63,924 nucleotides of DNA from Planctomycetota bacterium. Lineage in GTDB: Bacteria > Planctomycetota > Planctomycetia > Pirellulales > Thermoguttaceae. Each line of letters opens with the position of its first letter. The stretch's first letter is position 1. The position numbers were made by a program, and so were the translations under genes. Where the stretch lies: assembly GCA_018897395.1 (NCBI GenBank), contig JAHIKV010000324.1, positions 1 through 63,924 on the forward strand, in the 5' to 3' direction. Shown here piece after piece: positions 1 to 63,924 of the stretch. Under the pieces are notes generated by a model that was not told where the DNA came from, made no database searches, and worked only from the letters and a program-made list of their open reading frames with translations.

Positions 1-1
1 C

Positions 2-337
2 TTCAACCTGATGGGGATCGACGCGATATCCAGCACCACCGTCATCGGCCACCTGATCGAGGAGGAGACGACGGTGGGCGACATCATTACGCTGCACGTC
101 ATGCAGAAAGGGAAGTTCGCGGTGGTCGAGGTCGATATGCCGGACACCGGCTGCAGTTCCTGCGCGCGCGCGATCAAGGACCTCGGCCTCCCGGAGAAGT
201 GCGTCCTGATCTCGATAATCAGAAACGAGGAGATGGTGATACCCCACGGCGACGTGAGACTTCAGCCGGGCGACTCGGTGATAGCGGTCACGTCGGTGGA
301 CAAGGAAAAGGAACTGAAGGAGATCCTCACCTCCTAG
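2..337 (+). CDS. TrkA-C (RCK_C) domain protein, C-terminal part; 5' end outside window
   Basis: Frame is open from the window edge to TAG 335-337. The peptide ...FAVVEVDMPDTG...CVLISIIRNEEMVIPHGDVRLQPGDSVIAVTS... has the TrkA-C/RCK_C pattern. Confidence 0.6.
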   Translation, partial: FNLMGIDAISSTTVIGHLIEEETTVGDIITLHVMQKGKFAVVEVDMPDTGCSSCARAIKDLGLPEKCVLISIIRNEEMVIPHGDVRLQPGDSVIAVTSVDKEKELKEILTS

Positions 338-338
338 T

Positions 339-983
339 TCAATCGGCGAACTCGCCGGTCACCATGTAATACACTTCCTCCCCGATGTTGACCGCGTGGT
401 CGGCAACCCTCTCCAGGAATCGGGCCGTCATGACTACCCTTACCACCAGTTCCGTCTCATTCTCGCTCTCCCTGTCATAGGTGGTTAGAAACTCGCGGTT
501 GATACGGTCTACCGTGTCGTCCATCCTTACAAGCTTCTCTACCATGTCAGGGTCACGTTCCTTGAACGCGTCTATTGCCTTGGCCATTATCTTGATCGCC
601 CACCTGAACATCTCATCCATGTTCTCCTTTATCCAAGGTGACAGGGTGTACCGCCGTATATTCACTATCGCCTTGCAGATGTTGACGCAGTTGTCGGCGG
701 CACGCTCCAACTCCTGGGACATCCTCATGATGACCACGATCGTCCTCAGGTCTATCGCCACCGGTGCCTGCCTGGCCAGTAGTTCCATTCCACCCTCATC
801 GATACGCGTAACGTACTGGTCGATCTCGTCATCGCCCTCGATGATACGCCCGGCGGTCTCTATGTCACCATCCCTGAAGGCGACCTTTGTCCGCTCCAGG
901 ACCTCCAGCGTTGCGTTTGCCATCCGCAGCAACTCCAGGTACAGGTCGTCCAACTGCTCGTGGAACTCTTTTCTTCCTTCCAT
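339..983 (-). CDS. phoU: phosphate transport system regulator PhoU
   Basis: ORF 339..1106, started here at internal ATG 983 (MEGRKEFHEQLDDLYLELL...). It has two PhoU repeats, including ERAADN and ERVADHAVNIGE. It lies immediately downstream of pstB. Confidence 0.9.
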   Translation of the reverse strand: MEGRKEFHEQLDDLYLELLRMANATLEVLERTKVAFRDGDIETAGRIIEGDDEIDQYVTRIDEGGMELLARQAPVAIDLRTIVVIMRMSQELERAADNCVNICKAIVNIRRYTLSPWIKENMDEMFRWAIKIMAKAIDAFKERDPDMVEKLVRMDDTVDRINREFLTTYDRESENETELVVRVVMTARFLERVADHAVNIGEEVYYMVTGEFAD

Positions 984-1005
984 GCGAATACCTCTCTCGC
1001 TCCGG

Positions 1006-1890
1006 CTATCCAAACCTTCCCGTGATGTACCTCTCCGTCCGTTCGTCGACCGGGTTGGTGAACATATGGTTGGTATCCCCGAACTCCACCACCTTTCCCG
1101 GTTCACCCTGGTTCTCTATCATGACGAAAGCGGTAAAATCGCTCACCCTGGCCGCCTGCTGCATGTTGTGAGTAACGATGACCATTGTGTACCTCTCCTT
1201 CAGTTCCGCCAGTAGGTCCTCCACCCGCTGGGTCGCCACCGGGTCGAGCGCCGAGCACGGCTCGTCCAGTAGTATGACCTCCGGCTCTACCGCGAGAACG
1301 CGTGCGATGCACAGCCTCTGCTGCTGGCCCCCGGAGAGGTTCATCGCGGATCCCTTAAGTTTCCCCTTAACCTCTTCCCAGAGAGCCGCCTTCTTCAAGC
1401 TCTCCTCTACAACCCGGTTGAGTCTCTCCTTGTCCTTGACGCCGGACAGCCGCGGTCCATAGGCCACGTTGTCGTAGACGGTCTTGGGGAACGGGTTGGG
1501 CCTCTGAAACACCATGCCCACCGTTCTGCGCAGTTGAATAACGTCGTAGCCGGGGGCGTAGATGTCCTCGCCATCCAGCTTGACCTCACCGGTCACCCGG
1601 CACCCTTCGACCAGGTCGTTCATGCGGTTGAAGCAGCGCAGCAGCGAACTCTTCCCGCATCCGGAAGGGCCGATGATGGCGGTGATGCTCCTGCGGGGAA
1701 CCTGCACCGTGATATCCTCCAGCGCCTTGAATTCGCCGTACGACATAGACAGACTGTCTGTCGTTATCCTCGGTTCCGACTCTTTTGTGGGCTCTTCCAT
1801 CCGCGTCTCCCGTGTAAACGAATCGGCGCACCTGCGCGAGTACTCGGATATCCTCGTTTTCGTATCGTCTATTGGTGTCTCATCAACCAT
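1006..1890 (-). CDS. pstB: phosphate ABC transporter ATP-binding protein PstB
   Basis: Walker [13 protein letters not shown] signature LSGGQQQR, Walker [12 protein letters not shown]. The N-terminus is uncertain: the alternative ATG at 1800 gives a typical PstB length. Confidence 0.9.
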
Positions 1891-2749
1891 CCGCGCCTCC
1901 GGCCAGCTTTTTCCTCTGGTAGTAACGCGCCAGTCTCCTGGCCAGGAAGTTCATGAGGAGCACCAGCAGCAGGAGAAACGCGGCCCCTCCGTCCACGACC
2001 CTGCGGAAATCTGGAATGAGGGCCTCCGTCTGCGCGTACCATATGTAACTCGCCAGGGGCGCGGCGGTATCCATTGGGCTCGTCGGGGCCTTTCTCACGA
2101 ACAGCCCCGCTGTATATACGATGGCGGCCGATTCGCCCAGTATCCTCCCGATGGTGAGCATGGTACCGGCCAGTATCCCCGGTGTCGCGGAAGGCAGCAC
2201 CACCTGCCTGACGGTGGTCCACCTGGTCGCCCCCAGGCTGAACGACGCTTCCCGGTACGTCCCGGGCACGGACCGAATGGACTCCTCTGAACTGCGCATC
2301 AATGTGGGCAGGTTCAGGATCGCGCAGGTAAACGCGCCCGCGATGAGCGAGTAGCCCCAGCCGAAATAGATCACGAAAAGCGTCATGCCGAAGATGCCGA
2401 ACACGATGGACGGCAGGCCGGCCAGGCTGTCGACACAGAAACGGATGGCGCCTGTCACCCTGCCTTCCCGCGAGTATTCCGCCAGGTATATCGCCGCGCC
2501 AAGAGAAACTGGAAGGGCTATCAGCAGGGTCAGTCCGGTGAGGTAAAGCGATGATATTATCATGGGAAAGATTCCTCCACCCTCCTTCATCGCCTCCGGC
2601 TTGCCCAGCAAAAACTTCGGGTTCAGGGCGGTCAGCAACCCGCGCCCGAATATCTGGAGGATGATGAAGAGCAGGACTCCTACGGTAATCCCCCCCAGAA
2701 GCCAGAAGACTATCGTTGCTATCCTGTCGGCCGTCTTCGGCTTCATCAT
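1883..2749 (-). CDS. pstA: phosphate ABC transporter permease PstA
   Basis: 288-aa polytopic permease with an EAA-loop-like region ([18 protein letters not shown]). Position between pstC and pstB; 4-nt overlap with pstC. Confidence 0.9.
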
Positions 2750-3657
2750 TTAACCTTCTTGTCGCGCGAGACCAGCTTCACACCAAGTATCAGCAGCATC
2801 ACCAGCAGGAGCAACACCAATCCCTGGGCGAAAAGCGCGGAGCGGAAAACGCCGGTTGACTCGCCCATATCGGTGATGATGCGGGAGGTCAAGGTACTGG
2901 TCCGCTCCGTCAGGGAGAACGCCAGTTGCCTGGCGTTACCCACCACCATCTGTACCGCCATGGTCTCCCCGATCGCCCTTCCCATGCCGAGTATGACCGC
3001 CACCAGGATACCTCTCCTGGCGGCGGGGAGCAGGGCGTGCCGTATCGTCTGCCACCTGGTCGCGCCCATCGCCAGCGAAGCCTCCTCCAACTCGTGCGGC
3101 AGGGACTTCAACGCCTCCATGCTCAGGACAACCACGGTCGGCAGCACCATCACCGCCAGTACGATGGAAGCGGCCAGGATGCCGTAGCCGGATGTGCCCG
3201 TCACCCTGGCTATGTAGGGGACCAGGAGCGTAAGGCCGAACCAGCCGATTATCACCGAGGGGATACCGGCAAGCATCTCGATACCCCTCCGGAGTATCCC
3301 CTCGATCCTTTCGGGAGCGATCTGGATTATAAAAACCGCCGTCCCTACACCAAGGGGCGCACCCAGGGCCATTCCCCCCAGCGTGGTAAGGATGGTACCG
3401 TTAAGGAAAGCCAGCATCCCGTAGCTCCCCGCCGAGGGGTCGGAGACATTGGGGGACCAGTTAGTTGTCAGCAGCGTAAACCCCTGGCTTCTTATCGCCG
3501 GAAGGCTCTCCTTGAATATGAAAAGGAGTATCAAGAGAACCGAGAAGATGGAGATCGAGGCCATGGCGAAAAGCGCGAACCTTATTACTCTCTCGCGCCC
3601 GCCGGCGCCGTTCGATCCTTTCATACCTTCGCCTTTCCAGCCTGCGCTACAACACAA
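2746..3657 (-). CDS. pstC: phosphate ABC transporter permease PstC
   Basis: 303-aa permease containing EASLAMGATRWQTIRHALLP. It is first of the two permease genes after pstS. The start may be the internal MKGSNG. Confidence 0.9.
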   Translation of the reverse strand: MCCSAGWKGEGMKGSNGAGGRERVIRFALFAMASISIFSVLLILLFIFKESLPAIRSQGFTLLTTNWSPNVSDPSAGSYGMLAFLNGTILTTLGGMALGAPLGVGTAVFIIQIAPERIEGILRRGIEMLAGIPSVIIGWFGLTLLVPYIARVTGTSGYGILAASIVLAVMVLPTVVVLSMEALKSLPHELEEASLAMGATRWQTIRHALLPAARRGILVAVILGMGRAIGETMAVQMVVGNARQLAFSLTERTSTLTSRIITDMGESTGVFRSALFAQGLVLLLLVMLLILGVKLVSRDKKVK

Positions 3658-3730
3658 GGCACGGGCGAGAAGAAAGGGGGATCTTCCCGCCCGCCCTGCC
3701 GGCTCAGTCGGAAACTAACCGATGACCTGC

Positions 3731-4621
3731 CTACTCGACTTCGCTTATCGGTATGTAGTCCTTGCTGACCACGTCGGTCTGGAACGCGTCGCTGAGCACG
3801 TAATCGATGTACCCCTTGACCGCACCCTCGGGCTCACCGTTGGTGAACATGTGCAGGTACCGCGCCAGGGGGTAGGTGTCGGCCTTGGCGTTTTCGATTG
3901 TGGGCTCGACCCCGTTGTAGTTGACCGGCTTCACCGAATCATTGATGTAACCGTACGACAGGTATCCGATTGAGTTGGCCGTCGACGCGACCGTCTCCCG
4001 CATTATCCCGTTGCTGTTTGTCTCGATCGCCGACTCGGCAGGCACTACCGGGGCGTCTTTGCTGGATCCCAGGGCCTCCTGGTCGAACATCTCCCGGGTC
4101 CCGGAAGCCTGGTCCCTTGACACCACGACGACCTCCGCGTCGGCTCCGCCTACCTCGCTCCAGTTCTTGATCGCGCCGGTGAAGAGGCCTTTCACCTGGT
4201 CAGTGGTGAGGTCGGTTACTGTTACGCCGGGGTTGACTACCACCGCGATTATGTCGAACGCGATCTTGTGGTCAACCAGGGCACCATCGTCCTCCTCGTC
4301 CTTTAGATCTCGAGAAGCGTTACCGATGTCCACAACGCCTTCCTTCACCTGAGTGATACCGGTGCTCGATCCACCGCCCTGGACCTCTACCGTTGCGTCG
4401 GGATTATCCTCCATAAAACCGGTTGCCGCCTCCTGCGCCAGTGGCAGCACAGTGGTGGAGCCGGACGCTTTCACCGTCCCCGAGTACTCGCCTTCCGTCT
4501 TCGCAGGGGTAGTACTCTCCTCTGTCTCGCCGTTGCCACATCCCACGGCTAACATCACCAGTAGCAGCGCCAGGATGACAACTCCTACCAGCAGCCCGTT
4601 TCTTGTACAATTCTTTCGCAT
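3731..4621 (-). CDS. pstS: phosphate-binding lipoprotein PstS
   Basis: Signal peptide with lipobox LAVGCG, then PBP-like ASGSTTVLPL and SRDQASGTRE motifs. It heads the pstSCAB-phoU operon. Confidence 0.9.
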   Translation of the reverse strand: MRKNCTRNGLLVGVVILALLLVMLAVGCGNGETEESTTPAKTEGEYSGTVKASGSTTVLPLAQEAATGFMEDNPDATVEVQGGGSSTGITQVKEGVVDIGNASRDLKDEEDDGALVDHKIAFDIIAVVVNPGVTVTDLTTDQVKGLFTGAIKNWSEVGGADAEVVVVSRDQASGTREMFDQEALGSSKDAPVVPAESAIETNSNGIMRETVASTANSIGYLSYGYINDSVKPVNYNGVEPTIENAKADTYPLARYLHMFTNGEPEGAVKGYIDYVLSDAFQTDVVSKDYIPISEVE

Positions 4622-4771
4622 TGATCCTCCTGTCGTTTGAATGAAATACTCCTGAACACGAGACCATTCCCGCCGTTATCTCTCCCGTATCTTTCTAGTG
4701 CCCCACGACTCCGTTCACCCCCTCTCGCACTTCCGTACACCACGTATTCAAGCAATTGAACGTTCAAAACG

Positions 4772-4821
4772 GGTTACGCCGCGGTAAGGGAACGGTTTGA
4801 TTTCGGTTAATAATGGGTTAA
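4772..4821 (-). promoter_or_regulatory. Pho-box-like array: five direct hexamers at exact 11-bp spacing upstream of pstS
   Basis: Plus-strand GGTTAC, GGTAAG, GGTTTG, GGTTAA and GGTTAA start at 4772, 4783, 4794, 4805 and 4816. On the pstS strand these read TTAACC-like repeats. A 12-bp palindrome TTGAACGTTCAA (4756-4767) lies between them and pstS. Confidence 0.55.
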
Positions 4822-4867
4822 GAAGAAACACGGCGGACCGGCGGGACGGCCGCCTCCTTCGCCGGTA

Positions 4868-6634
4868 TCAGGAAGCGGGCATTGTTACGCTGAACGTCGA
4901 CCCGTGGCCCTCGGTGCTCTCTACCGAGACCGACCCGCCGTGAAGCTCCACCACGTGCTTTACAATGGAGAGACCGAGTCCGGTGCCACCCGTCTCCCGG
5001 GAACGGGCCCGGTCCACCCTGTAGAACCTCTCGAAAACTTTGTCCTGCTCCATCGCGGGGATGCCGATGCCGGTGTCCCGGACGCGAATAACGAAACCGT
5101 CGTCAAGCCGGTCAAGCGTGATCTCCGCCTCGCCGCCCGCCTTGTTGTACTTCACAGCGTTATCCAGGAGGTTGGCGAACGCAGTCCCCATCATGTTCCT
5201 GTCCCCGACAACGTTCATTGGCCCATCGGGCCGCCCGAACTCGAGTTCGACCCGCTTGTTAGCGGCGGTGTCTGCGCACTCGCTGATGACTTCGTCAAGC
5301 AACCCCACCAGGTCAAATCCCTGCCGCTCCAGTAAGGCCTCGTCGGACTCGAGGTGGGACAGCACCAGGAGGTCCTCGATCGTCCTCATGAGTCTGTCAG
5401 ACTCTCTGTCCAGGTTGGCGATGAACCGGCGGGACGCCTCCTCGTCCTCCAGGGCCCCTTCCATCATCGCGTCCAGCGTCGCCCTGAGGTTCGACACCGG
5501 GGTTCGCAACTCGTGCGAAACGTTGGCCACGAAGTCTTTCCTCATCCTCTCCAGCCGGCGGGTAGAGGTAATATCCTCCAGAACGCAGACGACGCCCGCA
5601 GCGCCACCTCCGCTGGTTCTGATCGGGCTTGCCGCCATCCTCAACGTCATGTTCCTCGGGCTAGTTATGGTTATCTCCCCGCTTATGTCCTCTCCCGCGA
5701 ACGATTCCTCTACTGCATTATCAATGGCCCCGGCGGGGTGTATCTCGGTCATGGTCCTGCCCAGCGCGTCCTCCCTGGTGACCCCGAGTATCCTCTCGGC
5801 TACCGGGTTGATGAGCACCGCCTTCCGATCGGCGCCCAGCACCAGTATTCCCGCGTTGATGTTCACCAGGATGGCTTCCAGCCGGTCCCTCTCGCTCTCC
5901 AGTAACCGGTAGCTCTCCCTCGCTTTCCCGGCAATCGTATCGATGTCCACCGCGAAGCTCCGCAGCTCGGAGAGCTCCGGCTGAGGCATGGTCTCCAGAT
6001 CGTTACTGACCACTATCTGTTCCAGGCCCCTGCCTATCTCCTCCAGGTCGGCCGAAAGCGTCCTCTGTGTCCAGTAGGTGAGACCGAAGAGAACCATCAG
6101 CAGAAATACGAGGCCGGCAACCATTATCAGCCATGCCGGAGCCACGACCGGGACCAGGCCGCCCTCCTCTATGGCAACCCTGGCTACGCCCACCACGCCG
6201 TCCTCGGTCTCAATCGGAGCGGCGACGTATCTCATGTCCTTGTCAACGGTGGCCGAATACCTCACCGAGAGCGTTTCCTCTCCGGTGAGGGCCCCCTTAA
6301 CCTCGGGGCGGCCGGCGTGGTTGTCCATCTCCCCCGGGTCGGCCCATGAGTCCCCGAGGACGACACCGTCGGAATCGATAACCGTGAGTCTTTCTTCCGG
6401 CGAGAAAGGCACCTCCCGGAGGAGATTGCCTATCTCGTGGCTCTGGTTCTCCAGGAAGTACGGTCTCAGCAGGGCGGCGAGGTTTCTTGCCTCTATGCTC
6501 AAATGCTCTTCCTTCTCGCCACGCATCTGCGAGCGCAGGGGGAATATCAGTACTACCGCGATAATCGCTACGACAACGGTAACCGCGACCGCGTACCTGA
6601 AGAAAAGGATACCCTTCAGGCTCTTCACGAGCAC
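4868..6634 (-). CDS. phoR: PhoR-like sensor histidine kinase (TM-HAMP-PAS-HisKA-HATPase)
   Basis: H-box VSHELRTPV, N-box NLLDNAVKY, G-boxes DTGIGI and GGTGLGLSI. Overlaps the upstream response-regulator gene by 10 nt. Confidence 0.85.
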   Translation of the reverse strand: MLVKSLKGILFFRYAVAVTVVVAIIAVVLIFPLRSQMRGEKEEHLSIEARNLAALLRPYFLENQSHEIGNLLREVPFSPEERLTVIDSDGVVLGDSWADPGEMDNHAGRPEVKGALTGEETLSVRYSATVDKDMRYVAAPIETEDGVVGVARVAIEEGGLVPVVAPAWLIMVAGLVFLLMVLFGLTYWTQRTLSADLEEIGRGLEQIVVSNDLETMPQPELSELRSFAVDIDTIAGKARESYRLLESERDRLEAILVNINAGILVLGADRKAVLINPVAERILGVTREDALGRTMTEIHPAGAIDNAVEESFAGEDISGEITITSPRNMTLRMAASPIRTSGGGAAGVVCVLEDITSTRRLERMRKDFVANVSHELRTPVSNLRATLDAMMEGALEDEEASRRFIANLDRESDRLMRTIEDLLVLSHLESDEALLERQGFDLVGLLDEVISECADTAANKRVELEFGRPDGPMNVVGDRNMMGTAFANLLDNAVKYNKAGGEAEITLDRLDDGFVIRVRDTGIGIPAMEQDKVFERFYRVDRARSRETGGTGLGLSIVKHVVELHGGSVSVESTEGHGSTFSVTMPAS

Positions 6635-7317
6635 CCTCCCGGTTTCTCCAGTCTGTATCCCATTCCTCTTACGGTCACGATATATTGCGGACAGGCGGGG
6701 TCGTCCTCCAACTTCTCCCGCAGGTGACGGATGTGGACGTCCAGCGTCTTGGGGGAACCGTAGAACTCCCCGCTCCAGACCCTGTTGAGCAGGTACTCCC
6801 TGGACAGTGCCTTGCCAGGGCGCCGCATGAACGCCTCCAGGATACGGTACTCGAGGGGTGTAAGGTCCGCGATCTCTCGGTTAAGAAACACCTGGTGCTT
6901 CTCCAAGTCCATGGTGATCCCGCCACATTCGAACTCTCGCTCCTCCTCTTCCCGGTTGTCCCCCCGCCGCAGGACAGCCTTTATCCTGGCGATCAGCTTC
7001 CGGGTGTTAAATGGCTTCGTCACGTAATCGTCGGCCCCCATCTCCAGGCCCAGCACCTCGTCAATATCGGAGTCCTTCGCGGTCAACATCAGGATGGGGA
7101 CCGCAGAGACGCTCCTTATCCTCTTGCACACCTCCAGGCCGTCGACTACCGGCAGCATAAGGTCGAGCAGGATAAGGTCGGCGCCGTCGGTCTTGAACAT
7201 GTCCAGACCCTTCGCGCCGTCGGTCGCGACATCAACCCGGTACCCTTCTTTCTCCAGGGTGTACATGAGCGCCTCCGCCATGGACGGCTCATCTTCGATT
7301 ATCAATATCCTCTTCAC
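6625..7317 (-). CDS. phoB: OmpR/PhoB-family response regulator
   Basis: REC domain (ILIIEDEP, LILLDLMLPVVDG, LTAKD) plus winged-helix C-terminus (LTPLEYRILEAF, TLDVHIRHLREKLE, RGMGYRL). Confidence 0.9.
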   Translation of the reverse strand: MKRILIIEDEPSMAEALMYTLEKEGYRVDVATDGAKGLDMFKTDGADLILLDLMLPVVDGLEVCKRIRSVSAVPILMLTAKDSDIDEVLGLEMGADDYVTKPFNTRKLIARIKAVLRRGDNREEEEREFECGGITMDLEKHQVFLNREIADLTPLEYRILEAFMRRPGKALSREYLLNRVWSGEFYGSPKTLDVHIRHLREKLEDDPACPQYIVTVRGMGYRLEKPGGCS

Positions 7318-7387
7318 CCTAACCCCCTCAGAATAATAGTAGCACCCCGGCGGCGTGTTTATTACCCCAACAAGGTAACGAGCTTAA

Positions 7388-7627
7388 CACTCTGACATAT
7401 TACTCGACCACCGCTTAATCCCCGCATTTTACACCGGCGCCGTACCGGGTATATTATTTGGGATAACCGCCATGATAAAGCTGGACGGAGCGGATACCTG
7501 GATAGTGGGGACCATAACCGATATCGACTGGGAGGATGTCGAGGTCGGGATGAAGGTCAAGTCGGTCTGGGTGGATGAACCGGCGGGCAAGCTGAACGAC
7601 ATAGACCACTTCGAGCCTACACCTTGA
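7388..7627 (+). pseudogene. 3' remnant of a DUF35-type OB-fold protein gene
   Basis: Open frame after a stop at 7385-7387. It reads ...PGILFGITAMIKLDGADTWIVGTITDIDWEDVEVGMKVKSVWVDEPAGKLNDIDHFEPTP*, which resembles only the C-terminal OB-fold of DUF35 proteins. No N-terminal Zn-ribbon part is present. Confidence 0.4.
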
Positions 7628-7654
7628 TGGGCGACACTCCTTTCGCCCATGGGG

Positions 7655-8413
7655 CTAGGGCCCGGCCTCAAGCTCCGCCTCGTAGACTCGGTTGAAGCGG
7701 TCCATCTCCGGCGTCAGCAGGCGACCGGGCCGCCGGGCACGGCCGAAGTCGGCGTACTCCCTGAACCGCAGAACCGGCCAGGGGCGGCCCCTCGCCGCCA
7801 GCGAGAGCTTCAGTTGGGGGTTCACCATCACCGGGTGCCCCACCGCCTCCAGGAGCGGCAGGTCGCTCGCGCTGTCCGAGTAGAAGTAGCAGTCCGCCAT
7901 GTCCGAGCCACGCGACTCGCAGTAGGAGCGGGCCATCTTCAGTTTGCCCTCCATGAAAGCGGTAGGGCCCTCCATCTCGGTGGATATGCGGTCACCCTCG
8001 ATCGGTATCGGCGTCGCTATCACGTCGTGGGCCCCCAGTTGAGCCCGCACTCTCTCGGCTATGTACTCCCCGGCGGCGGTGGCCACGACGGTCCTGTGCC
8101 CCTTCTCCTTATGCATCGAGACCAGCCGCGCCCCCTCCCGGTACAGGCGCGGCATTATGGACTCCTCGAACCCCCTGTCCATCATCTCTATCATCTCCAG
8201 GACCGTGTACCGGCCCATGATGCTCAGGACCCTGCGGTAGACCTCCCGCCCGGGCAGGCAGTTGAGCTTGTAGAGTATCGTGTACCACGCCATCCAGAAG
8301 AGCATGCTCTTCTTCATGAACCCTTCTTTCACCATTACCAGCGCATAGATATTTCCGTTTGCGCCGTCCAACAGTGTGTGGTCGAGGTCGAAGAACGCGA
8401 CTACCTCTTTCAC
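7655..8413 (-). CDS. HAD-IB family hydrolase
   Basis: Motif I FFDLDHTLL, motif IV-like YSDSASDLPLL, and a cap region typical of the SerB-like HAD subfamily IB. Confidence 0.8.
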   Translation of the reverse strand: MKEVVAFFDLDHTLLDGANGNIYALVMVKEGFMKKSMLFWMAWYTILYKLNCLPGREVYRRVLSIMGRYTVLEMIEMMDRGFEESIMPRLYREGARLVSMHKEKGHRTVVATAAGEYIAERVRAQLGAHDVIATPIPIEGDRISTEMEGPTAFMEGKLKMARSYCESRGSDMADCYFYSDSASDLPLLEAVGHPVMVNPQLKLSLAARGRPWPVLRFREYADFGRARRPGRLLTPEMDRFNRVYEAELEAGP

Positions 8414-8460
8414 CAGGCTCCTCCTCTATCTCGATACCCGTCAGTGATGTACTGTGCCAC

Positions 8461-9378
8461 CTACTGGTAGACCGTCTTGCAGGAGTCCTCGGTGTACACC
8501 TTCTTGGCGGCGGCGCCCCCCTCCTTGCGGAGCGAGAGTATGACCGCCCCACCGATTATTAGAAAGATGGATGCCAGGCGGAAGAACCCCATGAGAGCGC
8601 CCGATGGGAATGGCTCGTGAAACGCCAGGAATCCCACCACGGTCGGTATCAGGTTGCTGAAACCGGTCACCAGGGGAACGACAACTATGGCGGCACCCCT
8701 CTGGAGCGCGGTCTGGAAAAATACCATCGCGATAATCGTGAATACCACCGCCATCCAGAAGTACGAGGAGTAGAGGACGCCGGCGACCCTGTACTCGGCC
8801 CACCTGTTGGCCACGTCCATCCAGGCGATCTTGGTCAGTATCGCGGTCAAACCCACCAGCATGCCGACCCCGATGCCGAGGAACGATGAGGCCCTCTCGT
8901 CCTTTCTCACGAAAGCGGCTGTCAGCGTGGACACCGAAACCGCCATCATCAGGAGTATGAAGAACCAGAGGATCACGGAGTGGTACTTCAGCTCTACGCT
9001 GGGTGTGTTGACCAGGCTTATCCCAAGCAGGACAACCCCCAGGACGATCGAACCGATTCCCACCCAATCAACCACCGATGCCTTTTCATGGAGCTTCGTC
9101 ACCGCTAGTATCACCAGCAGGCATATCCCCGAGGCGTTTATCGGCTGGACCACCGAGAGGGGCGCCAGGCCCACCGCGACGTTATGGGTCCAGGCGCCGA
9201 GTATCTGTATTCCCTGCGCCTTGAGCCACGGCCGGCAGTTCAGGAACGCCCGAATCGTGCGAAGGGCCGACTCTGAGCCGATCCTCGGAAGATCCTCGAG
9301 CTGTTGTTTCTGCAGGTAGTTGCTGTAGTTGATCAACACTGTGGCCACCACCGCCAGCAGTGCGCCTATCGCCAGCAT
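8461..9378 (-). CDS. DMT-superfamily (NIPA/EamA-like) membrane transporter
   Basis: 305 aa with about 9 hydrophobic segments. The family call is by overall pattern only. Confidence 0.55.
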   Translation of the reverse strand: MLAIGALLAVVATVLINYSNYLQKQQLEDLPRIGSESALRTIRAFLNCRPWLKAQGIQILGAWTHNVAVGLAPLSVVQPINASGICLLVILAVTKLHEKASVVDWVGIGSIVLGVVLLGISLVNTPSVELKYHSVILWFFILLMMAVSVSTLTAAFVRKDERASSFLGIGVGMLVGLTAILTKIAWMDVANRWAEYRVAGVLYSSYFWMAVVFTIIAMVFFQTALQRGAAIVVVPLVTGFSNLIPTVVGFLAFHEPFPSGALMGFFRLASIFLIIGGAVILSLRKEGGAAAKKVYTEDSCKTVYQ

Positions 9379-9400
9379 CGATGCCTCCTTAATGGAACAC

Positions 9401-9433
9401 TAACCAGGAATCCTAACCGGGAATCCTAACCGG
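9401..9433. repeat. 13-bp tandem repeat (2.5 copies) upstream of the transporter gene
   Basis: TAACCAGGAATCC / TAACCGGGAATCC / TAACCGG, 23 nt upstream of start codon 9378. Confidence 0.6.
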
Positions 9434-9488
9434 TTTCGCGCATGTCCGCAAGAAGAAGTGCCGGTGGGCTTGTCTACGGGGGAGGGGT

Positions 9489-9851
9489 CTACTTGGAGGC
9501 TTTTTCTTTTTCCAACCTTGCCCGTGCCGTCTTGACCATGTCCTCGCAGACATACTCCTTACAGACGACAGGCTGAAAGCGCACCTTGAGGAGGCAGTGG
9601 CCGGTCACCGTGTCCCTGTAGCGGCACGGTTCAGCCCACATCCAGTCCCGCTCGAAGCCGAAACGCTCCTTCTCGTCCTCTAGAAGGGCTATTCGCCCCT
9701 CCTCGTTCGGCCTCTCGCAGCACCACCCCTCACACTCCACGCAGGCATCCATGCCCAGCCTCTGACACCGCCGGCACAGGTGAGGCTCCATGTCCCAGTA
9801 GATCTTGTTGAACTCGCGCCCGCAGGCGTCACACTTGACCTTCATAGACAA
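9489..9851 (-). CDS. YkgJ-like cysteine-cluster (putative Fe-S/Zn) protein
   Basis: 120 aa with 15 Cys, including CDAC, CRRC and CVECEGWCC clusters. Confidence 0.5.
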   Translation of the reverse strand: MSMKVKCDACGREFNKIYWDMEPHLCRRCQRLGMDACVECEGWCCERPNEEGRIALLEDEKERFGFERDWMWAEPCRYRDTVTGHCLLKVRFQPVVCKEYVCEDMVKTARARLEKEKASK

Positions 9852-10001
9852 CCTTCATTACTCGTTTCGGCCGGATAGTGATTGTACCTCATCCTCAGTT
9901 TGGTTAGAAACAGGCGTCCGCGCAAGATGGTGACAGGCACCAACGCAACTACTTTAGACGTAATCGACATAGGTAGGCCCTCACGGGCTGTCCCTGTCAC
10001 A

Positions 10002-10031
10002 CCACCGTGCATACGGGTCCGTACACGGCGG
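10002..10031 (-). ncRNA. group II intron domain V
   Basis: RNA CCGCCGUG-UACG-GACC-CGUA-UG-CACGGUGG: an 8-bp lower helix, a 2-nt 3' bulge, a 4-bp upper helix and a tetraloop. The 5' strand carries CGC where most introns have AGC, as in class C introns. Confidence 0.65.
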
Positions 10032-10041
10032 TTCGGTAAGG

Positions 10042-11427
10042 TTATGCTATCAGACCGTGTTCCAGCGTTGGGAGTCCGAGCGCGTGGAAGTGGGCATTCG
10101 GGAAGGCGTAGTTCAAGGCCGGGCTGCGGCTAATCCGCCATGGACCGTGGGGGCTGCCCGCCGTCTTTGCGGCCAGCTCTCTCCCTATGTCCCTTGAGCG
10201 AAGTTCCGCGTACCTGGTCCTGCCCCGTATCCACTGTTTCCAGATAACGGAGCGCAGTCGCCTTCTTATCCACGAGTCAAGCTCACGTAGGACCGAGGGC
10301 GTCTGGCAGAAGCCGAAGTAGGCCCGCCATCCAAGCAGATAGCGCCTGAGGTCGGCTATCATCTGCTCTATGCTTATCCCTCGCGTCCTGCGGGTGAGTT
10401 CCCTTATCCGCTTCTTAAAGCGCGCTATCGCCTTCGGGGCGATTCGTCGCCTGGGGTTTTCTCCCCCTGTGAAGCTGAATGCCAGGTAACTCCTCTTCCG
10501 GGGCCTGTCTACCACGCTTTTCTCACTGTTGACCTTGAGCTTGAGCTTGCGGGTGATGAAGCGGGTTATGCTCTCCATTACCCTTCTGCCCGCCCGTTCG
10601 CTTCTCACGTAGATGACTATGTCATCCGCGTACCGCACGAACTTGTGGCCTCTTCTCTCAAGTTCCCGGTCCAGGTCGTCCAGCATGATGTTGGAGAGAA
10701 GCGGTGACAGGGGTCCGCCCTGTGGCGTCCCTTCCACCGTAGGGCTTACCAGCCCTCCCTCCATGACCCCGGAGTTGAGGAAGGCGCGGATGATCTTGAG
10801 CATCCGCTTGTCCTCCACCCTCTTGGCTATCCGCCCCATCAGCATGTCGTGGTTTACCCGGTCGAAGAACTTATCTAAGTCCAGGTCCACCACCCAGTTG
10901 TGACCCTCGGCTATGTATGTCTGCGCCTGGGCCACCGCCTGGTGTGCGCTTCTTCCGGGGCGGAAGCCGTAGCTGCTCTCGGAGAAGGTGGGGTCCCACG
11001 TCGGTGTCAACACCTGTAGTATCGCCTGCTGGATAAAGCGGTCCAGAACCGTGGGGATTCCGAGATTTCTCACGCCCCCGTTTGGCTTCGGTATCTGTAC
11101 CCGCTTGACCGGCTTCGGCTCGTAGGTGCCCGAGAGCAGTTGCTCCCTGATACGGGGCCAGTTCTCCTTGAGGTAGCCGGGTAGCTCCTTGACGGTTATA
11201 CCGTCTATCCCGGGGCTTCCCCTGTTCTTCCTGACTCGTTTGAGTGCCCTATCCAGATTTTCGCGCTCTACCACCACCTCCATCAGGAATTCGGTTTCTG
11301 CCGGGCTTTCGGTTTCGCGTTCCGCCGCGGGCATTTCGGTCCCTTGGTGGGTGGAGGTCGGGGCTTCACCCTTTCCTTCCTCCCACAAGGCCAGTTGATC
11401 CTGGTTGTTCTGCCGCTTTCTACCCAT
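10042..11427 (-). CDS. group II intron reverse transcriptase/maturase (no endonuclease domain)
   Basis: RT blocks include FVRYADDIVIY (YADD). Maturase X domain RRYLLGWRAYFGF. The protein ends without an HNH domain. Confidence 0.92.
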   Translation of the reverse strand: MGRKRQNNQDQLALWEEGKGEAPTSTHQGTEMPAAERETESPAETEFLMEVVVERENLDRALKRVRKNRGSPGIDGITVKELPGYLKENWPRIREQLLSGTYEPKPVKRVQIPKPNGGVRNLGIPTVLDRFIQQAILQVLTPTWDPTFSESSYGFRPGRSAHQAVAQAQTYIAEGHNWVVDLDLDKFFDRVNHDMLMGRIAKRVEDKRMLKIIRAFLNSGVMEGGLVSPTVEGTPQGGPLSPLLSNIMLDDLDRELERRGHKFVRYADDIVIYVRSERAGRRVMESITRFITRKLKLKVNSEKSVVDRPRKRSYLAFSFTGGENPRRRIAPKAIARFKKRIRELTRRTRGISIEQMIADLRRYLLGWRAYFGFCQTPSVLRELDSWIRRRLRSVIWKQWIRGRTRYAELRSRDIGRELAAKTAGSPHGPWRISRSPALNYAFPNAHFHALGLPTLEHGLIA

Positions 11428-11847
11428 GAGTCACGCGTCCTACTAGCCACTCCCTACCGTTCGGGCCTTGGGCGTATATTTCTCTCGCCTACTATGCCCT
11501 CTGCTGACTTCTGCGCCGCGCTCCGGGTTCCTCACGGTTCCCTCAGTCCCTGTGCTACGGGACACGTCGCAGACCTCCCGGGGTAAGTCCGACCGCCTTC
11601 ACCGCGCACCTGCCGGATTTACAGCCATGGCCCTTGATGGATATGGACTTCGTGGTCACTTGCCCGCTCGTCCGGCCATGATTGCCTCCTATCCGGTTCT
11701 TGTCCATCAGGTCGCGGTTTTGCTCCACGCTTCCTTCAGACAACACCTCGCGATGCTGCCCTTGCGCTTCACTAACACTTCACCTCCATCAGGTTGTGTA
11801 GAGGACTTTCACCTCCAAGCTGTCGGACATGCCCGGCACACAAGTAT

Positions 11848-11876
11848 GTGCAAAAGGGGCCTGGCCCCTTTTGCAC
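11848..11876 (-). terminator. terminator-type hairpin of the peptidase gene and likely intron homing motif
   Basis: GUGCAAAAGGGGC-CAG-GCCCCUUUUGCAC, a 13-bp stem, begins 5 nt after stop codon 11881-11883 and is followed by AUACUU and then the intron 5' end. Confidence 0.65.
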
Positions 11877-11880
11877 ACGG

Positions 11881-14460
11881 TTACCTGTTGCGGTACTTGG
11901 ACCTGAGGGAGGAAAGCGTCTCCGCGGGGAGCGCGGACGCACCCGAACCGCTCGACCCCTGACCAACGTACGCGGACAGCACCCCCAGTGAGCAGTGCGC
12001 GCCGCTCTTGCCATCCGCCGTGTTCACGTACATCGCGCGTTCGCAGACCACGTATTGGTCGCTTTCCACCTTGGTGGAAACGTCCCCAATGTAGTAGTCG
12101 TTAACGTTGAACGACTTCCTGGAGGACGGAGGTAGTGTCGCGGGGGGCCCGGCCACCGGACCTTCGGGCGTCATGAAAGTCAGTTGCACATCGGCCGAGT
12201 TTTCCGTATCCGGGTTCATGACCAGTACCCATTCATCGAATCCGGCCGCGGTGCATCCCTCGGGCAGGTACCAGCCCGTACTACTGTAGATAGACCCGCG
12301 GGAGTTATGCGCGCCCAACTTGCCTTCGGCCGTGGCTATGTACATGGCCATCTCGACCACGACGTCCTGTCCTTCCTCGTCGGTGAAGACCAGCGTCGAC
12401 ACATCTTCCAACGGAACGTAATCGTTGACACAGATAGACTTCCTGCTCCCCGCTGCCAGCATGAACTCCGGGCCGGTGATAATCTCTGTAGGTGTCAGGA
12501 AGAAGAGGTAAACAGGAACCGCGGAGCCGGTCGGGTTCTGTATCAGGACCCACTCCTCGAAACCGGGCCAGGTCGCCCCCTCGGCGACGGCCCATCCCCC
12601 GCCCGCCTGTGAAGAACCCATGGAGTTATGGCAACCAACCTTCCCGTCAGGGGCGTTAATGTACATCGATCGCTCCGCGATAACCCCCCTGCCGGGTGTC
12701 AGGCACTCGACCTTGGTGGAGATATCGCTATTCGGCACAAAATCGTTGACGTGAACGGTATCCCTGGTGCCGCCCGGCAGGCTCCGCCGCGGACCGGGGA
12801 TCTCACCGCCGGGAGTCTGGAACGTCACCTCAACGTCAACCGTGTCGCTGTAAGGGTTCATCACCATAATCCACTCGTCGTATCCGGTCCAGGTGGCGCC
12901 TTCGGCCAGGTACCAGACGTCGGAAACGCCCGGGGATCCGATCGAGTCGTGAGAGCCCCACTTGCCGTCCAGCGTGTTGACGTACATCGCCCTCTCGGCG
13001 CAAATAGGAACCCCGTTGGTGGACGTCACCACCGTGGCCACATCCTGGTTTGGCACCAGTGCGTTCACGTTCACGGTGGTTCGGCTCTGGGCATCAACGG
13101 TAAAGGTCGGGCCAGCAACAGGGCCGTCGGGCGTGAGAAGGGTGAGCTCCACTACTGAATCGTCCGTGTTGGGGTTCTGTACCAGCACCCACTCGCCGAA
13201 TCCGGGCCAAGTCGCGCCTTCGGCGAGGTACCAGCTTCCGCTGGAATACGGTGCGACGGTGAACGAACCGACGTTGGACTTCTCGCTATCCCAGTCGTAG
13301 ACGTAGACGTTCCCTGACTCGACGTCATTGGGGACGGACACCTGTATCTCGTCGTTCTTCCACGAACTCACCGTCGCCTCGCCGGCCCCCGGTGCTACCG
13401 CCGAGCCCGCATCGGGGAACGTCACCTTGGCCAGGCGCCGGGAGGCCCCGAAGTTCGTGCCCGAGATCTTGACCACGTCACCTCCGGCGGCGCTCGATGG
13501 TGTGATGCCGGAGATCTCGGGGCTGGAGTCCCTGTTCCCCATCGCCCACGCATCGGGGACGTAACCCTGGACGAAGTCGTAGCTGAGGTAAACGTCTCCG
13601 TTCCCGTTCCAGCCGGAGCCCCAGGAGTTGATCATCAGAAAGCCGCCAAGGCCAGGGCCGCCCGCGTTATCGTCGTACCCGGCGATGAAAACGGCATGGC
13701 CTCCGGCATTGGCCGAGGAACCATCATAGACGTAGTAATCAGCGCTCGGGTTGACATCGTAGTCGGGGAAATCCAGGTAAATCGGAATCCCCATCACCAG
13801 CGGGGTACCGCCATCGAGGTGCGTCTTCAGGTCAGTGATGACATCCGCACGGGCATAGGGACCCCAGGTCTGCTCGTTGAAGAAGAAACCCCAGTCGTCG
13901 GGTATACGGTACTGCTTGGCCGCCTCCACGTCTGTGGTGTTCGGCTGCTTCAGGTAGTCGTTGATGTAAGGAAACTGCTTATAGTCGCAGTCGCCGGTGT
14001 TCTGAAGGAGCGTCATCGCGTCCGAGAAGCGAGAACCCTCGTCCTTCCCCTCGTTTATCTGGTTGTAGATGAAGGCGGGGCTGAAGTAGTACATATCGTT
14101 GGTGAGATCCCAGGAAGGGTGCTCCCGCTTCTCCCACCAGCTCTTATAGTAATACCCGGTGGCCCAGCCCACGCAGCTGTTGTGGGCTCCCTGGTTACCG
14201 ACGGGCGGAAGGTCGGCCGAGAGGTCCACCGAGGCGGCAAGCGGCATACCGGTGCCTAATTTGCTGGTGTCCAGCTTGTATTTCGGGTCCGGCTCGCTGG
14301 GCAACCAGCCCAACCCGTGCTCGCCCGGCGCTAGGCCCGCCTCCCCACCGTTCCCCCCCGACGCCCCCGGTGGGGACGCCACCACCAGGGGCCCGGCGGC
14401 GACCAGCGCCAGCAGCATCGCCAACACGCATACCATGGAGATGACGATTCTTTTTTTCAT
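11881..14460 (-). CDS. secreted papain-like (C1) cysteine peptidase with a TIG-like domain and four C-terminal ~105-aa repeats
   Basis: Started at ATG 14460 (MKKRIVISMVCVLAMLLALVAAG signal). Catalytic motifs NQGAHNSCVGWA, GGHAVFIAGYDD and NSWGSGW. Four repeats begin WYLAEGATW.G..EW..V.NP. Confidence 0.85.
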   Translation of the reverse strand: MKKRIVISMVCVLAMLLALVAAGPLVVASPPGASGGNGGEAGLAPGEHGLGWLPSEPDPKYKLDTSKLGTGMPLAASVDLSADLPPVGNQGAHNSCVGWATGYYYKSWWEKREHPSWDLTNDMYYFSPAFIYNQINEGKDEGSRFSDAMTLLQNTGDCDYKQFPYINDYLKQPNTTDVEAAKQYRIPDDWGFFFNEQTWGPYARADVITDLKTHLDGGTPLVMGIPIYLDFPDYDVNPSADYYVYDGSSANAGGHAVFIAGYDDNAGGPGLGGFLMINSWGSGWNGNGDVYLSYDFVQGYVPDAWAMGNRDSSPEISGITPSSAAGGDVVKISGTNFGASRRLAKVTFPDAGSAVAPGAGEATVSSWKNDEIQVSVPNDVESGNVYVYDWDSEKSNVGSFTVAPYSSGSWYLAEGATWPGFGEWVLVQNPNTDDSVVELTLLTPDGPVAGPTFTVDAQSRTTVNVNALVPNQDVATVVTSTNGVPICAERAMYVNTLDGKWGSHDSIGSPGVSDVWYLAEGATWTGYDEWIMVMNPYSDTVDVEVTFQTPGGEIPGPRRSLPGGTRDTVHVNDFVPNSDISTKVECLTPGRGVIAERSMYINAPDGKVGCHNSMGSSQAGGGWAVAEGATWPGFEEWVLIQNPTGSAVPVYLFFLTPTEIITGPEFMLAAGSRKSICVNDYVPLEDVSTLVFTDEEGQDVVVEMAMYIATAEGKLGAHNSRGSIYSSTGWYLPEGCTAAGFDEWVLVMNPDTENSADVQLTFMTPEGPVAGPPATLPPSSRKSFNVNDYYIGDVSTKVESDQYVVCERAMYVNTADGKSGAHCSLGVLSAYVGQGSSGSGASALPAETLSSLRSKYRNR

Positions 14461-14568
14461 GCCAGATCCTTTTGTGAGACATCCCGCAACTGCAAACACC
14501 AACCTACACTGATAACCTTACCACTTTTTTCGGCAACGCCGCTCCATACCTTGAGGGCCATCCCCACC

Positions 14569-15180
14569 TTACGGGGCGATGCCCGCTTCCTCCCTCTTGA
14601 GCACCCAGGCAACGGCCTTTCCGGCTCCTTCGAAGATCCACGGCATCGTTCGCTTGAGGAAGTATACAGGAAGCATTATGGGCTGGATTACGTGCCTCTT
14701 GTTCTTCTTTATCCCCTTGACTATCATGCGGCCCATTGTCTCCGGCTTGGCGGCGACCGCCATGAGCAACTTCATGCCCATCCTGACAATAGGCCCCCCG
14801 GTGATCGTCTCGTAGAACGGGGTCTTCACTATCCCCGGGAAGACCGTGGTAACCCCGATCCCGTGCCAGAATAACTCGTAGCGCAGGGCCTCCGAGTAGC
14901 CGTCCACCGCGAACTTGGTGCAGGCGTACGCCCCCCACATCGGCACCGCGAAGAACGCCTGGCCGCTGGATATGTTCACCACCTGGCCCGACCCGCGCTC
15001 TATCATCTTCGGGGCGAACGCGTTTACCATGTGGATTATCGACCACAGGTTCACCGCCAGCAGTTTTGCCCAGTCTTCGAGGGTAGTCTCGATCATGTGC
15101 GACATGTGGGCGATCCCGGATATAACTCTGTTGAGTCCCCTTGTGGGAAATATGACAACTGCTTTCTGGTGCAGGTGCAT
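14569..15180 (-). pseudogene. short-chain dehydrogenase/reductase lacking its Rossmann N-terminus
   Basis: Has the SDR core (NISSGQAF, YACTKFAVDGY = YxxxK) but no TGxxxGxG. Upstream, only a stop-interrupted trace (LPAIALGNHAYSRDE) remains. Confidence 0.6.
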
Positions 15181-15368
15181 GAAACAGAGATGCTAGTGGA
15201 TGGAACAATACAGAATTACATATCATATGGTTGGCTCGTCCCGGGAATAGGCATGATTGCCGAGGGCAATGGCGGGGAGATAGTGGACTCGCGTTTCAAT
15301 CTTAGTTTTCAAGAGTTTACCACCCTCAGTAGAATCGAGTAGTCATTCAGACAGACACTTGCTTTTCG

Positions 15369-15626
15369 TTGATGCTGGTAGCACTCCATCGAGCAGAATC
15401 TTCTCCCGCCGGACTGGACCCCGGGACCGTGACCCCCCACGTCTTGCGTCACACTTGCGCGACCGAGCTCCTGCGCCGCGGGGTAAACTTGCGGGTGATT
15501 CAGGAAGCCCTGGGCCACAAGAACATCTCAACAACCCAGATCTACACCCACGTTGTCAACGAGGACGTGCGGCGGGCTATGAGGGTGGGGCCTGGGTTGG
15601 GTTTTAGCCGTAGTAGTGGCACTTGA
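15369..15626 (+). pseudogene. tyrosine recombinase (XerC/D-type) C-terminal fragment, copy A
   Basis: ...[50 protein letters not shown]... has the HxLRH and catalytic Tyr region only, with no N-terminal domains. The 105-bp core 15477-15582 recurs at three other sites. Confidence 0.8.
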
Positions 15627-15662
15627 TGGCCTCACCTTTTGCTTACTATTGAATTCTTCGTT

Positions 15663-16052
15663 TTACGGTGCTGGCGGCACCGGCCAGTTATTTGCAACCC
15701 CTTCGTAAGCAATATCCCTCAAAACATTCACACTGACATCGTACTTTGCGGATACAACAGCATAAGCCTCAGCATCAGAAATACCACTGTCCTGCGCTAC
15801 TACCAAGTCCCAAAACGCTTGCTTTCTCTGAGATTCTGTAAGTCCGTTTTTAACATCAGAGGGTGGTGGAGGTGCTGGTTGAGTTGCTGGTGGAGGTGTT
15901 GGTTCCGGTTCTGGTGCTGTAGTTTCGATTGCTGGTGTTGTTTCTTCGATAGTTTCTTCATCGACTGTTTCTTCTGTCTTTCCACATCCAATAACCATGA
16001 AACACCCAACTGCCATAAGCACTACGACCAAACATACAAGCGACTTTTTCAT
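15663..16052 (-). CDS. lipoprotein, Pro/Thr-rich linker
   Basis: Signal plus lipobox LVVVLMAVGCFMVIGCG. The N-terminus is homologous to that of 21382..21819. Confidence 0.6.
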   Translation of the reverse strand: MKKSLVCLVVVLMAVGCFMVIGCGKTEETVDEETIEETTPAIETTAPEPEPTPPPATQPAPPPPSDVKNGLTESQRKQAFWDLVVAQDSGISDAEAYAVVSAKYDVSVNVLRDIAYEGVANNWPVPPAP

Positions 16053-16072
16053 AACGAACCCACTCCCTTTTT

Positions 16073-16339
16073 CTAGCCCTTTCCAGTTGCATCTGATTCA
16101 TAGTTGCGGGTTGCGATAACATCATGGTTATCGTATTGCTCCAGAGCCTCCCATCCGGGGCGGTCGAAGGTTGCTCCCCTGCTGTAGATATCCTCAAGAA
16201 TATCTCCCAACGGCCACTTCTTGAGCTTGCAGTACTCGCGGATTCGCTGACGCTGGATCTCCGGGGAGAGCTTTTCTTCTGTCGGCCGGGCGTGGGACAC
16301 CCGGATGTAGCCAATGGCGCGCTTCAAAGAACCTGCCAT
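16073..16339 (-). pseudogene. serine recombinase (resolvase/invertase) N-terminal fragment
   Basis: RAIGYIRVS (catalytic Ser context), SPEIQRQRIREYC and FDRPGWEAL are present. The frame stops after 88 aa, before the rest of the catalytic domain and the HTH. Confidence 0.6.
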
Positions 16340-17211
16340 CTAGAAAAAAAGTCTTCGTCTGAGATTTGTCCGTTGTACCACGCTAGGATATCGCTTACCC
16401 CAAGAGTGATAGTCTGTACTGCGTTGCCAGCGGCGTCTCCAACAATCACAGCAACACTGTCTATATCGGCGTTCATTTCATTTTGTGCACCGATTACATA
16501 TCCCCAAATCAAGCCAAGGTCTTGGTAATAACCCTCACTTCCAACAGGGCCTTCCGGGACAAACGTGATAATAGCTAACCTTTCGCCACCCTTTGCCCTG
16601 CCATCTGCTATCCTGGCACTTCCGATGTTAACGTTGCCACTGGCGGCTGTTTCAATCAGTTGCCCGATTTCTTCATCGGTGTATGTGGCTGGGGGTTCCG
16701 GTGTGGGAGCAGGAGCCGGTTGTGTTGCCGCTGGAGCCGTAGTATCGGTTGCAGGCTCGTCCTTCTTGCCTACGTCACCGACTTCAGCCTCGGTGGTTGA
16801 AGTTGCTGGCTCGTCCTTCTTCGCTACCTCCTTCTGCTCAAATCCCCCTGCTATAGCTACGATAATCACGACTATCACAAACAAGGCTACAGCGCCTGCT
16901 ATTACGTACTTGGCATTCCTGGAGAGTCCACGTGCCTTTTTGGCTAGAATAGGAGGCTTGGGGGGAGTGATAACTGAACCACCAGCGGGGGCCGCTTCAA
17001 GGGTCGCTTCTGGAGAAATATTATTGTCGCTAAGCTGATACCTCAAATTGTGGAGGGGAGAGTATACGGTGTACTTGAACTCAGGCATCTGAGGGTTCGG
17101 CGCCACCGTCTCCACCATGACCCTTTCGCCTTCCCTGAAAGCCAATGTACCGTCAATCACGATGTCCTGGTTGACCGTACATATATCCCCTGGCTTTATA
17201 GGTTTAACCAT
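16324..17211 (-). CDS. single-pass membrane protein, unknown function
   Basis: 295 aa. Central TM segment YVIAGAVALFVIVVIIVAIAGG, then a repeated KKDEPAT linker. Confidence 0.6.
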   Translation of the reverse strand: MVKPIKPGDICTVNQDIVIDGTLAFREGERVMVETVAPNPQMPEFKYTVYSPLHNLRYQLSDNNISPEATLEAAPAGGSVITPPKPPILAKKARGLSRNAKYVIAGAVALFVIVVIIVAIAGGFEQKEVAKKDEPATSTTEAEVGDVGKKDEPATDTTAPAATQPAPAPTPEPPATYTDEEIGQLIETAASGNVNIGSARIADGRAKGGERLAIITFVPEGPVGSEGYYQDLGLIWGYVIGAQNEMNADIDSVAVIVGDAAGNAVQTITLGVSDILAWYNGQISDEDFFSRWQVL

Positions 17212-17271
17212 ACTTGCTCCGTAGTCTCTTGCGGCTTATATGAGGATTATAGCCCAATCACTCACCCTTTA

Positions 17272-18174
17272 TCACCTCTCGCTTGTAACGCTGTATCCCG
17301 AATTATCTATAGTTACCACAACATTACCGTTTGTGTCTGTCCTGTAGACCTGCCCGTACGCCCCCAGTTCTCTTAACATTGTTTCTCCAGGGTGACCGTA
17401 GGTGTTGTCAGCCCCAACCAATATGACCGACACCTGTGGTTTAACAGCATCAATAAACGACTGACAGTATGCGGAGTCCCCACCGTGGTGTGGCGCTTTC
17501 AATACCTCCACGGGTGATAATCTCTGCGACACCATGTACTCCTGTGCCGGTACCTCCACGTCTCCGGTTAGCAGCAAGTCCTGCTCTCCTAAACTTATCA
17601 GGAGTACTACGCTGTCGTTGTTCTCGTCGGCTCCCGTCCCACTGTATAGTCCATTGGGCGGGTTCAGCACCTTGACGCTTGCCGACTCCCACTGGTAGCT
17701 CTCGCCGCTCCTTACCTGTCTCCTGGGTATCTTTTTCTCGTCTATCGCCGCACTAGTGGTCTCCCACGCCTTGGTGTCCTTGCCAACGCCTGACTCCCAC
17801 ACCTCTTCAACCTTGTACTTCTCGATGACTTCATTGGCCCCGCCTATGTGGTCGAAATCAGGATGAGTCAGCACAAGGACCTCGATGTCGTCACATCCCA
17901 GATCCTCAAGCTCCTCTACCACTTCGCCCCCAGCGTTGGTCTTCCCCGTGTCCACCACTGCGAAGAAGTCGTCATCCCCCGCCTCCAGCCTGATTATGCA
18001 TGAGTCGCCCTGTCCCACATCAACGAAGGCGACTATCATCTCACCCTCACCGCTCACTCTCCTGCGTATTGATTCCTGCTTCTTGGTAGGCGCTTCCCCT
18101 TTACCGCAGCCAGCTATCAGGACTATAACCAGTGTCAATACAAGGACTGCAGTCGTCCTTCTCTGCGCCATCAT
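17272..18174 (-). CDS. MBL-fold metallo-hydrolase lipoprotein (ComEC C-terminal-domain-like)
   Basis: Lipobox LIAGCG. Motifs HPDFDHIGG (HxHxDH), VLKAPHHG and TDTNG. Confidence 0.8.
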   Translation of the reverse strand: MMAQRRTTAVLVLTLVIVLIAGCGKGEAPTKKQESIRRRVSGEGEMIVAFVDVGQGDSCIIRLEAGDDDFFAVVDTGKTNAGGEVVEELEDLGCDDIEVLVLTHPDFDHIGGANEVIEKYKVEEVWESGVGKDTKAWETTSAAIDEKKIPRRQVRSGESYQWESASVKVLNPPNGLYSGTGADENNDSVVLLISLGEQDLLLTGDVEVPAQEYMVSQRLSPVEVLKAPHHGGDSAYCQSFIDAVKPQVSVILVGADNTYGHPGETMLRELGAYGQVYRTDTNGNVVVTIDNSGYSVTSER

Positions 18175-18380
18175 GCCGTGTTCTCCTTCGGAAATGGATT
18201 AGGCTTCCGGCCAGTACCGGAACGCCTAGATATTGGTGCTTCACCCTTTGATAGACCGGACAGAGTTCAAATGACAGAACTCGTTCTGGCTTGTGTCAAC
18301 AACAAGCCAGAACAAACAACTCAGGCTCTGGTGGATAATACGTGGTAGGCGTCGTCTCGCCGGGAGTCAACTCTTTGTCC

Positions 18381-18758
18381 TCATCTCGATTCCATATCGT
18401 TTTCCCAGGCGTCCTCGGCATACTGCTCGTAGCCCTGCTGATAACCCGCTTCCCACCCGGACTCATACTCGCTTTGAGCCGCCTCCGTCTCGTACTCGCC
18501 GTTATCCTGTGCCTCAACGTCCCAGTAACTCTCATTGTCGTCGTAGGAACCCTCTCCGGCGGCCTCGTATCCTGCTTCATATCCGTCTTCAAGTCCTTCG
18601 TCATTGGCGTCAATTGTGCTCTCGTAGACCTCCTCTTCCTTGTAGTCCGAGGATGGTGTCCCGTAGTGACCGCTGTTGCTACACCCAACAACCGCGAGCA
18701 GAGTAGCGGCAAGGGCTACCAGGACTGCTGCCGCCATGACTTTCTTTATAACAGCCAC
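18381..18758 (-). CDS. highly acidic small lipoprotein
   Basis: GTG start. Lipobox LAVVGCS, followed by a D/E/Y-rich low-complexity body. Confidence 0.55.
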   Translation of the reverse strand: MAVIKKVMAAAVLVALAATLLAVVGCSNSGHYGTPSSDYKEEEVYESTIDANDEGLEDGYEAGYEAAGEGSYDDNESYWDVEAQDNGEYETEAAQSEYESGWEAGYQQGYEQYAEDAWENDMESR

Positions 18759-18759
18759 C

Positions 18760-18891
18760 TCAGGGCCACTTCCACAGCTTGCGTATGACCTTGCGGCCGA
18801 CGTACTTGTTCTTCGCCCTGTTTGCTACCTTCTTGGGTCTGCCACTGGCTATTACCTCGAGGTCCCTCATGATCCTCGAAAGCTTAAACAT
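18760..18891 (-). CDS. possible 43-aa basic protein
   Basis: ATG 18891 to TGA 18762-18760: MFKLSRIMRDLEVIASGRPKKVANRAKNKYVGRKVIRKLWKWP. It ends 1 nt before the next start. The RBS is weak. Confidence 0.3.
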   Translation of the reverse strand: MFKLSRIMRDLEVIASGRPKKVANRAKNKYVGRKVIRKLWKWP

Positions 18892-18924
18892 CTTCGAACT
18901 GGTCTTACCCACGTCCGCTACCCC

Positions 18925-19584
18925 CTACTGCGGTGGTCCGCACACCGAGCACGGCGTATACCCTTCGGCCTTGGCCTGTGATAGCGGTATGGTCCGGGTA
19001 TCGGTCTTTCCCGTCACGTACCTGCAACCGGGGTTGTGGTATTTCTTACCTGTGCGGGTCACCACCACCATCGGCTCGGCAGCTGGTGCAGGAGCCGGAG
19101 CGGGAGCCGGTTGAACTTCAGGCGCAGGTTCGGGAGCAGGCGCAGGAGCGGTAGTCTCCGGCTGTTCCTCCTTCTCTTCTTCTTTTTCGTCAAAGGAGAG
19201 CCCGGCGAGCGTGCAACCGCTCAGGTTACTGTACAGCGAGAGTTCCTCATCTATGGAGTGGGTCCCCTTGCTGGAGACCTCGAACTCGAGCTCCTCTTTC
19301 CCTGTTTCCCCACTTTCCTTTTCGTAGGTTAACTTAATTATCATGTCGCCTGGTCCGTCCGTTGTCACCTCGCCGGTGAGGCGGTAGGCGCTCCCCGACT
19401 TCGAGAGCTTCATATTGTTGAGGTTCGCCCCGCTCACACTCTTGCTCTCCAGGGTGAACGCAGCGGGAACGGTCTTCCCACAGCCGAATACCACCCCCGT
19501 GATGACCAGCATGAGCAGCAGCAGCACAACGGTTGCCCTCGTTTTCATGGTAGATCTCCCCCCTTTGTTATCTCGCCACTTCAC
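18925..19584 (-). CDS. lipoprotein with C-terminal KYH...C...CxxC metal-binding-like motif
   Basis: Lipobox VVFGCG, an AP-rich linker, and the C-terminus TGKKYHNPGCRYV...TPCSVCGPP. Confidence 0.6.
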   Translation of the reverse strand: MKWRDNKGGRSTMKTRATVVLLLLMLVITGVVFGCGKTVPAAFTLESKSVSGANLNNMKLSKSGSAYRLTGEVTTDGPGDMIIKLTYEKESGETGKEELEFEVSSKGTHSIDEELSLYSNLSGCTLAGLSFDEKEEEKEEQPETTAPAPAPEPAPEVQPAPAPAPAPAAEPMVVVTRTGKKYHNPGCRYVTGKTDTRTIPLSQAKAEGYTPCSVCGPPQ

Positions 19585-19626
19585 CGAGGATTATATCACC
19601 AGTAACGCCCCGAGGCCCAGACAGCC

Positions 19627-19763
19627 CCCCTGCGCCAGGCAAGCCGCCGCCGCGGGGTAACCCTCCGGGTGATCCAGGAAGCCCTGGGGCACAAGAACAT
19701 ATCCACCACCCAGATCTACACCCACGTCGTAAACGAGGACGTGCGGCGGGCGATGAGCCGTTC
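19627..19763 (+). pseudogene. tyrosine recombinase 3' fragment, copy B
   Basis: [44 protein letters not shown]. Core 19651-19756. Confidence 0.75.
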
Positions 19764-19904
19764 TTACATAACAAAAGCGAGGCCATCTCTGACCCCGCTT
19801 TTCCATGCCTTACCATGCCGAACCGCGCCCTTCCGAACACCGACCACGCCTAACCATACTGGGCCTAACCGAACCCTGCCACGGCATCTTCAAGTACAAC
19901 AAAA

Positions 19905-19926
19905 GCGGCCCAAATTAATGGGCCGC
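19905..19926. terminator. bidirectional-looking hairpin
   Basis: AAAA-GCGGCCCA-AAUUAA-UGGGCCGC-UUU. Confidence 0.5.
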
Positions 19927-20090
19927 TTTGTAGCCTTGCCATACCCCGCCGAACCACACCACACCATTCCACGCCGAGCCATGCCGAACCAAACCGGACC
20001 TAACCACGCCGTGCCAAACCCTGCCTAGCAAAGGCGTTATGGGACAGATTCGAGTTCGTGTAAACTCCCAAACACGGAAGCTGGCTGAAC

Positions 20091-20285
20091 ATGGCCGAGA
20101 TAGAGTTGAACGTGCTCACGGGACAATGTTTGAAAAGAAGGATCGACGATATCGATGTTGTCAGAAGAGAGGTACGGGCATGGCAAGAATACAGGAACAA
20201 CAAGAACGCCAAGGTCAACTGGCAGTTTACAACAGAGGATGCCCGGATAAAGCTATCGCGTCTTTACCCGACACTTGAGGGTTGA
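20091..20285 (+). pseudogene. IS630-family transposase C-terminal remnant
   Basis: MAEIELNVLTGQCLKRRI...WQFTTEDARIKLSRLYP aligns with the last ~64 aa of the intact copy (MAEIELSILSRQCLSRRI...WRFTTDDARIKLKKLYP). Confidence 0.75.
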
Positions 20286-20560
20286 CGCGACACTAGACGG
20301 AAACAGCCGCCAGGAGATCGCTTTCACTACCATCATGGCTGAGGGCGGGGCTGTGGGTTTCTACAACAACGAGGTAACCTGGAGCATCGGGAGGTGTGCA
20401 GTGAGTGTAAGCGGCAATAACCAAAATGTACGTGACAACAACATCGACCATATGGGCAATCCGGGCTGCAGATGCTTCCCTGAAACAACTGTGATGATCG
20501 AGGGCAACGCAGGTGACCGATTTCACCTTAAACTTTATTTCTAAGATGCCTGAGAACAAA

Positions 20561-20794
20561 CTACCATTCTATACTCGCGGTTCCGTCTGATTTTCTGCCG
20601 CCTTTGACCCGACCGACAGATTTTCCACAGGCGGGACATTTTCTATATCCTTTCTCGCCTTGGGGATCGACATGCATCCGAGTATCGCTGACTATGAATA
20701 CTTTCTTACATGCAGGGCATGTAAGGGCAGCATTGTTTCCTTCCCAATCTTCATCATGTTTAAGCTCGTTATGGATGAGATTTCTGATTGGCAT
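20561..20794 (-). CDS. zinc-ribbon protein, unknown function
   Basis: 77 aa with CPACKK...CPACGK pairs. Confidence 0.5.
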   Translation of the reverse strand: MPIRNLIHNELKHDEDWEGNNAALTCPACKKVFIVSDTRMHVDPQGEKGYRKCPACGKSVGRVKGGRKSDGTASIEW

Positions 20795-21114
20795 ATTGGC
20801 CCTTCCATTAGTTGTGCCGCTTAAGCCGGTATTTCCCCATTGGCCCCCTCCAACACCTGTTTCTTATCACGAATCCGGCCTTTCCCTCAAGGTTGACAAC
20901 CTCGGGAACTCCCTGCGCCGCTTCGCTCTCTCCCAAGAGAGGTTTCACCCGATATCCTTCATATACCGCTTCCAACGCCGATATTCTACCACGATTCGAG
21001 CCTTTCCAGCATGGTCGACTGGAATCTGCGGCATGCTCGCCGATTGACCTCTCCACGTCACCTCCAGGCCTCGTATTTTTCCGTTGTCCGGATCCCGAAG
21101 CTCTGAGAGCCCTC

Positions 21115-21334
21115 CTTACGCCCGGCAAGCCGCCGGCGCGGGGCAAAGACCCCACGTATACCTTACCTTTGGCCCGGCGGCTGAAGCGGGGTCAACTTCC
21201 GGGTGATCCAGGAGGCCCTCGGGCACAAGAACATCTCCACCACACAGATCTACACCCACGTAGTCAATGAGGACGTCAGGCGGGCTATGAAGGGGGGGCC
21301 TGGGTTAGGTCGGAACCGCAGTGCTTACACTTGA
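21115..21334 (+). pseudogene. tyrosine recombinase 3' fragment, copy C (internally disrupted)
   Basis: LRPASRRRG, then a ~40-bp insert with a stop, then [41 protein letters not shown]...*. Core 21186-21290. The GPGLG tail is shared with copy A. Confidence 0.75.
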
Positions 21335-21381
21335 TTGCCATCATTTTCGTTGCTAATCCTCACCACTTATAGCCACAGTCC

Positions 21382-21819
21382 TTACATTTCATTGTTTTGT
21401 GAACCTTTCCAAGTCTCACCCACACCTGTGCCTTCAATTACCCGAAGGTCCTTACCTGATTTACTACATACAAACTCTTGTGATTCGGTTCCCTCAACTT
21501 CAAACACCGCAATTTCAATTTTTTCGTCTTCTTCGTGATATCGACCTCTAAGTTCACGTCCGTGTGTTTCGCCAGGTGGGGGGCCAACAAAAATGACGGC
21601 AGTACCGTCGCCAGTATCATCTCTCCGAAGCACCATTGTGTTCCCAGTGGTTCCATTTATATAGGATTTGACTTGGTTTGTATCCGAAGTACTGGTGGAT
21701 TCTTCACTCTTAGGTTCTGACGATGCTTCTTTCTGTTTTTGTTGTCCACACCCCACAACAACCAAACATCCAACAACCATAAAAACAACGACCAGGCCGA
21801 CAACAGACTTTATCGGCAT
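21382..21819 (-). CDS. lipoprotein
   Basis: Signal plus lipobox LVVVFMVVGCLVVVGCG, homologous to the N-terminus of 15663..16052. Confidence 0.6.
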   Translation of the reverse strand: MPIKSVVGLVVVFMVVGCLVVVGCGQQKQKEASSEPKSEESTSTSDTNQVKSYINGTTGNTMVLRRDDTGDGTAVIFVGPPPGETHGRELRGRYHEEDEKIEIAVFEVEGTESQEFVCSKSGKDLRVIEGTGVGETWKGSQNNEM

Positions 21820-22314
21820 CTAATCTCCCCTTCTTTCGACTTCTTTAGCAGCATCGTTATACTTGTTTGCGTTTTCAATGGCGAATGATAATTCCGCGTC
21901 ACCGGCTCTTAATATTTCTACGATTCGTTCTTCTGACCCCTCTGATAGCCCTAACGGTTGCCCTTTGGCGTTGTATTCTTCTGCACTCGCATCAAACGGG
22001 TCGAAGGCGTAGATTGCCTCAAACTTCTTAACCATAAGCTCCATGTTGTTATCACTATCGTCTTTCTCAACCCTCTCTATTGCCTCCTTGTAATCATCGT
22101 ACAGAGTTTGTAACTCGCTTCTGAATTGTTCGGGCGTATACGTCTTACCGCTGGGACTAATGTACTGTACCTCCTTAGACCCACAACCTATCGCTAACAA
22201 CCCAACTGAGAGTAAACACACAACCAGTAGAACAATGAACAGTCTCCGCAATTGAATCTCCCCCCCTGTCGTTGCCTTGCCGCTTATGGAATTACGCAGA
22301 TCCCTTTCATCCAA
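21820..22314 (-). CDS. lipoprotein, paralog of 22284..22691
   Basis: Lipobox LLAIGCG, then TPEQFRSELQTLYDDYKEA. The true start is probably internal. Confidence 0.55.
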   Translation of the reverse strand: MDERDLRNSISGKATTGGEIQLRRLFIVLLVVCLLSVGLLAIGCGSKEVQYISPSGKTYTPEQFRSELQTLYDDYKEAIERVEKDDSDNNMELMVKKFEAIYAFDPFDASAEEYNAKGQPLGLSEGSEERIVEILRAGDAELSFAIENANKYNDAAKEVERRGD

Positions 22315-22691
22315 CTGCCGAGCTGTTCGTCATTGAACGTCAAGACCTCTTCTATGATGTCCTCCTGGGCGCTGTTTGGGCCAGGTGATACCAAGTCGTA
22401 ACCCAGTTGGAAGCCCAATACCTCAAGTTTATCAGCGGCTTCAGATGCCTTGTCTAACGCATCCATGTCCATTTCCGGGCCTTCTAAGTACGCATTGCTT
22501 GCCTCTTGGTACTCCCCGTAAAGTGTTTTAAGTTCGATCCTGTATTCCTCCGGGGTCATCTCCCGGCCCCCAACAGAATAAGTGGCTACGCCGCCGCAAC
22601 CAAGTAACGACACAGCTACAAACATCAAGGCCACTAACAAGCACACACCTTTTCTCACTTGGACCCCCCCTCGTTGCCTCCTAGTTGCCAA
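22284..22691 (-). CDS. lipoprotein, paralog of 21820..22314
   Basis: Lipobox SLLGCGG, then TPEEYRIELKTLYGEYQEA. Confidence 0.55.
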   Translation of the reverse strand: MATRRQRGGVQVRKGVCLLVALMFVAVSLLGCGGVATYSVGGREMTPEEYRIELKTLYGEYQEASNAYLEGPEMDMDALDKASEAADKLEVLGFQLGYDLVSPGPNSAQEDIIEEVLTFNDEQLGSWMKGICVIP

Positions 22692-22856
22692 CCAATACTA
22701 TCACGGGACTACCCCTCCGCGGCCCTCTTCATCCTTCTCCGCCAGCTCCACTTAGCGTTAGCTCTTGCCTCCTCGAGGGATTGCTCCAACAACTCCACCT
22801 TTTTGTCCAGGACCTCCACGGTTACCTGGACCTCGTCTCTCTCCTTTTTCACCTGG

Positions 22857-23067
22857 TCAGCCTCTTCCCTCGTCTTCTCCGCCTGTTCCTTCAGCTGGTC
22901 CCTTTTCATCTGGCTGCTTTTCTACCCCAGGTTCTTCCCTTCCCTCCTTATTCGACCCTTGCAGTCCCTCAATTTCTCGTACAGCCTCTTCTCTCTCTTC
23001 GCCTACGAGTTTTACTACAGTAATACAATTTACAAGGTCTCCCGGGCAGTACTTTACCGTGTGCCTA
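22857..23067 (-). pseudogene. 3' part of a gene split by IS630
   Basis: Deleting 23068-24275 (the IS plus one TA) joins this frame to 24276..24511, giving one 148-codon ORF ending at TGA 22859-22857. Confidence 0.55.
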
Positions 23068-23075
23068 GTACTCTG

Positions 23076-23702
23076 TCATTCGCCAAATGATGGGTAGAGT
23101 TTCTTCAATTTGATCCTAGCATCGTCGGTGGTGAAACGCCAGTCGATGGATGAGTTTTTAGCGTTGCGCGCTTTCTCCCACGCTGCTACCTCATCTCGTA
23201 ATCTCTGCTGGTCGGGAATCCTACGCGAGAGGCACTGGCGGGAAAGGATGCTCAACTCGATCTCCGCCATATTCAGCCAGCTGCCATGCTTCGGGGTGTA
23301 GTGAAGCTCAAGGCGGCACAGTATCCGTCTTGCCTCTTCGGGAGCGAACGCCTCGTAAAGCGAGGAGGGGCAGTGTGTGTTCAAGTTGTCCATGACCACC
23401 GTGATTCTTTTCGCACTGGGGAAGTGCTCGTCCACCAGTTCGCGCATCCCAAGAGCCCAGTCGATCTTCGTCCGCCTGTCGGTGACCTTAACATGCCGCC
23501 AGCCCTCCAAGGGCGCGAAGAACATGAACAGGTTGCTGACGCCGTTGCGCCGGTACTCGGAATCGTAGCGGCGGCCTCGGCCCTGCTTCATGGCATGAGG
23601 CTCGCGCACCTCCATGATCTGCTGCTTGCTCGTCTCATCCATGCAGACAAGGGGGCGCTCCGCGTCACAGGGGCGCGTGTACACCTCAAGAACATCCTCC
23701 AT
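23076..23702 (-). CDS. IS630 transposase, DDE catalytic part (orfB frame)
   Basis: MEDVLEVYTRP...VCMDETSKQ...VVMDNLNTH...WLNMAEIELS is typical of the IS630/Tc1 DDE domain. Confidence 0.85.
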   Translation of the reverse strand: MEDVLEVYTRPCDAERPLVCMDETSKQQIMEVREPHAMKQGRGRRYDSEYRRNGVSNLFMFFAPLEGWRHVKVTDRRTKIDWALGMRELVDEHFPSAKRITVVMDNLNTHCPSSLYEAFAPEEARRILCRLELHYTPKHGSWLNMAEIELSILSRQCLSRRIPDQQRLRDEVAAWEKARNAKNSSIDWRFTTDDARIKLKKLYPSFGE

Positions 23703-23734
23703 CTTCCATACGAACTCGGCGCTGGCAACTGGTG

Positions 23735-24199
23735 CTATACACCACTCTTTGACAAGCCACGGTTTAATTTCGTTTTTTTTAGAACCTGGCGGACCGTCTC
23801 ATGGGAGAGGCTGTCCACATAGGCAAGCTCAACCATCTTCCCGGCCAGCATGCGCAGGGTCCAGCGAGTGTGACCCTCCGGCGCCTCGCTGCATGCCAGC
23901 GCGATCAGATGCGCCTCCTGCTCACCGTCAAGTTTCCTTGCATATGGTCTCGGCTTGATGCTGCGGGCTCCCAGGGCAATGTCCATTCCCTCCTCCACAA
24001 ACCGCTGGCGGATACGTTGCACCGTCGGGAGACTGACAAGAAACGCTTCACGGATCCTCTCGTCTGTCCATCCGGCATCAGCTTTGAGCAGTACGTGTGC
24101 CCACCTGATCCTTCTTGCCGAATGTTTCCCGGTGCTGATTATCTCCTTCAGCTCGTCCCGCTCCTCCTCGGTCAGATCAACAACATATTTCTTGTTCAT
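23735..24199 (-). CDS. IS630 transposase, N-terminal HTH part (orfA frame)
   Basis: DLTEEERDELKEII...ARRIRWAHVLLKADAGW, and a second HTH with SHETVRQVLKK. Ends shortly after an A8 run. Confidence 0.85.
   Translation of the reverse strand: MNKKYVVDLTEEERDELKEIISTGKHSARRIRWAHVLLKADAGWTDERIREAFLVSLPTVQRIRQRFVEEGMDIALGARSIKPRPYARKLDGEQEAHLIALACSEAPEGHTRWTLRMLAGKMVELAYVDSLSHETVRQVLKKTKLNRGLSKSGV
23773..23780 (-). other. A8 slippery run linking transposase orfA and orfB
   Basis: On the coding strand, CUA AAA AAA ACG. A -1 slip on A_AAA_AAA, or one extra A, continues as NEIKPWLVKEWCIAPVASAEFVWKMEDVLEVY into orfB. Confidence 0.55.
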
Positions 24200-24275
24200 G
24201 ATCCCTCCTGTAGAGTATCTCCTACAGGAGAGTATACGATTCAGAACGTATCATGTCAAGCTAGACAGAGTACTA

Positions 24276-24511
24276 GTAGCATCTCGGGTGCAGAGCGTTC
24301 CGTACTCTTTTTCGAGTATGTTGGTTACAACGCGTTTCTTCTCGCTTTTGCTTTCAAACTTACCCCATTCCTTGTTTTTCATAAACGCTTCCCGGGTTTT
24401 AACGACAAACGCCTCATCCACCGCTACTTCCGGGTGGCACTTTCGGCAAAGCTCGCATATTGAGCAAACCTGACCGTTCTCGTCCCCACACTCCTTGCAT
24501 TTAACTGCCAA
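24276..24511 (-). pseudogene. 5' part of the gene split by IS630 (zinc-ribbon N-terminus)
   Basis: TTG start with a GGGGAG RBS. MAVKCKECGDENGQVCSICELCRKC... The annotated ORF runs into the IS end. Confidence 0.55.
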
Positions 24512-24666
24512 TTCTCCCCGTTTCTACGTTCTCTTACTCCTGGATATATCGTTCCACTGGTTTCCCGCCATGAAAGTCAGCCCATCTCTTCATGTGACCT
24601 TCTATGGTTCCCCTCCACTCGCTTTCCCAAGACGTTCGACGTCTCGTCGGTTTCGGGTCCCGGTAT

Positions 24667-25413
24667 TCAGTTGTCGCTGCCTCCTTCAATCTCCCTGCGA
24701 ACCCCTTCCCTGGAGCGAAGGTCTGTGTGGTCAAGAGACTTGCCGTCCCGGTAACCTTGTGAGTATGCGGTTTCGTCCCCAAAGGCGGTGAGCTTCCTTT
24801 TTACACCATTGGTCATCTTCAAATCGTTGACATAGTCTATGACCATCGCGTTTTGCGTTAACACAAGCGCTTTCGACTCTACCTGCTCTCGGAATTTGTT
24901 CTCGAGACCGCTCACGAAGCCTCCGAGGTAATCGTTTCGTATCCTCATGGTTAAGCCGCGTGAACCCTTTCTCCCCCGGGTACTCTCTTTCTTCCACTTG
25001 GTTAAGAAACGATGGAAACATGTTGTGAACGCCCCAAACGCAAACATCAAGGTCTCCTTGCAGACCGCAACATCAGTCTCCAGTCCTATGAGGACAAACT
25101 TGCTCCCCATCCTACTGCCGCCGTAATCGTCTGTCCGAACACATGGCGTTACCCTAAAGTTCTCGCAGATCGGCCTGGTGATCATGAGTTTCCACGTGCT
25201 GGCGGACTTCATGCCGTCTTCTAGCGTTTCCTGTACGACCCGCTCTTCATCTTCCTCGTCGTCCAGGTCACCGACCTCCTCCATGGTTAGCCCGGCGCCG
25301 AGAAGAATCTCCTGCGCTTTCAACAGCGCCGCGAACGCCTCTTCCTCGTATGGTGTTCCGTCGGCAAGCCTCAGTAGCTTTTTCACTTTCGTTACGGTCT
25401 GTGACTTAAGCAA
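24667..25413 (-). CDS. DUF2786-domain protein (phage/plasmid-associated)
   Basis: N-terminus KVKKLLRLADGTPYEEEAFAALLKAQEIL is the DUF2786 signature. The start may be GTG 25386. Confidence 0.7.
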   Translation of the reverse strand: MLKSQTVTKVKKLLRLADGTPYEEEAFAALLKAQEILLGAGLTMEEVGDLDDEEDEERVVQETLEDGMKSASTWKLMITRPICENFRVTPCVRTDDYGGSRMGSKFVLIGLETDVAVCKETLMFAFGAFTTCFHRFLTKWKKESTRGRKGSRGLTMRIRNDYLGGFVSGLENKFREQVESKALVLTQNAMVIDYVNDLKMTNGVKRKLTAFGDETAYSQGYRDGKSLDHTDLRSREGVRREIEGGSDN

Positions 25414-25475
25414 CTATGGTTCAACCCCTTTGTTTCCCATCCTCAAACCGAATATCATCTACTATGTCGATAACA

Positions 25476-25730
25476 TCAATGAACTCGTCGGCAGCCCGTA
25501 TCAACTCCTCGGATGCCCTGTACCCGTTTATCTCGTAGATCTCTCTTGCCTCCGTGCTGGCCAGAATAGTAATATGCTCTGAGCAGCATCCCGTTCTGCG
25601 TCAGTAATTTCAGGAGCTTCACGTAATCAACCTTGAGTTGTAACGGTTCCCAGGTGGCCGATCGCCAGTTCCACCCATCCATGAATATTGCTGTTCGCCC
25701 CAGCTGTGTCACGGTGTAAGAAAGGTTCAT
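25476..25730 (-). CDS. NYN/LabA-like N-terminal fragment, possibly frameshifted
   Basis: TAIFMDGWNW...VDYVKLLKLL...LLRAYYY resembles the start of NYN-domain RNases. The frame ends early, and an adjacent frame stays open to about 25425. Confidence 0.35.
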   Translation of the reverse strand: MNLSYTVTQLGRTAIFMDGWNWRSATWEPLQLKVDYVKLLKLLTQNGMLLRAYYYSGQHGGKRDLRDKRVQGIRGVDTGCRRVH

Positions 25731-25741
25731 CTTGTTGATCG

Positions 25742-26656
25742 TTACCCACCTCTTATCTGTTCGTTCCGTCCGGTTACGCCGGCTCCAACGAGTATCTCGC
25801 CCTTATCCTCTCGCGCTTCGTACGCTTTTTCCGCCCTTGCGTGGTCTTCAACCGCATAACAGTAGATGCACCCGTGAGGGCACGAGTTATATGCGCCGAT
25901 GTCTCGAGACTCAAAACAGCAACACCCTTCCCTGTTCCCCTTCCTTTTTGCCTTGATTGGGTAGCCGGCCACGTCTGACAACCTGTAGGCGTCAACGCAG
26001 GCTGCCTCTTGCGCCCCGCCAACCGCATATTTCTTCTGAGAGCAAACGCTTAACTGCATCCTTCTTTCCGCCGCCACCTGCACCAGGTCTGACACCAGCT
26101 CTCTTTTTGACCAGTCTGATGGGTCAAACCACCTGAATCCCTGTTCTGCCGCAGCCCTGTTCATGTTCGTCGTGGTTTTTTGATACATCTGTGCGAATGA
26201 AACCACTACCTCATCTACCGCCCCCTCCAATGCTCTGGCCATTGCGTTGAACCTCGTTATATGCTGTTCTAACGTCATCGTGTTTGTCACCACTATTGGG
26301 TCATACCTCCACACCACGGTCCTCGGACCGTACCGTTCAGCCACCGCATGGGCCTGCTCAACAGAATCCCTCCAATCAACAACGCGCCCTTCGAGCTCTC
26401 TGGGATAACCATTAATCGTGTGCTGGATGATAAACGGGTAGCCGAGCGCGTCTATTTCTTCCAAATGGGGCAAGAAAGGGCCTAAGTTCTTGGTCCAGAA
26501 CACAAAGCCGTCAACATCGTCTCTGCCTAGAGGCACCCGGTTCTCGGTGCCGTTGTAGGGGTTACTTACCTTGCAGTGCCCCTCACGGAGCCTGGCCATG
26601 AACCATTCCCCGTAAAACGCCGGTATGTCGGTTCTGTAGCTTGCAGATATTATCAA
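25742..26656 (-). CDS. DUF1848-domain protein
   Basis: IISASYRTDIPAFYGEWF, VDGFVFWTKN, and a C-terminal Cys cluster CCCFESRDIGAYNSCPHGCIYCYA. Confidence 0.75.
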   Translation of the reverse strand: MIISASYRTDIPAFYGEWFMARLREGHCKVSNPYNGTENRVPLGRDDVDGFVFWTKNLGPFLPHLEEIDALGYPFIIQHTINGYPRELEGRVVDWRDSVEQAHAVAERYGPRTVVWRYDPIVVTNTMTLEQHITRFNAMARALEGAVDEVVVSFAQMYQKTTTNMNRAAAEQGFRWFDPSDWSKRELVSDLVQVAAERRMQLSVCSQKKYAVGGAQEAACVDAYRLSDVAGYPIKAKRKGNREGCCCFESRDIGAYNSCPHGCIYCYAVEDHARAEKAYEAREDKGEILVGAGVTGRNEQIRGG

Positions 26657-26724
26657 TATTCCCCTTTGGCTGCTTGCGCCCTATTATCCTACAAGGCATC
26701 AACATTCTCACGTGGACGTTGTAG

Positions 26725-27042
26725 CTACCACCCCCTTGCTATTGTCTCTGTGAACGTGTATCCGCGGCCAAGCCCGGTCGGTGCCGACACCCTCAGGGCT
26801 TCTCCAGATGCCCGCGCGGCGACTATCTCTCGAACCCCGTCGCCCGTGAGGTCGTCATTGTTGAAGAAGAGATCGTCCACCATCGCCTGCACTACAGCAT
26901 CCTCATCTTCATAATCGAACTCCGCCAGCTCGCTTGGCTCCATGAGCGAAAGGTAATACTTGACCAATATCGCCCCTGCCTTGCGCCACGCCATCCGGAA
27001 CTGCTCGTTGTCTCGGTCTCTTTCTGGTATAGTTATTGCCAT
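26725..27042 (-). CDS. hypothetical protein
   Basis: Started at ATG 27042 (GGAGGT RBS), downstream of the conserved promoter at 27089-27117. Confidence 0.5.
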   Translation of the reverse strand: MAITIPERDRDNEQFRMAWRKAGAILVKYYLSLMEPSELAEFDYEDEDAVVQAMVDDLFFNNDDLTGDGVREIVAARASGEALRVSAPTGLGRGYTFTETIARGW

Positions 27043-27088
27043 GTTCTCTACCTCCGTTTCAAGGGGCTCTTGCTTTTTGCCTAGAACC

Positions 27089-27117
27089 ATAATATTATGG
27101 TAGAGATAGTACGTCAA
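27089..27117 (-). promoter_or_regulatory. element-type promoter
   Basis: GTTGACGTACTATCTCTACCATAA-TATTAT (TTGACG, 17 nt, TATTAT). Confidence 0.7.
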
Positions 27118-27135
27118 CATATGGAGGTGTCGCAC

Positions 27136-27549
27136 ATGGTGGAACAAGAGAATCAGTATCTGGTCTTCTACGAGAGAGTCCTATTGGCCTCAGCTATCAT
27201 CTTTGGGTTCATCGGCGGCTTCACGATTTATCTCACCTGCACGCCTGACACCCCTGCCAATTCAACGGTTCAGGTATTCCTCATAATATCTCTGGCCATG
27301 CTGTCCTTTTCTGTCTTCTCTGGCCTTCTCGCGCCTCTTTACTTCATGTCTTACTGCACCAAAGATCCGTACGGATCCCTTCTGTTTTTCAGGAGGAAGG
27401 AAGAGGTTAAGGGAGACGAAGCCCTGAACCAGTTGCAGAAGGACAAGAAGCGAAATTACGAGAGCCTCTTTCTTTTCCAGTTGACGTTTTTCGTTCTTGG
27501 CCAACTTTTCCTTTTCGTTGCCATATTCGTCAACATGTTCTGGGACTGA
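27136..27549 (+). CDS. small membrane protein
   Basis: ATG 27136 preceded by GGAGGTG. Three hydrophobic segments. AT-richer than its surroundings. Confidence 0.45.
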   Translation: MVEQENQYLVFYERVLLASAIIFGFIGGFTIYLTCTPDTPANSTVQVFLIISLAMLSFSVFSGLLAPLYFMSYCTKDPYGSLLFFRRKEEVKGDEALNQLQKDKKRNYESLFLFQLTFFVLGQLFLFVAIFVNMFWD

Positions 27550-27632
27550 GGCCCATTCTTCGTCAATCTTGAACCAGCCAGTACTGGTCGACGTCTTACC
27601 CGGGGAACAGAACCTCTCTGCCAGTTGTTTGT

Positions 27633-27721
27633 TGGTGCCGACGGAGGGATTCGAACCCCCACGCCCGTTGCCGGACACCTGGATTTAAGCCAAGCGCGTC
27701 TTCCAGTTCCGCCACGTCGGC
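27633..27721 (-). tRNA. tRNA-Leu(UAA)
   Basis: Acceptor GCCGACG/CGUCGGC, anticodon loop CU-UAA-AU, long variable arm, T-loop UUCGAAU, CCA encoded. Confidence 0.85.
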
Positions 27722-27797
27722 TGGTAGCCCCTGCTGGTCTCGAACCAGCGGCCTCCTGTTTGTAAGACAGGCGCTCTCCCTGCTGAGCTAAGGGGCT
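27722..27797 (-). tRNA. tRNA-Val(UAC)
   Basis: Loop CU-UAC-AA, A1-U72, CCA encoded. Confidence 0.85.
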
Positions 27798-27801
27798 GTG
27801 T

Positions 27802-27888
27802 TGGTACCGGTGGAGAGAGTCGAACTCCCACGCCCTTTCGGACACCTGGTCCTAAGCCAGGCGCGTCTTCCAGTTCCGCCACACCGGC
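27802..27888 (-). tRNA. tRNA-Leu(UAG)
   Basis: Loop CU-UAG-GA, long variable arm, CCA encoded. Confidence 0.85.
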
Positions 27889-28051
27889 ACGGTTACCGCA
27901 ACAGCCATTAACCCCGGTTCCGTTCTACCCGGCCATCTATCTCGAGGCTTTATGCACCCCAGGTCATTGTTTCCCCCGGAGTTTCTCCTAAGGAACACTC
28001 GTTCCTCAGCGACAGGTGGTTGTCGCGGCAATATTCAGTTTTCAAGGTAGC

Positions 28052-28139
28052 TGGTGGCCGCACCAGGATTCGAACCTGGATGCTCGATGCGAACGGGAGC
28101 TTTTGAGGCCCCTGCGTCTTCCAATTCCGCCATACGGCC
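28052..28139 (-). tRNA. tRNA-Leu(CAA)
   Basis: Loop CU-CAA-AA, long variable arm, CCA encoded. Confidence 0.85.
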
Positions 28140-28142
28140 ATT

Positions 28143-28218
28143 TGGTCCCGAGGGCTGGGATTGAACCAGCGACGCCCTGGTCTTCGGCCAGGCGCTCTAC
28201 CGTCTGAGCTACCTCGGG
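28143..28218 (-). tRNA. tRNA-Phe(GAA), C33 variant
   Basis: Stem CCUGG/CCAGG, loop CC-GAA-GA (C at position 33), C1-G72, CCA encoded. Confidence 0.75.
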
Positions 28219-28221
28219 TTC

Positions 28222-28312
28222 TGGCGGAGAGAGCAGGACTCGAACCTGCAAGACGGCACTTGACCGTCCACGGGTTAGCAACCCGCTGCCTTACCAATTC
28301 GGCCACCTCTCC
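28222..28312 (-). tRNA. tRNA-Ser(GCU)
   Basis: Loop UU-GCU-AA, long variable arm, CCA encoded. Confidence 0.85.
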
Positions 28313-28313
28313 G

Positions 28314-28387
28314 TGGTTTGGGAGGGAGGGATCGAACCTCCAGCACCAGGTCCAAAGCCTGGCGTTCTACCGTTGAACTACTCCCAA
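28314..28387 (-). tRNA. tRNA-Gln(UUG)
   Basis: U1-A72, loop CU-UUG-GA, CCA encoded. Confidence 0.85.
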
Positions 28388-28388
28388 G

Positions 28389-28462
28389 TGGATGCCCGGG
28401 GAGGGGTCGAACCCCCGTCTCCTGGTCCAGGGCCAGGCGTCTTCCCACTAGACTACCGGGCA
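28389..28462 (-). tRNA. tRNA-Gln(CUG), C33 variant
   Basis: U1-A72, loop CC-CUG-GA (C33), CCA encoded. Confidence 0.75.
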
Positions 28463-28463
28463 T

Positions 28464-28556
28464 TGGCGGAGGGGAAGGGGATCGAACCCTTAAGACCCTC
28501 TCGGGCTCAACTGTTTTCAAGACAGTCTCCGTCGCCAGCCTTCGGATTGCCCCTCC
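28464..28556 (-). tRNA. tRNA-Ser(UGA)
   Basis: Acceptor GGAGGGG/CCCCUCC, G73, 3-bp D stem, loop CU-UGA-AA, long variable arm, CCA encoded. Confidence 0.8.
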
Positions 28557-28569
28557 GCACGCTTATAAT

Positions 28570-28646
28570 TGGTCGGGGTGGCAGGATTTGAACCTGCGCC
28601 CCCATGGTCCCAAACCATGTGCGCTACCTGACTGCGCCACACCCCG
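28570..28646 (-). tRNA. tRNA-Pro(UGG)
   Basis: Loop UU-UGG-GA, CCA encoded. Confidence 0.85.
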
Positions 28647-28655
28647 ATGATTTTC

Positions 28656-28731
28656 TGGAGCGACCGGCGGGTCTTGAACCCGCGACCTCAACCCTGGCAA
28701 GGTTGCGCTCTACCGTCTGAGCTACGGTCGC
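28656..28731 (-). tRNA. tRNA-Gly(GCC)
   Basis: Loop UU-GCC-AG, CCA encoded. Confidence 0.85.
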
Positions 28732-28732
28732 T

Positions 28733-28807
28733 TGGAGCGAGCAAAGGGGTTCGAACCCTTATGGCCGACTTGGAAGGCCGGGGCTCTACCGATTGAGCTA
28801 TGCTCGC
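28733..28807 (-). tRNA. tRNA-Gly(UCC)
   Basis: Loop CU-UCC-AA, CCA encoded. Confidence 0.85.
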
Positions 28808-28883
28808 TGGTGGAACCGGTCGGGATCGAACCGACAACCTCCTGGTTGCAAACCAGGTGCTCTCCCGATTGAGCTACAGTCCC
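28808..28883 (-). tRNA. tRNA-Ala(UGC)
   Basis: Loop UU-UGC-AA, G3:U70 identity pair present, CCA encoded. Confidence 0.9.
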
Positions 28884-28887
28884 GCGA

Positions 28888-28963
28888 TGGTCGGCCCGGC
28901 AAGAATCGAACTTGCAATCTACCGGTTAAGAGCCGGTTGCTCTGCCAATTGAGCTACGGGCCG
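28888..28963 (-). tRNA. tRNA-Lys(CUU)
   Basis: Loop CU-CUU-AA, CCA encoded. Confidence 0.85.
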
Positions 28964-28964
28964 A

Positions 28965-29039
28965 TGGTAGCGGCGGTGGGGATCGAACCCACGACCTCCA
29001 GGGTATGAACCTGGTGAGCTAACCACTGCTCCACGCCGC
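28965..29039 (-). tRNA. tRNA-Met(CAU), elongator type
   Basis: Loop UU-CAU-AC, paired 1:72, no GGG/CCC anticodon stem, CCA encoded. Confidence 0.8.
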
Positions 29040-29044
29040 ATTGT

Positions 29045-29119
29045 TGGGGTGACCTACCGGAATCGCACCGGCACCTCCAGGGCCACGGCCTGACGCTCTT
29101 CTATTGAGCTAAGGTCACC
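29045..29119 (-). tRNA. tRNA-His(GUG), C33 and atypical T-loop
   Basis: Encoded G-1 opposite C73, loop CC-GUG-GC (C33), T-loop UGCGAUU, CCA encoded. Confidence 0.7.
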
Positions 29120-29123
29120 TCGT

Positions 29124-29200
29124 TGGCTGCGGTGGCAAGATTCGAACTTGCGACACGGCGGTTAACAGCCGCCTGCTCTACCACTGAGCTACACCGCAGC
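29124..29200 (-). tRNA. tRNA-Asn(GUU)
   Basis: Loop CU-GUU-AA, CCA encoded. Confidence 0.85.
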
Positions 29201-29350
29201 GTTGCCCGACCCCACTCGAGAGGTCGGGCTTGCCGTTGACCGCCCTGGCCGATCACGTTACCTTAATACTGCTGCAAACGCTCTTGCTTCTCTCTTCAAT
29301 CAAACCCCCTTCCTTGCCTTTCTTTGCCAGTCACTCACGCTTTAGTTTTT

Positions 29351-29434
29351 TGGTGGGGATGTCAGGAATCGAACCTGCCTAGTCATCGACGCCGGGGTTA
29401 CGGCCCGGCACAGCTCCCACGCTGTCGCATCCCC
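29351..29434 (-). tRNA. tRNA-Tyr(GUA), C33 variant
   Basis: Loop CC-GUA-AC (C33), long variable arm as in bacterial tRNA-Tyr, CCA encoded. Confidence 0.7.
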
Positions 29435-29435
29435 T

Positions 29436-29509
29436 TGGAGGCGGAGACAGGAATCGCACCTGCGTGTGCCGGTTTGCAGCCGGCCGCTTTTCTCCTCAGC
29501 CACTCCGCC
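29436..29509 (-). tRNA. tRNA-Cys(GCA), atypical T-loop
   Basis: Loop CU-GCA-AA, T-loop UGCGAUU, CCA encoded. Confidence 0.75.
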
Positions 29510-29510
29510 T

Positions 29511-29584
29511 TGGTGGACCCGGATGGTGATGCTCCACCTCCTCCCGCTTATGAGGCGGGCGTTCTCCTGTTAAACTACGGGTCC
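29511..29584 (-). tRNA. tRNA-Ile2-like (CAU), atypical T-loop
   Basis: Loop CU-CAU-AA. Acceptor and D-arm (GGACCCGUAGUUUAAC) are nearly identical to tRNA-Ile(GAU) at 30085. T-loop AGCAUCA. CCA encoded. Confidence 0.65.
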
Positions 29585-29660
29585 TGGAGCCGGTGGAGGG
29601 CATCGAACCCCCGACCTTGGCATTACAAGTGCCCTGCTCTGCCATCTGAGCTACACCGGC
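29585..29660 (-). tRNA. tRNA-Thr(UGU)
   Basis: Loop CU-UGU-AA, CCA encoded. Confidence 0.85.
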
Positions 29661-29664
29661 TGTT

Positions 29665-29740
29665 TGGCACCCCCGCGAGGATTTGAACCCCGAACCTCCC
29701 GGGCCGAAACCGGGCGCTCTATCCGTTGAGCTACGGAGGT
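29665..29740 (-). tRNA. tRNA-Arg(UCG)
   Basis: A1-U72, loop UU-UCG-GC, CCA encoded. Confidence 0.8.
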
Positions 29741-29767
29741 ACATGTTGTTTGTCTTTTTCTGCTATT

Positions 29768-29844
29768 TGGAGGCCATCCCCGGACTCGAACCGGGAACAT
29801 CCACCTTAGGAGGGTGACGCTCTGTCCAGTTGAGCTAGATGGCC
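29768..29844 (-). tRNA. tRNA-Arg(CCU)
   Basis: Loop CU-CCU-AA, CCA encoded. Confidence 0.85.
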
Positions 29845-29852
29845 TTTTCCTT

Positions 29853-29929
29853 TGGAGCCCCCGGTCGGACTTGAACCTACAACCTGTGGATTAGAAGTCC
29901 ACCGCTCTATCCAATTGAGCTACGGGGGC
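29853..29929 (-). tRNA. tRNA-Arg(UCU)
   Basis: Loop CU-UCU-AA, CCA encoded. Confidence 0.85.
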
Positions 29930-29930
29930 T

Positions 29931-30005
29931 TGGCGCCCTGTAGGAGAGTCGAACTCCTATCTCCTCCTCGACAGGGAGGTATGCTTGCCACTACACCAAC
30001 AGGGC
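29931..30005 (-). tRNA. tRNA-Asp(GUC)
   Basis: Loop CU-GUC-GA, CCA encoded. Confidence 0.85.
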
Positions 30006-30084
30006 TGGTGGCCTCTGAGGGATTTGAACCCTGCGTTTCCGGGTTGAAAGTCCGGCGTCCTTGACCTGGCTGGACGAAGAGGCC
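30006..30084 (-). tRNA. tRNA-Glu(UUC)
   Basis: Loop CU-UUC-AA, enlarged D-loop, CCA encoded. Confidence 0.8.
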
Positions 30085-30159
30085 TGGTAGACCCGGAAGG
30101 CTTCGAACCCTCGCTTCACCCTAATCAGGGGTGCGTTCTGCCGGTTAAACTACGGGTCT
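30085..30159 (-). tRNA. tRNA-Ile(GAU), U37 variant
   Basis: Stem CACCC/GGGUG, loop CU-GAU-UA (pyrimidine at position 37), CCA encoded. Confidence 0.75.
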
Positions 30160-30347
30160 TTTAGGATGCCTAGCCGCTACCACCCAGGCCACTAAGGACC
30201 GGGGTCCACCCCAAACCGCTTCACTCCTCGCGGCAACACTCCCCGGGTCACACCGGGCGGAGTGCTTTCGGCACCAATACTTTTCCAGCTATTCTTTTTT
30301 CAAGGTTCCGCATCCCGCGTCTTTCCAGCGAGACAGTCACCGACTAT

Positions 30348-30423
30348 TGGTTGCGGGGGCGGGAGTTGCACCCGCACCCTCAGGGTTATGAACCCCGCTG
30401 AGCTGCTCCAGCTCCACCCCGCT
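30348..30423 (-). tRNA. initiator tRNA-fMet(CAU), atypical T-loop
   Basis: A1/A72 mismatch, GGG/CCC pairs closing the anticodon stem, loop UU-CAU-AA, T-loop UGCAACU, 3' end CCCCGCAACCA as in bacterial initiators. Confidence 0.75.
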
Positions 30424-30431
30424 TCATTTCC

Positions 30432-30507
30432 TGGTGGAGGTGGCAGGCCTCGAACCTGCGGCCTCCGGGTTAAAAGCCCGTTGCTCTGCCGTCTGAGCTA
30501 CACCTCC
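30432..30507 (-). tRNA. tRNA-Lys(UUU)
   Basis: Loop CU-UUU-AA, CCA encoded. Confidence 0.85.
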
Positions 30508-30509
30508 GC

Positions 30510-30584
30510 TGGCGGGCCGGGAAGGACTCGAACCTCCACTCTCCGGTTTTGGAGACCGTTGTGTTCCCGTTACACCACCGACCC
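30510..30584 (-). tRNA. tRNA-Trp(CCA)
   Basis: Loop CU-CCA-AA, G73, CCA encoded. Confidence 0.85.
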
Positions 30585-30595
30585 GTACTCCCACT

Positions 30596-30619
30596 AAAAA
30601 ACCGCCCCGTTCGAGGCGG
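30596..30619 (-). terminator. intrinsic terminator-like hairpin 12 nt upstream of the first tRNA
   Basis: RNA CCGCC-UCGAACGG-GGCGG followed by UUUUUU. tRNA-Trp starts at 30584. Confidence 0.6.
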
Positions 30620-30881
30620 CCTTGAGGAGTAATCCGTCAAAGAGTCACGTTACGCCCCCCGACCACCGCCTTCCCGTACGCCCTCGAAATAACCTGTGAG
30701 GGCACAAATCGGGTCCCAGGTCCCTGATGGCACCGTCTGGTGCTTCAAGGTTTTCCTCGCTATTCCATTCAGTTGTCGTGCTCTTCGTTTCACCATCAAC
30801 CTTCCGCTTTTCGTTCCCTGTCTATACAAACGCTTTCCATTCTGCGCTTGTTCCCAGTCAACACCTTTCTCTACAATAACT

Positions 30882-30910
30882 ATAATACTATCGCCATGAT
30901 AGTGAGTCAA
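30882..30910 (-). promoter_or_regulatory. element-type promoter heading the leader and tRNA array
   Basis: GTTGACTCACTATCATGGCGATAG-TATTAT (TTGACT, 17 nt, TATTAT). Confidence 0.65.
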
Positions 30911-30977
30911 CCGTCATTTCAACAATAATGTCCCTGATATTTTTCATGCCTGATGAATCTCCACCCGCTATTGCGGC

Positions 30978-31262
30978 TTATATCTTCTTCGCCGGCCTTC
31001 CGGCAGACTTCTTCTTTGCTGGTTTCTTAGCAGCCTTCTTCTTTGCGGGAGCTTTCCGCTTCTTCGCGGCCGCCCTCTTCTTGGCCGGTTTTTTCGCAAC
31101 CTTCTTTTCTACCGCACTTATCCTTGCGTCCAGCTCCTTTATGTCCTGGGTAGTAGCTACTCCAACCGTGTTCAGGGCCTTCCGCATTGCCCCGACTACC
31201 GCATCGTCCAACTCGCTCCTGATCTCTTCTATGGACTTCGTTACCTTCTTTTTCTCAGCCAT
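30978..31262 (-). CDS. histone-H1-like Lys/Ala-rich DNA-binding protein with phasin-like N-terminus
   Basis: 94 aa. Helical N-terminus (TTQDIKELDARISAVEKKV), then a KKPAKKRAAAKKRKAPAKKKAAKKPAKKK tail. Confidence 0.6.
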   Translation of the reverse strand: MAEKKKVTKSIEEIRSELDDAVVGAMRKALNTVGVATTQDIKELDARISAVEKKVAKKPAKKRAAAKKRKAPAKKKAAKKPAKKKSAGRPAKKI

Positions 31263-31372
31263 CCGTACCCCTCCTTATACGTATGTGTATACAGCAGGAT
31301 TTATTATACACGAAGGTGTCACGTTGCTGTATTATTGCGCAGTTTCGTCTACCTGCTTGCAGTGTTCAATCT

Positions 31373-31873
31373 TTATTCTTCTGCCAAGCCCCACAATAGT
31401 TCCTTCACCAACTCTTCTCGCTTGTATCCCAGCCCCAACCTGTAAACCCCTATCAGAAGAACGGTTGCACCGCCGGCAATCCAGTAGATCAGATGTTGTA
31501 CTGCCCTGTCCTGATCTTCTAGTTCGTATCTGTCCATGTCGTACTCATCGTCCAGCGAGTACTCCCTCCCGTTTCTTTTGCTTCGCCACCTCTTTGCCCT
31601 AAAGGTATCTTCCGCTACTTCGATACTCTCAAGTACGGTATCTCCACTCTGGTAGACATAGTGCTGCCCTCCCGCCGGCAACTTCCAGTTAATCAAGACA
31701 AGTGCTATGAATACACCGACCGCGACCACGACTATTGCTGTCACAAGCGTATTTCTCGTGGATTGCAACTCATCGTTTGCCTTCGCTATTGCGGCATCGT
31801 CACCCCTTCCCCCCACATCTCTCTGGTCTATGGGTTCGCCGCCCTTTTTTGCCCAGTAAAGTACGCCTCTCAA
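31373..31873 (-). CDS. two-TM membrane protein, unknown function
   Basis: 166 aa with hydrophobic segments VTAIVVVAVGVFIALVLI and IAGGATVLLIGVY. Confidence 0.5.
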   Translation of the reverse strand: MRGVLYWAKKGGEPIDQRDVGGRGDDAAIAKANDELQSTRNTLVTAIVVVAVGVFIALVLINWKLPAGGQHYVYQSGDTVLESIEVAEDTFRAKRWRSKRNGREYSLDDEYDMDRYELEDQDRAVQHLIYWIAGGATVLLIGVYRLGLGYKREELVKELLWGLAEE

Positions 31874-31930
31874 TCTCTCACTCCCGTCCTTTCCCCCAGC
31901 AGTTCATCCCCCTTACAATACCACTCGTCG

Positions 31931-33973
<2,043 letters not shown>

Positions 33974-33980
33974 CTATATG

Positions 33981-34009
33981 ATAATACGATGGTACGGATT
34001 GTAGGTCAA
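33981..34009 (-). promoter_or_regulatory. element-type promoter (ligA)
   Basis: GTTGACCTACAATCCGTACCATCG-TATTAT. Confidence 0.7.
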
Positions 34010-34031
34010 CCTTGAGGACGTCAATTACCCA

Positions 34032-34388
34032 TCAGGGTTTCAGTCTTGAGGTAACAAAGTTGTTGTCCCAGTGTAAGTCCTTCCGCGTACACCGGGTCGC
34101 CGACCCCCAGTCCCTTCGAGCAGCCTCTATGCACTGCTCTCTAGCCACGCCGCATATTCCTTCGCACACCACGGGTGGAAAATCGCCGCCCCCTATGATC
34201 TGATAGCAGTTCTCGCAACAACTCATCCACTTTTGTGGCCTGTTCTTATTCTTGAAATGCTTCGGGCAGTCCCTCCCCCCTTGGGCTTCATCCCCGCACC
34301 ACGCGTCATCGTAGTTCTTACACTCGAAGCGGTTGCCCGGTTTCATGAGCACACTTTTGTCCTCGCGCACCTTAAGCGACATCTTCAA
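34032..34388 (-). CDS. Cys-rich hypothetical protein
   Basis: 118 aa with 12 Cys (CCENC, CEGIC). Confidence 0.45.
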   Translation of the reverse strand: MKMSLKVREDKSVLMKPGNRFECKNYDDAWCGDEAQGGRDCPKHFKNKNRPQKWMSCCENCYQIIGGGDFPPVVCEGICGVAREQCIEAARRDWGSATRCTRKDLHWDNNFVTSRLKP

Positions 34389-34608
34389 CCTTTCCGAAAT
34401 CCTCGTAGGCGAATATCTCGGTCATCGCCAGTTCGTTGTCAGCCGCGTTGAACACGTCCACTATCACCCCGATTGGAGGCCTGTCGTCATCTTCCTTCAC
34501 CTCTATGTGCAGTTTCTGCTCCTTGGTGACCTCGCAGAACGCCTCCACGATAACCCTGCCGCCATCCCCCCGAGTAACTTTTAGCACTGCCTTCTCCCTT
34601 CGTTTCAA
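34372..34608 (-). CDS. hypothetical protein
   Basis: 78 aa. The TTG start is very close to the predicted transcription start. Confidence 0.4.
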   Translation of the reverse strand: MKRREKAVLKVTRGDGGRVIVEAFCEVTKEQKLHIEVKEDDDRPPIGVIVDVFNAADNELAMTEIFAYEDFGKVEDVA

Positions 34609-34619
34609 CTTGTGATTAC

Positions 34620-34648
34620 ATCATACGTTGCCGTAGATTGTACGTCAA
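34620..34648 (-). promoter_or_regulatory. element-type promoter
   Basis: ATTGACGTACAATCTACGGCAACG-TATGAT. Confidence 0.65.
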
Positions 34649-34666
34649 TCTATCCCCCTTTTCGTT

Positions 34667-34696
34667 ATGACTAATTGACAATTCAGTAAGTATAAT
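34667..34696 (+). promoter_or_regulatory. possible divergent promoter for a non-coding transcript
   Basis: ATGACT, 18 nt, TATAAT. No plausible ORF follows. Confidence 0.4.
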
Positions 34697-34702
34697 GTAT
34701 CA

Positions 34703-34835
34703 TGTAATTGCCCGTTCAGCGGGCGCACTGGGATTGTCCTCCCGGTGTATGACGTCACCTCCAAGGGGTCGCTTCCGAGCGGCTCCGCCGGGCGCTAAAG
34801 CTTAGCCCCCAGCCGAGTCGCTGGGGGTGATTTCA
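34703..34835 (+). ncRNA. candidate small RNA (~130 nt)
   Basis: Downstream of the promoter above. Hairpins GCCCG-UUCA-GCGGGC and AGCCCCCAGC-CGAGUC-GCUGGGGGU, followed by GAUUUCAUCU. The longest ORF is 18 codons. Confidence 0.35.
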
Positions 34836-35036
34836 TCTCTGGACAATGCGTTAGGTCTAAAAACACATTAGAGCCTGTCAGGGGCTAGACCATGTTGTGC
34901 CAAATCGTTCCACTTCACACTATATGTTGCCAATATTGTGCATGGTAACGCATGTTTACGCACATAGGGGTTAACAAATAATTAGCAATGTAACTCTGGG
35001 GGTTTTTGCTCAGCAAACAGCCTTCTAGCTTGCTTG

Positions 35037-35261
35037 CTACAGCTCACAAAGCGCTCTTTCCAGGTACTTGATCATTAGTGGCACCTGGTCCTCCCTCAGT
35101 CGCAGTCCCTTCTTGGTTGGGCCTTCATAATCATCCTTGGAAACATACTCTCTCGCGTCAATATAGGGCCCGTATTTCCCCTCCCCTTTGGTCACCACCA
35201 CGTAGGATCCGTATTGGTTCTTCGCGAACTCGGCTACGTGCCCGTCTATGTGCTCGAACAC
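35037..35261 (-). CDS. PC4/YdbC-like ssDNA-binding protein (putative)
   Basis: 74 aa. YIDAREYV...GPTKKGLRLREDQVPLMIKYLE resembles bacterial PC4-fold YdbC proteins. Confidence 0.5.
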   Translation of the reverse strand: MFEHIDGHVAEFAKNQYGSYVVVTKGEGKYGPYIDAREYVSKDDYEGPTKKGLRLREDQVPLMIKYLERALCEL

Positions 35262-35541
35262 GCTTTCCCCCTTTCCACTTCAACGCGCTCTAGGTTTCTC
35301 ACAAGCGACATCCAGATTATTCTCTCCCTTGTCCCCTTGTCGTCCCAATCCGTTTCCCGAACCAGTTCCACCACCACCGATTCTCCACCCAGGTGGTCCT
35401 TTACAACGTCCCCCCGCTTGCCATGTCTGCTAAAGTCACCCTCTCAGATGGTGTTCCCGGCGCAAGCACCTCGTCACCCTCTTCTGTTGTCGTGGCCTTC
35501 CCGTATATCACGATGGAGATACGCCGCTCTTGTTCATCCAC
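35246..35541 (-). CDS. hypothetical protein interrupted at a G6 run (two frames)
   Basis: GTG 35541 with an AAGGGAGG RBS opens frame 1, which stops at 35403-35401. Frame 2 (35410 to TAG 35248-35246) has no start of its own. The two frames meet at the G6 run (C6 on the plus strand, 35410-35415). Confidence 0.4.
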
Positions 35542-35962
35542 GGGTCGCCTCCCTTTGTTCAATGTCTCCCGGGTATGCCGCATAGTCACCCATGCTCGTC
35601 TGGCTGTCGTCCAGCCAGTCAAGCCCTATCCAGCTGAGCCTCTCGCAAAGCTTCTTCCATCCCCGCCCTTCTCGGGTGCCGTCGCACTTGTAGGAGAAGC
35701 GGTCCATGAGCAGTTTGAGGCCTGCCCTTCTCTGCTCTGGTGTGGCCTCGTAGGGGAACCTTGTGCAGTAACTTGCATCATCCAGGTCTTCCCATTCCTT
35801 GTACTCAGGGTTCCAGCGCGAGAAGTAAAAGCGGAGCAACGCTTTGTCCTGGGGATCCTTTTCGTTGTAATAGCCGCAATATCCCTCGCCGATATACTGC
35901 CACTCGACCTTTAGGTCTTCCTGTACAAGTTCGTCACAGTCGGGTTCGACAGCCTCTTTCAT
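35534..35962 (-). CDS. hypothetical protein
   Basis: Started at ATG 35962 (MKEAVEPD), overlapping the upstream stop as TAATG. Confidence 0.5.
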   Translation of the reverse strand: MKEAVEPDCDELVQEDLKVEWQYIGEGYCGYYNEKDPQDKALLRFYFSRWNPEYKEWEDLDDASYCTRFPYEATPEQRRAGLKLLMDRFSYKCDGTREGRGWKKLCERLSWIGLDWLDDSQTSMGDYAAYPGDIEQREATRG

Positions 35963-36321
35963 TATTGCCCCCGTTTGTTGTCCCGCAGCGCGGCGTATAT
36001 CGCTTCGCTCCCTGCCAGCCAGTATGATGCACCCCTCATGCCGGAACTGTTGAAGCATTGGTCGACCAACTCCTGCGCCCGGTCTTCGCTGTAGGACTCC
36101 ATGCTGGCAGCGTCTTCCCTCTCCATGACTACGGTTATCATCCCTTTGCTGTCGGCCCCGGCCTCTTCGGCCACCTCAAATGCCCTGAGGACTCTTGCTC
36201 CTCGCCCTGTTGCTTCTTTGAACTTCTCTTCATCTGGCATCGAGTTGATGTCCTCACAGACCACATCCGCGAAATCATCCGCTTCCTTCTCCTGCATTCG
36301 TACTTCTATACCCTTTGTCAT
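35962..36321 (-). CDS. hypothetical acidic protein
   Basis: 119 aa, in an operon with its neighbours. Confidence 0.5.
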   Translation of the reverse strand: MTKGIEVRMQEKEADDFADVVCEDINSMPDEEKFKEATGRGARVLRAFEVAEEAGADSKGMITVVMEREDAASMESYSEDRAQELVDQCFNSSGMRGASYWLAGSEAIYAALRDNKRGQ

Positions 36322-36333
36322 GGGTACACCCTC

Positions 36334-36963
36334 CTAGATATACGCCGGGTCGTGCTGTCTTTTGAGCGCGGTCCTTATTGTGTTGTGCGCTCTCTTGAGA
36401 TGCCCCTCCAGGGGGACCCCTGAATCCAGCAGCCCCTCTATTGCCGTAGATATGGCCTGGGCGTCTTCTCGCATCAGGCTTATTTCTACCTGCTTGTTGC
36501 CAAACGTTTCCTTGAGTGTATGTTGCCATCCAAGCGACACTATCAGCGCATCCCTTGCCTGCTCGAACTGCTCTGCATTTTCTGCCGGCGTCAGGGCGGG
36601 TCTTCCGTATTCGAGACTCTCCCCCTCTTCATGCACGTGCCGCAGGTACTCCGCGCAGTAATCCATCTCATAGGTGACATGTTCCGCCTCGTCTGTCTTG
36701 AGGACCACCGTTACAACCTCGTTGTCGTTTCCAGTAAGCGCGTCCTCTGACGCGTCCGCCGTCCCCTTGAAAAGCGCGGCTGTTGCCAGCTCTTCATCGT
36801 TTGATTCCATTCCTAGGCGCAGGATATCTTTTGCCCGACGTTCCATCTCGTCTCTCAGGAACTTTGCGTTCCCCCTTGTCATAGAAGCTTCTATCTCAAC
36901 CAACGGGATGCCCCCCTCTCTTATGTGTAATCTTATCGTATGTTCTAAGAGATAGTTGGTCAA
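36334..36963 (-). CDS. hypothetical protein
   Basis: 209 aa. No family recognised. Confidence 0.5.
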   Translation of the reverse strand: MTNYLLEHTIRLHIREGGIPLVEIEASMTRGNAKFLRDEMERRAKDILRLGMESNDEELATAALFKGTADASEDALTGNDNEVVTVVLKTDEAEHVTYEMDYCAEYLRHVHEEGESLEYGRPALTPAENAEQFEQARDALIVSLGWQHTLKETFGNKQVEISLMREDAQAISTAIEGLLDSGVPLEGHLKRAHNTIRTALKRQHDPAYI

Positions 36964-37033
36964 CTGTTGCCGGTGAATATCTGTTTTTGGGAAAGTTTGG
37001 GGCTGTTTCCGGATACTCAGCTATTTGAAGTTG

Positions 37034-37990
37034 TTAGCCATCTCGCTCGCATCTTACCCTGCCGTCTTCGCATATTACCGCAACGTGGTCGGTCCCTTGA
37101 ACCCGGTCAACGCCTTTCTCCCTAGCGTATTTGGTCAACTTCTTCGCCAGCACCCACGCACGGTCAACCTTTTGGTCCACGACCTTCTTTAGAAGAGCCA
37201 GTTCTTCGACGGCTTCTCCCAACTCCAGCCCCGGCCCGCCGCCATTCCCCTTCTTGGCCTTGTCTGGCTTCTTCTTCCCTTCCCACAGCGGACACCTTTC
37301 TATGTAGTCGCACCATGGGCAAAGCGGCCCCTTGCTCGGCTGAAACTCCTTGTCCTCAATTGCCGTGACCACCCGGGCGATTTCCTCTTTGGCCTCGGCT
37401 ATCCGTTCTTTGCTTATCGTCACGCTGTGCTTATGGTTCGGCAGCACGTAGTAGAATGAGGCCGTCTCCGGTTCCACTCCCCAAACCTCGCTTACTGCCA
37501 TGTGGTAGATCGGCAGTTGTAGGTCGGTCTTGAGTATCTTCGCTGGCGGCAGGCGTCGGCTTGTCTTGTAGTCAATTATTTCGAAACCGCCGTCCGGGTC
37601 CTTGTCCAGCCGGTCGATTCTCCCGCTCATTTTGCAAACGCCCAGGTCTATCAAGAACTTGCGCTCCAGGGCCACCGGTACCCTGAACTCCCCAACATTA
37701 TGCTTGTGGAAGCACCGCAGGATTCCCTGCGCCTGATAGAAGTACATTGTTTCCTCGCCCTTCGAGGTGTACCCGTCACCTATCCAGCAGGTTTCCAGGT
37801 ACTCCAGCAGGTCGTCCAGAGGTCTGGGGTCCGCGGTTGGGATGTCGTAGAACCACCTCAAGGCTTCATGTACGCTGTTCCCAAACGAGAACACCGCCTT
37901 CGGCCCAACCCGTATCTTGTCAACGTACTGGTACTTGTACTGTAACGGACAGTTTTGATACGTGCTTATCGCGCTATAACTGGCTCTCAT
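37034..37990 (-). CDS. PD-(D/E)XK nuclease, Cas4/RecB-exonuclease-like with 4-Cys cluster
   Basis: N-terminal Cys (YQNCPLQYKY), core GRIDRLD...FEIIDYKTSRR...QLPIYH, and C-terminal CPWCDYIERC. Confidence 0.8.
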   Translation of the reverse strand: MRASYSAISTYQNCPLQYKYQYVDKIRVGPKAVFSFGNSVHEALRWFYDIPTADPRPLDDLLEYLETCWIGDGYTSKGEETMYFYQAQGILRCFHKHNVGEFRVPVALERKFLIDLGVCKMSGRIDRLDKDPDGGFEIIDYKTSRRLPPAKILKTDLQLPIYHMAVSEVWGVEPETASFYYVLPNHKHSVTISKERIAEAKEEIARVVTAIEDKEFQPSKGPLCPWCDYIERCPLWEGKKKPDKAKKGNGGGPGLELGEAVEELALLKKVVDQKVDRAWVLAKKLTKYAREKGVDRVQGTDHVAVICEDGRVRCERDG

Positions 37991-38032
37991 CTTGTCAAAT
38001 CATCCACCTTTCGGGTTGTATTCCTGTCTGTT

Positions 38033-38061
38033 ATATTATAATGCGTGGGATAGTACGTCAA
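38033..38061 (-). promoter_or_regulatory. element-type promoter
   Basis: GTTGACGTACTATCCCACGCATTA-TAATAT. Confidence 0.7.
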
Positions 38062-38101
38062 CTGTTTTAGAAACACACATTTTTCTTTTCAAGCCATTCT
38101 C

Positions 38102-38617
38102 CTAGTAAGTCGAGTATCCAATCTCGTCCATGCTACTGTAGAGCTGCTCACCGCATTCCCCGCACCGCAACGAAAACAGTTCCGACTCGTCATGTATTCT
38201 GCTGTCGTTGTTCATCTTGAGTTCTGCCATCCCCCCAGGCCTCAGTTTCAATTCTGCCTTGTATTGACAGGCTTCTTCGATCGCCACATCCAGCCCGGAA
38301 CATGCCTCCAGGTCTGCCCCACATTTCGGGCACCTCCCGTCCAGTCCTACGCCCGCGATGCTCCTTAGCTCGCCAGCCGTGGGCACCCGGCTCTCCCCCG
38401 TGTCCCCGATATCCTCTCCCCTCATCTCCTTAAGGTCATCCAGGTTTGCCCAGGCGTACCTGGCCGCCATCCTTACGGCCCCTGGTTCTTTTGCCTCTAG
38501 GTCTTTCTCGGTAGGCACGTTTGCCCCGGTTTCCGCCGCTATCTCCCTAAGGTGATCGTAGTTGGCCAGTGTGTATGCCACCACGAACTCTCTTGCATTC
38601 GCTTCCGTTGCTTCCAT
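38102..38617 (-). CDS. zinc-ribbon hypothetical protein
   Basis: 171 aa with CPKCGADLEAC and CGECGEQL. Confidence 0.5.
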   Translation of the reverse strand: MEATEANAREFVVAYTLANYDHLREIAAETGANVPTEKDLEAKEPGAVRMAARYAWANLDDLKEMRGEDIGDTGESRVPTAGELRSIAGVGLDGRCPKCGADLEACSGLDVAIEEACQYKAELKLRPGGMAELKMNNDSRIHDESELFSLRCGECGEQLYSSMDEIGYSTY

Positions 38618-38640
38618 CAGCTTCCTCCTGGGTTATCTTG

Positions 38641-39798
38641 CTAAGCGGCCCTCGCTATAGATGTTGGCCTCGGCTTGTTCATTATTTCGCGCAGCTCGTC
38701 CGGTCCCCACGGTCGGAACGCTTCTTCAAACGTTGCTGCGTCCAGCAACTTCCGTCTGGTCAGTTCGCAGGATGGGATGGATCCCCGGGAGTGTATTGCT
38801 CCGTGCAGGACCCTCTTAAACTTCTCAACCGTTTGAAGCTGGTCGATGTCCCAGTTCCGAGACACAAAGTTGTTCTTCGGCTCTGCCGTCTTGTGTTGGT
38901 ATCTCATCGGGAACGCGGCCACGCCCCACTCGATAAGTGTGTTTATGCGCGCCCAGAAAGACTCCGGCGTATCCCTGAAGTTGTACAGCACGTAAACCAT
39001 TACGCGGCTCGGGTTTATCCCGGCGTCCTTTATCAACCCCACGGTTCGCTTAAGCGGCCGGAACACCTTTCCCTGGTCGTAGGCAAGCCTTATGGTTTTG
39101 ACCTTCGACTTCCTAAGGAACTCTACGTCGCCTTCGTTCACCCTACGGCAGTCGAGCCCCTGACTAAAATCTATCTCCTTGATGTTGGGCATCTCCGCCA
39201 CCTCGCCCAGCACGTCTTTCCAATGGGCGTTGGCAAAGAAATTATTGTCCCAGAAGACAACCTTTTTGTGATTTTCTTCTACGAGATGTTTCACCGATCG
39301 CTTCTCTTCGAACTCAGGCTCCAGCAGCCTCACGAAGCAGTACGGGCACTTCTCGGGGCAGCCCCTGGATGCGAACACCTGGCTTGTAGACCCGTGCTTT
39401 ATCATCCTGTCATCGTCTGCTGGTAGCAAGTCGTAATCAGGCATGAGGTCTTCCGCCTCCGGGAATACGCCCCTGTGTACCTCAACGTCATCTCCCCAGT
39501 AATCCTCGATATCACCAGGGCAAAGGCTTGCGTAAATTCCACCGCAAATCAGCCTTGCCTTGGGATAAGCGTTCCGGTAGAAGGTTATCGCCTCACCTAC
39601 CCGCTCGAAAGCGTATGTATACAGGCTGGTGATGTAAATTACGTCTGGGTTATATCGGCAGTCGTCTGGCCCACACACATACTTGACCTCATCCCCCAAC
39701 GCCTTATGGTATGCGCTCAGTTTGAGCAGGCCCAGCGGGGGGTAGGTTACGTGGTACTTGATCAACGATCTCCTCGGTTCAACCAGTAGTACTCTCAC
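38641..39798 (-). CDS. B12-binding-domain radical SAM protein
   Basis: N-terminal Rossmann-like B12 region (RVLLVEP...PPLGLLKLSAY), then the radical SAM cluster motif SRGCPEKCPYC. Confidence 0.8.
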   Translation of the reverse strand: MRVLLVEPRRSLIKYHVTYPPLGLLKLSAYHKALGDEVKYVCGPDDCRYNPDVIYITSLYTYAFERVGEAITFYRNAYPKARLICGGIYASLCPGDIEDYWGDDVEVHRGVFPEAEDLMPDYDLLPADDDRMIKHGSTSQVFASRGCPEKCPYCFVRLLEPEFEEKRSVKHLVEENHKKVVFWDNNFFANAHWKDVLGEVAEMPNIKEIDFSQGLDCRRVNEGDVEFLRKSKVKTIRLAYDQGKVFRPLKRTVGLIKDAGINPSRVMVYVLYNFRDTPESFWARINTLIEWGVAAFPMRYQHKTAEPKNNFVSRNWDIDQLQTVEKFKRVLHGAIHSRGSIPSCELTRRKLLDAATFEEAFRPWGPDELREIMNKPRPTSIARAA

Positions 39799-40036
39799 TC
39801 TTATGCCCCTTCAGTTTCCACAAGGCCTTCCGAGCCTTCCCTATCTTCCCGAAATAGTCGCTTATCTCTTCCTCAACCGTATCTGGTGCCCACTCCGCTG
39901 CCAGGTAAACGGCCTCATCAATATCTCTTATCTCCTCGCTGGAGAGTTCCTGGTAACCGATTCCGTTTCCCGCCACTCTCTCCAGAGCCTCTTTTGTCCT
40001 TTCCCCATCATCTATTTTCACTACTACTAATCTCAT
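39779..40036 (-). CDS. hypothetical protein
   Basis: 85 aa. First gene after the promoter at 40072-40100. Confidence 0.45.
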   Translation of the reverse strand: MRLVVVKIDDGERTKEALERVAGNGIGYQELSSEEIRDIDEAVYLAAEWAPDTVEEEISDYFGKIGKARKALWKLKGHKSESTTG

Positions 40037-40071
40037 CTTTTCCCCTCGGGAACGTTCGTTATCTTGTTTAT

Positions 40072-40100
40072 ATATTATTATGTAAGGGATAGTACGTCAA
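40072..40100 (-). promoter_or_regulatory. element-type promoter
   Basis: GTTGACGTACTATCCCTTACATAA-TAATAT. Confidence 0.7.
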
Positions 40101-40244
40101 CCTTATAGCTTTATTCATCCCCATTCTCGGCCTCCCGGGTCGCCTCATTTCCTTTTATGACTTCTCCCAATCAAATTTCTCACAGGATGGCGGGTCTAAC
40201 CGCTCTCCTGGAAAAAATAGACAAAAAAGGCAACTGGATCGTAT

Positions 40245-40298
40245 GGTTTACAGGGGTTACGTGGTTTACAAGGGTTTACAAGTTTACCTGGGTTTACA
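40245..40298. repeat. iteron-like array of six GGTTTACA-type repeats at ~9-10 bp spacing
   Basis: GGTTTACA at 40245, 40263, 40273 and 40291. Degenerate GGTTAC at 40255 and GTTTACC at 40282. Preceded by an A-rich tract (GGAAAAAATAGACAAAAAAGG). Confidence 0.7.
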
Positions 40299-40376
40299 TA
40301 GAGAATATATTGTGGCTATTCAGGGACATGTAACCAAGAGGAATGCAAGTCTGTGTAATCCCTGTGGAAGTGTTTT

Positions 40377-40796
40377 TTACTGTGCTAGTTTCCAAAAGAT
40401 GCTGGCAAGAATTATAGCTTCACCAAGAAGCAACAGGAGGACTTGCACGACGATTATGCGGCTTTGTATCACAGAAACTCGCTTCTTTTGGATTGCATCC
40501 ACAGACATGTTCTTTTCCTTCTCCTTTTTTCTGGTAGTTAACCACGAGATACCCGGAAGCTCCTCTTCGTAATATGCGTATTCCCATAGTGCGCTTACAC
40601 CAGCGCCTATGGAGAGCAAGAGAGATCCCAATCCGACTGCGAGAATTAACATTGGAGTTTCGGTGGCGCATACTGCCTCTGCTCCAGAGAAGGCTGCCGC
40701 CACTAAGAACCCAAGGATGATCGACATACTGACTGCGGCCACCGTTGACAATCTTTCAGAAAGTCTCAGGTAAGCTTCTGCCACTTTTGGCTTCAT
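40377..40796 (-). CDS. membrane protein, unknown function
   Basis: 139 aa with three hydrophobic segments. AT-rich. Confidence 0.5.
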   Translation of the reverse strand: MKPKVAEAYLRLSERLSTVAAVSMSIILGFLVAAAFSGAEAVCATETPMLILAVGLGSLLLSIGAGVSALWEYAYYEEELPGISWLTTRKKEKEKNMSVDAIQKKRVSVIQSRIIVVQVLLLLLGEAIILASIFWKLAQ

Positions 40797-40859
40797 TGGA
40801 AAACTCCTTTTCTATTTCTCCCCATCTTCCCCAAAAAGTACAACCGGGCATACCCTAAG

Positions 40860-41288
40860 CTATCCCCCTCGGCCTCCCTTAATCCTTCTCCTCTGCCTGA
40901 ACACCGGGTCATGTTTCTTTCTCTCAAACGACCCGCCTCCCCAGCCTTCCGCTCCCGCCATATCAAGGACATCCTCCTTTGATACCGACATCCCCCTCGT
41001 CCCCTTAAACTCCTGCTTACCCTTCTTTGTTATTACTATTGTCCCCGTTTTTCTTACCCCTATTGGCACGTAGGCCAGGCGGACCTCTCCCCCTTCACCC
41101 ATGTGTCCCTGGAACAACGCCGCCATGTCATCTTGCTTCTTCTCCCATTCCATGACTGTCCCGCTGGCCATCAGATGCCCTTGGTGAACCATCGCCGGCA
41201 GCCCCAACAGTTCCAGGCCTTCGGCAATCTCGCTTATTTCCCCGGCATTTATTCCGGTTGCTTTCCCTAACACAAAGTAAACGTCCAT
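40860..41288 (-). CDS. hypothetical protein, near-leaderless
   Basis: ATG 41288 lies about 10 nt after the -10 of the promoter at 41299-41327. The longer ORF-track start falls inside the promoter. Confidence 0.45.
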   Translation of the reverse strand: MDVYFVLGKATGINAGEISEIAEGLELLGLPAMVHQGHLMASGTVMEWEKKQDDMAALFQGHMGEGGEVRLAYVPIGVRKTGTIVITKKGKQEFKGTRGMSVSKEDVLDMAGAEGWGGGSFERKKHDPVFRQRRRIKGGRGG

Positions 41289-41298
41289 TTCTTTTTCA

Positions 41299-41327
41299 AA
41301 GATAGGGGCTGTGGAATAGTGCGTCAA
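41299..41327 (-). promoter_or_regulatory. element-type promoter
   Basis: GTTGACGCACTATTCCACAGCCCC-TATCTT. Confidence 0.6.
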
Positions 41328-41349
41328 CCTCAATCGGCCAGAATGACCC

Positions 41350-41703
41350 TTATATCATGTCTGCGTCATCATTCCCCAGAAATATGGGCCAGAAGGTATT
41401 TTCGGGCAACTCATCCCCAGAGTACTTGCCCTCCAGGGTCGTCTCTCGCCATACGAACGGCGACGGTAGTTCTCTTGCCACTTCTCGTGCTGCCTTAATG
41501 TGGGGCGAGTATATGACTGTGTGGCTTGAGCTGACCACCAGTTTTTGGTTTTTCTTGAACGCCTTTTCTACTCGCCACTTTGCGTATCTCATGCTCCAGC
41601 ATGCCACGTATCCATCTTCAGCACATCTCACGGACCTGTTCCCGAACACTCCGGTGTTCCTTATCAGGTATTTTGCGCTCTCGAGCGACTTTGCCTTGTT
41701 CAC
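41350..41703 (-). CDS. hypothetical protein
   Basis: 117 aa. 4-nt overlap with the upstream gene. Confidence 0.45.
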   Translation of the reverse strand: MNKAKSLESAKYLIRNTGVFGNRSVRCAEDGYVACWSMRYAKWRVEKAFKKNQKLVVSSSHTVIYSPHIKAAREVARELPSPFVWRETTLEGKYSGDELPENTFWPIFLGNDDADMI

Positions 41704-42410
41704 CGTGCCCCCGCTCCTGCTTCCCTCAGGCCTCTTGGGTCTTCTCTGTTCTTAGCAAACACCGGGTTTGCCCTGCCATGCCCGTATTCGTCATTGTTTA
41801 TACTTATCTCGTGGGCCCCTGCCTCAGTGAGTTCACTCCTTCTCCTTACCCCCCCTTCGGTTCGAACCAGGTATGCCTTCTTGTCCCCATCGAGTGGCAC
41901 GACGATCTCTGGCTTGCTGTCCCCCAGTGTTATTAAGACCTCCGGGTCCTCCAGACGCCAAGTCTCGCCGCTGGCCCGAGCGACGAATACACCCCCTTCT
42001 GGAGTCTTCCATATATCCTCGCGCACAGCTTCCCAGGTCGCCTGCGATTCCCCCTTGACTAGGCTGCTTGTTTTCGCGTCCAGGAATCTGCCCTTTCCGT
42101 GGTCCCAGACGAACGTTAGCCCGAGCGTGCTTCCGTCCAGGTAGACTCGCCCCATCTTTCCTAGTCCGGCTTGTCCCGCAAACACCACGTTCATTACCAT
42201 CTTGGTCAACCGGTGTTCCCTGTTGTCTATTGCATGATCTCTTGTTATTAATGCGTGGTTGAAACTGACGAGCTTCCTTGACCCCTCGGCCGGCTTGTAC
42301 CCGTTTGATCTCTTGGTGCTGAACGCTACCCTGAAAGGGCAGCGCTCTTCCCCTTCCAACCAAAAAGGCATACAGGTTGTCTTCCCCTCGCCGTTTGCTG
42401 TTGTCAACAC
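41700..42410 (-). CDS. hypothetical protein with N-terminal GEGKTT P-loop-like motif
   Basis: GTG start with an AGGAGAGG RBS. TTANGEGKTTC at residues 3-13. The rest is unassigned. Confidence 0.45.
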   Translation of the reverse strand: MLTTANGEGKTTCMPFWLEGEERCPFRVAFSTKRSNGYKPAEGSRKLVSFNHALITRDHAIDNREHRLTKMVMNVVFAGQAGLGKMGRVYLDGSTLGLTFVWDHGKGRFLDAKTSSLVKGESQATWEAVREDIWKTPEGGVFVARASGETWRLEDPEVLITLGDSKPEIVVPLDGDKKAYLVRTEGGVRRRSELTEAGAHEISINNDEYGHGRANPVFAKNREDPRGLREAGAGAR

Positions 42411-42450
42411 CTCTCCTGTTTCCCCCTAGTTTGCCGCTTTTCTGCCTTGC

Positions 42451-43146
42451 TCAGGCGACCCCCACCTTCGCTTGCGTTTTTACCTTCCCGTTTCCCGGGG
42501 TTGCCACGTAGATTGCGGGCTTGAACTCCGAGTTCTTGAACGTTATCGCTCTCTTCGCCAACTCCAGCACGTCTTCTATGGTGTTCACCGAGTTGTACGC
42601 ATTCCTGTAGTCTTTGACTAGAGTTCTTGGGCAAGCCAGCCCTCTCTGATGCGCGAGGTCTAGTGCGCCACGCAAAATGGAATCCAGTATCACGGTAAGC
42701 ACTGGCACGCCGAGAAGCGCTCCGTTAAGGTACGCCTGCGCACCCCATATTGTTATGCTGTCCCCTGAAACCGACACCGTCTCGAATGCGTAGTCGTCCT
42801 CTCCGGTTAGCCTGGAGACCACTCCACTTCTTGTCCCTTGTGCCAGGTACACCTTGCAGGACTCTAATGCCTCCTTTGACCTTCTCCCCCACACCTCACC
42901 CAGTCGCTCTGCGTCCACCTGGACCTCGACCCTGTCGCCGGCGTACCCATCCTTGAATCCCGCGTAGATCTCCCGGGCAATGTTTTCCGGCATCTCCCTC
43001 CAGGCTTCCGTTTCTCTTTCTACGGGACGCAGTTTCCTTTCGCTCGCTCCTTCCCCCCCTTTGACGTCAACTGGCTCTTCCCGGGCCTCCCTGTCACGCT
43101 CCTGGCCGATCCTTTCAACCAATCTCCGCGCCTCCATCTCTGTCAT
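42451..43146 (-). CDS. hypothetical protein (candidate replication or partition factor by position only)
   Basis: ATG 43146, 8 nt after AGGAGG. First gene of the operon, divergent from two small plus-strand genes. Confidence 0.45.
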   Translation of the reverse strand: MTEMEARRLVERIGQERDREAREEPVDVKGGEGASERKLRPVERETEAWREMPENIAREIYAGFKDGYAGDRVEVQVDAERLGEVWGRRSKEALESCKVYLAQGTRSGVVSRLTGEDDYAFETVSVSGDSITIWGAQAYLNGALLGVPVLTVILDSILRGALDLAHQRGLACPRTLVKDYRNAYNSVNTIEDVLELAKRAITFKNSEFKPAIYVATPGNGKVKTQAKVGVA

Positions 43147-43195
43147 GCGACCCACCTCCTGTGTCCTTTGTCATTAAAACCTATCATAAGTAATA

Positions 43196-43224
43196 TTGAT
43201 ATGTCAATTATTATTGTTTATAAT
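43196..43224 (+). promoter_or_regulatory. promoter for the small Cys-rich gene
   Basis: TTGATA, 17 nt, TATAAT. Confidence 0.6.
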
Positions 43225-43254
43225 AGTAATAGTTCTTTCTACAGGAGGTGCCAG

Positions 43255-43494
43255 ATGGAGGTTTCTTGTGACGTAAAGACCCGCTACGTTTGCCTCTGTT
43301 GCGGGATGGAGTCCGTTTTCTGTATTACGGGGGGCGGTGAATGCCCTCCTCCCCCTGACGCAACATCCCGCTATTTATCTGTGACGGTTAGCGACGGCCA
43401 TTGGTCGGGATGGACACTGGTCTGCCCGGGCTGCCTCCTGGGATGCTCTTGCCGCGGGACCGACATAACCGTTGTAGAGGAGCGCGATAAATAA
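43255..43494 (+). CDS. small Cys-rich protein
   Basis: ATG 43255 after an AGGAGG RBS. 79 aa with CLCC, CPGC and CSC motifs. Confidence 0.5.
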   Translation: MEVSCDVKTRYVCLCCGMESVFCITGGGECPPPPDATSRYLSVTVSDGHWSGWTLVCPGCLLGCSCRGTDITVVEERDK

Positions 43495-43506
43495 TTGAAA
43501 TAATAA

Positions 43507-43535
43507 ATGACGTATTATTATATGTTATCTATAAT
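43507..43535 (+). promoter_or_regulatory. plus-strand variant of the element-type promoter
   Basis: ATGACGTATTATTATATGTTATC-TATAAT. Confidence 0.55.
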
Positions 43536-43555
43536 GGTAACAGGAGGTGGTCATT

Positions 43556-43807
43556 ATGTTCCGAACCAACGGGAGGAACCTACAACAAGAGATTCGCAAG
43601 GCCAACAAATTGGCCAGTAAGGCGGACGATCGGTCCTCGCGCAACCTGCTCAGGACGGATATGGAGAACCCGATGTGTCTCTCTAACTACCTGAGAATGG
43701 CCACGGTTTGCGCATGGAACAGTCTTTGCCTATCTACGGACCGAAGGCTTTACGGCAGAAAAAAGAGTCACATACTCTCTTATCTCGATTCGTCGACATC
43801 TCTTTGA
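43556..43807 (+). CDS. small basic hypothetical protein
   Basis: ATG 43556, 8 nt after AGGAGG. 83 aa. Confidence 0.45.
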   Translation: MFRTNGRNLQQEIRKANKLASKADDRSSRNLLRTDMENPMCLSNYLRMATVCAWNSLCLSTDRRLYGRKKSHILSYLDSSTSL

Positions 43808-43849
43808 GAAGGCAATTCCGCGTTTCTCCAAACTCTTTTCCTCCTCAAT

Positions 43850-43880
43850 AAAAAAGGAGACCGGCTCTTGGCCGGTCTCC
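43850..43880 (-). terminator. intrinsic terminator
   Basis: GGAGACCGGC-CAAGA-GCCGGUCUCC followed by UUUUUU on the minus strand. Confidence 0.75.
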
Positions 43881-44024
43881 CCGCGGTCCTATCAGGTCGT
43901 TGCTCAACCCGCAAACCACGATGTCTTCGTGTTTCTTGTGGCTTTCGCCTCTTAGAAACTCCCCAGATCGCAAAATAGCGAACGCGGTTTATAATGTGGG
44001 GATATTGCAATTAGACGCCGTCTT
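43850..44024 (-). ncRNA. candidate ~175-nt small RNA
   Basis: Runs from the promoter at 44031-44059 to the terminator at 43850-43880. The only ORF (43780..44010) reads straight through the terminator. Confidence 0.45.
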
Positions 44025-44030
44025 GCTTAC

Positions 44031-44059
44031 ATCTTAGCAAGATACTTGCTTCACGTCAA
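44031..44059 (-). promoter_or_regulatory. promoter of the candidate small RNA
   Basis: GTTGACGTGAAGCAAGTATCTTGC-TAAGAT. Confidence 0.55.
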
Positions 44060-44194
44060 CAAAAAATAACCAACACCGGCTATTCCTTCTCAATAAAGCT
44101 CTCTCTAACTCTGCCGGTCTCGCTAATTGCTTGATGGCCCGTCATCTCGTCTATTGCTCGCCAGCCGGGCTCTGCCTGGCCTTCCTTGAAGTAG

Positions 44195-44220
44195 AAGGAG
44201 CGCCCCTTGGGGCGCTCCTT
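44195..44220 (-). terminator. ssb terminator hairpin
   Basis: AAGGAGCGCCCC/GGGGCGCUCCUU palindrome followed by CUACUU, about 35 nt after the ssb stop. Confidence 0.5.
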
Positions 44221-44253
44221 CCCGTTCGAGGCGCGTCTCTGCGCGGTCGTTAC

Positions 44254-44799
44254 CTACCAGGGTCCCCCATCATCAATGGGTTCGACGGGGTCTTCTCTTG
44301 CTGGTACCTGTGGCGCCGGAGCCGTCTTGTTGCCACTTCCTTCTATGGTCCCACCGAGGATATCCTCTAGTGGGTCAACGACCGCCTCTGTTGCCGGACG
44401 CTGCGGCTGGCTCGGTTGCTCCTGACGGTTCGTGTTCCTGTTGTTGGACCCGTTCCCGTTCTTGGCGATTGTCTCCAGGTTGTTCACTTTCAACTGGAGT
44501 TGGAACCGCTTCTGCCCCGTCTCGGCATCATCCCAGCTCCGTGGCACCAATTTCCCATCAACCGCGATGTAGTCGCCGACCTTGAGCCCACCGTTGTTCA
44601 CGATGGTTTTTGCGTAGTTGCCCCACGCGACAGCGGTCATGTACAGAACGTCGTCCTCCCACACCCCGTCGCCATTCTTCTTTCTGCCGTTCACGGCTAT
44701 CCGAAGGTTCACGCGGGGTGTCCCGTCCTCGTTCGGCGGTTCGAATAGCTTCGCGTCCTTCGTCAACCTTCCCGTCAGCATCGTCCTGTTTACATTCAT
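44254..44799 (-). CDS. ssb: single-stranded DNA-binding protein
   Basis: OB-fold N-terminus (MNVNRTMLTGRLTKDAKL...YMTAVAWG), a Gly/Asn/Gln/Pro-rich linker, and an acidic tail EPIDDGGPW. Confidence 0.9.
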   Translation of the reverse strand: MNVNRTMLTGRLTKDAKLFEPPNEDGTPRVNLRIAVNGRKKNGDGVWEDDVLYMTAVAWGNYAKTIVNNGGLKVGDYIAVDGKLVPRSWDDAETGQKRFQLQLKVNNLETIAKNGNGSNNRNTNRQEQPSQPQRPATEAVVDPLEDILGGTIEGSGNKTAPAPQVPAREDPVEPIDDGGPW

Positions 44800-44836
44800 C
44801 CCTTCCCCCTCTGTCTATCGCCTCGACACTATGTAT

Positions 44837-44865
44837 ATAATAGGGTGGATAGGATAGTGCGTCAA
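44837..44865 (-). promoter_or_regulatory. element-type promoter (ssb)
   Basis: GTTGACGCACTATCCTATCCACCC-TATTAT. Confidence 0.7.
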
Positions 44866-44927
44866 CCTTGAATCCAATAATATATTGTCCTTCGGGTGTT
44901 TTCTGGTGTCTCTCTGTGCTGTTCTAT

Positions 44928-45602
44928 CTACCGCACTTGGTCTATCAGGCTTTTTCCCTGGCTAACGAGTGTTTCTAGGCCAACTTCCTTTAGTACCTCT
45001 CCCCAGTTCGCCTCGCTCAACACCTTGCTCCAGTCGAGAGTTTCCAGCACTCCCTTGGCGTCGGCCTCCTCCACCGTTTCCCCGGGTCCGCTTTTCACGC
45101 TAATCGTTTTCTCCACTTTTTCCCAGTCCACCTGATCGAGAAGGCTCTCCCAGTCAATCTTGCCATTCATTATCGCCTTGCTCATGTCTATCTTCTCTGC
45201 CACCTGGTCCAACGGCAACGGAAACTCCACGGCTGATCCTATTGATTCTAGCAATACCTCTATCTGCGGCACTTTCAGCTCTAGGGGTATGCCGTTGCCG
45301 ACATCGAACTTTACAGGAACTTCCGACAGGCCGCTCATCCTTATGTCCACCGGTGGGACTTCTTCCATTTTCACCTCAGCAGTGATCGGCGGTATCTCTC
45401 CCGCTTCCACCCTGACCGGTATCTCCCCGCTCATGTCCACGTTGACGTTGAGGTCAACTTCGGGGTCTTCCATCTTCACCTTCATGGAAGCTCCTGGCTC
45501 CATCTCCACAGAAGTTTTTATCGCCCCACAGCCTGCCGCCAGCATCACTCCCATCGCCGCCACGACTGTTATTGCCACCACTATTGTTGCCCATTTTCTC
45601 AT
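44928..45602 (-). CDS. lipoprotein, unknown function
   Basis: Lipobox MLAAGCG. 224 aa, acidic. Confidence 0.55.
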   Translation of the reverse strand: MRKWATIVVAITVVAAMGVMLAAGCGAIKTSVEMEPGASMKVKMEDPEVDLNVNVDMSGEIPVRVEAGEIPPITAEVKMEEVPPVDIRMSGLSEVPVKFDVGNGIPLELKVPQIEVLLESIGSAVEFPLPLDQVAEKIDMSKAIMNGKIDWESLLDQVDWEKVEKTISVKSGPGETVEEADAKGVLETLDWSKVLSEANWGEVLKEVGLETLVSQGKSLIDQVR

Positions 45603-45627
45603 CTTGCTCTTCCTCCTGGTCGCTCTT

Positions 45628-46512
45628 CTACTTGCCGGCTCCGGCCGCCCTGGTCATGGCTCTTGCCGTTTTCATTATCCCTTTCGCCATGTCTTCAATC
45701 CTCGTGCACGCCTTTATTTGCTCTTCATCCCCTGCTTCTATCTCTCCTAGCAGCTCCGTGACCTCTTCGTACACCTTTTCCAGTGTCCTTGCCACTCTCT
45801 CTACCCCCACCCTCGGGCTCACCCTCGGGCTCTTTCCCTTTCTCTCGCTTGCGAGGGACGCCGCTTTCGCCACCGACCATCCTTCTTTGTCGCATTCCAC
45901 CAGTGTTGGCGCAGGCAAGCTGTCTACCGAGAGGTACTTCCTCACCATCCTGGCACTTATGTCGAGCTTCCCGGCAACGGCCTCCCATCCTTCTCGCACT
46001 TCCACGTTCCCGCCGGCCTGCTCTGTTCTCAGCCGCCGCATCTCCTCTTCATATATCTCGGTTACCGCCCTTGCTCTTTTAGACAAGGGGAGGTCTCTTC
46101 GCTGGAAGTTCTCAACTATTGCTATCTCTCGAGCCGTTCTGCCGGTCAGGTCGCAGATTCTCGCCTCGATTTCTCTCCTCCCAGCCAGTTTAACTGCCAG
46201 GTATCGCCTTTCGCCCGCGATTATCTCGAACCTGCCCCCCTCCGCCTGTCTCACCAGTATCGGATGTATCAGCCCGTGTTCCTTGACCGATTTGGCAAGG
46301 TTCTTGACCTCCTCCAACGATACGCTGCCCCGCGGTTGCTCCGGATTTGGGTCTACAATGCTTACCGGGATCAGCCTTATGCTTTGCTCCTCTTGAAGCC
46401 CCTCGACTTTTCTCAGCTCCTGCATTTTCTCACTGTCGAACGGGATTACGTTTGACGGGCTGGATGTCCCCTCTTCCAGCGGATTCCTCTTCTTTAGTTG
46501 CTTTCCGGCCAT
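45628..46512 (-). CDS. parB: ParB-like partition/nuclease-domain protein
   Basis: ParB N-terminal box HGLIHPILVRQAEGGRFEIIAGERRYLA. Immediately downstream of parA. Confidence 0.85.
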   Translation of the reverse strand: MAGKQLKKRNPLEEGTSSPSNVIPFDSEKMQELRKVEGLQEEQSIRLIPVSIVDPNPEQPRGSVSLEEVKNLAKSVKEHGLIHPILVRQAEGGRFEIIAGERRYLAVKLAGRREIEARICDLTGRTAREIAIVENFQRRDLPLSKRARAVTEIYEEEMRRLRTEQAGGNVEVREGWEAVAGKLDISARMVRKYLSVDSLPAPTLVECDKEGWSVAKAASLASERKGKSPRVSPRVGVERVARTLEKVYEEVTELLGEIEAGDEEQIKACTRIEDMAKGIMKTARAMTRAAGAGK

Positions 46513-47319
46513 CTATACCACCTGCCGTTCCGCTTCTTCTGCCAACGTCTTCAGGTTTTCATTCTTCTCTAGTCTCTCGACTATCTCCCTCGCCATACAG
46601 CGATACTGTTCCGCTCCCTCGCACCTGGGTGCGTACTCTGTGACCGGCAGCCCCACTGCCGGCGCTTCCGCTATCTTGACCGTTTTCTTAATGAGGCTCC
46701 TGAGGAGCGTGGGGCCGAAGTATCGCTCCGCCTGCTCCAGGTTTTCTCTGGCGTCTCGCGTGGACTTCTCATAGAACGTTACCGCTACCCAGTATTTAAG
46801 TGAGGGGTTCATGGTTTCGAGTACCCGCCCCAATATGTTCAAGAACTGTCCTACCCCCAGCATGTCAAAGAATTGGCTTCTCGTTGGGATTATTGCCCTG
46901 TCGGCCGCTACCAGTGCATTTGTCGTGAGGAAGTCCTGCCCGGGCCCGCAGTCTATTATCGTAAAGTCGAAGTTGCCGTTGAGGGATGCCAGTTGTTCTT
47001 TGAGTGTTTCGACATCTCCCCTCCGGTACAGCGCATACTGGCTGTCCGTCAGTTCCGCCCGTCCTCCCGCTACCCATATGTTCTTGACAGGCCCCCTTTG
47101 CATGGCCTGCTCTACGCTTTTATCGCCCCTCATCACGTCGGCCATGGACTTCCCCATTACGGCATTCAGGCCCATGCCCACCGTGAGGCTCGCCTGCGGG
47201 TCGATGTCCACCAGTAGCACCTTGTACCCCATTTCCCCCAGGGACGCGCCCAGGTTGATGCAGGTCGTGCTCTTGCCCACCCCACCTTTGTTGTTCACTA
47301 CCGCTAATATTCTCATCAT
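46513..47319 (-). CDS. parA: ParA/Soj partition ATPase
   Basis: Deviant Walker A NNKGGVGKST after start MMRILAVV (ATG 47319 or 47316). The ORF-track start lies inside the promoter. Confidence 0.9.
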   Translation of the reverse strand: MMRILAVVNNKGGVGKSTTCINLGASLGEMGYKVLLVDIDPQASLTVGMGLNAVMGKSMADVMRGDKSVEQAMQRGPVKNIWVAGGRAELTDSQYALYRRGDVETLKEQLASLNGNFDFTIIDCGPGQDFLTTNALVAADRAIIPTRSQFFDMLGVGQFLNILGRVLETMNPSLKYWVAVTFYEKSTRDARENLEQAERYFGPTLLRSLIKKTVKIAEAPAVGLPVTEYAPRCEGAEQYRCMAREIVERLEKNENLKTLAEEAERQVV

Positions 47320-47341
47320 AAAAGATATTGCCTCATCAATT

Positions 47342-47370
47342 ATTATATTCCCCGGGTCTCTGTATGTCAA
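47342..47370 (-). promoter_or_regulatory. parAB promoter
   Basis: ATTGACATACAGAGACCCGGGGAA-TATAAT. Confidence 0.65.
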
Positions 47371-47397
47371 TTGTCTGTGCCCCTGTTGGCCATAATT

Positions 47398-47422
47398 AAA
47401 ACCCCCGCTTGACGGGGGTTTT
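47398..47422. terminator. bidirectional intrinsic terminator
   Basis: AAAA-CCCCCG-CUUGA-CGGGGG-UUUU between the HIRAN gene and the parA promoter. Confidence 0.75.
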
Positions 47423-47501
47423 CTCGTGTCCTTGCTCTTATTCCTTATTCTTCAAACCCGTGCGTTCTCGCTCACCCTGGACTCATGTTCTCCCCGGCAT
47501 T

Positions 47502-47864
47502 TCAGCTTGCACGTTTTATCTCGATCACCAACCCCCTCGTCTTCCCCTCTTCTTTTCCCGTAAGCGCAGTCACCTTTGCCCTGAACCTGGCGCCTCCCGC
47601 TATCGACTTTGACATCGACTCTGCCAGCTTTTTCTTCCGCCCGTCCGGCGTTTTCCTGTACCGCGGCACGTATCCGACCAGCTTCTTCTCTGCTCCCTCT
47701 TCTCTTACCACCGCAACCGCGTATGGGTCGGTCTTGTTGGTCGGGTGTCTCATTATGCTCAGGCTCTCCCCCACCCTGACTTTCCTCACGGTTTCTTGCC
47801 TCTTGTTGAAGCTTACTCCCACTACCTTTGTCGGGAACGGTTTCGGAAACGGCAGCGTCTTCAC
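47502..47864 (-). CDS. HIRAN-domain protein
   Basis: GTG 47864 overlaps the upstream stop (GTGA). VVGVSFNKRQ...GESLSIMRHPTNKTDPYAVAVV...KLVGYVPR fits HIRAN. Only the last 120 codons of ORF 47502..48416 are used. Confidence 0.7.
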   Translation of the reverse strand: MKTLPFPKPFPTKVVGVSFNKRQETVRKVRVGESLSIMRHPTNKTDPYAVAVVREEGAEKKLVGYVPRYRKTPDGRKKKLAESMSKSIAGGARFRAKVTALTGKEEGKTRGLVIEIKRAS

Positions 47865-49606
47865 TTTTTCCACCCTCTCGTGTAATCCTTGATTGCCTTG
47901 GTTAGTCTTGATGGCAACGTCTCTGTGTCCTCTGCGAATACGTACCTTGAGTAAATCTTCTTTAGGTGGTTGTCGCTCTTTGGCCCTATGTAGATACACA
48001 TCACGTCCGCAAACCTCTCGACATCCTTCACGCTTATCCTTGTGTCCTCTATTGCCCCTGCCCCCCAGTAGTCGATGCTTTGGGGCAGTCCGTCGCTTAT
48101 CACAACCATCAGCTTTCTTCTGTTCTTCTCGGCCCTCAGGTACTCTCCCGCAAGATTGATAGCCAGTCCGTCCCTGTTGTTGTCTCTTGCCCTTACGTTT
48201 GCCAGTTTCGCCGAGAGTGACCTGGTTACCCTTTCCCCGAACTTGATGTATGCCCTCAGCCGCAAGTTGTCCGTTACGCCACAGTTGTCGAACCCCATTA
48301 CCGAGTGCCTTATCCCAAGCTCTCTTAGCGCTTCGTGTAACGCCACCGCCGCTTCTCTCAAGTGCTTTTCTCTTGTGTACATAGACCCGCTTTCGTCGAG
48401 CAGCACCATCACACAAGGTTCTCTGTTTACCTTTGCCCGCTGGTTCCTGAATATACTCTTCTCCCCTAGAACTGACCTGTACACCAGCGGCGGGTCCACG
48501 GTCCCCCTTCTCTCTTCCCGCCTTACGTCGTCCAGCTCTTCCCTCAGTAGTATCAACTTCAACGCCTTCTTGAGCTTCTTTGCGGCGGGTTTTGTCACCG
48601 CCTTTACGTTCTCATACTCTGCCAGATCCCCGTCCGGCCTTTCCAAAACCACTTCTGCGGAGAACCTTAGTACCCGATTTTTGTACTCTTCTTTCCCCCC
48701 TCTTATTGCTTTTTCCAGTCCATTTTCCCCCTCTGCGTTCGCCCTGCCCGTTTCCTCGATCTCCCTCTCGATCTCCCGCAGCAGTTCTTCCTCTCTGTCT
48801 TCTCCCCCCTTTTCTGCTTCTCCGAGCACCGTCACGTCTTCCTCTTTGCCTTCCGGTATCGCTTCCCCCCCCACGTCCACCCTTATCTTCGGCCCCTCTC
48901 CCGGCATATCGTCACTTGATAGTTGAGGCTCCCCTACCCCGGGAAAATCCTTCGCTCCTGGCGGGATCAGGTCTTTTACTATCTCCCATATGTCCTCTGC
49001 CCCCGCCAGCACGTCCAGCGGGTCTCGTGCATACCTTGCCTCTGCCACCTTCGGCTTTACTCCCTCAACGATGTTCCTTATTGCGCTTCCCGATATCCCG
49101 TCGCTTGACTTCTTGAAACGGGTCCTTATCTCTCCAAGCTTTGAGAGTTCCCACATGGCACTCCACACCTGTTGCCACGCCGTCGCTTCCCCTTCTATCT
49201 TTTCATACATGTGTTCGTTCATCGTGCCCAGCAGCGCGTTCGCCCTTTTGACCGCCTGTCTCAGCAGTAACTCTATCCGCCCGTCCTCGAGCAAGTTCCA
49301 GATATTCTTTATCCCGTTCTTTGACTCTTCCTTCCGTCCTGCTTCGACTACCGTCTCTGTCGGTGTGTACAGGGCATGCCCCGCTTCGTGGAGCACCATG
49401 GCCTTGGCTATGTGCAATTCTTCCATGCCACCTTCCATCTCTTCCACGCGGATCAGGTTCCTCACGTGCTCATAGGACGCCCCGATTCCCTCGCCGTACA
49501 GGACCCTTATCGTCCAGTCATTCGCCACCCGGTGCGCGTACCGGCTCAAGAAACCTGCGATTACGTCTCTGCTTACGCTGGCCTTCTCCTTAAGCAGCAA
49601 GCTCAT
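47861..49606 (-). CDS. vWA-domain protein with N-terminal HExxH motif (CobT-like)
   Basis: MVLHEAGHALYTP near the N-terminus, an acidic linker, a vWA MIDAS motif VLLDESGSM, and VVISDGLP. Confidence 0.8.
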   Translation of the reverse strand: MSLLLKEKASVSRDVIAGFLSRYAHRVANDWTIRVLYGEGIGASYEHVRNLIRVEEMEGGMEELHIAKAMVLHEAGHALYTPTETVVEAGRKEESKNGIKNIWNLLEDGRIELLLRQAVKRANALLGTMNEHMYEKIEGEATAWQQVWSAMWELSKLGEIRTRFKKSSDGISGSAIRNIVEGVKPKVAEARYARDPLDVLAGAEDIWEIVKDLIPPGAKDFPGVGEPQLSSDDMPGEGPKIRVDVGGEAIPEGKEEDVTVLGEAEKGGEDREEELLREIEREIEETGRANAEGENGLEKAIRGGKEEYKNRVLRFSAEVVLERPDGDLAEYENVKAVTKPAAKKLKKALKLILLREELDDVRREERRGTVDPPLVYRSVLGEKSIFRNQRAKVNREPCVMVLLDESGSMYTREKHLREAAVALHEALRELGIRHSVMGFDNCGVTDNLRLRAYIKFGERVTRSLSAKLANVRARDNNRDGLAINLAGEYLRAEKNRRKLMVVISDGLPQSIDYWGAGAIEDTRISVKDVERFADVMCIYIGPKSDNHLKKIYSRYVFAEDTETLPSRLTKAIKDYTRGWKK

Positions 49607-51131
49607 CGTCTATCATGTCCACAAGGGACACCCTTTCCTCTTCATCTTTCGCAACCGCCGGCACTATGAGCAGTTGCGCTATCTTCTTTGGGCTTTCCCC
49701 GTCCGTGTACTTCGCCCAGGTTATGAGGTTCCTTGTTGTTATCGGTTGCGAGATCTCTCCGTGTTCATACTGCTTCCTGGTCTTCTGCGCGATTTCTACC
49801 ATCTTCCTTATTAGTCCGTTGTCCTTGTTCCCGCTTCTCTTCGCTACCACCTTGGTCTCTTCGGGTGTGTCCAGGTAATCAAGGTATATCTTCACGAACC
49901 TGTCCTCTGTTGAGGGGTCAAGCCCCCCGGCACCCAGGTACTCGTCGCCTTCATTTGCGGTTGCGATAACTCTTGTGTGCCTGTGTAGCTTCATCGTCCT
50001 GTCCCCCAGTTCAAGCACCCTATCCTGTAGGAATGAGTTAAACACCATCGCTCTCTCCGGCTTGAGGCTTCTTATCTCGTCAACAAGTAGCCCGTACCCA
50101 TTCCTAGCTGCTATCATCAACTTGCTTTCTACCTCATGTGTTGACCCGTCCTTTATGCCAGTGCTTTTCACCAGTGAACAGTAGTAGTCAAAGTCGCTGT
50201 TCGCGCTTATTGTCACCATCGGCATCCCCATGTGTGCATACACCGCCTGCGCCAGCGTACTTTTGCCTATCCCTGCGGGGCCGATGATCATTAGCGGGTC
50301 CTTCTCGTGAGTTATGGTAGTCGCCAGTTTTTCTTCTCCCATCCTGTCAACGTAGAACACCCGCTTTGGTACCATCTTCTCTTCGGCCTTGGTTAACTTG
50401 CGCTCTACCACAAACTGGCTCCAGTCGATATTTTCCACCTTCCTTTTCGCTGCGCCCTTTTCTACCTTCGCTTTCCCGAGCACGTCTGTTCCCAACCGCA
50501 GTTCCCTCCCCTTGTGGCTTCTGAACGTCTTCTCGCGGTCCGGTATGTCCATCAACTTGAAGTCTTCGTTCATCTTGTGTGTCCATCTCATCTGGTAGTA
50601 CGTCTCGTCCATCAACCGTATGAGCTCTTTTTCCTCTTCGCTTCCGACCGTCATGGTAATAGCCCCCGCAGCCATGATCTTGTTTATACCCTCTCTTGTC
50701 TCGCTTCCCCCTCTGACCGCCTCAAGGCAAAGCATCGCTACAGGTATGTGGTAACAAGAGGCATGCCCGCTTGAGGGGTCGCAGGCCGGGCACTCATGTG
50801 ACACCAGTATCTCTCCGCTATGTTTCCCGCGCGTAATCCTCATGTGGTATGTCTTGCTCGCGGTGCTCCCGCTTGCCATCGCAACAAAAATGCCCTCTGG
50901 GTTTTGCTTGTCTTCGTACACCCTTGTTTGCCACAGTGCCTTTACGACCACCGCTTCCATCTTTCCGCTCACTACGGTGTGGGCCTGTACCTTGGGCGTT
51001 TTTGCGTCCAGGAGTTCTACGTGCGTGGTTCCGAAGTAATCCCTGTCTATTATCTTCTCCAGGGCACCCCTTTGTAACAACCAAAGGTCTGTGCTCCGCC
51101 CGAAAAGTTGTGTGAAATTGTACTTTGCCAT
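49590..51131 (-). CDS. MoxR/CobS-like AAA+ ATPase with N-terminal SWIM zinc finger
   Basis: SWIM-type CPACDPSSGHASCYH. Walker A IIGPAGIGKST, Walker B LLVDEI. ATG 51131 follows the promoter at 51151-51179. Confidence 0.8.
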   Translation of the reverse strand: MAKYNFTQLFGRSTDLWLLQRGALEKIIDRDYFGTTHVELLDAKTPKVQAHTVVSGKMEAVVVKALWQTRVYEDKQNPEGIFVAMASGSTASKTYHMRITRGKHSGEILVSHECPACDPSSGHASCYHIPVAMLCLEAVRGGSETREGINKIMAAGAITMTVGSEEEKELIRLMDETYYQMRWTHKMNEDFKLMDIPDREKTFRSHKGRELRLGTDVLGKAKVEKGAAKRKVENIDWSQFVVERKLTKAEEKMVPKRVFYVDRMGEEKLATTITHEKDPLMIIGPAGIGKSTLAQAVYAHMGMPMVTISANSDFDYYCSLVKSTGIKDGSTHEVESKLMIAARNGYGLLVDEIRSLKPERAMVFNSFLQDRVLELGDRTMKLHRHTRVIATANEGDEYLGAGGLDPSTEDRFVKIYLDYLDTPEETKVVAKRSGNKDNGLIRKMVEIAQKTRKQYEHGEISQPITTRNLITWAKYTDGESPKKIAQLLIVPAVAKDEEERVSLVDMIDDELAA

Positions 51132-51150
51132 GCTTATCACCTCAAGTATT

Positions 51151-51179
51151 AATATATGTTCTATGGGATAGTACGTCAA
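51151..51179 (-). promoter_or_regulatory. element-type promoter (AAA+/vWA/HIRAN operon)
   Basis: GTTGACGTACTATCCCATAGAACA-TATATT. Confidence 0.7.
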
Positions 51180-51281
51180 CATTTAACGTTGTTTTTTTGT
51201 ATATCAAATCTTTACTTGAAACAAAAACTTATTGGGCTCGACCGGCCCTCAGGGCCTCCCTAACGCCCTGGTGAAGAAAGG

Positions 51282-51392
51282 GCGCGGTAAACTTTTCTGG
51301 CCACCCAAGAAGCCCTGGGCCACAAGAACATCTCAACCACACAGATTTACACCCACGTTGTCAATGAGGACGTTAGAAGGGCGATGAGTTAG
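51282..51392 (+). pseudogene. tyrosine recombinase 3' fragment, copy D
   Basis: ...[28 protein letters not shown]. Core 51282-51387. The tail is of the same type as copy B. Confidence 0.75.
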
Positions 51393-51471
51393 TGCTCCAA
51401 TTCAAGACTACGGTAACGTATCCCGACAGCACTATATACTGCCCACCATGGGGAAAGCTGAGAATACCCCG

Positions 51472-54400
51472 TTAATCAGAGTATCCCCCAATGGTATCGG
51501 TTCCCGCTCCCCGGTTGTTCCAGTACATGGAGCGCTCAACCATTATCTTCTTGCCTTCTGTCTTGGAGGTGACAAGAACGGCTGCCCTGCCGTTTATGCC
51601 CTTGTCCTCCATGGAGTAGGTCATACGGGAGTTGGCCCCCACCGACTCCTCGAAGGTGACGTTTCCGGCACCGTCCGGTGTCAGGTAGGTTATCTGGACC
51701 GTCACCGCGTTGTCGTTGGGGTTGGCCACCAGGGTGTAGGTCTCATATCCATCGCCCGCCTGCCCGTCGGGGAGGTAGAAGGTGGTGTGGGGCTCAGCCA
51801 TCCCTATGGAGTCGTGGGAAGCCTCACCCAGCGCTGTGTCTGCTCCCCAGTACATGGCCCTCTCGGCGATTATGGGGTTTGCGCCACTCACCTGGGTGGA
51901 GAAATCGCTTCCGGGAAGGAAGTCGTTCACGCAGATGGTGTCACGGGAGTTGGCGGGCATGTTGATGGGGTTTTCCGGGTGTGCCACCGGACCGGAGTTG
52001 GTCAGGTAGGTCACGTTCACGTCGGTTGCGGTGTCATTGGGGTTCTGCACCAGAACGTAGGTGGTGAACCCGTAGTTGGTGGTGCCTTCGGCCAGGTAGT
52101 AGTCGGCCGCCGGTGCGGTGGTCCCGATCGAGTCGTGGCCCGACCTCTTGTTGTTGCGGTACATCGCCCTCTCGGGGATTATGGGGATTTCCGATTCCAC
52201 CTTGATGGAAGCGTCTTTTTCTCCAATGTCGTTTGCCATTTTGAAGGTTCTTCTGGAGTTTGCGGGTATCTTCTTCGTGAAGGCTTGGGGTTCCTCGTTC
52301 TCCATCATATATGTCACTAGGCAGGTGGCCTCCAGGTTGTTGGGGTTCTGTATGAGGAGGAAGCACTCGAAACCCCAGGCGGAGGAGCCTTCGGGCAGGT
52401 ACCAGGTCTTTGCCGGGGAAGTGACACCTATCGAGCTATGGGCCTCCTCGCTCTTTGCTCCCTCTCCAGTCCAGGTCATGGTGCGGTCCACCGCTATTGA
52501 TTTGCCCTCCAGACATTCCACCCTGGTGGAGAAGTCGGTGTCGCCCAGGTCCCTTCTCGGGTCAACGGTGGTCTGGCTCTCGGGGGGGAGGGACACGGTC
52601 CTAGTGGCAACCTTTCCCCATCCGCCCTCGGTGTTCGTGTCCATGTAGGTGACATTCGCGTGAAGTTCTTCCTTGTTGGGGTTCTCTACCGATATCTCGG
52701 TGTCGAAACCCCAGGCGGTGGAGCCCTCAGCCAGGTACCAGACCGGCTGGGTCACGGTGAACACCTTGTCGTCGTTGGAGACCCCTCCGACCGTCTCCAC
52801 CGTCACCGGCCCGGTGGTGGCCCCTACCGGGACCCTGCACTCTATCCGCTTGTCGGACCACTCGAGGTACTCGCCCGCAGGCACCCCGTTGAAGCGGACG
52901 ACGGCCGCTTCGCTCCCGCCTACCCCCTCCCTGGAACCAAGGAAGTTGGAGCCGGTGATGGCCACCTTCGTCCCGGTGGGGCCCACCCGCGGCTCGAGGC
53001 CCTCCACAGCCGGGGCCTCCACCACAGGGGCCTGCTCGACCACGGAGAAGCCGCCCCGCTTGGGGGCAGGGACCTCGGAGCCCGTCCGGACGTTCACGTC
53101 CCTGGCCCCGGCGGTCGCGCTTGCCGATATGGTGATGTTGGTGGTGGCGTGGGCGGCGTCGGAGACCGTGGTGGAGTTAACGGTTGTCCCCGTCCCCGAG
53201 AAGGTGGCGGCGCTGACCCCGTCCTGGAAGTTGGTGTAGGTCCCCACTATGGCCACGTCCATGGTCTGGCCCTGGGCCCCCGAGGCGGGGTTGACCGAGG
53301 TTATTTTGGCGTTCCCCACCGCGAACCCGCCGACAAGCGGCATCGGCACTTCCGGGCCGGTGGTCACGTTCACGTCGCGGGGTCCCTCTGCGGCGGAAGG
53401 GCTGATTGTAACGTTGACCTTCACGCTCTCCGGACCCACCTCCTCTATATGGTTCACGGTGACGCCGGCACCGAGGGTTGCATCGCTTGTGATTTCGAAA
53501 TGGGTCTGGCTGCCGGAGATGTTCACTTCACCCGACCAGCCGGGGGGGGCCGACGGCGGCGATACCCCTACCATCGTGGGGTCGGGGTCGACGACGAAGC
53601 CCCCGGCGAGGGGAGTAGGAGTCTCGCCGCCGGTTGTGACGTTAACGTCCCTGGGGCCCTGCGCCACATCCGGCGCGATCCGAAGATCGGCCTCCAGGTG
53701 AGTGTGGTCGATGACGTTGAGGGAGCCGGGCACGACCGTTACGCCGCGCCCCGCGTCTATGGTGCTCGCGCCGCCGAAGTGGGTGTAGCCGCCCACAATC
53801 TCGACCTTGACGGTCTGCCCCGTGTTCCCCCAGTTGGGAGAGCAGTACTTGATGTACGGAGGGTCGGCGAAGAGGATGTCGCCGTTTACGCCGACCGCCC
53901 AGGCGTTGTTCGCGTCGTACGCGCGGACCCCGTAGAGGTTGTCGGTGGTCCAACTTTCCTGGAATCCCCACGAAGAACCGTTATAGAAGCATATGGTCCC
54001 GCCGTCGCCGACGGCCCAGACGTGGGTGCTGTCCACGGCGGACACGCCGCGCAGGGTCACGGTTGTTCCGCTCGCCTGGGGGGTCCAGTTGGTCCCCCCG
54101 TTGGAGGTGTACAGGATGGTGCCGTTGGCACCCACCGCCCATACTACCGAGGTGGAGAGGGCGCAGACCCCGAGGAGGTTCTCGGTGGTGCCGCTGGTCT
54201 GGCTACCCCAGGTCCTGCCGTTCGTCGTCCGGTATATCCTGCCCTCGTCCCCCACCGCCCAGGCGTAGAGGGTGGAGGCTGCGGACACTGCGTTCAGGGG
54301 CCTGTCGGTTATGTCGTTGTACTGAAGGCTCCAGGAACCGTTTCTATAGCGCCAGATGTTTCCTATCGAGGTGACATCCCAGAGATAATTGGCCGCCGGG

Positions 54401-56466
54401 GCCGTCACCCCGGTGTTGGATTCGCCGGCGGAGGTCGACTTGAGGGCCCACGTGCTTCCATTGAAGTAGAGGTCCTCGCCATTCGACGTGGACGGGTTCC
54501 ACCCCACCGCCCAGGCGAAGGTAGAACTGACGGCGGAGACGGCGTTCAGGTCGCCGGTGGTGGGGCAGGACTGTGGTATCCACGTCTCGCCGCCGCTGGA
54601 GGTGTACTGTATGGCGCCGTTGTCTCCCACCGCCCAGACAACGTCCGCGCTCAAGGCGTCCACGCCCTGGAGGGTCTCGGTTGTGCCGCCGGAGAGCGCG
54701 GACCAGGCGGAGCCGCCGTTGAAGAGAGCGGTGCCGGCGTCCCCCACCGCCCAGGCGCTGCCGGCACCTACGGTCGACACGCCATGCAGATACCTCTCTG
54801 TCCCGCTGGCCTTTTCGACCCATCCAGAACCGCCGTCACCAGTGTAGATGGTCTTGCCCTTATCTCCCACCGCCCACACTCTTTTCTCGTCAATGGCCGA
54901 CACGGCACTGAGGTCCACTTCCGCGGGATTATGCTGCTCGGTCCATTTGGAGCCGTCGTAGAAGAGGATTGTGAAATGATCGCCCACCGCCCAGACTCTT
55001 TTCTCGTCAATGGCCGACACGGCACTGAGGTTCGCGGGCACGGGACTCTCCTGCTCTTTCCAATTGATGCCGTCGTAGAAGAGGATGGTGCCGTTCGCCC
55101 CCACCGCCCAGGCGCTTGTGGTGGAGAGGGCGCTTGCCCCGTAGAGGTTCTGCGCGGTGCCGCTCGCCTGGGTGCCCCAGTTGGTGCCGCCGTTGGCGGT
55201 GTAGCGTATCATTCCGGTCGCCCCCACCGCCCACACGTGGCTGGTGTCCAGCGCGGTAATGTCGTATAGAGGGTAGTCAATGCTCAACTGGGTGGACCAG
55301 CTACTGCCGTTCCACTTGTATATCCATCCGTCCTCGTCCACTATCCACACGCTGTCGCCGGCGGCGGCGGCGACGCTGACTATCGAGTAGCCGTTCAAGG
55401 TCGCCCTCAACGACCACGAACCGCCGTAGTAGCGCAAGACCTCCCCCCGGGATAGTGACGGGTTCCAGCCGACCGCCCAGGCCTCGTCCGCGCTGACAGA
55501 GTCCACGTCCAGAAGATTCGCGGTGGTGCCGCTGGCCTGTTCGGTCCATCCCCCTCCTCCGCGGGAAAAGAGGAACTTTTCCGAACCCACGGAGTATATG
55601 TGGGTGCTATCCAGGGCACAGACATCGTATAAGTCCTGGGTGGTGCCGGAGGGCTGTTCGGTCCATGACGCGCCGTTGTACTTCTGGATCACGCCATCCC
55701 AGCCCACCGCGTACACGTTGGTCCCGTTGAAGGCGGAGATGCTGACCGGCCAGCCACCGAGGTAATACGTGGTGCCCCATGTAACGCCCCCGTTGGTCGA
55801 ACGGAGTATGGTGCCGTCCCAGTCGACCGCCCACACGTCGGAAGCGCTGTAAGCGGACACCTGGTACGGCTTCCGGGTGCTTCCGTCGTTGATGATGCTC
55901 CAGGAGGTACCGTTGAAGAAGTAGGTTTTTAGATCAACCGCCCACACGTGGGTCGCGTCGAGAGCGTAAACGTCCTGGAAGCCGCCTTCATCGTATGTCT
56001 TCTGCACGCTCCAGGAGGTGCCGTTGTAGAAGAGTATCGTCGCGTTGTGCCAGCCGTCCCTGCTGCCCACCGCCCAGACGTGGGTGTTGTCGGATGCTGA
56101 TACCGCCTTGAGGTCGTAGGTTGTGCCGCTCGCCTGGGTGGTCCAGGCGGAGCCGTTGTAGAAGAGTATTGTGCCGGCCTCGCCGACCGCCCAGGCGTGT
56201 GTCGCGTCGGTGGCGGTAACCCCGTAGAGGTCGTGCGTGGTCCCGCTATACTGCTTGCTCAATGTGGCGCCGTTCCAGAACATGATGGTTCCGTATTCGC
56301 CCACCGCCCACGCGTTTGTGGAGTTTGCGGCCTCCACGGCGAATAGGTTGTGGCGCTTGGGGATCGGGCTCTGCCATACCCAGGTGTAATCGGGCCCTGC
56401 GAGCGCGCCGCAGGTGCAGACTAGCATCACGAGTACGACTGCCACCCCAAACAGCGCGAGCAGCAT
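51472..56466 (-). CDS. 1,664-aa secreted surface protein: beta-propeller WAVG repeats, TIG/IPT domains, four C-terminal ~105-aa repeats
   Basis: ATG 56466 with a GGAGG RBS and signal MLLALFGVAVVLVMLV. About 20 repeats of ~40 aa ending in W/AVG. Ig-like segments (GARDVNVRTG, GPRDVNVTTG). C-terminal repeats start WYLAEGSTAWGF, WYLPEGSSAWGF, YYLAEGTTNYGF and FYLPDGQAGDGY. Confidence 0.85.
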   Translation of the reverse strand: MLLALFGVAVVLVMLVCTCGALAGPDYTWVWQSPIPKRHNLFAVEAANSTNAWAVGEYGTIMFWNGATLSKQYSGTTHDLYGVTATDATHAWAVGEAGTILFYNGSAWTTQASGTTYDLKAVSASDNTHVWAVGSRDGWHNATILFYNGTSWSVQKTYDEGGFQDVYALDATHVWAVDLKTYFFNGTSWSIINDGSTRKPYQVSAYSASDVWAVDWDGTILRSTNGGVTWGTTYYLGGWPVSISAFNGTNVYAVGWDGVIQKYNGASWTEQPSGTTQDLYDVCALDSTHIYSVGSEKFLFSRGGGGWTEQASGTTANLLDVDSVSADEAWAVGWNPSLSRGEVLRYYGGSWSLRATLNGYSIVSVAAAAGDSVWIVDEDGWIYKWNGSSWSTQLSIDYPLYDITALDTSHVWAVGATGMIRYTANGGTNWGTQASGTAQNLYGASALSTTSAWAVGANGTILFYDGINWKEQESPVPANLSAVSAIDEKRVWAVGDHFTILFYDGSKWTEQHNPAEVDLSAVSAIDEKRVWAVGDKGKTIYTGDGGSGWVEKASGTERYLHGVSTVGAGSAWAVGDAGTALFNGGSAWSALSGGTTETLQGVDALSADVVWAVGDNGAIQYTSSGGETWIPQSCPTTGDLNAVSAVSSTFAWAVGWNPSTSNGEDLYFNGSTWALKSTSAGESNTGVTAPAANYLWDVTSIGNIWRYRNGSWSLQYNDITDRPLNAVSAASTLYAWAVGDEGRIYRTTNGRTWGSQTSGTTENLLGVCALSTSVVWAVGANGTILYTSNGGTNWTPQASGTTVTLRGVSAVDSTHVWAVGDGGTICFYNGSSWGFQESWTTDNLYGVRAYDANNAWAVGVNGDILFADPPYIKYCSPNWGNTGQTVKVEIVGGYTHFGGASTIDAGRGVTVVPGSLNVIDHTHLEADLRIAPDVAQGPRDVNVTTGGETPTPLAGGFVVDPDPTMVGVSPPSAPPGWSGEVNISGSQTHFEITSDATLGAGVTVNHIEEVGPESVKVNVTISPSAAEGPRDVNVTTGPEVPMPLVGGFAVGNAKITSVNPASGAQGQTMDVAIVGTYTNFQDGVSAATFSGTGTTVNSTTVSDAAHATTNITISASATAGARDVNVRTGSEVPAPKRGGFSVVEQAPVVEAPAVEGLEPRVGPTGTKVAITGSNFLGSREGVGGSEAAVVRFNGVPAGEYLEWSDKRIECRVPVGATTGPVTVETVGGVSNDDKVFTVTQPVWYLAEGSTAWGFDTEISVENPNKEELHANVTYMDTNTEGGWGKVATRTVSLPPESQTTVDPRRDLGDTDFSTRVECLEGKSIAVDRTMTWTGEGAKSEEAHSSIGVTSPAKTWYLPEGSSAWGFECFLLIQNPNNLEATCLVTYMMENEEPQAFTKKIPANSRRTFKMANDIGEKDASIKVESEIPIIPERAMYRNNKRSGHDSIGTTAPAADYYLAEGTTNYGFTTYVLVQNPNDTATDVNVTYLTNSGPVAHPENPINMPANSRDTICVNDFLPGSDFSTQVSGANPIIAERAMYWGADTALGEASHDSIGMAEPHTTFYLPDGQAGDGYETYTLVANPNDNAVTVQITYLTPDGAGNVTFEESVGANSRMTYSMEDKGINGRAAVLVTSKTEGKKIMVERSMYWNNRGAGTDTIGGYSD

Positions 56467-56772
56467 GCTGCGGCTTCCTCCCGCCCCTCCGACCTTTCCT
56501 TTCCCCGTAGACGGCACTCCGGAACTCAAAGGACCTCCACCTCGCTCGCCGTTGCGGTACCTTGCCGCGGGGCATCCCCCTGAAGGACTATGCACGGGTA
56601 ATACCTCTCTTGGGATTTCTCTCCCCTGATATATGTATAGCGTTCTGATACCCACATCGGTTCTTAATCACCATAACGCGGACCGCTTTTCACCCATTCG
56701 ACCGATAAATAGTCGTGCTCTTCAAGCCGATAAATAAAGTGAAGGCTGGTTTCTAGCAGTGTAGGTGATGAG

Positions 56773-56985
56773 ATGAGTTGCCGTGTGCTCGTTCTGTTTA
56801 CTTTTCTCGTCCTGCTTATGTCTTTTCTCATGATGTCCCAAACCTGCCTTGCCGACTCGGCGAACGCGTCCGTCGAGGTCAGGATCTCGCGTGTCATACA
56901 GGTCAACGACGCCGGCGCCGCCCGATCAAACGTCAGCGTGCTCAAGCAGATCGATAGCGCTTTCGTGACCTTCGTAACCCCGTGA
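56773..56985 (+). CDS. small secreted protein
   Basis: ATG 56773 after AGGTGA. Signal peptide VLVLFTFLVLLMSFLMM. 70 aa. Competes with the antisense ORF 56664..56945. Confidence 0.4.
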   Translation: MSCRVLVLFTFLVLLMSFLMMSQTCLADSANASVEVRISRVIQVNDAGAARSNVSVLKQIDSAFVTFVTP

Positions 56986-57076
56986 CATGCTTCGCCGCTC
57001 GATCCCTACCGCCCCGTCAATACGGAGCTTTCCTTATGAAATCCTCTTTTTCCGGTACTGCCCTCCCGCCTCCGTC

Positions 57077-57745
57077 TCATATAGGTGAAATGGATACGGC
57101 CTGCGTGGACCTGTAGGTGTCCGGTTCCACCTCCCAGGACACGTGAAGCCCGTACCGTATGGTGACGGTTATCCAGTCCCCCGCATCCTCGACCCCCCTG
57201 CAGACGACGCCTGCCTGCGGTCCTTGGTCACACTTGACGGAGAGCGCCGCGTTCTCGCCCAACTTGGACCTGGCATCGATCGAAACGCTGGGAGCATCCA
57301 TTACCTGACCGTGCCTCTCGCCGACCAGTCCACTTTCCTTGTTAAGCCAGAGAGCCCACTCGCTTCCGCTTCGCACCCTGACGGTCACCGTGTCGTAGTA
57401 CGTTTTGCCGGGCTCCAGGTAACCTCCGCCGAAGTCGACAACGGTCTCGGGTATGTCGACCGACATCTCGACCATCGGTTCCTTCTTAGGTTCTTGTTCC
57501 TGCTCCCCCTCCGGCTGCGTGGAACCGGGCCGGTCTTCTTTCTGTGGCGTCTTTTCGGGCTGCGAGCTCGGTGGCGGTTCTACTGTCTGCCCGGGCTGGC
57601 CCGCTGCAACCGCACCCAACGACGTCCAGGCGGCAAGTAAGAATAGCACGCCAAGGATCGTTGCTGCTGCGGTCCTCAAGCGGTTCCCACCGTTGCCCCC
57701 ATCCTTCCCGGTTATTCTGCTGCGTCCCCGTCCATGAAGAGCCAT
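57077..57745 (-). CDS. WxL-domain-like surface protein
   Basis: ATG 57745 with a GAGGAG RBS. Signal/TM segment ILGVLFLLAAW. WAL/WLN and C-terminal HVSWEVEPDTY motifs parallel those of 59077..59598. Confidence 0.6.
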   Translation of the reverse strand: MALHGRGRSRITGKDGGNGGNRLRTAAATILGVLFLLAAWTSLGAVAAGQPGQTVEPPPSSQPEKTPQKEDRPGSTQPEGEQEQEPKKEPMVEMSVDIPETVVDFGGGYLEPGKTYYDTVTVRVRSGSEWALWLNKESGLVGERHGQVMDAPSVSIDARSKLGENAALSVKCDQGPQAGVVCRGVEDAGDWITVTIRYGLHVSWEVEPDTYRSTQAVSISPI

Positions 57746-57773
57746 CTTCTCCTCTTTGGGAAGGCCTCCCCGG

Positions 57774-58991
57774 CTACCGCGAACCTGCTTCGCTTCCGCC
57801 CTCGTCCTTCGGGTTTTCCCCGGACCCGTCCTTTCCCCTCTGTGCTCTCCTTCGAAAGATCCGCGAAAGCTTCCCCTCCTTTGGAGGTCCTTCCGAAGGG
57901 CTCCCACCGCTCTCTCCGCTAGGTTTTGAGGGAGCGCCACCGGGGCTCTCCTCCTCTGAAGGGCCCTCACCTTCCTCTTCCTCTGTGAGCAACTCGCCCT
58001 CGGTAGCGGCCTCGGGCTCCCCGGCAGGCTCCTCCTCCGCGGCTTCCTCCGGCTGCTTTCTCCTCCTCTTTAGCAGGAACATCGCGAGCTTTATCAGGAA
58101 GATGACAAAAGCGATGAGGAGGATGAGAAAGAGCAGGAGGCTGAGCGGATACACGTTGAAGCTCGCGGTCTTGGTCTTTGTCGTGTCAAACACGTCCAGG
58201 CTCGGGCCGTACTGGACCTCCGCCTTCACCCGGTAGGAACCGAAGGCGGGGGGCTTGGGGAGCACCCCCTCGAGGTACCTGGTGGTCTTGGGGAGGACCG
58301 TAATCTCGCCCAGGTCCAGCGAGCCGGAGCCCCATCCGAACGTGGGTGAGTATGTAAGCTTACCCTTTATCGTCAGGTGGACGTTACCCTTGTTGTAGAA
58401 CGCCACCCTGTACTTCTCGGTGGTTGTCGGGAAAAACAGGAACTTGCGCTTGGGCCAGAACCAGGCGCTGCCAACCCTGACGGACTTGACCTCTCCTTCC
58501 CTCACTATCTCGCCGGGGACCGTGACGAGGGCGAGCGAGCCGATGCGTGGCCTGGCCTTGAGGGTTTGAGAGCCGGGAGGGGGTTGTCCCTCGAAGAATA
58601 TCACCGCATAGTGGCCTCCCGGCTCGGCGTCCCCGGGCACGGTGACCCGGAAGCCCTTTTTCGACACCTTCCCGGCCGGGGCGTAGAGCTCCGGCGTATC
58701 GGTGGACAGCCAGGTCCCGCAGGAGTAGGCGTAGTGCTCTGGCTCCTTGAACACGAACTGGTTGTTCGGCTTTATGTAGTAGTCCATGAAGTAGACCCTT
58801 AAGTTCTGGTCTTCGGCGCCGTCGTTGCGCACGTTAATCGCGAAGTCCGCCGACGCGCCCGGCGCAACAGCGATCTCGAACTTTGCGGGGAATACCGTCA
58901 TGTTGAAGCCGCCCTGGGCGGTGGCGGCACCACCGTGGATCGGTACGAGGACAAGGGTTGCCAGGGCGACGACCGAGACGACCCGCCGCAT
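57774..58991 (-). CDS. DUF916/DUF3324-like (WxL-interacting) cell-surface protein with C-terminal TM anchor
   Basis: ATG 58991 with an AGGAGG RBS and a signal peptide. FNMTVFPAKFEIAVAPGASADFAINVRNDG is PapD/Ig-like. C-terminal TM segment LSLLLFLILLIAFVIFLI, then an acidic tail. Confidence 0.6.
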   Translation of the reverse strand: MRRVVSVVALATLVLVPIHGGAATAQGGFNMTVFPAKFEIAVAPGASADFAINVRNDGAEDQNLRVYFMDYYIKPNNQFVFKEPEHYAYSCGTWLSTDTPELYAPAGKVSKKGFRVTVPGDAEPGGHYAVIFFEGQPPPGSQTLKARPRIGSLALVTVPGEIVREGEVKSVRVGSAWFWPKRKFLFFPTTTEKYRVAFYNKGNVHLTIKGKLTYSPTFGWGSGSLDLGEITVLPKTTRYLEGVLPKPPAFGSYRVKAEVQYGPSLDVFDTTKTKTASFNVYPLSLLLFLILLIAFVIFLIKLAMFLLKRRRKQPEEAAEEEPAGEPEAATEGELLTEEEEGEGPSEEESPGGAPSKPSGESGGSPSEGPPKEGKLSRIFRRRAQRGKDGSGENPKDEGGSEAGSR

Positions 58992-59076
58992 GTTGCCTCC
59001 TAAAAAGGAATCAAGAGGCCTATGCCTCTTGATTCTTTCACCTCTCACCCTGTGAAAGTCCACCTATAATTGCGAC

Positions 59077-59598
59077 TTATGGCTGGGTAGCAGTATAGGT
59101 GTGAGTCGCCGTGTAAGTATCCGGCTCAAGCTCCCAGGGTACGTCGAGGCTATAACTTATCGTGCTGAGTATCGCACCGCCCCTGGTACCCTGCACGGCG
59201 TAATCGTCTGCCGCTGGGAACTCCGTGGCGGTGGTTCGCTTTTGGGTGACCCTGGGGTTGGCAGAGTCGGAAGTGAACGTTAAGTTGGAAGAGGGCATTA
59301 CCTCAAGAGACACCGCGCCGGTAAGGTCTTGGTTCTTGCGAACATCCAGGCTCCAGCCCTTATTGCTGCTAACGGTAGCGTCGATGGCCTGGTTGTAAAC
59401 CGCCCCGGGTGCGAGTGGGCCGGCGCCGAAGTTAACAACCGTTGTCGGCATGTCCAAAGTTATGGTGGCAGCAACATTGGCGGAAACCGACACGTCTGTT
59501 GGGTTCACCGCCATAGCGCCCACGCACATCAACACCATGATGAACGTAACCATCACCCCAGCGCAGATTATCAATATTTTCCTTTTCACCTCTACCAC
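59077..59598 (-). CDS. WxL-domain surface protein
   Basis: Signal anchor, then the two motifs GWSLDV and VPWELEPDTY with the spacing typical of WxL domains. Confidence 0.65.
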   Translation of the reverse strand: MVEVKRKILIICAGVMVTFIMVLMCVGAMAVNPTDVSVSANVAATITLDMPTTVVNFGAGPLAPGAVYNQAIDATVSSNKGWSLDVRKNQDLTGAVSLEVMPSSNLTFTSDSANPRVTQKRTTATEFPAADDYAVQGTRGGAILSTISYSLDVPWELEPDTYTATHTYTATQP

Positions 59599-59826
59599 CT
59601 CCGGTTGGTCTTCGAGAGTCGTGTATGAATCCCTATGAATTTGGAATAAATACCCTGCCTCCCAGCCTTATAAAAACTACTTTTGTTAATTTAACGGCAA
59701 GTGCTTAATAAAGGACAGTGCTTGGTAAAATAAAAGTAACAAACCGTCATAAGAATGTAACGAACTGCTTAATTCAAGAAACGAAAATCTAAGGCGTTGC
59801 CGCCTTGATTGGCTTTCAAACTCACA

Positions 59827-60624
59827 TCAGATGCCCAGGCGCTCCTTGACAGACTGAAGGTACGACTTGCCAACCCTTAGCTCGGAATGCTTTTCATCCG
59901 CGACCACGATTACCAGCTTCTTCTGCGCATCCCGTGTCACCTTGAGTATGTGCTCAATGTTCACCATGTAAGAGCGGTTGATGCGGATGAAGTGTTCATC
60001 CCCGCCGAGACTCTTATCCAGTTCACTTATGGAGAAGCCTGTCAGGTACCGCTTCTCACGGATGTGCGCATAACTGTACTTTCCGGCGGCTTCCAGATAC
60101 AGGATGTCCTTCAAGGGTAAGAAGTAGGTCTCTTTCCCGAGCTTTATGGGAATGCGGCTGGACAGCGGCAGCTCCTGGTCCGGCCTCGTCTCCCCGCGCT
60201 TGCCCACGCGATCAAGTATCTTCCTTATGCGGGCCTCGAGCTCCAGTGGTCCGATCTGCTTGTCCACGTAGTCGTCAGCGCCCTTCAGCCCCTGGACCAC
60301 CGTCGCCTCGTCGCCGACCGCCGACAGGAACAAGATCGGGATGGCCTTTGTGGCCGGGTTGGTTCGGATCTCGCGCATGACCTCGATTCCGTTCTTCCCC
60401 GGCATCAGCACATCAAGGATGATGAGGTCGGGATTCTCTTCCTCGGCAATCCTGATTCCCTCGATACCGTCGGCGCAGGATCTAACGCGGAACCCCGCCA
60501 TCGAGAGGACGCCGTCAAGAATTTTCAGTATTTCTCTGTCGTCATCGATAATAAGGATATGCGGTCTATTCTTCGATTCCACAGGACAGCACCGCCTTCC
60601 GACCTCGATATGAATTATCTGCAT
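59827..60624 (-). CDS. LytTR-family response regulator
   Basis: REC domain (ILIIDDD, LIILDVLMPGKNG) plus a LytTR DNA-binding C-terminus (IRINRSYMVNIEHI). The start may be internal. Confidence 0.85.
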   Translation of the reverse strand: MQIIHIEVGRRCCPVESKNRPHILIIDDDREILKILDGVLSMAGFRVRSCADGIEGIRIAEEENPDLIILDVLMPGKNGIEVMREIRTNPATKAIPILFLSAVGDEATVVQGLKGADDYVDKQIGPLELEARIRKILDRVGKRGETRPDQELPLSSRIPIKLGKETYFLPLKDILYLEAAGKYSYAHIREKRYLTGFSISELDKSLGGDEHFIRINRSYMVNIEHILKVTRDAQKKLVIVVADEKHSELRVGKSYLQSVKERLGI

Positions 60625-60733
60625 TCCTCATATGCCCGTCAAGCCCACGAAGATTCGCCTGGGGGTTTTATGGAAGTCTAGGGGCTTGGCCTGTTCAGCG
60701 GGAAACTGTCCAGGGTGTCCGCATCAAGGAGGA

Positions 60734-63445
60734 CTATGACGTTTGGTCTTCTTGGAAGTCTCTAATAGTGAACTCGAAGCAGGCGCCGTTGTCGTTGTAG
60801 GCCCTTATCTTGCCGCCGTATACCCCTGTTATCTTCTCCGCAATAGAAAGCCCTATCCCGGTGCCGCCTCCCTCTCCCTTCACGAACGGGGTGAACACCC
60901 GTTCGATGATGTCCTCGGGGATACCGCCCCCGTTGTCCCGAACCAGGTACTGGTGGCCACCACTCCCGTCGTACCCTAGGTAGGAGACCTCGACAACCGG
61001 TCTCTGGTTCGAGCTGTGCTCAATGGCGTTTCTGATGAGGTTGGAGAAGAGCTGGAACATCTGGGTGCGGTTGGCGGTTACGGACCCCAGGTCCGGGGAC
61101 ACCTTCACCTCAACGCCTTTTTCCCTTACCGCCGAGGAGCACTCACGGAGTATCTCCTCGACCAGGTCTGCCATGTCCACGGCGGATACCTCCCCCGGCA
61201 CCTGTCCCGATTTCGCCAGGGAGAGCAGGTCCTTGATAAGCCTGTGTGCGTTCTTGGCGTTTTTGCCAAGTGTCGCAGCGATCTCATCAACCGCCTCAAT
61301 GCTCTCCAAGCTCCCGCTCTTGAGGCCCTCAACCGATTGGCCGAGCATGTCCACGGCAAGGCTGATGACCGTGAGCGGGCCCCTTAAGTCATGAGACACA
61401 GTATGGGCGAAGCCCTCCAGTTCGGCGTTGATTCTTTGAAGCTCCTCCTCCGCTTGCTTGAGTTCGTCGGCCCTTTTCCGCTCTGCTGCTACAAGTTCCT
61501 TCTCTTTCTGCATAAGCCGCTTGATTTCCCGCATGTCCCTGGCGATGCCCACGATGCCGATCAGCTCGCCTTCTTTATCCCTCATCGCTGAACCTGAGAA
61601 ACTGACAGGAATCTCCTCACCGGACTTTGTCTTATAAGTCATATCGCAATTGCGGATGCTCCCTTCCTTGATTAACTCCGTGAGCCTGGTGCCTTTGAAG
61701 ATGGAGACTTCTTCTTCTTCTTCTTCTTCTTCTGCAAAAATCATGGAAACTGGGTTCCCTATGAGTTCATCCTCGGAGTATCCAAGGAGCTTGCAGGTCT
61801 CGGAGTTGACCGTCTTGATGTTTGCCTCGGGGTCAACCAGGATTAGTGTGTCTACCAGAGAGCGGATGATATTTTCTGTGTAATCCTTTGCTAGGACTAA
61901 TTCCTCCTCCGCCCGCTTGCGCTCGGTGATGTCGCGGGAGACCAGCACGACGCCTTCAACCGCCGGGTTGTCGATGAGGTTATGGCAGATCGACTCGTAC
62001 TCGCGCCAGGTGCCGTCCTTGTGCTGGTACCTGAACTCCACGCTAAGAGCGCCCCCCGGGTTGCCGATCTCCCGGGCGAAGATGCCGGCCATTTCCTCCA
62101 CCTGGTCCGGATCAACATGCTCGAAGGGGCTCGTTCCTATCAGTTCTTCAGGCGTGTACCCGAAGGCTTCCTCCGCCGAACCGCTGATGTACCTTATCGT
62201 TCCATCGCGATCCAGGATGGAGACAACATCCTGGACGTTTTCTATCAGCGCCCGGAAGTACTCTTCGCTCCTCCTCAGCCGGTCCTCCATCCGCTTCTGG
62301 TCGGTTATGTCCCTGGCCACTCCAACCAGGCCGATGACTTCTCCGCTGTCGTCGAAGGCCGGTACCTTGACCGCGTGGAACCAGAAATCCTCTCCGGTTG
62401 TCGAGGTCATGTGCTTGACGAATTCCTCGGACTTACCGGTATCGAAGACCGATTGGTCGTCTTTCACATTCTGCCTTGCCTCATCCTCGTCAGGCATTAT
62501 CTCGAAGTCGTTTTTACCGATCACGTCTTCGAGGGACGCGCCGAAGGCTTCCAGGGTCTTGTCGTTGACCACCAGGTAGCGGCTCTGCAGGTCCTTGAAG
62601 AAGATGGCGTCATGCGCCGACTCCACCATGGACCGATACCTCTCCAGTGTTCCCTCCGCCCGCTTGCGCTCGGTGATGTCCCTGCAAATCCCCTCGATGG
62701 CGATGATTCTTCCATCGTCATCGAAGACCCCCCGGTTGGACTGGACGATCCACCGCTCTTCTCCGTTCGGGTCGACTATCTTGTACTCGTAGGCATTCGA
62801 AACCCTGCCTCCGGCGAGTTCGGACCATTTCTCATTGAAGTACTCCGTAGAATCAGGATGGATAATATCCCGAATAAGCATGGGATCATCGATGAACTCT
62901 TCCGCTGTGTATCCGAAAACGTCCTTCGCCGAAGGACCGAAATACTCGTACTCGCCCCCCGGCAGTTTCATCCTGTATACAGTTTCGCCCAATCCCTCGA
63001 TAAGGGAGCGGTACTTTATCTCGCTATTCAGCAGTGCCTCCTCCGACCTTTGAGGCGCGACCTCGGAGAGGGCGTGGTACACCGCGTCGGGGAGCATGGA
63101 GGAGAGCCGCTTGTCCTTCACCACGTAGCCGGAGGCGCCGAGCTTGAACGACTCCACCGCGGTCCGCTCGTCGCCGTGCCCGGTGACCATCACCACCGGG
63201 GGCGTGTGGTACATAGCCCGTATCTCCCGCAGGAGCTCCAGGCCGTCCCCGTCGGGAAGCTGGTAGTCCAACGTGATGATGTCAAAGGTTGCCGATGCAA
63301 ACTTCTCCCTTGCGGAGGCGCAGTCCCCGGCAATCTCCACGGAGGCGGGGAACTTACCCTTCAAGAGCATCTTGTACATGGATGCTATGTCGGGTTCGTC
63401 CTCGATGATAAGTATTTGAAGAAGATCAGGCGAATCCATGAACAA
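60734..63445 (-). CDS. hybrid REC-PAS(x4-5)-HisKA-HATPase sensor kinase
   Basis: N-terminal REC (ILIIEDEPD, IITLDYQLPDGDG), several PAS blocks (RDITERKRAEE recurs), H-box VSHDLRGPL, and G-boxes DNGGGI and GTGIGLSI. Confidence 0.9.
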   Translation of the reverse strand: MFMDSPDLLQILIIEDEPDIASMYKMLLKGKFPASVEIAGDCASAREKFASATFDIITLDYQLPDGDGLELLREIRAMYHTPPVVMVTGHGDERTAVESFKLGASGYVVKDKRLSSMLPDAVYHALSEVAPQRSEEALLNSEIKYRSLIEGLGETVYRMKLPGGEYEYFGPSAKDVFGYTAEEFIDDPMLIRDIIHPDSTEYFNEKWSELAGGRVSNAYEYKIVDPNGEERWIVQSNRGVFDDDGRIIAIEGICRDITERKRAEGTLERYRSMVESAHDAIFFKDLQSRYLVVNDKTLEAFGASLEDVIGKNDFEIMPDEDEARQNVKDDQSVFDTGKSEEFVKHMTSTTGEDFWFHAVKVPAFDDSGEVIGLVGVARDITDQKRMEDRLRRSEEYFRALIENVQDVVSILDRDGTIRYISGSAEEAFGYTPEELIGTSPFEHVDPDQVEEMAGIFAREIGNPGGALSVEFRYQHKDGTWREYESICHNLIDNPAVEGVVLVSRDITERKRAEEELVLAKDYTENIIRSLVDTLILVDPEANIKTVNSETCKLLGYSEDELIGNPVSMIFAEEEEEEEEVSIFKGTRLTELIKEGSIRNCDMTYKTKSGEEIPVSFSGSAMRDKEGELIGIVGIARDMREIKRLMQKEKELVAAERKRADELKQAEEELQRINAELEGFAHTVSHDLRGPLTVISLAVDMLGQSVEGLKSGSLESIEAVDEIAATLGKNAKNAHRLIKDLLSLAKSGQVPGEVSAVDMADLVEEILRECSSAVREKGVEVKVSPDLGSVTANRTQMFQLFSNLIRNAIEHSSNQRPVVEVSYLGYDGSGGHQYLVRDNGGGIPEDIIERVFTPFVKGEGGGTGIGLSIAEKITGVYGGKIRAYNDNGACFEFTIRDFQEDQTS

Positions 63446-63924
63446 GCTCCCTCTATAAGCTCCCGCTCGTTGTCGTTATTCTTTTCTCAAACCGGTTTCA
63501 CTATACCGATATCCATCATTTACCTCTTCCAGCGCCAGGATTCTAACATGATTCCGGCCTTTCGTGCACGATTGACTGCTGTCTGGCGCCAGCTCGTGAC
63601 CCGACCTTGTCATATCTCCTCCAAGCAGCCTGGTTTTCCGTTGGGGACAGTACTCCCGCATTTGAGTCCACCCTGCTTTCTGCCCCAGTTCTTCACAGAC
63701 TCAAGGCGGGCGCTCTCGCGCAGGCCCTCCCCAGGCGGTGGATTCTCGACAGCATCGACCGGAACAGCTTTCCAGGAACAGCGACCTCCGCCATCTGGAA
63801 TAATGTTGAGTGTTCATTAATGTTGAGTGCCATCCAGTATCTCCCTAAATAGAGGCGTTTCTTAAGGCGAACTCTTCACATTAATGATGACAGGTTTAGC
63901 CCACCGGGTCAGGCTTGTTGGGCC

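Follow-up and report, generated by a model that had tools for sequence, protein, structure and literature searches.

The window, that is, the whole analysed stretch of 63,924 nucleotides, contains four direct copies of a 3'-terminal segment of ~36 codons from a tyrosine recombinase gene, at 15474-15584, 19648-19758, 21186-21290 and 51282-51389. They delimit a contiguous array (A, unit 1, B, unit 2, C, unit 3, D) situated between two genes encoding DUF5719 surface proteins. The features of the region are as follows.

11881-14502, minus strand: 873-aa DUF5719 surface-protein gene, left of the array (Pfam)
14569-15180, minus strand: N-terminally truncated SDR, break toward copy A (Pfam positions 86-189 of 195)
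15408-15584, plus strand: copy A, recombinase remnant aa130-187 (tblastn, 98% identity; nhmmer E 4.4e-30)
15474-15584, plus strand: core, the part of copy A common to the other copies
15585-15645, plus strand: tail after A (GPGLG...ACTTGA), left end of unit 1, tail class T4
15585-19647: unit 1, 4.1 kb (ORFs, Pfam)
16073-16339: truncated serine recombinase, unit 1 (Pfam)
19600-19647, plus strand: flank (i), conserved right-end sequence of ~45 nt, CCCGAGGCCC..GCCCCCCTGCGCCAGGCAAGCCGCCG, adjoining the core of B
19648-19758, plus strand: copy B, recombinase aa152-188 (tblastn, nhmmer)
19759-21185: unit 2, 1.4 kb, beginning with a unique tail (ORFs, Pfam, alignment)
20091-20285, plus strand: IS630 transposase fragment, unit 2
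20561-20794, minus strand: Zn-ribbon gene, unit 2
20949-21035: promoter/leader element of the Zn-ribbon gene
21089-21135: flank (i)-like motif, unit 2
21160-21185: flank (iv), right end of unit 2, common to two copies in locus L044
21186-21290, plus strand: copy C, recombinase aa154-187 (tblastn, nhmmer)
21291-51281: unit 3, 30 kb (GC ~0.53 versus ~0.60 outside)
23076-24199: IS630, unit 3
27633-30584: array of 29-30 tRNAs, unit 3
51230-51281, plus strand: flank at the right end of unit 3, variant of flank (i) containing the palindrome GGCCC-TCA-GGGCC (alignment)
51282-51389, plus strand: copy D, aa161-188 intact, ending in AMS and a stop codon; codons 153-160 degenerate (tblastn, nhmmer, alignment)
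51390-56655, minus strand: right-hand anchor, tail class T1 (AGTTAGTGCTCCAATTCAAGACTACGG...) plus a convergent DUF5719/TIG/BNR gene (Pfam)
51472-56655, minus strand: the 1727-aa DUF5719/TIG/BNR surface-protein gene itself (Pfam)
63494-63924, plus strand: window end

The repeat search of the window yielded a single four-copy direct family (at 15478, 19652, 21186 and 51283). The nhmmer profile built from 68 homologous core copies matched the window exactly four times with E between 4e-30 and 2e-26, the next match having E 2.3. In tblastn with the intact 188-aa protein of a related MAG, the copies correspond to aa130-187 (A, 15408-15581), aa152-188 (B, 19648-19758), aa154-187 (C, 21188-21289) and aa161-188 (D, 51306-51389), and no N-terminal part of the recombinase was found throughout the window. 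All this agrees with the preliminary description, which had noted four direct copies of a recombinase 3' end, none attached to an intact gene. Copy A contains HxxR, the catalytic His and the Tyr nucleophile; the other fragments have His and Tyr only. The remnant A together with 50 nt of its left flank was found again in L054 and L057. Over codons 161-187, differences among the four copies affect 17 nucleotide columns belonging to 16 codons, and all 17 are synonymous. Such agreement is far more than a common motif or chance could produce. When the DNA of the four cores was folded on both strands, no attC-like hairpins were seen (z from -1.7 to +1.7). The tail of ~72 nt after the ATG is indeed common to A and C, as described earlier. 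The second type proposed at that time, uniting B and D, is not real, since their tails have one Ser codon after AM in common and are otherwise unrelated.

The array thus consists of three units lacking the recombinase gene (int-less), 4.1, 1.4 and 30 kb long, and not of two islands bounded by A-B and C-D, as had been suggested. Unit 1 contains five minus-strand genes whose products are lipoproteins or secreted; one of them is a protein with an MBL fold. Its initial tail has a predicted hairpin followed by TTTTG (RNAfold, -25.7 kcal/mol), which was not called by a simple terminator scan; possibly, this tail supplies a terminator to the recombinase gene. The same tail class T4 follows A, C and the intact genes in L008, L044 and L051. 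Flank (i) at the right end of unit 1 can be aligned with flanks in L005/L033, L034, L042/L052, L025, L008 and L030, and does not represent gene sequence that has diverged. Unit 3 is a ParAB plasmid-like unit. It starts with a tail of the after-A type and three lipoprotein genes; after IS630 it has DUF2786/DUF7168 and DUF1848 genes, the tRNA array, genes for an NAD-dependent ligase, a PD-(D/E)XK nuclease, a radical SAM protein and SSB, and finally ParB and ParA followed by CobT-like VWA and CobS-like AAA proteins. Its right-end flank is present also in L030 and L019. No further core copy was found inside unit 3 by nhmmer. ORF and Pfam analysis found no integrase in unit 1, and none of the three units has a relaxase, coupling-protein or integrase gene. 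The lipoprotein genes at the starts of units 1 and 3, considered homologous in the preliminary description, have in common only the signal peptide and lipobox (BLASTP of the mature parts, E = 24). The remnants mentioned there as signs of decay, namely the truncated SDR, the truncated serine recombinase and the IS630 pieces, are all present.

The surroundings of the array recur as well. L005/L033, L044 and L046 likewise have the T1 tail, with the 3' end of the surface-protein gene, following a core copy; an equivalent tail, T2, follows the core copy in L009, L031, L039, L053 and L055. A DUF5719 gene beside the recombinase gene or its remnant was also observed in L044/L051, L053 and L062.

Intact recombinase genes with matching 3' ends were found in L002, L003, L062 and about 15 metagenome loci. 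The intact gene was found only in metagenome contigs and MAGs of Actinomycetota. Nearly all hosts of the family have the label Actinomycetota; one contig of 4.6 kb, L001, is from a MAG labelled Thermoplasmata archaeon. The product is a catalytic-domain-only Xer-like tyrosine recombinase of 188-190 aa, and the family comprises about 55 clusters (185-216 aa), all having the precomputed PF00589 annotation. The 188-aa sequence contains the motifs GLRISE, GKG, HVLRH, LGH and IYTH, in agreement with the catalytic pattern R..K..HxxR..H/W..Y of the Phage_integrase fold. The phmmer match to XerD (1a0p, E 1.6e-27) is confined to XerD residues 111-287. The core-binding domain is absent, and no separate ORF resembling it was found upstream; relatives with PF02899/PF13495 turn up only at ~40% identity. 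This lack counts against the integrase role proposed below, and the ~190-aa enzyme is a putative integrase. A XerC/XerD dimer resolvase was considered and rejected, as the two-domain form of ~300 aa is absent and there is no single conserved locus. Near-identical recombinase genes reside in unrelated contexts, several copies per contig; in genes with 92-96% identity to each other, conservation of the upstream region is limited to ~105 nt of promoter/operator sequence.

In many of the about 60 related loci compared, copies of the recombinase 3' end punctuate arrays of small islands. Most units are int-less and small (1-5 kb), with cargo of defence or surface proteins; they have several genes with their own promoters in either orientation, and retain of the recombinase module only a conserved flank and the core. 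In complete units the cargo is followed by the promoter and an intact recombinase gene reading into the core at the right end of the unit (L028, L022, L031, L032, L041/L056, L044, L037). Some of them have additional genes of relaxase, coupling-protein or excisionase type: L028 has the order coupling protein, Replic_Relax, int; in L022 and L031 Replic_Relax lies upstream of int; and an excisionase-like HTH_17 gene is present in L020 and L029. Relaxase or coupling-protein genes thus occur in the units of L028, L022, L031 and L020. Tandems of the form int-cargo-int were observed in L032, L041/L056, L044 and L037, full-length genes persisting at the junctions in the first three. An intact gene heads the array in L031, L032, L044 and L057, unlike the window. 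No other intact integrase was found in 15 inter-copy units from 12 loci or in the three units of the window. The position of the intact gene at the right end of complete units makes it look like the elements' own integrase, and most likely it is one, with the att site inside its own ORF. The preliminary description had proposed the recombinase gene as the integration target; the repeated segment is indeed its 3' end, but the gene is not merely a passive target, as autonomous relatives carry an intact copy.

The flanks are reshuffled exactly at the core. One and the same left flank occurs with several right flanks, and one right flank with several left flanks, the switch always falling within the core, codons ~152-187, in 69 copies. 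Tails T1 and T2 each follow four different left-flank classes, the left flank L1 is paired with five tail classes, and in the clustering of flanks and tails flank (iv) is paired with T1 and T9. T9 itself stands after an intact gene in the case of L037 and after a fragment in L044. Copy C of the window has tail T4 and a left flank that resembles flank (iv) by eye, although it was clustered apart (L34). GCGGGGTnAAC (aa152-154) is the reproducible start of the int-less copies, which are preceded by flanks of three unrelated families, and flank (i) adjoins the core in at least eight loci. Judging from these comparisons, the reshuffling is the trace that recombination at the core would leave, in line with the earlier suggestion of tandem accretion with the copies as att junctions; we infer that codons ~152-187 are the site of strand exchange and that this recombinase catalyses it. 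Part of the reshuffling could come from RecA-dependent exchange between the 60-110-bp repeats. Another point against is the spread of fragment start points from aa14 to aa171, with no single boundary. Deletion intermediates include a promoter fused to aa135 (L046) and fragments beginning at aa14, 92 and 113, so that some fragments, lying at junctions equivalent to those with intact genes, are decayed element integrases. The preliminary description had set gene decay against att duplication; in fact, both happen in these arrays.

The explanation that we favour, and consider reasonably probable, is that the four copies are junctions of a three-unit tandem array and that the ~190-aa recombinase is the integrase of the units, with its att site in its own 3' end. 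The att site would be the last ~20-37 codons, the segment with the catalytic His and Tyr. A complete unit, having the order tail, cargo, promoter/operator and integrase gene reading outward into the core, would recombine with a resident core, either in an intact gene or in a leftover fragment. The resident 5' side would acquire the core-distal part and tail of the incoming unit, and the incoming integrase gene the resident tail. Such reciprocal exchange would leave an integrase 3' end at every junction and restore the reading frame each time. Redundant integrase copies would then lose their 5' parts, and the widespread int-less class, keeping the ~45-nt flank and the core, would need integrase in trans. 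In other loci, the coding constraint on fragments equals that on full genes; together with the synonymous-only differences, this agrees with 3' ends being joined again and again to a functional gene.

Two other readings keep the site-specific process and assign the gene to the host, and the location of the intact gene in L003 and L062, bordering housekeeping DNA shortly before the contig ends, is equally compatible with a host-resident target or platform. The recombinase might be the dedicated enzyme of a chromosomal, integron-like platform beside a DUF5719 gene, collecting int-less cassettes in the 3' end of its gene; units of flank and core would then be normal substrates and not products of decay, and the copies on plasmid-like elements would be secondary. 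This would account for the small int-less units with defence or surface-protein cargo, for flank (i) abutting the core in so many loci, and for the coding constraint on fragments. However, intact genes occupy internal array positions and occur on units with relaxase or coupling-protein genes, the similarity of upstream regions ends at ~105 nt, the cores do not fold like attC, and the units have several genes of either orientation with promoters of their own; we regard this reading as unlikely. Alternatively, a conserved host recombinase gene might be a passive target hit at its 3' end by unrelated elements that each bring a replacement 3' end and whose own, different integrases have since been lost; the architecture is that of tRNA/tmRNA islands or of SCC elements at rlmH. 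The truncated serine recombinase at the left end of unit 1 could be such an integrase, and the differing repeat starts (aa152-154, 164, 169-171) could mean different integrases. Yet this remnant has no counterpart in any other related locus, another intact integrase occurs in 0 of 18 units, and the supposed target itself travels on the right ends of the elements, which makes a passive role rather improbable.

Finally, the copies might owe nothing to site-specific recombination, being independently decayed paralogous pseudogenes or the outcome of segmental duplication and homologous recombination. The varied lengths of the deletion intermediates and the active decay in the window, seen in the IS630 pieces and the truncated SDR and serine recombinase, fit this reading. 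However, independent decay would yield neither 17 differences without a single nonsynonymous one, nor one start point behind three unrelated flank families, nor a reticulate pattern of flanks and tails switching exactly at the core. Segmental duplication is ruled against by both flanks being unrelated at each copy. We disfavour this explanation as very improbable.

Islands at tRNA/tmRNA genes and SCC elements at rlmH are a known accretion architecture. As in tRNA/tmRNA islands and in SCCmec at rlmH/orfX, every junction of the window array has a direct repeat of the target 3' end, the DNA separating the repeats being unrelated, the incoming element would restore the frame or gene end, and multi-unit arrays include units without a recombinase. 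The difference is that the repeat is the recombinase gene's own 3' end, intact copies recur within arrays, and the gene at the head of the window array is only a remnant (copy A, from aa130). The att site inside an integrase ORF, forming a compact int-att module, and chimeric integrase genes composed of parts of different origin are known from SSV-type elements such as SSV1, pTN3 and pT26-2 (PMC7253208, PMC8371274), and both features are inferred for our family. A review gives Archaea as the only known hosts of self-disrupting recombinases (PMC8371274). However, "suicidal" integrases of this type belong to PF16795, not to the Xer-like PF00589, their hosts are archaeal and not MAGs labelled, except for L001, Actinomycetota, and integration leaves their gene as two inactive halves, whereas here full-length genes persist, and an att site at the extreme 3' end would regenerate them.

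With integrons the arrays have in common a tyrosine recombinase gene heading a row of small units, most of which lack a recombinase and each of which has a copy of the recombination site at its boundary, and the adaptive cargo (defence, surface proteins). However, attI lies upstream of intI and not in the gene's 3' end, attC folds as a hairpin, the units here are multi-gene with own promoters, and IntI is twice as large as this recombinase; the latter aligns with IntI4 (2a3v) over query residues 110-181 only, and integrons proper, with IntI-specific insertion, were rejected. Arm-less Xer-like enzymes have been recruited for integration in Brujita Int, XerT and the IMEX elements using XerCD at dif (PMC8138268). 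These simple integrases likewise have an Xer-like catalytic domain without an arm-binding domain, but they retain the core-binding domain (about 300 aa versus ~190 aa) and use a dif-like intergenic site instead of their own coding sequence. Actinomycete integrative conjugative/mobilizable elements, or AICEs, such as pSAM2, SLP1 and pMEA300 (PMC2440964), resemble the related loci in having a terminal int, attP at the 3' end of int or behind it, HTH_17 excisionase-like, Replic_Relax and coupling-protein-like genes, and Actinomycetota hosts. In contrast, their integrases are full-size, attB is in a tRNA gene and attP is downstream of int, whereas the identity segment here is int coding sequence; and the window's own units have no int, HTH_17, Replic_Relax or coupling-protein genes. 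These comparisons suggest a variant on the known themes of islands and of att within int, in which the recombinase gene of accreting islands may serve as its own attachment site. Tentatively, it could be a bacterial, non-suicidal att-inside-int module, whose 190-aa enzyme recombines the code of its own C-terminus, and an integron-like platform of uncultured Actinomycetota. If so, each integration would swap the segment with the Tyr nucleophile and create chimeric integrases, and a site in a recombinase 3' end would gather int-less defence and surface-protein cassettes, here with a 30-kb tRNA-array plasmid.

Four other assemblies of the window locus are 99-100% identical and have the same structure; the assemblies, these four included, showed neither excised circles nor empty sites nor polymorphism in the population, a point against the explanation that we favour. 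The window array is probably immobile unless an intact recombinase elsewhere acts on it. The window closes with 45 nt that also open metagenome contig L037, where an intact recombinase gene lies 313 nt past the identical stretch. Thus an intact copy may lie just past the end of the window's contig, which is a lead and not a proof.

A search of the window for repeats yielded a single family of direct repeats with four members, at positions 15478, 19652, 21186 and 51283. They are copies of the 3' end of a tyrosine recombinase gene, denoted here A, B, C and D. When the copies were aligned with their flanks, about 105-110 nt were found to be common to all four, with sharp edges; beyond this segment only A and C still match, for a further ~50-70 nt. 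The translations agree on one common peptide: in codons 161-187 (numbered as in the intact protein, Rec188) 17 nucleotide columns vary, spread over 16 codons, without any amino acid change. Before codon 161 the copies do differ in amino acids, and the sequence of D is scrambled. An nhmmer profile made from 68 homologous copies of the core (the shared 3'-end segment) matched A, B, C and D and nothing else in the window, and tblastn with an intact relative as the query found no N-terminal part of Rec188 anywhere in it. Because of the profile and tblastn results and the exclusively synonymous differences, the four-copy observation is real and far beyond chance.

The preliminary description had noticed four direct copies of this 3' end, and repeat search, alignment, translations and nhmmer all bear this out; the multiple alignment also shows that the copies share more than the catalytic motif. 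The surrounding decay zone is real as well, with a truncated SDR gene, a truncated serine recombinase gene and IS630 pieces. Two details did not survive. The "AMS" tail type assigned to B and D amounts to one Ser codon after AM, which is all that these tails share, and the lipoproteins described as homologous have only signal peptides in common (BLASTP E = 24).

The array has the following layout, where flanks (i)-(iv) and L-classes are sequence classes to the left of the core and T-classes are tails to its right.

left of A: DUF5719 gene and broken SDR gene
15408-15584: copy A, aa 130-187 with the core at 15474-15584, what is left of an integrase that was either resident or part of a unit to the left
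15585-19647: unit 1 (4.1 kb), genes for lipoproteins and secreted proteins, with flank (i) at the right end
19648-19758: copy B
19759-21185: unit 2 (1.4 kb), IS630 fragment and Zn-ribbon gene, followed by flanks (i) and (iv)
20091-20285, plus strand: the IS630-family C-terminal transposase fragment of unit 2, inverted relative to the IS630 of unit 3
21186-21290: copy C
21291-51281: unit 3 (30 kb), lipoproteins, IS630, array of 29-30 tRNA genes, ligase, nuclease, SSB, ParAB, CobS/T-like pair, and at the right end a variant of flank (i)
23076-24199, minus strand: complete IS630-family element of unit 3 with DDE_3 and HTH ORFs
27633-30584, minus strand: the tRNA array, in which ARAGORN predicts 29 genes and Rfam 30, the Rfam-only gene being at 29514-29584
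51282-51389: copy D
right of D: tail T1, then a second DUF5719 gene

The GC content falls from ~0.60 to ~0.52 between 15 and 52 kb. No integrase gene is present in units 1, 2 and 3, and therefore the array is either a fossil or reliant on a Rec188 copy in trans. Four assemblies, two of them KR13 Actinomycetota MAGs, contain the locus at 99-100% identity. The tails after A and C are predicted to fold into a hairpin followed by a T run, and may provide the recombinase gene with a terminator. The anticodons of the tRNA array in unit 3 cover all 20 amino acids. The other genes of this integrase-less unit include those for ParA/ParB, SSB, an NAD-ligase, a PD-(D/E)XK nuclease, a radical-SAM protein and a CobS/CobT-like AAA+VWA pair. 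Structural phage genes were not seen in unit 3, and no relatives of it were found among the viral contigs searched. Rearrangements of the array may have been the work of the IS630 pieces in units 2 and 3.

A degenerate DNA pattern for the core peptide ending in (E/D)DV matched seven genome loci and 50 metagenome loci. An intact recombinase with a matching 3' end, the search for which had been proposed earlier, is present in two Actinomycetota MAGs (loci L002 and L003), in L062 and in about 15 metagenome contigs. Its product has 188-190 aa (MGDNGTIRFLEPAEV...RRAMS), contains all catalytic residues of tyrosine recombinases, and matches only the catalytic domain of XerD (XerD residues 111-287). 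No separate ORF for a core-binding domain was found upstream of the gene. A database search returned ~55 clusters of proteins of 185-216 aa at >=50% identity, all from metagenomes or MAGs and with generic names only, two-domain Xer proteins (~317 aa) surfacing only at ~40% identity. No description of this family was found in the literature searched, which is weak evidence of absence.

The related loci contain 69 core copies in total. Many contigs have arrays of 2-4 direct copies 0.8-5.5 kb apart (L001, L008, L013/L015, L026, L031, L036, L037, L040, L042/L052, L044, L049 and L057). Copies lacking the rest of the gene start at GCGGGGTnAAC (aa 152-154) behind three unrelated left-flank families, (i), (iii) and (iv). 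Behind the fourth family, (ii), found in a sister lineage with the motif GHAWVS, they start at aa 164, and a few start at aa 169-171. Every copy ends at Met187; the tails that follow diverge, and they alter the C-terminus of the protein by 0-15 residues. Apart from the cluster at aa 152-154, a second cluster of boundaries is formed by remnants starting at aa 130 (window copy A, L054, L057), aa 132 (L053), aa 134 (second copy of L037) and aa 135 (L046), that is, four apparently independent starts within six codons. L001 (JALHSX010000023.1), a 4.6-kb contig labelled as a Thermoplasmata archaeon MAG, has core copies at 3374-3469 and 4419-4484, 1 kb apart; either the contig was mis-binned, or the system has spread outside Actinomycetota.

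Left flanks and tails, when clustered across loci, are joined in a reticulate pattern. T1, the tail of D that runs into the DUF5719 gene, and its equivalent T2 are each joined to four left classes; five tails occur with left flank L1, and two, T1 and T9, with flank (iv). In L037 the T9 tail stands behind an intact gene, in L044 behind a fragment. Copies A and C both have tail T4, which in L008 and L044 comes after intact genes. The left flank of C resembles flank (iv) by eye, yet was clustered apart as L34. In all cases the switch between left flank and tail lies inside the core. The fragments are under protein-level constraint equal to that of full genes. Such reshuffling together with the constraint is what would be predicted if cores were exchanged repeatedly, with 3' ends cycling onto a working gene. 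Mapping of crossovers by polymorphisms linked to the left or right flank was uninformative, the variants being scattered. Flank (i) is not diverged upstream gene sequence, as its local alignment scores equal those of shuffled controls. A palindromic core site around CACGT..ACGTG was rejected, since it would need a third-codon G that is present in only 36% of copies.

The preliminary description attributed the repeats to accretion of islands at the 3' end of a recombinase gene serving as target. In essence this holds, but the account is incomplete; the evidence points to the recombinase as the elements' own integrase. The genes of L032, L020, L028 and L003 are 92-96% identical and have ~105 nt upstream in common, with unrelated DNA beyond. 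This stretch reads as a promoter with GTATTGTTACC twice in direct orientation and an inverted AGGTAACAAT spanning the RBS and start codon (L002 266-325, L028 4389-4448, and L020, L032, L041, L044, L062), which is probably an operator for autoregulation or for an element repressor. In several loci the DNA upstream of the gene is element-like: L028 has a TrwB/TraG-type coupling protein there, together with Replic_Relax and a small ORF, L022 and L031 have Replic_Relax, and L020 and L029 have HTH_17 (excisionase-type) proteins. Tandems of recombinase gene, cargo and recombinase gene occur in L032, L041/L056, L044 and L037, in some of which an IS cuts the second gene just past its start. Deletion intermediates were also observed: the promoter fused to aa 135 (L046), and remnants starting from aa 14, 92 and 113. 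No other intact integrase was found in 15 inter-copy units elsewhere or in the three units of the window. The serine recombinase was rejected for this role, because it is truncated and none of 57 other loci has a homologue. Cargo of related units includes GmrSD_N with RiboL-PSP HEPN; type III-like methylase with helicase; Mrr-type nucleases, an AbiEii-like ATPase and a Schlafen-AlbA_2 protein; and lipoproteins, Zn-ribbon membrane proteins and a solute-binding protein. A chromosome-resident copy of Rec188 as the founding site is likely also, since the intact genes of L003 and L062 border housekeeping DNA, the contigs ending just after the gene.

GTATTGTTACC was rejected as a site near the cores, as it is absent from the window and confined to the integrase promoters. 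In L032 (~6225), L023 (~1270) and L041 (~3690) the gene is cut a few codons past its start by unrelated DNA. These cut points look like IS ends, the contigs stop there, and the one in L041 has repeated CAAAGTGGACAG motifs. This suggests that the operator and start of the gene are a preferred IS target.

From these comparisons we infer that Rec188 would recombine site-specifically inside the last 20-37 codons of its own gene, each event regenerating a full reading frame. The architecture is one of tandem accretion of islands at gene 3' ends, unusual in that the repeated segment here is integrase coding sequence. Conceptually it comes closest to the archaeal SSV-type module with att inside int, which according to reviews is restricted to Archaea and self-destructive (PMC8371274, PMC7253208). 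Here the protein family is other and the site would lie at the extreme 3' end, and thus the gene would survive. Integrase-less cassette-like units behind a recombinase gene recall integrons, but attC, attI and IntI features all fail; attC-like folded sites were rejected, the cores having no significant single-strand structure. Rec188 is also similar to arm-less Xer-derived integrases (PMC8138268), and is smaller still.

If Rec188 acts on its own 3' end, the ~570-bp gene including the site would be among the most compact integration modules known, and the att-inside-int arrangement, so far known only from archaeal SSV-type integrases, would reach Bacteria in a gene-sparing form. It would account for a hypervariable hot spot that recurs in uncultured Actinomycetota and swaps defence systems and surface proteins, and, in this window, for the presence in the chromosome of a 30-kb plasmid-like element that has a near-complete set of tRNAs and no integrase. 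Since metagenome contigs often end at these repeats, the repeats would also offer a defined means of delimiting islands in fragmented assemblies. A recombinase of 190 aa whose site measures <=110 bp would be a candidate tool for genome engineering as well.

The last 45 nt of the window (63880-63924) are identical to L037 1-45, and an intact recombinase gene starts in L037 313 nt beyond this overlap. As a lead only, a second array may lie just past the window end and be a possible source of enzyme in trans. Exact-protein look-ups intended to extend the right end gave no record for two proteins.

An element of ~85 nt, found in the window upstream of C (20949-21035) and near its end (63500-63585), is kept in many loci (L032 6082-6145, L041 7-64, L023 1147-1200, L018, L031, L039 and others). 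On the reverse strand it contains an extended -10 promoter (TGATAGAAT), a GGAGG RBS and a short ORF (MVDIGY...), a leader that overlaps the beginning of the divergent secreted-protein gene downstream of it. Elsewhere it precedes DUF5719 and lipoprotein genes. It was thus rejected as an att arm, and appears to be a lineage-wide expression signal outside att.

DUF5719 surface-protein genes flank the recombinase gene or the last fragment in 20 loci, and the window has one at each side of the array. The products of both window genes (51472-56655 and 11881-14502) are very large surface proteins that combine DUF5719 repeats (WYLAEGAT...) with TIG domains; the 1727-aa protein contains many ~40-aa BNR/Ycf48-like repeats (families D1, D3, D5, D8). 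Directly 3' of the gene for the 873-aa DUF5719 protein is a group II intron (~9600-11760, minus strand) with an RT ORF at 10042-11427 and Rfam matches at 11464-11546 and 11588-11757. A related RT adjoins the DUF5719 gene in L005/L033.

What the first reader, a model, noticed from the sequence alone, without database searches (positions are those of the whole stretch)
21115..51392. A ~30-kb plasmid-like integrated element with no recognisable integrase or virion genes
The interval between recombinase-3'-end copies C (core 21186-21290) and D (core 51282-51387) differs in character from its flanks.

- It encodes parA/parB, ssb, an NAD-dependent ligA with its own promoter, a Cas4-like nuclease, a PC4-like ssDNA binder and a histone-H1-like protein.
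- It also encodes DUF2786 and DUF1848 proteins, a radical SAM protein and an AAA+/vWA/HIRAN operon.
- It carries an iteron-like array, an IS630 and the tRNA array.
- Nearly all genes point one way, in short operons that each start with the same promoter type.

I could not recognise an integrase, relaxase or T4SS, or any capsid, portal or terminase. If it moves, it may depend on a recombinase encoded elsewhere. The repeats themselves are recombinase gene ends, so one candidate is the recombinase whose 3' end it targets.
Basis: partly seen in the sequence, partly recalled or inferred. Interest (0 to 1): 0.8.

Follow-up and report, generated by a model that had tools for sequence, protein, structure and literature searches.

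The report
Integrase-less island in recombinase-repeat array
A 30-kb block of foreign plasmid- or phage-like genes, with its own promoters, partition genes, a DNA ligase and a full set of 30 tRNAs, lies between two copies of the tail end of a small recombinase gene; related bacteria keep small defence-gene cassettes between the same repeats, and since the block has no integrase or transfer genes, another element's or the host's recombinase must have inserted it.

Summary
Copies C (21186-21290) and D (51282-51388) are two of four direct copies of the last ~35 codons of a 188-199-aa Xer-like tyrosine recombinase ("rec"). All the listed genes are present. Pfam and PHROGs find no integrase, relaxase, T4SS or virion gene, and no unassigned ORF exceeds 235 aa.

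The interpretation needs revising in four ways.
- The foreign low-GC region starts at copy A (15.4 kb). C-D is only the largest of three segments in a tandem array.
- Related metagenomic genomes carry arrays of the same repeat, with intact rec genes and 1.5-3-kb defence or lipoprotein cassettes. The site is therefore an insertion hot spot, and D abuts native chromosome.
- C-D is composite: a coherent main block (~24.3-51.2 kb, private promoter motif TTGACNNACWATC, 9 copies against 0.03 expected), a lipoprotein segment of different composition, and a recent IS630.
- "Plasmid-like" is unproven. No Rep, helicase, primase or polymerase was found, and distant relatives of the AAA-VWA pair sit beside DnaE in unclassified elements.

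No circular or empty-site form was seen. The head rec copy is truncated, so the block is probably locked in. I rate it a new variant of tandem accretion at a gene's 3' end, of moderate interest.

The parts
15408..15631 (+). Copy A. It holds rec nucleotides 394-569 (box II HxxR, His and the catalytic Tyr region) plus ~60 nt of conserved downstream sequence. It is the head of the array, is 5'-truncated, and is fused at 15358-15408 to a remnant of an antisense FCS-type Zn-finger ORF.
   Evidence: nhmmer E 5e-61; PF00589 positions 121-169; the same junction occurs in L022
15632..19585 (-). Segment A-B (E1), low GC. It holds lipoprotein and membrane-protein genes, an MBL-fold lipoprotein (17272-18174) and an N-terminal remnant of a serine recombinase (16073-16339).
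   Evidence: GC3 0.57
19586..19766 (+). Copy B: motif M (19586-19660) followed directly by S (rec nucleotides ~460-569).
19767..21074 (.). Segment B-C (E2), made of insertion-sequence debris: an IS630 C-terminal remnant (20091-20285), a Zn-ribbon ORF (20561-20794) and an IS1380/IS4-like end remnant (20808-21155).
21075..21345 (+). Copy C, the left boundary of the finding. It comprises motif M (21075-21154), an internally deleted S-like piece, S (21186-21290) and ~55 nt of downstream sequence shared with copy A and with intact rec genes in L018.
21382..22691 (-). Three lipoprotein genes (145, 164 and 135 aa) with GC3 of 0.47. A homologue of the 135-aa gene lies in a different S-bounded cassette in L017/L020.
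23071..24272 (-). IS630-family insertion sequence (DDE_3 ORF at 23076-23702, HTH ORF at 23735-24199) with inverted repeats CTAGTACTCTGTC/GACAGAGTACTAG. It is a recent insertion, absent from strain GCA_018896015.1.
24273..27147 (-). Left operon of the main block: u140, DUF1848, an NYN-like 84-aa ORF, DUF2786+DUF7168 and a Zn-ribbon ORF. It is driven by the promoter at 27117.
27633..30584 (-). Array of 30 tRNA genes covering all 20 amino acids, with three CAT anticodons, every gene encoding CCA, and a density of about 10 per kb.
30650..40036 (-). DNA-metabolism operons: the H1-like ORF (30978-31262), LigA (31931-33925), PC4-like ORF (35037-35261), PD-(D/E)XK Cas4-like nuclease (37034-37990), radical SAM/B12 protein (38641-39765) and about 12 small acidic or Zn-finger ORFs with no family.
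40243..40299 (-). Heptamer array, six GTAAACC-like units at a period of about 10, lying in a 340-nt intergenic region. It is a candidate set of iterons or a ParB centromere.
40377..43146 (-). Operon of five ORFs with no family match (231, 235, 117, 157 and 139 aa).
43846..44059 (-). Promoter, ~180-nt structured RNA candidate and intrinsic terminator. It lies next to a divergent control region containing two small + strand ORFs (43255-43807).
44254..47370 (-). SSB (44254-44799), a 224-aa lipoprotein, ParB (45628-46512) and ParA (46513-47319), with a perfect TTGACA-17-TATAAT promoter at 47370.
47502..51179 (-). Operon of AAA (MoxR/CbbQ class, 49590-51131), CobT-like VWA (47861-49606) and HIRAN (47502-47864), with its promoter at 51179.
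51229..51388 (+). Copy D, the right boundary. It has a weak M-like stretch and then S. The 5' third of S is decayed with a 1-nt indel; the conserved part is 51306-51388. Its right flank is native chromosome.
   Evidence: (L018 7177-8459 is 76% identical to 52591-51306)
27105..51179 (-). Span of the block-specific extended promoter motif TTGACNNACWATC. There are nine exact copies, all on the - strand at operon starts.
   Evidence: (expected 0.03)

Best explanation
The interval is the largest insert in a tandem accretion array that has built up at the 3' end of a small, catalytic-domain-only, Xer-like tyrosine recombinase gene (rec). The repeat unit S is the last ~106 nt of rec.

Shown:
- Four S copies in direct orientation divide a 36-kb low-GC region (15.4-51.4 kb).
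- The rightmost copy, D, abuts native chromosome.
- Related genomes carry intact rec genes and arrays of S, with 1.5-3-kb defence or lipoprotein cassettes between the copies.
- C-D consists of a ~27-kb coherent foreign module, a 1.4-kb lipoprotein segment and a recent IS630.
- The module has its own promoter regulon, ParAB, SSB, LigA, a Cas4-like nuclease, a MoxR-VWA-HIRAN operon and a complete 30-tRNA set.
- The block encodes no integrase, conjugation or virion functions.

Inferred:
- The module entered as a circle carrying one S copy, by site-specific S x S recombination.
- A recombinase supplied in trans catalysed this. The most economical candidate is the host rec, whose own gene end is the site. 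The logic would resemble that of Xer-exploiting elements, pdif modules or cis-mobilizable elements.
- While extrachromosomal, the circle would be segregated by ParAB, with the GTAAACC array as candidate centromere or iterons.
- It would be transcribed from its TTGACGTACTATCC-type promoters and would decode its lower-GC3 genes with its own tRNAs.
- In this strain it is probably fixed. The head rec copy is a fragment, C and D are only 81% identical with runs of at most 14 nt, and only the integrated form is seen.

Whether the module can replicate on its own is open. It may be a reduced derivative of a larger DnaE-encoding phage- or plasmid-like replicon.
For: Repeats and the recombinase:
- The four copies and their extent are shown.
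- A full-length rec of 199 aa (PF00589 positions 2-169 of 172) is 91% identical to copy A in a housekeeping context in L009. It scores as XerA/C/D-like over the catalytic domain only.
- Arrays with intact and short copies occur in L015, L017, L018 and L022.
- Short copies keep 79-91% identity in S, except the internally truncated L017 copy at 9209 (67%). The 106 nt upstream of them are at background, 36-55%.
- Cassette cargo in relatives is type III R-M, GmrSD_N+HEPN, Eco57I-like, and SDH-protease+Mrr.

Native right flank:
- rec converges on a DUF5719 gene in L010, and rec lies next to a DUF5719 gene in L018, L039 and L030.
- The S copy in L018 at 8474 has the same right flank as D but a different left flank.

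Foreignness and coherence of the block:
- GC3 and tetranucleotide usage differ from the flanks.
- The promoter motif has 9 copies against 0.03 expected, all between 27.1 and 51.2 kb.
- The CobT-like protein has only 5 hits at E<=1e-30 among 1.84 billion representative proteins, and is absent from the related species.
- The IS630 is absent from a sister strain while the rest of the sequence is contiguous.

No mobility or virion genes. The largest unassigned ORF is 235 aa.
Against: - No circular junction or empty site was found. All contigs from six or more samples are 97-100% identical to the integrated arrangement.
- No intact rec is in the window, and the rest of the genome could not be searched.
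- No dyad-symmetric core site is visible in S, and S does not fold like an attC.
- S conservation over whole rec genes is only slightly above that of the rest of the gene (0.89-0.91 against ~0.85).
- No repeat separates the lipoprotein segment from the main block, so the left end of the 27-kb module is not defined.
- No Rep, helicase, primase or polymerase was found, so autonomous replication is unsupported.
- A serine-recombinase remnant in segment A-B shows that at least one neighbouring insert may have used its own integrase.
Confidence: 0.55

Rival explanations
1. The block is a decayed integrative element, that is, a cis-mobilizable element in the strict sense. It once carried its own integrase, for example a large serine recombinase on the reverse strand next to attL, as in Dehalococcoides ssrA islands. 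It targeted the rec 3' end, brought a replacement 3' end with it, and later lost the integrase gene.
For: - A serine-recombinase N-terminal remnant lies at 16073-16339(-), close to copy A.
- Dehalococcoides ssrA-GIs show the same layout: tandem islands, direct repeats of the target gene's 3' end, and a reverse-strand serine integrase at attL (PMC3146451).
- Decay of integrated elements to CIMEs followed by accretion is well documented (PMC5704250).
- The IS630 and other IS debris show that this locus decays.
Against: - No integrase remnant of any kind lies within C-D.
- The ORFs next to C are lipoprotein genes.
- Small cassettes in relatives (1.5-3 kb) also lack integrases, while intact rec genes sit in the same arrays.
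Confidence: 0.25
2. The block is a fragment of a large phage or megaplasmid: an early or DNA-metabolism region containing a tRNA array. It became trapped in the hot spot by homologous or illegitimate recombination and was never a discrete 30-kb mobile unit.
For: - Phage-type gene content: CobS/CobT-like pair (phrog_249, phrog_17276), exonuclease phrog_69, radical SAM phrog_9298 (40% identity to Marinitoga camini virus 1), DUF2786 phrog_421, LigA and a tRNA array.
- Dense consensus promoters.
- Relatives of the AAA-VWA pair lie beside DnaE, RecR-like and sigma-like genes and NAD-related genes.
- tRNA arrays of 21-37 genes are known on mycobacteriophages and mycobacterial plasmids (PMC5966550).
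Against: - Both ends coincide with S copies.
- There are no structural genes and no relatives in IMG/VR or INPHARED for the CobT-like, radical SAM, PD-(D/E)XK or ParB proteins.
- The tRNA array is not syntenic with any phage or plasmid array.
- C and D share runs too short (<=14 nt) for efficient RecA recombination.
Confidence: 0.12
3. The interval is ancestral chromosome. It is an unusual but native region carrying the host's ligA and main tRNA set, and the repeats are incidental recombinase pseudogenes.
For: - LigA is a canonical full-length enzyme (881 bits).
- The tRNA set is complete and all genes encode CCA.
- All strains sampled carry the block at the same place.
Against: - GC3 is 0.66 against 0.77, and tetranucleotide correlation with the flanks is 0.48-0.70 while the two flanks correlate at 0.95.
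- The private promoter motif is absent from the flanks.
- The D-equivalent junction in L018 has other DNA on its left.
Confidence: 0.04

Closest known systems
Dehalococcoides ssrA-specific genomic islands (tandem islands downstream of ssrA; PMC3146451)
   Same: Several foreign low-GC islands lie in tandem, each bounded by a direct repeat of the 3' end of one target gene. A conserved short motif sits just upstream of the repeats. Some islands lack integration genes and are thought to be carried along by accretion.
   Different: The target here is the 3' end of a tyrosine recombinase gene, not tmRNA. The repeat is ~83-106 nt rather than 20 nt. Most ssrA-GIs carry a serine integrase module (dsiB) at attL; C-D has none, and only a remnant exists in segment A-B.
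Cis-mobilizable elements (CIMEs) and accretion at att sites (Streptococcus ICESt1/3 family; reviewed in PMC5704250)
   Same: The element is flanked by att-like repeats, lacks integration and transfer genes, and lies in tandem with other inserts at the 3' end of a gene.
   Different: A CIME is by definition derived from an ICE or IME by decay. There is no trace of such ancestry here. The content is replication, partition and tRNA genes rather than ICE remnants.
Elements that exploit a host Xer-type recombinase: IMEX (CTX-phi, VGJ-phi, the gonococcal island) and pdif modules of Acinetobacter plasmids (from my own knowledge)
   Same: They have no recombinase of their own, a host Xer-family enzyme acts in trans, and they form tandem arrays at one site. 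The rec here is most similar to XerA/XerC/XerD catalytic domains.
   Different: The site is not dif (28 bp near the terminus). It is the coding 3' end of the recombinase gene itself. rec lacks the N-terminal core-binding domain, and rec is multi-copy in relatives.
Integrons
   Same: A recombinase gene lies next to an array of promoter-less-looking cassettes, each ending in a copy of a recombination site. The cargo includes defence genes.
   Different: rec is not an IntI. The best integron-integrase model scores 100 bits against a cut-off of 265 and covers only part of the protein. S is coding sequence and does not fold as an attC hairpin. Several intact rec copies occur per array. Cassettes of 1.5-30 kb carry their own promoters.
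tRNA array units on mycobacterial plasmids, prophages and chromosomes (PMC5966550)
   Same: An actinobacterial setting with 26-37 tRNA genes in 3-12 kb on mobile DNA, redundant with the host set.
   Different: There is no synteny or sequence relationship beyond single tRNAs. The density is higher (30 genes in 2.95 kb). The carrier has no rep, relaxase or phage structural genes.

Membership tests
Prophage / defective prophage | Capsid, portal, terminase or tail genes | tested here: not met
   Pfam and PHROGs scans of all called genes in 21.3-51.3 kb gave no structural family. No unassigned ORF exceeds 235 aa.
Prophage / defective prophage | Integrase or other recombinase at one end | tested here: not met
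   PF00589 and PF00239 are hit only outside C-D (copy A and 16073-16339). The nhmmer rec profile finds only the four 3' fragments.
ICE / actinomycete AICE | Relaxase or FtsK-like TraB, T4SS, integrase | tested here: not met
   No such Pfam family was hit. ORF sizes exclude hidden relaxase or TraB genes.
Plasmid (integrated) | Partition system | tested here: met
   ParA (AAA_31, 1.9e-43; NF041546) and ParB (ParB_N, 1.9e-25; TIGR00180). There is no canonical parS.
Plasmid (integrated) | Replication initiator and origin | tested here: inconclusive
   No Rep, helicase or primase family was hit. A heptamer array at 40243-40299 could be iterons. There is no DnaA-box cluster. AF2 models of the 231- and 235-aa ORFs were unusable (pLDDT 41 and 32).
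Plasmid (integrated) | Existence of a free circular form | not testable with these tools
   Only assembled contigs were available, and all show the integrated junctions.
Cis-mobilizable element / accretion array | Flanked by direct repeats of the att site at the 3' end of a target gene, in tandem with other inserts | tested here: met
   Four direct S copies. D abuts native flank. Arrays are present in relatives.
Cis-mobilizable element / accretion array | Lacks its own recombination and transfer genes | tested here: met
Cis-mobilizable element / accretion array | Derived from an ICE or IME by decay | tested here: inconclusive
   There are no ICE or IME remnants inside C-D. A serine-recombinase remnant occurs only in segment A-B.
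IMEX / Xer-dependent modules | Integration at dif or pdif (28-bp XerC/XerD site) | tested here: not met
   The repeat is the coding 3' end of rec, 83-106 nt long. No dyad-symmetric 11-6-11 core was seen by inspection of the alignments.
IMEX / Xer-dependent modules | Recombination catalysed by a host Xer-family enzyme in trans | not testable with these tools
   rec is Xer-like in its catalytic domain, but its activity on S is unknown.
Integron | IntI-type integrase with the IntI-specific insertion | tested here: not met
   TIGR02249 scores 99.9 bits against a cut-off of 265 and matches residues 114-185 only.
Integron | attC sites that fold as imperfect hairpins | tested here: not met
   ssDNA folds of the S copies on both strands give z-scores from -1.5 to +2.1 against shuffles.
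tRNA array unit (sensu Tran 2016, Morgado & Vicente 2018) | High number and density of tRNA genes in one block | tested here: met
   30 tRNA genes in 2.95 kb, compared with 2-9 per kb in PMC5966550.

The most novel reading that the evidence does not exclude
In this lineage of uncultured Actinomycetota, a host-encoded, catalytic-domain-only Xer-like recombinase and the last ~100 nt of its own gene form a cassette-capture platform. It would work like an integron or pdif-module system but be built differently: the recombination site lies inside the recombinase's coding 3' end. The platform would collect integrase-less DNA circles ranging from 1.5-kb defence cassettes to this 30-kb module, which carries partition genes and a complete tRNA set but has no recognisable replication genes of its own.
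Probability: 0.25. Interest if true: 0.8.

Novelty: new variant of a known kind. Interest (0 to 1): 0.55.

Why it matters
If the repeats are live recombination sites served by the small host recombinase, this would be a new way for bacteria to collect integrase-less DNA at one chromosomal address. It would sit beside integrons, Xer-exploiting elements and tRNA/tmRNA-targeting islands, and it would occur in a poorly known group of Actinomycetota.

The 27-kb module is also unusual in its own right:
- It carries a complete minimal tRNA set, LigA, SSB, ParAB and a MoxR-VWA-HIRAN operon under a private promoter motif.
- It has no recognisable replication initiator, integrase or transfer genes.
- Its signature proteins have almost no relatives among 1.8 billion representative sequences.

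It points to an unclassified family of mobile replicons whose other members encode DnaE.

If the block turns out to be only a fixed remnant, it is a well-documented but ordinary example of island accretion and decay.

Tried and rejected
- Exact-protein look-ups for LigA, the 530-aa AAA ORF and P0065 found nothing. This was probably a matter of start-codon choice.
- IMG/VR scans with the CobT-like, radical SAM, PD-(D/E)XK and ParB proteins gave no relatives. A scan with the promoter motif gave one unrelated chance hit, L040.
- tblastn of the AAA protein against phages and plasmids gave only distant MoxR/CbbQ/CobS-type hits of 23-31% identity.
- The radical SAM protein's best phage hit lies in Marinitoga camini virus 1 among hypothetical genes, with an uninformative context.
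- The tRNA array matched phages and plasmids only at the level of single tRNAs.
- There is no canonical parS and no DnaA-box cluster.
- PADLOC gave no defence system, only DUF1848 (RTasDUF1848-like) and Cas4-like hits.
- PDB sequence searches for the 231- and 235-aa ORFs found nothing. Single-sequence AlphaFold models had pLDDT 41 and 32, so no fold search was run.
- No hidden S or M copy lies at the junction between the lipoprotein segment and the main block (nhmmer). No short repeats link 21.3-24.7 kb to 50.9-51.5 kb.
- The attC-like hairpin idea for S was rejected.
- SSV-type integration, in which the integrase gene is split by integration, was rejected. No rec 5' part lies upstream of B, C or D, and the AAA operon ends 150 nt from D.
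- Excess DNA-level conservation of S within intact rec genes was weak.
- The first literature search on tRNA arrays was unhelpful.

Full report
**What the window is**

The 63,924-nt window is a whole contig of an NCBI MAG labelled 'Planctomycetes bacterium' (locus tag KKA28_). Its only DNA-level relatives are Actinomycetota MAGs and metagenome contigs.

The outer parts are ordinary chromosome. They hold histidine kinases, response regulators, a NIPA-type transporter, a short-chain dehydrogenase and two giant DUF5719/TIG surface proteins. GC there is about 0.60, GC3 is 0.77, and the two sides correlate at r=0.95 in tetranucleotide usage. Between about 15.3 and 51.4 kb the GC falls to 0.50-0.56.

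**The repeats**

Four direct copies of one sequence lie at 15478, 19652, 21186 and 51283. They are the last ~35 codons of a tyrosine recombinase, [36 protein letters not shown], read on the + strand.

- A profile of seven full-length homologues hits exactly these four places and nothing else in the window.
- Copy A is longer (recombinase nucleotides 394-569). B, C and D start at about 460-464 and end at 569, just before the stop. The 5' third of D has decayed.
- Differences between copies within the core are almost all third-codon-position changes.
- C and D are 81% identical, with a longest identical run of 14 nt.

**Content of C-D**

The gene calls came from my ORF pick and from public gene calls on identical contigs.

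- ParA and ParB, SSB, and a canonical full-length LigA.
- A PD-(D/E)XK nuclease with the Cas4-type four-cysteine pattern.
- A PC4-like protein.
- A protein with a Lys/Ala-rich histone-H1-like tail.
- DUF2786+DUF7168, and DUF1848.
- A B12-binding radical SAM protein with a CxxxCxxC motif.
- An operon of MoxR/CbbQ-class AAA, CobT-like VWA and HIRAN proteins.

The tRNA array holds 30 genes: 29 from ARAGORN plus one more CAT tRNA seen by Rfam. It covers all 20 amino acids, has three CAT anticodons, and every gene encodes CCA. Six GTAAACC-like heptamers at a period of about 10 sit at 40243-40299.

No integrase, excisionase, relaxase, coupling protein, T4SS, capsid, portal, terminase or tail family was hit. 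About 20 ORFs have no family, but none is longer than 235 aa. That rules out a hidden portal, terminase, large relaxase or TraB.

**The block as a foreign regulatory unit**

- Sigma-70-like promoter matches are three times the shuffled expectation (30 against 10.5+-3.5).
- The operon-start promoters share an extended -35 motif, TTGACGTACTATCC.
- The relaxed pattern TTGACNNACWATC occurs nine times in the window against 0.03 expected. All nine are on the - strand between 27,105 and 51,179. None occurs in the flanks or in segments A-C.
- GC3 is 0.66 throughout this span, and its two halves correlate at r=0.91.
- The CobT-like protein has one homologue at ~40% identity and only five hits at E<=1e-30 among 1.84 billion representative proteins. 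The AAA protein has two homologues at 43-44%.
- Related species were assembled from the same kinds of samples and lack both proteins. The block is therefore accessory, not core chromosome.

**C-D is not one homogeneous element**

- The IS630 copy (23071-24272, perfect terminal inverted repeats) is missing from the otherwise identical strain GCA_018896015.1. There, 24273 joins 23070 directly.
- The three lipoprotein genes next to copy C have GC3 of 0.47. Their tetranucleotide profile resembles the main block only moderately (r~0.5) and the flanks hardly at all.
- A homologue of one of them (88% identical over 259 nt) lies in a different repeat-bounded cassette in L017/L020.
- No repeat or decayed copy separates the lipoprotein genes from the main block. 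The left end of the 27-kb module therefore lies somewhere between 22.7 and 24.7 kb and is not sharply defined.

**What the repeats are**

A DNA-pattern scan of GTDB genomes and JGI metagenomes with the invariant core found 13 loci.

- *The recombinase.* Several loci hold full-length genes for a 188-199-aa protein made of the catalytic domain only. It matches PF00589 end to end and scores best against XerA/XerC/XerD models over their C-terminal halves. The active-site motifs RISEAL, HVLRH and LGH...IYTH are present.
- *Family size.* The family has 58 clusters at E<1e-40, mostly on short contigs.
- *Assembly breaks.* Long contigs tend to end right at this gene. A 100-kb contig stops 233 nt after it, and the Actinomycetota MAG contig stops about 930 nt after it.
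- *Arrays.* Where assemblies read through, there are arrays. L018 has two intact genes and two short copies within 9.5 kb. L017 has four partial copies. L015 has one near-complete gene, a 5' fragment and one short copy.
- *Cargo.* Between the copies lie a type III restriction-modification pair, a GmrSD_N+HEPN pair, an Eco57I-like enzyme, an SDH-protease+Mrr pair, lipoproteins and small Zn-finger ORFs.
- *Identity step.* Short copies keep 79-91% identity to intact genes in the last 106 nt, apart from one internally truncated copy (L017 at 9209, 67%). The 106 nt upstream are at background, 36-55%.
- *Motif M.* A conserved ~60-nt motif precedes the short copies in five different contigs, and precedes B and C here.

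The recombinase gene lies next to a DUF5719 giant-protein gene in L010, L018, L030 and L039. The copy in L018 that abuts that gene shares D's right flank (76% over 1.3 kb) but has unrelated DNA on its left.

Copy D therefore marks the native chromosomal side, and everything from A to D has accumulated at the recombinase gene's 3' end.

**Mechanism**

The layout is that of tandem accretion at the 3' end of a target gene. This is known for tRNA- and tmRNA-targeting islands. In Dehalococcoides, many islands lie downstream of ssrA, each ending in a repeat of its 3' end (PMC3146451). It is also known for CIME-ICE accretion in streptococci (PMC5704250).

Two features are unusual here. The target is a recombinase gene, and the inserts, this 30-kb one included, lack integrases while intact copies of that recombinase sit in the same arrays.

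The simplest reading is that circles carrying one copy of S recombine with a chromosomal S through the small Xer-like enzyme acting in trans. I put the whole package at 0.55. Within it:
- A foreign insert delimited by S copies in a hot spot is well supported.
- The identity of the enzyme is inferred.
- Autonomous replication is unproven.

Points against present mobility:
- Copy A is a fragment fused to a remnant of an antisense Zn-finger ORF, and the same junction occurs in L022.
- No intact rec is in the window.
- Contigs from at least six samples and three MAGs show only the integrated arrangement at 97-100% identity.

**Rivals**

1. *A decayed element that lost its own integrase (0.25).* A serine-recombinase remnant sits on the reverse strand near copy A, where dsiB sits in Dehalococcoides islands. 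Nothing comparable lies in C-D.
2. *A trapped fragment of a large phage or megaplasmid (0.12).* The gene content has a phage flavour. The only relatives of the AAA-VWA pair lie beside DnaE, RecR-like, sigma-like and NAD-related genes, or beside a PD-(D/E)XK nuclease. Against this, both ends coincide with S, and nothing related exists in IMG/VR, INPHARED or PLSDB.
3. *Ancestral chromosome (0.04).* Composition, the private promoter motif and the rarity of the proteins all argue against it. It can only be excluded by finding a second ligA and a dispersed tRNA set in the full genome.

**Comparison and novelty**

The region works like a CIME/IMEX-type passenger in an accretion array. It fails the defining tests for prophage, ICE/AICE, integron and IMEX (see the membership table). 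As a plasmid it passes only on partition.

The tRNA block qualifies as a 'tRNA array unit' of the kind described on mycobacterial plasmids and phages (PMC5966550), but it is unrelated to them in order and sequence.

I rate it a new variant of a known kind, with interest 0.55. The array-level reading is the more novel possibility (probability about 0.25): a recombinase whose own 3' end serves as a cassette-capture site.

Noticed in passing
window 43846-44059 (- strand): Candidate ~180-nt structured RNA lying between a TTGACG-17-TAAGAT promoter and a strong intrinsic terminator (43882-43854). Its MFE is -69 kcal/mol against -49.1+-3.9 for shuffles (z -5.1). It matches no Rfam family. It could be a regulatory, copy-control or primer RNA of the block. 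A 76-aa ORF (43780-44010) overlaps it.
   Followed up: partly
window 27105-51179 (- strand): Extended promoter motif TTGACGTACTATCC, followed by about 9 nt and then TAnnAT, at nine operon starts (0.03 expected). It is absent from the flanks, from segments A-C, and from the distant relatives L011, L037 and L038. No sigma factor or regulator that could read it was identified.
   Followed up: partly
window 19586-19660 and 21075-21154; L010 1723-1653; L015 3540-3582; L017 5994-6058 and 9175-9214; L018 3299-3225 and 9306-9232: Conserved ~60-nt motif 'M' (…GGATCCTCCCGAGGCCCTAAGAGCCCCCCTAACGCCAGGCAAGCCGCCGGC…) precedes the short recombinase-3'-end copies in several genomes. Its own 3' end looks like an internally deleted further copy. 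Its function is unknown.
   Followed up: partly
window 10042-11757 (- strand): Group II intron with an RT/maturase ORF (Rfam RF02001 and RF01998). It is absent from a 97%-identical strain (L025), so it is a recent insertion.
   Followed up: partly
window 16073-16339 (- strand): N-terminal remnant of a serine recombinase (PF00239, 1.2e-7) in segment A-B, on the reverse strand close to copy A. This is the position of the serine integrase dsiB in Dehalococcoides ssrA islands.
   Followed up: partly
window 15309-15408 and 15584-15650; 21291-21345; L016 706-864; L018 8912-9223: Small FCS/TRASH-like Zn-finger coding remnants ([14 protein letters not shown]; IKCKHCG) lie on the reverse strand immediately beside recombinase copies. 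An intact 52-aa ORF converges on the recombinase stop codon in L016.
   Followed up: no
window 14569-15180 (- strand): The short-chain dehydrogenase gene lacks its N-terminal ~85 residues (the Pfam match starts at profile position 86). It is truncated where the array begins.
   Followed up: no
window 20808-21155 and 63516-63924; L017 10641-12214: Remnants of an IS1380/IS4-like element, whose 455-aa transposase is intact in L017. One remnant is at the end of the contig, which may explain the assembly break. An IS630 C-terminal remnant lies at 20091-20285.
   Followed up: no
whole window: NCBI labels the contig 'Planctomycetes bacterium', but the recombinase copies (up to 91% identity) and a histidine kinase gene (75%) match Actinomycetota MAGs (KR13_S3.mb.41, KR13_N2.mb.8). 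The contig was probably mis-binned or mislabelled.
   Followed up: partly
L017 1572-5495; L018 3418-4979; L015 3645-4970; L031 975-2704: The cassettes between recombinase-end repeats in related genomes carry defence genes: a type III R-M pair, GmrSD_N+HEPN, an Eco57I-like enzyme, and SDH protease+Mrr. The hot spot acts as a defence island in those genomes.
   Followed up: partly
window 51472-56655 and 11881-14502 (- strand): Two giant paralogous DUF5719/TIG/BNR surface proteins (1727 and 873 aa) bracket the foreign region. The larger has internal ~117-nt repeats at 53.8-56.3 kb.
   Followed up: no

What the first reader, a model, noticed from the sequence alone, without database searches (positions are those of the whole stretch)
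27089..51179. One extended promoter motif (GTTGACGTACTATCC - TATTAT) heads at least eleven transcription units of the element
A near-identical sequence sits immediately upstream of minus-strand operon starts at -35 positions 27112, 30905, 34004, 34643, 38056, 40095, 41322, 44860 and 51174. Looser copies occur at 44054 and 47365, and a plus-strand variant at 43507.

Each has TTGAC(G/C/T/A), exactly 17 nt, then TATTAT, TAATAT, TATAAT, TATGAT, TATATT, TATCTT or TAAGAT. In nine of them the 9 nt after the -35 are also conserved ((T/C)AC(T/A)AT(C/T)(C/T/A)). Promoter function alone does not require that, so it suggests an operator or a dedicated sigma or activator contact.

I did not see the motif outside 27-51.2 kb, and it is absent from the pst, peptidase and WxL regions. 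It therefore also helps define the element.

Several ORF-track starts fall inside these promoters (27147, 30910, 41333, 47370, 51182), which argues for the shorter gene models used here. Two genes (41288, 34608) would be nearly leaderless.
Basis: seen in the sequence. Interest (0 to 1): 0.7.

Follow-up and report, generated by a model that had tools for sequence, protein, structure and literature searches.

The report
Shared promoter-plus-box regulon of genomic islands
Ten operons of a 30-kb foreign island, including a full set of about 30 tRNA genes, start with the same strong bacterial promoter carrying an extra conserved 7-8 bp box, and the same signal heads operons of a second island elsewhere in the same genome, which suggests one unknown regulator switches both islands together.

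Summary
Ten sites on the minus strand between 27.1 and 51.2 kb fit G-TTGAC-S-Y-ACWATC-C-N4-CA-N3-TAnnnT with an exact 17-nt spacer. They score 31-46 bits against a matrix built from those same ten sites, and the next best site in the window scores 8 bits. Each lies in an intergenic gap 13-49 nt upstream of a start codon with a ribosome-binding site, or upstream of the tRNA array. Three of its "looser copies" are plain sigma-70-type promoters without the box.

The motif is not confined to this element. Five more sites head the operons of a second, unrelated island of about 17.5 kb found in the same six samples. That island encodes a ParB-like protein, a SigH-like sigma factor, a primase and a nuclease. 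Three orthologous sites occur in a relative that is 81% identical. Between the two relatives, the -35, box and -10 differ at 1 of 63 positions, against 9 of 27 in the rest of the spacer.

Best reading: these are strong promoters for the host's main sigma factor with a built-in asymmetric regulatory box, most likely an operator for an unidentified island regulator. The island sigma keeps ordinary SigH recognition helices, so it is probably not what reads the box. This is a new member of a known kind, the promoter/operator regulons of mobile elements. No transcription data exist and the regulator is unknown.

The parts
51151..51180 (-). Box promoter 1, gTTGACGtactatcc-N9-TATATT. It heads the MoxR/CbbQ-type AAA ATPase, the CobT-like VWA protein and the HIRAN protein. 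It lies about 125 nt inside the island border.
   Evidence: 41.9 bits; ATG 51131, leader 13 nt, SD GAGGTG; genes
44837..44866 (-). Box promoter 2. It heads the SSB gene.
   Evidence: 44.0 bits; ATG 44799, leader 31 nt
41299..41328 (-). Box promoter 3 (box ACTATT, -10 TATCTT). It heads a 142-aa gene that would be nearly leaderless (ATG 41288) and a 139-aa membrane protein.
   Evidence: (31.5 bits)
40072..40101 (-). Box promoter 4. It heads an 85-aa gene, a B12-binding/radical-SAM-like protein and a 171-aa protein.
   Evidence: (46.2 bits)
38033..38062 (-). Box promoter 5. It heads the PD-(D/E)XK (Cas4-like) nuclease gene.
   Evidence: (40.4 bits)
36935..36964 (-). It heads genes of 189, 119 and 174 aa.
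   Evidence: 36.0 bits; TTG 36903 after AGAGGGGGG
34620..34649 (-). Box promoter 7 (box ACAATC). It heads a gene of about 70 aa and a Cys-rich 118-aa gene.
   Evidence: (32.7 bits)
33981..34010 (-). Box promoter 8 (box ACAATC). It heads the NAD-dependent DNA ligase, a 166-aa gene and the H1-like 94-aa gene.
   Evidence: (41.3 bits)
30882..30911 (-). Box promoter 9. It heads the tRNA array.
   Evidence: 35.5 bits; tRNAs
27089..27118 (-). Box promoter 10. It heads a gene of about 105 aa and the DUF1848, NYN-like and DUF2786/DUF7168 genes.
   Evidence: (42.9 bits)
27633..30584 (-). Array of 29-30 tRNA genes covering all 20 amino acids, downstream of box promoter 9.
   Evidence: 29 by ARAGORN; one more at 29514-29584 by Rfam
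47342..47370 (-). Box-less promoter matching the consensus 12 of 12 (TTGACA-17-TATAAT) for parA-parB and a 224-aa lipoprotein. It serves as a control showing the host polymerase signal without the box.
   Evidence: 1.3 bits on the box matrix
43178..43224 (.). Back-to-back divergent box-less promoters. On the minus strand, TTGACA-18-TAGGTT with TG serves the 231/235/117-aa operon. On the plus strand, TTGATA-17-TATAAT serves the 79-aa Cys-rich gene. This is a switch-like region, with tandem ACTATT boxes at 43222-43233.
51306..51386 (+). Fragment of a tyrosine-recombinase C-terminus that marks the upstream border of the box-bearing island.
21188..21298 (+). Second copy of the same recombinase C-terminal fragment, marking the downstream border. 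The island is therefore about 21.3-51.3 kb. Further copies lie at 15411-15590 and 19648-19755.

Best explanation
The sites are strong promoters for the host's primary-sigma (sigma-70/sigmaA type) RNA polymerase. They have a -35 of TTGAC, an exact 17-nt spacer and a -10 of TAnnnT. Each carries a built-in asymmetric regulatory box, YACWATC(C), at about -29 to -22 directly after the -35.

A single trans-acting factor that reads this box, probably together with the -35, would control all box promoters at once. That means at least ten operons of the 21.3-51.3 kb island and at least five operons of a second island in the same genome. The genes controlled include those for replication and repair, a ParB-like protein, a SigH-like sigma factor and a complete tRNA set.

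The promoters are near consensus, and box-less consensus promoters work in the same island. The box is therefore most likely an operator for a repressor that keeps the islands silent until a signal releases them. This resembles phage early promoters and plasmid backbone regulons.

Shown: the family, its placement, its discreteness, its spread to a second island, and purifying selection on the box. Inferred: use by the primary sigma, binding by a protein, the sign of regulation, and which gene encodes the factor (unknown).
For: Family and statistics:
- 15 hits against 1.06 expected.
- 10 hits to the 15-mer in the island against 1.1 expected.
- Matrix scores are bimodal: 31-46 bits against 8.4 or less.

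Promoter anatomy:
- All ten window sites, the five sites of the second island and the three in its relative have a 17-nt spacer, the invariant T, A and T of the -10, and the same orientation as the downstream genes.
- Predicted starts lie 13-49 nt before start codons preceded by a ribosome-binding site.
- In L179, an ATG conserved in the relative sits at the seventh base after the -10, which is a standard position for a leaderless start.

The box is a separate feature:
- A7, C8, A10 and T11 are invariant and C12 nearly so. The last -35 position and the rest of the spacer vary.
- Box-less promoters in the same island (ParA 12 of 12 to consensus, IS630, the divergent pair at 43.2 kb) show the signal works without the box.

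Selection: between L179 and L187 (81% identical), the -35, box and -10 differ at 1 of 63 positions. The distal spacer differs at 9 of 27, the upstream 20 nt at 25 of 57 and the downstream 20 nt at 13 of 60. Fisher p values are 5e-5 and 6e-8.

Specificity to the islands:
- No site in about 39 kb of host-like sequence on hand.
- The strict pattern hits the 77-kb contig Ga0180014_1000002 only twice, both inside its island end.
- Scans of viral and genome collections gave only single hits at chance level.

Co-occurrence: both islands and the window's pst flank occur in the same samples.
Against: - There are no transcription data, so initiation at these sites is inferred from sequence only.
- No DNA-binding protein could be assigned. 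Pfam, NCBIfam, PHROGs and PDB searches of the small island proteins found nothing, and two structure models were too poor to use.
- The sign of regulation is a guess from promoter strength.
- Every gene of the second island seen so far lies behind a box promoter, and one of them is a sigma factor. That layout also fits positive autoregulation.
- The host's complete genome could not be scanned.
Confidence: 0.55

Rival explanations
1. The motif is the promoter of a dedicated alternative sigma factor: the SigH-like protein encoded on the second island (L179:5085-5735). This protein sits in an operon headed by the motif, so it would drive its own synthesis and both islands in a positive loop.
For: - A sigma gene with Sigma70_r2 and r4_2 domains lies in the second operon of island 2, behind the box promoter at L179:3052.
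- Autoregulated alternative sigma operons are common (established knowledge).
- The sigma, the motif and the gene order are all kept in the relative L187.
- Conservation over about 30 nt with a rigid spacer is typical of alternative-sigma promoters.
Against: - The -35 and -10 are those of the primary sigma.
- The conservation pattern in the -10 hexamer (first T, A at position 2, last T invariant) is the primary-sigma pattern.
- The island sigma keeps the region 2.4 and region 4.2 helices of chromosomal SigH proteins (...TRQIITAVKTH.R.KH.PL... and ...VDNALCRI.KK...). SigH and ComX-type promoters (RNAGGAWWW, 11-12 nt, RNNGAAT; Britton et al. 2002, from my own knowledge) share nothing with the motif.
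- A sigma region 4 reads about 6 bp, not 14.
- Box-less consensus promoters in the island show the host enzyme would fire these sites anyway.
Confidence: 0.12
2. The box is the docking site of a positive factor that works on RNA polymerase already bound at the promoter. This could be an activator touching sigma region 4, a sigma-appropriation partner like T4 MotA, or an antiterminator that loads between -35 and -10 like lambda Q. It would then let transcription run through the long co-directional gene rows.
For: - The box sits at -29 to -22, directly beside the -35. This overlaps the position of the T4 MotA box and the zone of the lambda Q-binding element (established knowledge).
- The site is asymmetric and always in one orientation relative to transcription.
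- Few terminators are predicted between operons, and all genes point one way.
Against: - The promoters are already close to consensus with optimal spacing, so they should not need an activator.
- MotA-type promoters lack a -35, whereas here it is invariant.
- No conserved pause-inducing -10-like element lies just after the start, as Q-type loading needs.
- No homologue of MotA, AsiA or Q was detected.
Confidence: 0.15
3. No trans-acting factor is involved. The shared sequence reflects common descent of a copied promoter cassette, or an intrinsic spacer effect on promoter strength through contacts with core polymerase.
For: - Copies of homologous promoters in front of unrelated genes are known in bacteria (from my own knowledge, Matus-Garcia et al. 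2012).
- Spacer sequence can tune promoter strength.
- No regulator was found.
Against: - The conserved block has sharp edges and the distal spacer is free to vary. This is not what recent copying leaves.
- In diverged orthologous sites the box is kept while its neighbours change.
- The box is kept across two islands that share no other DNA similarity.
- Strong promoters without the box exist in the same island.
Confidence: 0.12
4. The sites are promoters for a T7-like single-subunit RNA polymerase. GAC(G/T)(T/C)ACTAT resembles the T7 core GACTCACTATA.
For: The copy at 30910 (GACTCACTATCA) matches T7 positions -11 to -2 at 10 of 10. The consensus matches 8 of 12 (my comparison with the T7 promoter from memory; sequence).
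Against: - Neither island has an ORF of polymerase size.
- The position equivalent to +1 is C or T, not G.
- An invariant -10 hexamer at exactly 17 nt has no role in such promoters.
Confidence: 0.01

Closest known systems
Operators and 'stoperators' of Cluster A mycobacteriophages (L5 gp71, TipsytheTRex repressor)
   Same: - Both are an asymmetric site of about 13-16 bp repeated many times across a mobile element of an actinobacterial host.
- In both, the site is always oriented with transcription.
- From memory, the L5 site read on the transcribed strand is CTTGACAKCCACC, a -35 hexamer followed by a specific extension, as here.
- In L5 it is read by a monomeric two-domain repressor (PMC9283540).
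   Different: - Most L5 sites are free-standing in short intergenic gaps and block elongation. Here every site is part of a complete promoter, and the box never occurs alone on the coding strand inside the island.
- The sequence is unrelated.
- No gp71-like repressor was detected.
- The sites span two separate islands.
Global repressor networks of broad-host-range plasmids (RK2 KorA/KorB, R388 ArdK/StbA/KorA)
   Same: - Many strong backbone promoters share one operator that overlaps or abuts the -35 or -10.
- One or two element-encoded proteins hold replication, partition and maintenance operons together.
- ParB-family proteins are encoded in the element (my own knowledge of these systems).
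   Different: - KorA and KorB operators are palindromes and R388 sites are repeats. Here there is a single asymmetric box with no partner half-site.
- No conjugation genes are present.
- The elements are chromosomal islands.
Early promoters of Bacillus phage SPO1 with the phage sigma gp28
   Same: Near-consensus host-sigma promoters drive early genes, including a phage-encoded sigma factor that then reads a different promoter class (PMC13401047 abstract; otherwise my own knowledge).
   Different: - SPO1 early promoters share only the host consensus, not an extra box.
- No middle or late promoter class and no structural genes were found here.
Conserved early promoters and conserved inverted-repeat operators of Streptomyces phage phiC31
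   Same: A highly conserved promoter/operator unit is repeated in intergenic regions of an actinophage and bound by the phage repressor (my own knowledge, Ingham et al. 1994).
   Different: - The phiC31 operators are 17-bp inverted repeats.
- Its early promoters are not sigma-70-like.

Membership tests
Sigma-70 / sigmaA-type promoter | -35 hexamer close to TTGACA | tested here: met
   TTGAC is invariant in 10 of 10 window sites and in 8 of 8 sites in L175, L179 and L187.
Sigma-70 / sigmaA-type promoter | -10 hexamer TAnnnT, with position 2 A and position 6 T most conserved, 17 +/- 1 nt after the -35 | tested here: met
   All 18 sites have T, A and T invariant and an exact 17-nt spacer. The 15-mer search did not require the -10.
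Sigma-70 / sigmaA-type promoter | Lies upstream of, and in the same direction as, a gene or RNA gene, at a sensible distance | tested here: met
   All sites are intergenic and co-directional with the downstream gene. Leaders are 13-49 nt, with two near-leaderless or leaderless cases, and one site heads the tRNA array.
Sigma-70 / sigmaA-type promoter | Transcription actually starts 6-8 nt after the -10 with the primary-sigma holoenzyme | not testable with these tools
   This needs 5' end mapping or in vitro transcription.
Cluster A mycobacteriophage operator/stoperator system | Asymmetric site of about 13 bp, many copies, orientation tied to the direction of transcription | tested here: met
   The core is 14-16 bp and asymmetric. 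All 18 sites are co-directional with the genes and no partner half-site is conserved.
Cluster A mycobacteriophage operator/stoperator system | Most sites are free-standing (no promoter) in short intergenic gaps and stop elongation | tested here: not met
   Every site has a -10 in register. YACWATC occurs on the minus strand within 21-51 kb only inside box promoters.
Cluster A mycobacteriophage operator/stoperator system | A gp71-type repressor (N-terminal HTH plus C-terminal 'stirrup' domain) is encoded in the element | tested here: inconclusive
   Pfam, PHROGs and NCBIfam gave no hit for the island proteins, and PDB searches of three window candidates found nothing. No direct comparison with gp71 was possible, and the structure models were unusable.
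SigH (Spo0H/ComX-type) promoter | -35 RNAGGAWWW and -10 RNNGAAT, 11-12 nt apart | tested here: not met
   The motif contains neither element. AGGAWWW-N13-16-GAAT gave 0 hits in the window, L179 and L175. The consensus is taken from the Firmicutes literature (my own knowledge) and is unknown for Actinomycetota.
T4 MotA-dependent middle promoter (sigma appropriation) | A MotA box centred at -30 replaces the -35, and the element encodes MotA and AsiA | tested here: not met
   The -35 is invariant. No MotA or AsiA family hit was found.
T7-like single-subunit polymerase promoter | About 23 bp conserved from -17 to +6, a start at G, and a cognate polymerase gene | tested here: not met
   C or T occupies the equivalent of +1. 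There is no polymerase-size ORF. The conserved sigma-type -10 would be unexplained.
ParB/KorB-type operator (parS or OB) | Palindromic site of 13-16 bp | tested here: not met
   The site is asymmetric. Inverted partners are seen in single copies only (30910, 44865) and are not conserved.

The most novel reading that the evidence does not exclude
The box is the address label of a new, still unidentified polymerase-associated regulator. It ties two physically separate genomic islands of an uncultured, probably deep-branching actinobacterial lineage into a single switchable programme. The programme would turn on a private replication and repair kit, a paralogue of the SigH developmental sigma factor, and a complete private set of about 30 tRNAs. 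On this reading the islands are a split or domesticated mobile element that can reprogramme both transcription and translation of its host on one signal, for example to survive tRNA-cleaving defence or stress.
Probability: 0.15. Interest if true: 0.7.

Novelty: new member of a known kind. Interest (0 to 1): 0.45.

Why it matters
If the reading is right, a 30-nt signal is enough to recognise which genes of an otherwise unannotatable "dark matter" genome belong to one mobile regulon. About 60 genes are involved and most have no known family.

The signal links two islands that share no sequence. It places a complete tRNA set and a SigH paralogue under the same switch.

It also gives a concrete bait, the 16-bp core GTTGACSYACWATCC, for fishing out the regulator by DNA pull-down or DAP-seq.

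The promoters themselves are compact, strong and apparently co-regulated. That could be useful as parts for actinobacterial genetics.

The principle itself is not new. Shared promoter/operator units are the normal way phages and plasmids are controlled.

Tried and rejected
1. Close relatives in annotated phage and plasmid collections. None were found beyond tRNA-length matches.

2. Scans of viral and genome collections for the 15-mer and a longer pattern. They gave only single chance-level hits. One contig with two hits (L041) lacks the -10 and is unrelated.

3. Relatives found through the nuclease and the AAA ATPase. Nothing turned up in the viral or metagenome collections. Two proteins 45% identical to the ATPase lie in other gene contexts without the motif.

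4. Relatives of the second island's primase. These are plasmid-like loci of an Armatimonadetes MAG and others, with a different conserved promoter and no box.

5. Identifying the regulator. Pfam, PHROGs, NCBIfam and PDB searches of the small or unknown proteins found nothing. AlphaFold models of the 83-aa and 231-aa proteins had pLDDT of 58 and 43.5, so no fold search was run.

6. A second promoter class for the island sigma. No SigH-type sites and no other over-represented 8- to 10-mers were found.

7. Resemblances I considered for the box and dropped, because only some copies fit or the second half-site is missing. These were a DnaA box, an NrdR half-site, a second -10-like hexamer (TACTAT, with the conserved CA at +18/+19 as its start) and the T7 core promoter. 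All are my own comparisons with sequences.

8. One literature search (Geothermincolia / SigH) returned only irrelevant papers.

Full report
**1. The observation**

The pattern TTGAC-N18-TAnnnT occurs 15 times in the window, against 1.06 expected from dinucleotide-preserving shuffles.

Shuffles give 1.1. All ten also have TAnnnT exactly 17 nt after the hexamer, although that search did not ask for it.

The sites, given as the first T of TTGAC, are 51179, 44865, 41327, 40100, 38061, 36963, 34648, 34009, 30910 and 27117.

Aligned, they give aaGG-TTGAC-(G/C/T)-(T/C)-AC(T/A)AT(C/T)-C, four free positions, CA, three free positions, then TA(T/A)nAT. Positions A7, C8, A10 and T11 after the start of the hexamer are invariant, as are the T, A and final T of the -10. 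Sequence more than 4 nt upstream and anywhere downstream is unconserved.

A weight matrix built from the ten sites scores them 31.5-46.2 bits. These scores are inflated because the sites trained the matrix. The best other position in the 63.9 kb scores 8.4 bits.

They are good sigma-70-like promoters without the extension. The site at 24259 belongs to an IS630-family insertion sequence.

**2. Setting**

The sites lie in a region of lower G+C (about 53%, against about 60% in the flanks).

Four copies of the last 27-60 codons of a tyrosine recombinase (...[30 protein letters not shown]) sit on the plus strand at 15411-15590, 19648-19755, 21188-21298 and 51306-51386. No full-length integrase is present. 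The last two copies bracket a 30-kb unit that contains all ten sites, so I take 21.3-51.3 kb as the island.

Its genes all run on the minus strand:
- a MoxR/CbbQ-type AAA ATPase, a CobT-like VWA protein and a HIRAN protein;
- ParA and ParB;
- SSB;
- a B12/radical-SAM-like protein;
- a PD-(D/E)XK Cas4-like nuclease;
- NAD-dependent DNA ligase;
- an H1-like lysine/alanine-rich protein;
- DUF1848 and DUF2786/DUF7168 proteins;
- many proteins with no family.

There are no virion, lysis or conjugation genes.

An array of 29 tRNA genes (ARAGORN), or 30 with one extra Rfam hit, covers all 20 amino acids at 27633-30584. The promoter at 30910 heads it.

The flanks look chromosomal: a pst operon, a group II intron, PAS histidine kinases and giant TIG/DUF5719 surface proteins.

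**3. Promoter anatomy**

Every site is intergenic and points the same way as the genes downstream. Taking the seventh base after the -10 as the start, the leaders to start codons preceded by a ribosome-binding site are 13-49 nt.

The mechanical ORF starts at 27147, 30910, 41333, 47370 and 51182 fall inside the promoters. Four are the TTG of the -35 itself.

A near-leaderless start at 41288 is plausible. The one at 34608 is not needed, because GTG 34587 follows GGGAGAAGG.

The island also has box-less promoters. One has a perfect 12 of 12 consensus in front of parA. There is a back-to-back divergent pair at 43178-43224, and a site at 44059 is followed by a strong terminator at 43854-43882. The host polymerase signal therefore works here without the box, and the box is an addition.

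**4. The motif is not confined to this element**

I scanned the metagenome collection for GTTGACGYACTATCC-N9-TANNNT. This returned 22 stretches. Only one contig, Ga0180014_1000002, has two of them. It comes from the same JGI sample that holds a 99.9% identical copy of the window's island.

Exact-sequence look-ups of its proteins gave access to 16.4 kb (L175) and, from another assembly, 12.6 kb further upstream (L179). Together they show a second island of about 17.5 kb. It lies between recO/spoIID on one side and TIG/DUF5719 and C25-peptidase genes on the other. It has no DNA similarity to the window, and only a ParB N-terminal domain is shared at the protein level.

The second island carries five sites, at L179 2137, 3052, 6562 and 9937 and at L175 4277. 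They score 23-38 bits on the window matrix, while the next best position scores 7 bits. Each heads a row of co-directional genes:

| Site | Genes headed |
|---|---|
| L179 2137 | 104-aa and 88-aa basic proteins |
| L179 3052 | ParB-like protein of 472 aa, a 174-aa protein, a sigma factor of 216 aa and three small genes |
| L179 6562 | six unknown genes |
| L179 9937 | DUF7768 and others, interrupted by a TnpB insertion |
| L175 4277 | staphylococcal-type nuclease, a DnaG-like primase and a 202-aa protein |

Both islands and the window's pst flank are found in the same samples: ERZ27247113, ERZ27247108, JGI 3300013391, SRR11548474, SRR6516043 and SRR35107301. Both islands also sit beside paralogous giant surface-protein genes. 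I infer one genome with two islands, but physical linkage was not shown.

The sigma's nearest named relatives are SigH of Geothermincolia, Anoxymicrobium and other Actinomycetota. This hints at a deep-branching actinobacterial host.

**5. Selection on the box**

The sigma has an 85% identical relative on a 4.8-kb contig from another sample (L187). That contig has the same gene order as island 2 and is 81% identical to it in DNA. The similarity begins exactly at the first motif site.

The three orthologous sites are kept. Across the three pairs:

| Region | Differences |
|---|---|
| -35, box and -10 | 1 of 63 |
| Distal spacer | 9 of 27 |
| 20 nt upstream | 25 of 57 |
| 20 nt downstream | 13 of 60 |

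Fisher p values are 5e-5 against the spacer and 6e-8 against all flanks.

In L179 an ATG sits on the seventh base after the -10 of the first site. It opens a 56-codon basic ORF that is conserved in L187. This is the textbook layout of a leaderless actinobacterial gene and independent support for the predicted start point.

**6. What reads the box**

The island sigma was the obvious candidate. It is a two-domain sigma whose best family match is sporulation-type SigH (165 bits, below the 208-bit equivalog cut-off). Its best solved relative is a sigma-H structure.

Aligned with chromosomal SigH proteins of Actinomycetota and Clostridia, it keeps their region 2.4 and region 4.2 helices almost unchanged. 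From the literature as I know it, SigH and ComX-type promoters are RNAGGAWWW, 11-12 nt, then RNNGAAT. Nothing like that is in the motif or anywhere in the islands.

I therefore think the sigma is cargo expressed from a box promoter and aimed at another promoter class, as in phage SPO1. There, host-sigma early promoters express gp28.

The box never occurs alone on the coding strand of the island, so this is not a stoperator-type system. It has no conserved inverted partner, which argues against ParB/KorB-type or other dimeric palindrome binders.

No island protein could be assigned a DNA-binding fold. Two structure models were too poor to search with.

**7. Most likely mechanism**

These are near-consensus primary-sigma promoters, each with one asymmetric operator abutting the -35. 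An island-encoded or host factor, probably monomeric, reads that operator.

Promoters this strong should fire unaided, and the same island runs box-less promoters for partition and for its divergent "switch" genes. I therefore favour repression: silence of both islands, released together. This is inference.

The rivals are in the report sections: a dedicated sigma, an activator or antiterminator docking site, no factor at all, and a T7-like promoter.

**8. Comparison and verdict**

The closest known systems are:
- the L5-type operator/stoperator system of Cluster A mycobacteriophages (PMC9283540);
- the global repressor networks of plasmids RK2 and R388;
- SPO1 early promoters;
- the phiC31 conserved promoter/operator units.

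The window shows the same principle with a new sequence, a new position for the specific part (-29 to -22), exclusive coupling to promoters, and spread over two islands.

I file it as a new member of a known kind, of moderate interest. Its interpretation is partly right, but the claim that the motif defines this one element does not hold.

Noticed in passing
window 27633-30584 (-): An array of 29 tRNA genes (ARAGORN), plus one more at 29514-29584 found only by Rfam, covers all 20 amino acids. It lies inside a foreign island and is driven by a box promoter. Gaps of 150-190 nt at 27889-28051, 29199-29350 and 30160-30347 were not examined.
   Followed up: partly
window 15411-15590, 19648-19755, 21188-21298, 51306-51386 (+): There are four copies of the 3' end of a tyrosine-recombinase gene (27-60 codons, 92-100% identical at protein level). 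They bracket the island and two smaller units, and no full-length integrase is in the window. This looks like repeated insertion into, or decay of, an integrase 3' end (tandem islands).
   Followed up: partly
L179 2100-12581 and L175 1-7300 (contigs ERZ27247113 k141_71659, ERZ27247108 k141_7079, Ga0180014_1000002): A second island in the same samples has five box promoters. It encodes a SigH-like sigma factor (L179:5085-5735), a 472-aa ParB-N protein, a nuclease and a primase, and is interrupted by a TnpB/IS605 element. Assemblies break at this island.
   Followed up: yes
L179 2172-2342, L187 230-400: What looks like a 170-nt conserved leader starts with an ATG on the predicted transcription start. 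It reads as a 56-codon very basic ORF conserved in the relative. It is likely an unannotated leaderless gene, the first of island 2.
   Followed up: partly
window 43146-43255: This is a switch-like intergenic region. Two divergent promoters have abutting -35 hexamers within the quasi-palindrome TTGATATGTCAA. Two tandem ACTATT boxes (variants of the box) overlap the start of the plus-strand 79-aa Cys-rich gene. The plus-strand genes 43255-43494 and 43556-43807 are the only opposite-strand genes called in the motif-bearing part of the island.
   Followed up: partly
window 43854-44059 (-): The promoter at 44059 has a TG extension, and the inverted repeat GCAAGTATCTTGC lies in its spacer. It is followed about 150-180 nt later by a strong two-way terminator (12-bp stem). 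This could be a small RNA or a 76-codon ORF.
   Followed up: no
window 34650-35036, esp. 34675-34835 (+): This 390-nt gene-free gap has a plus-strand promoter matching the consensus 11 of 12 (TTGACA-17-TATCAT). It is followed by a G+C-rich segment that folds far better than shuffles (-69.9 kcal/mol, z = -5.1). No Rfam family matches. It is a candidate non-coding RNA or an origin-like region.
   Followed up: partly
window 23076-24259 (-): This is an IS630-family insertion sequence (HTH_32 plus DDE_3 in two ORFs) with its own TTGACA-17-TATACT promoter, inside the island.
   Followed up: partly
window 9800-11760 (-): This is a group II intron with its reverse transcriptase/maturase (10042-11427) and Rfam D1-D4 domains (11464-11757). 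It lies just downstream of the 873-aa surface-protein gene.
   Followed up: no
window 11881-14502 and 51472-56655; L175 8146-16393: Both islands lie next to very large, internally repetitive TIG/DUF5719 (BNR, C25 peptidase) surface-protein genes. These are paralogous (32-41% identical across the aligned stretches) and co-directional with the island genes. Whether that neighbourhood is a preferred insertion target is unknown.
   Followed up: no
window 30882-30911: In the tRNA-array promoter the box forms a perfect inverted repeat with the -10 flank (ACTATC atggc GATAGT). In 27117 the -10 lies in a 16-bp palindrome (ACCATAATATTATGGT). Such partners are not conserved across sites.
   Followed up: partly
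window 30978-31262 (-): This 94-aa protein has a phasin-like N-terminus (weak Pfam hit) and a lysine/alanine-rich H1-like tail. It is encoded immediately upstream of the tRNA-array promoter.
   Followed up: partly
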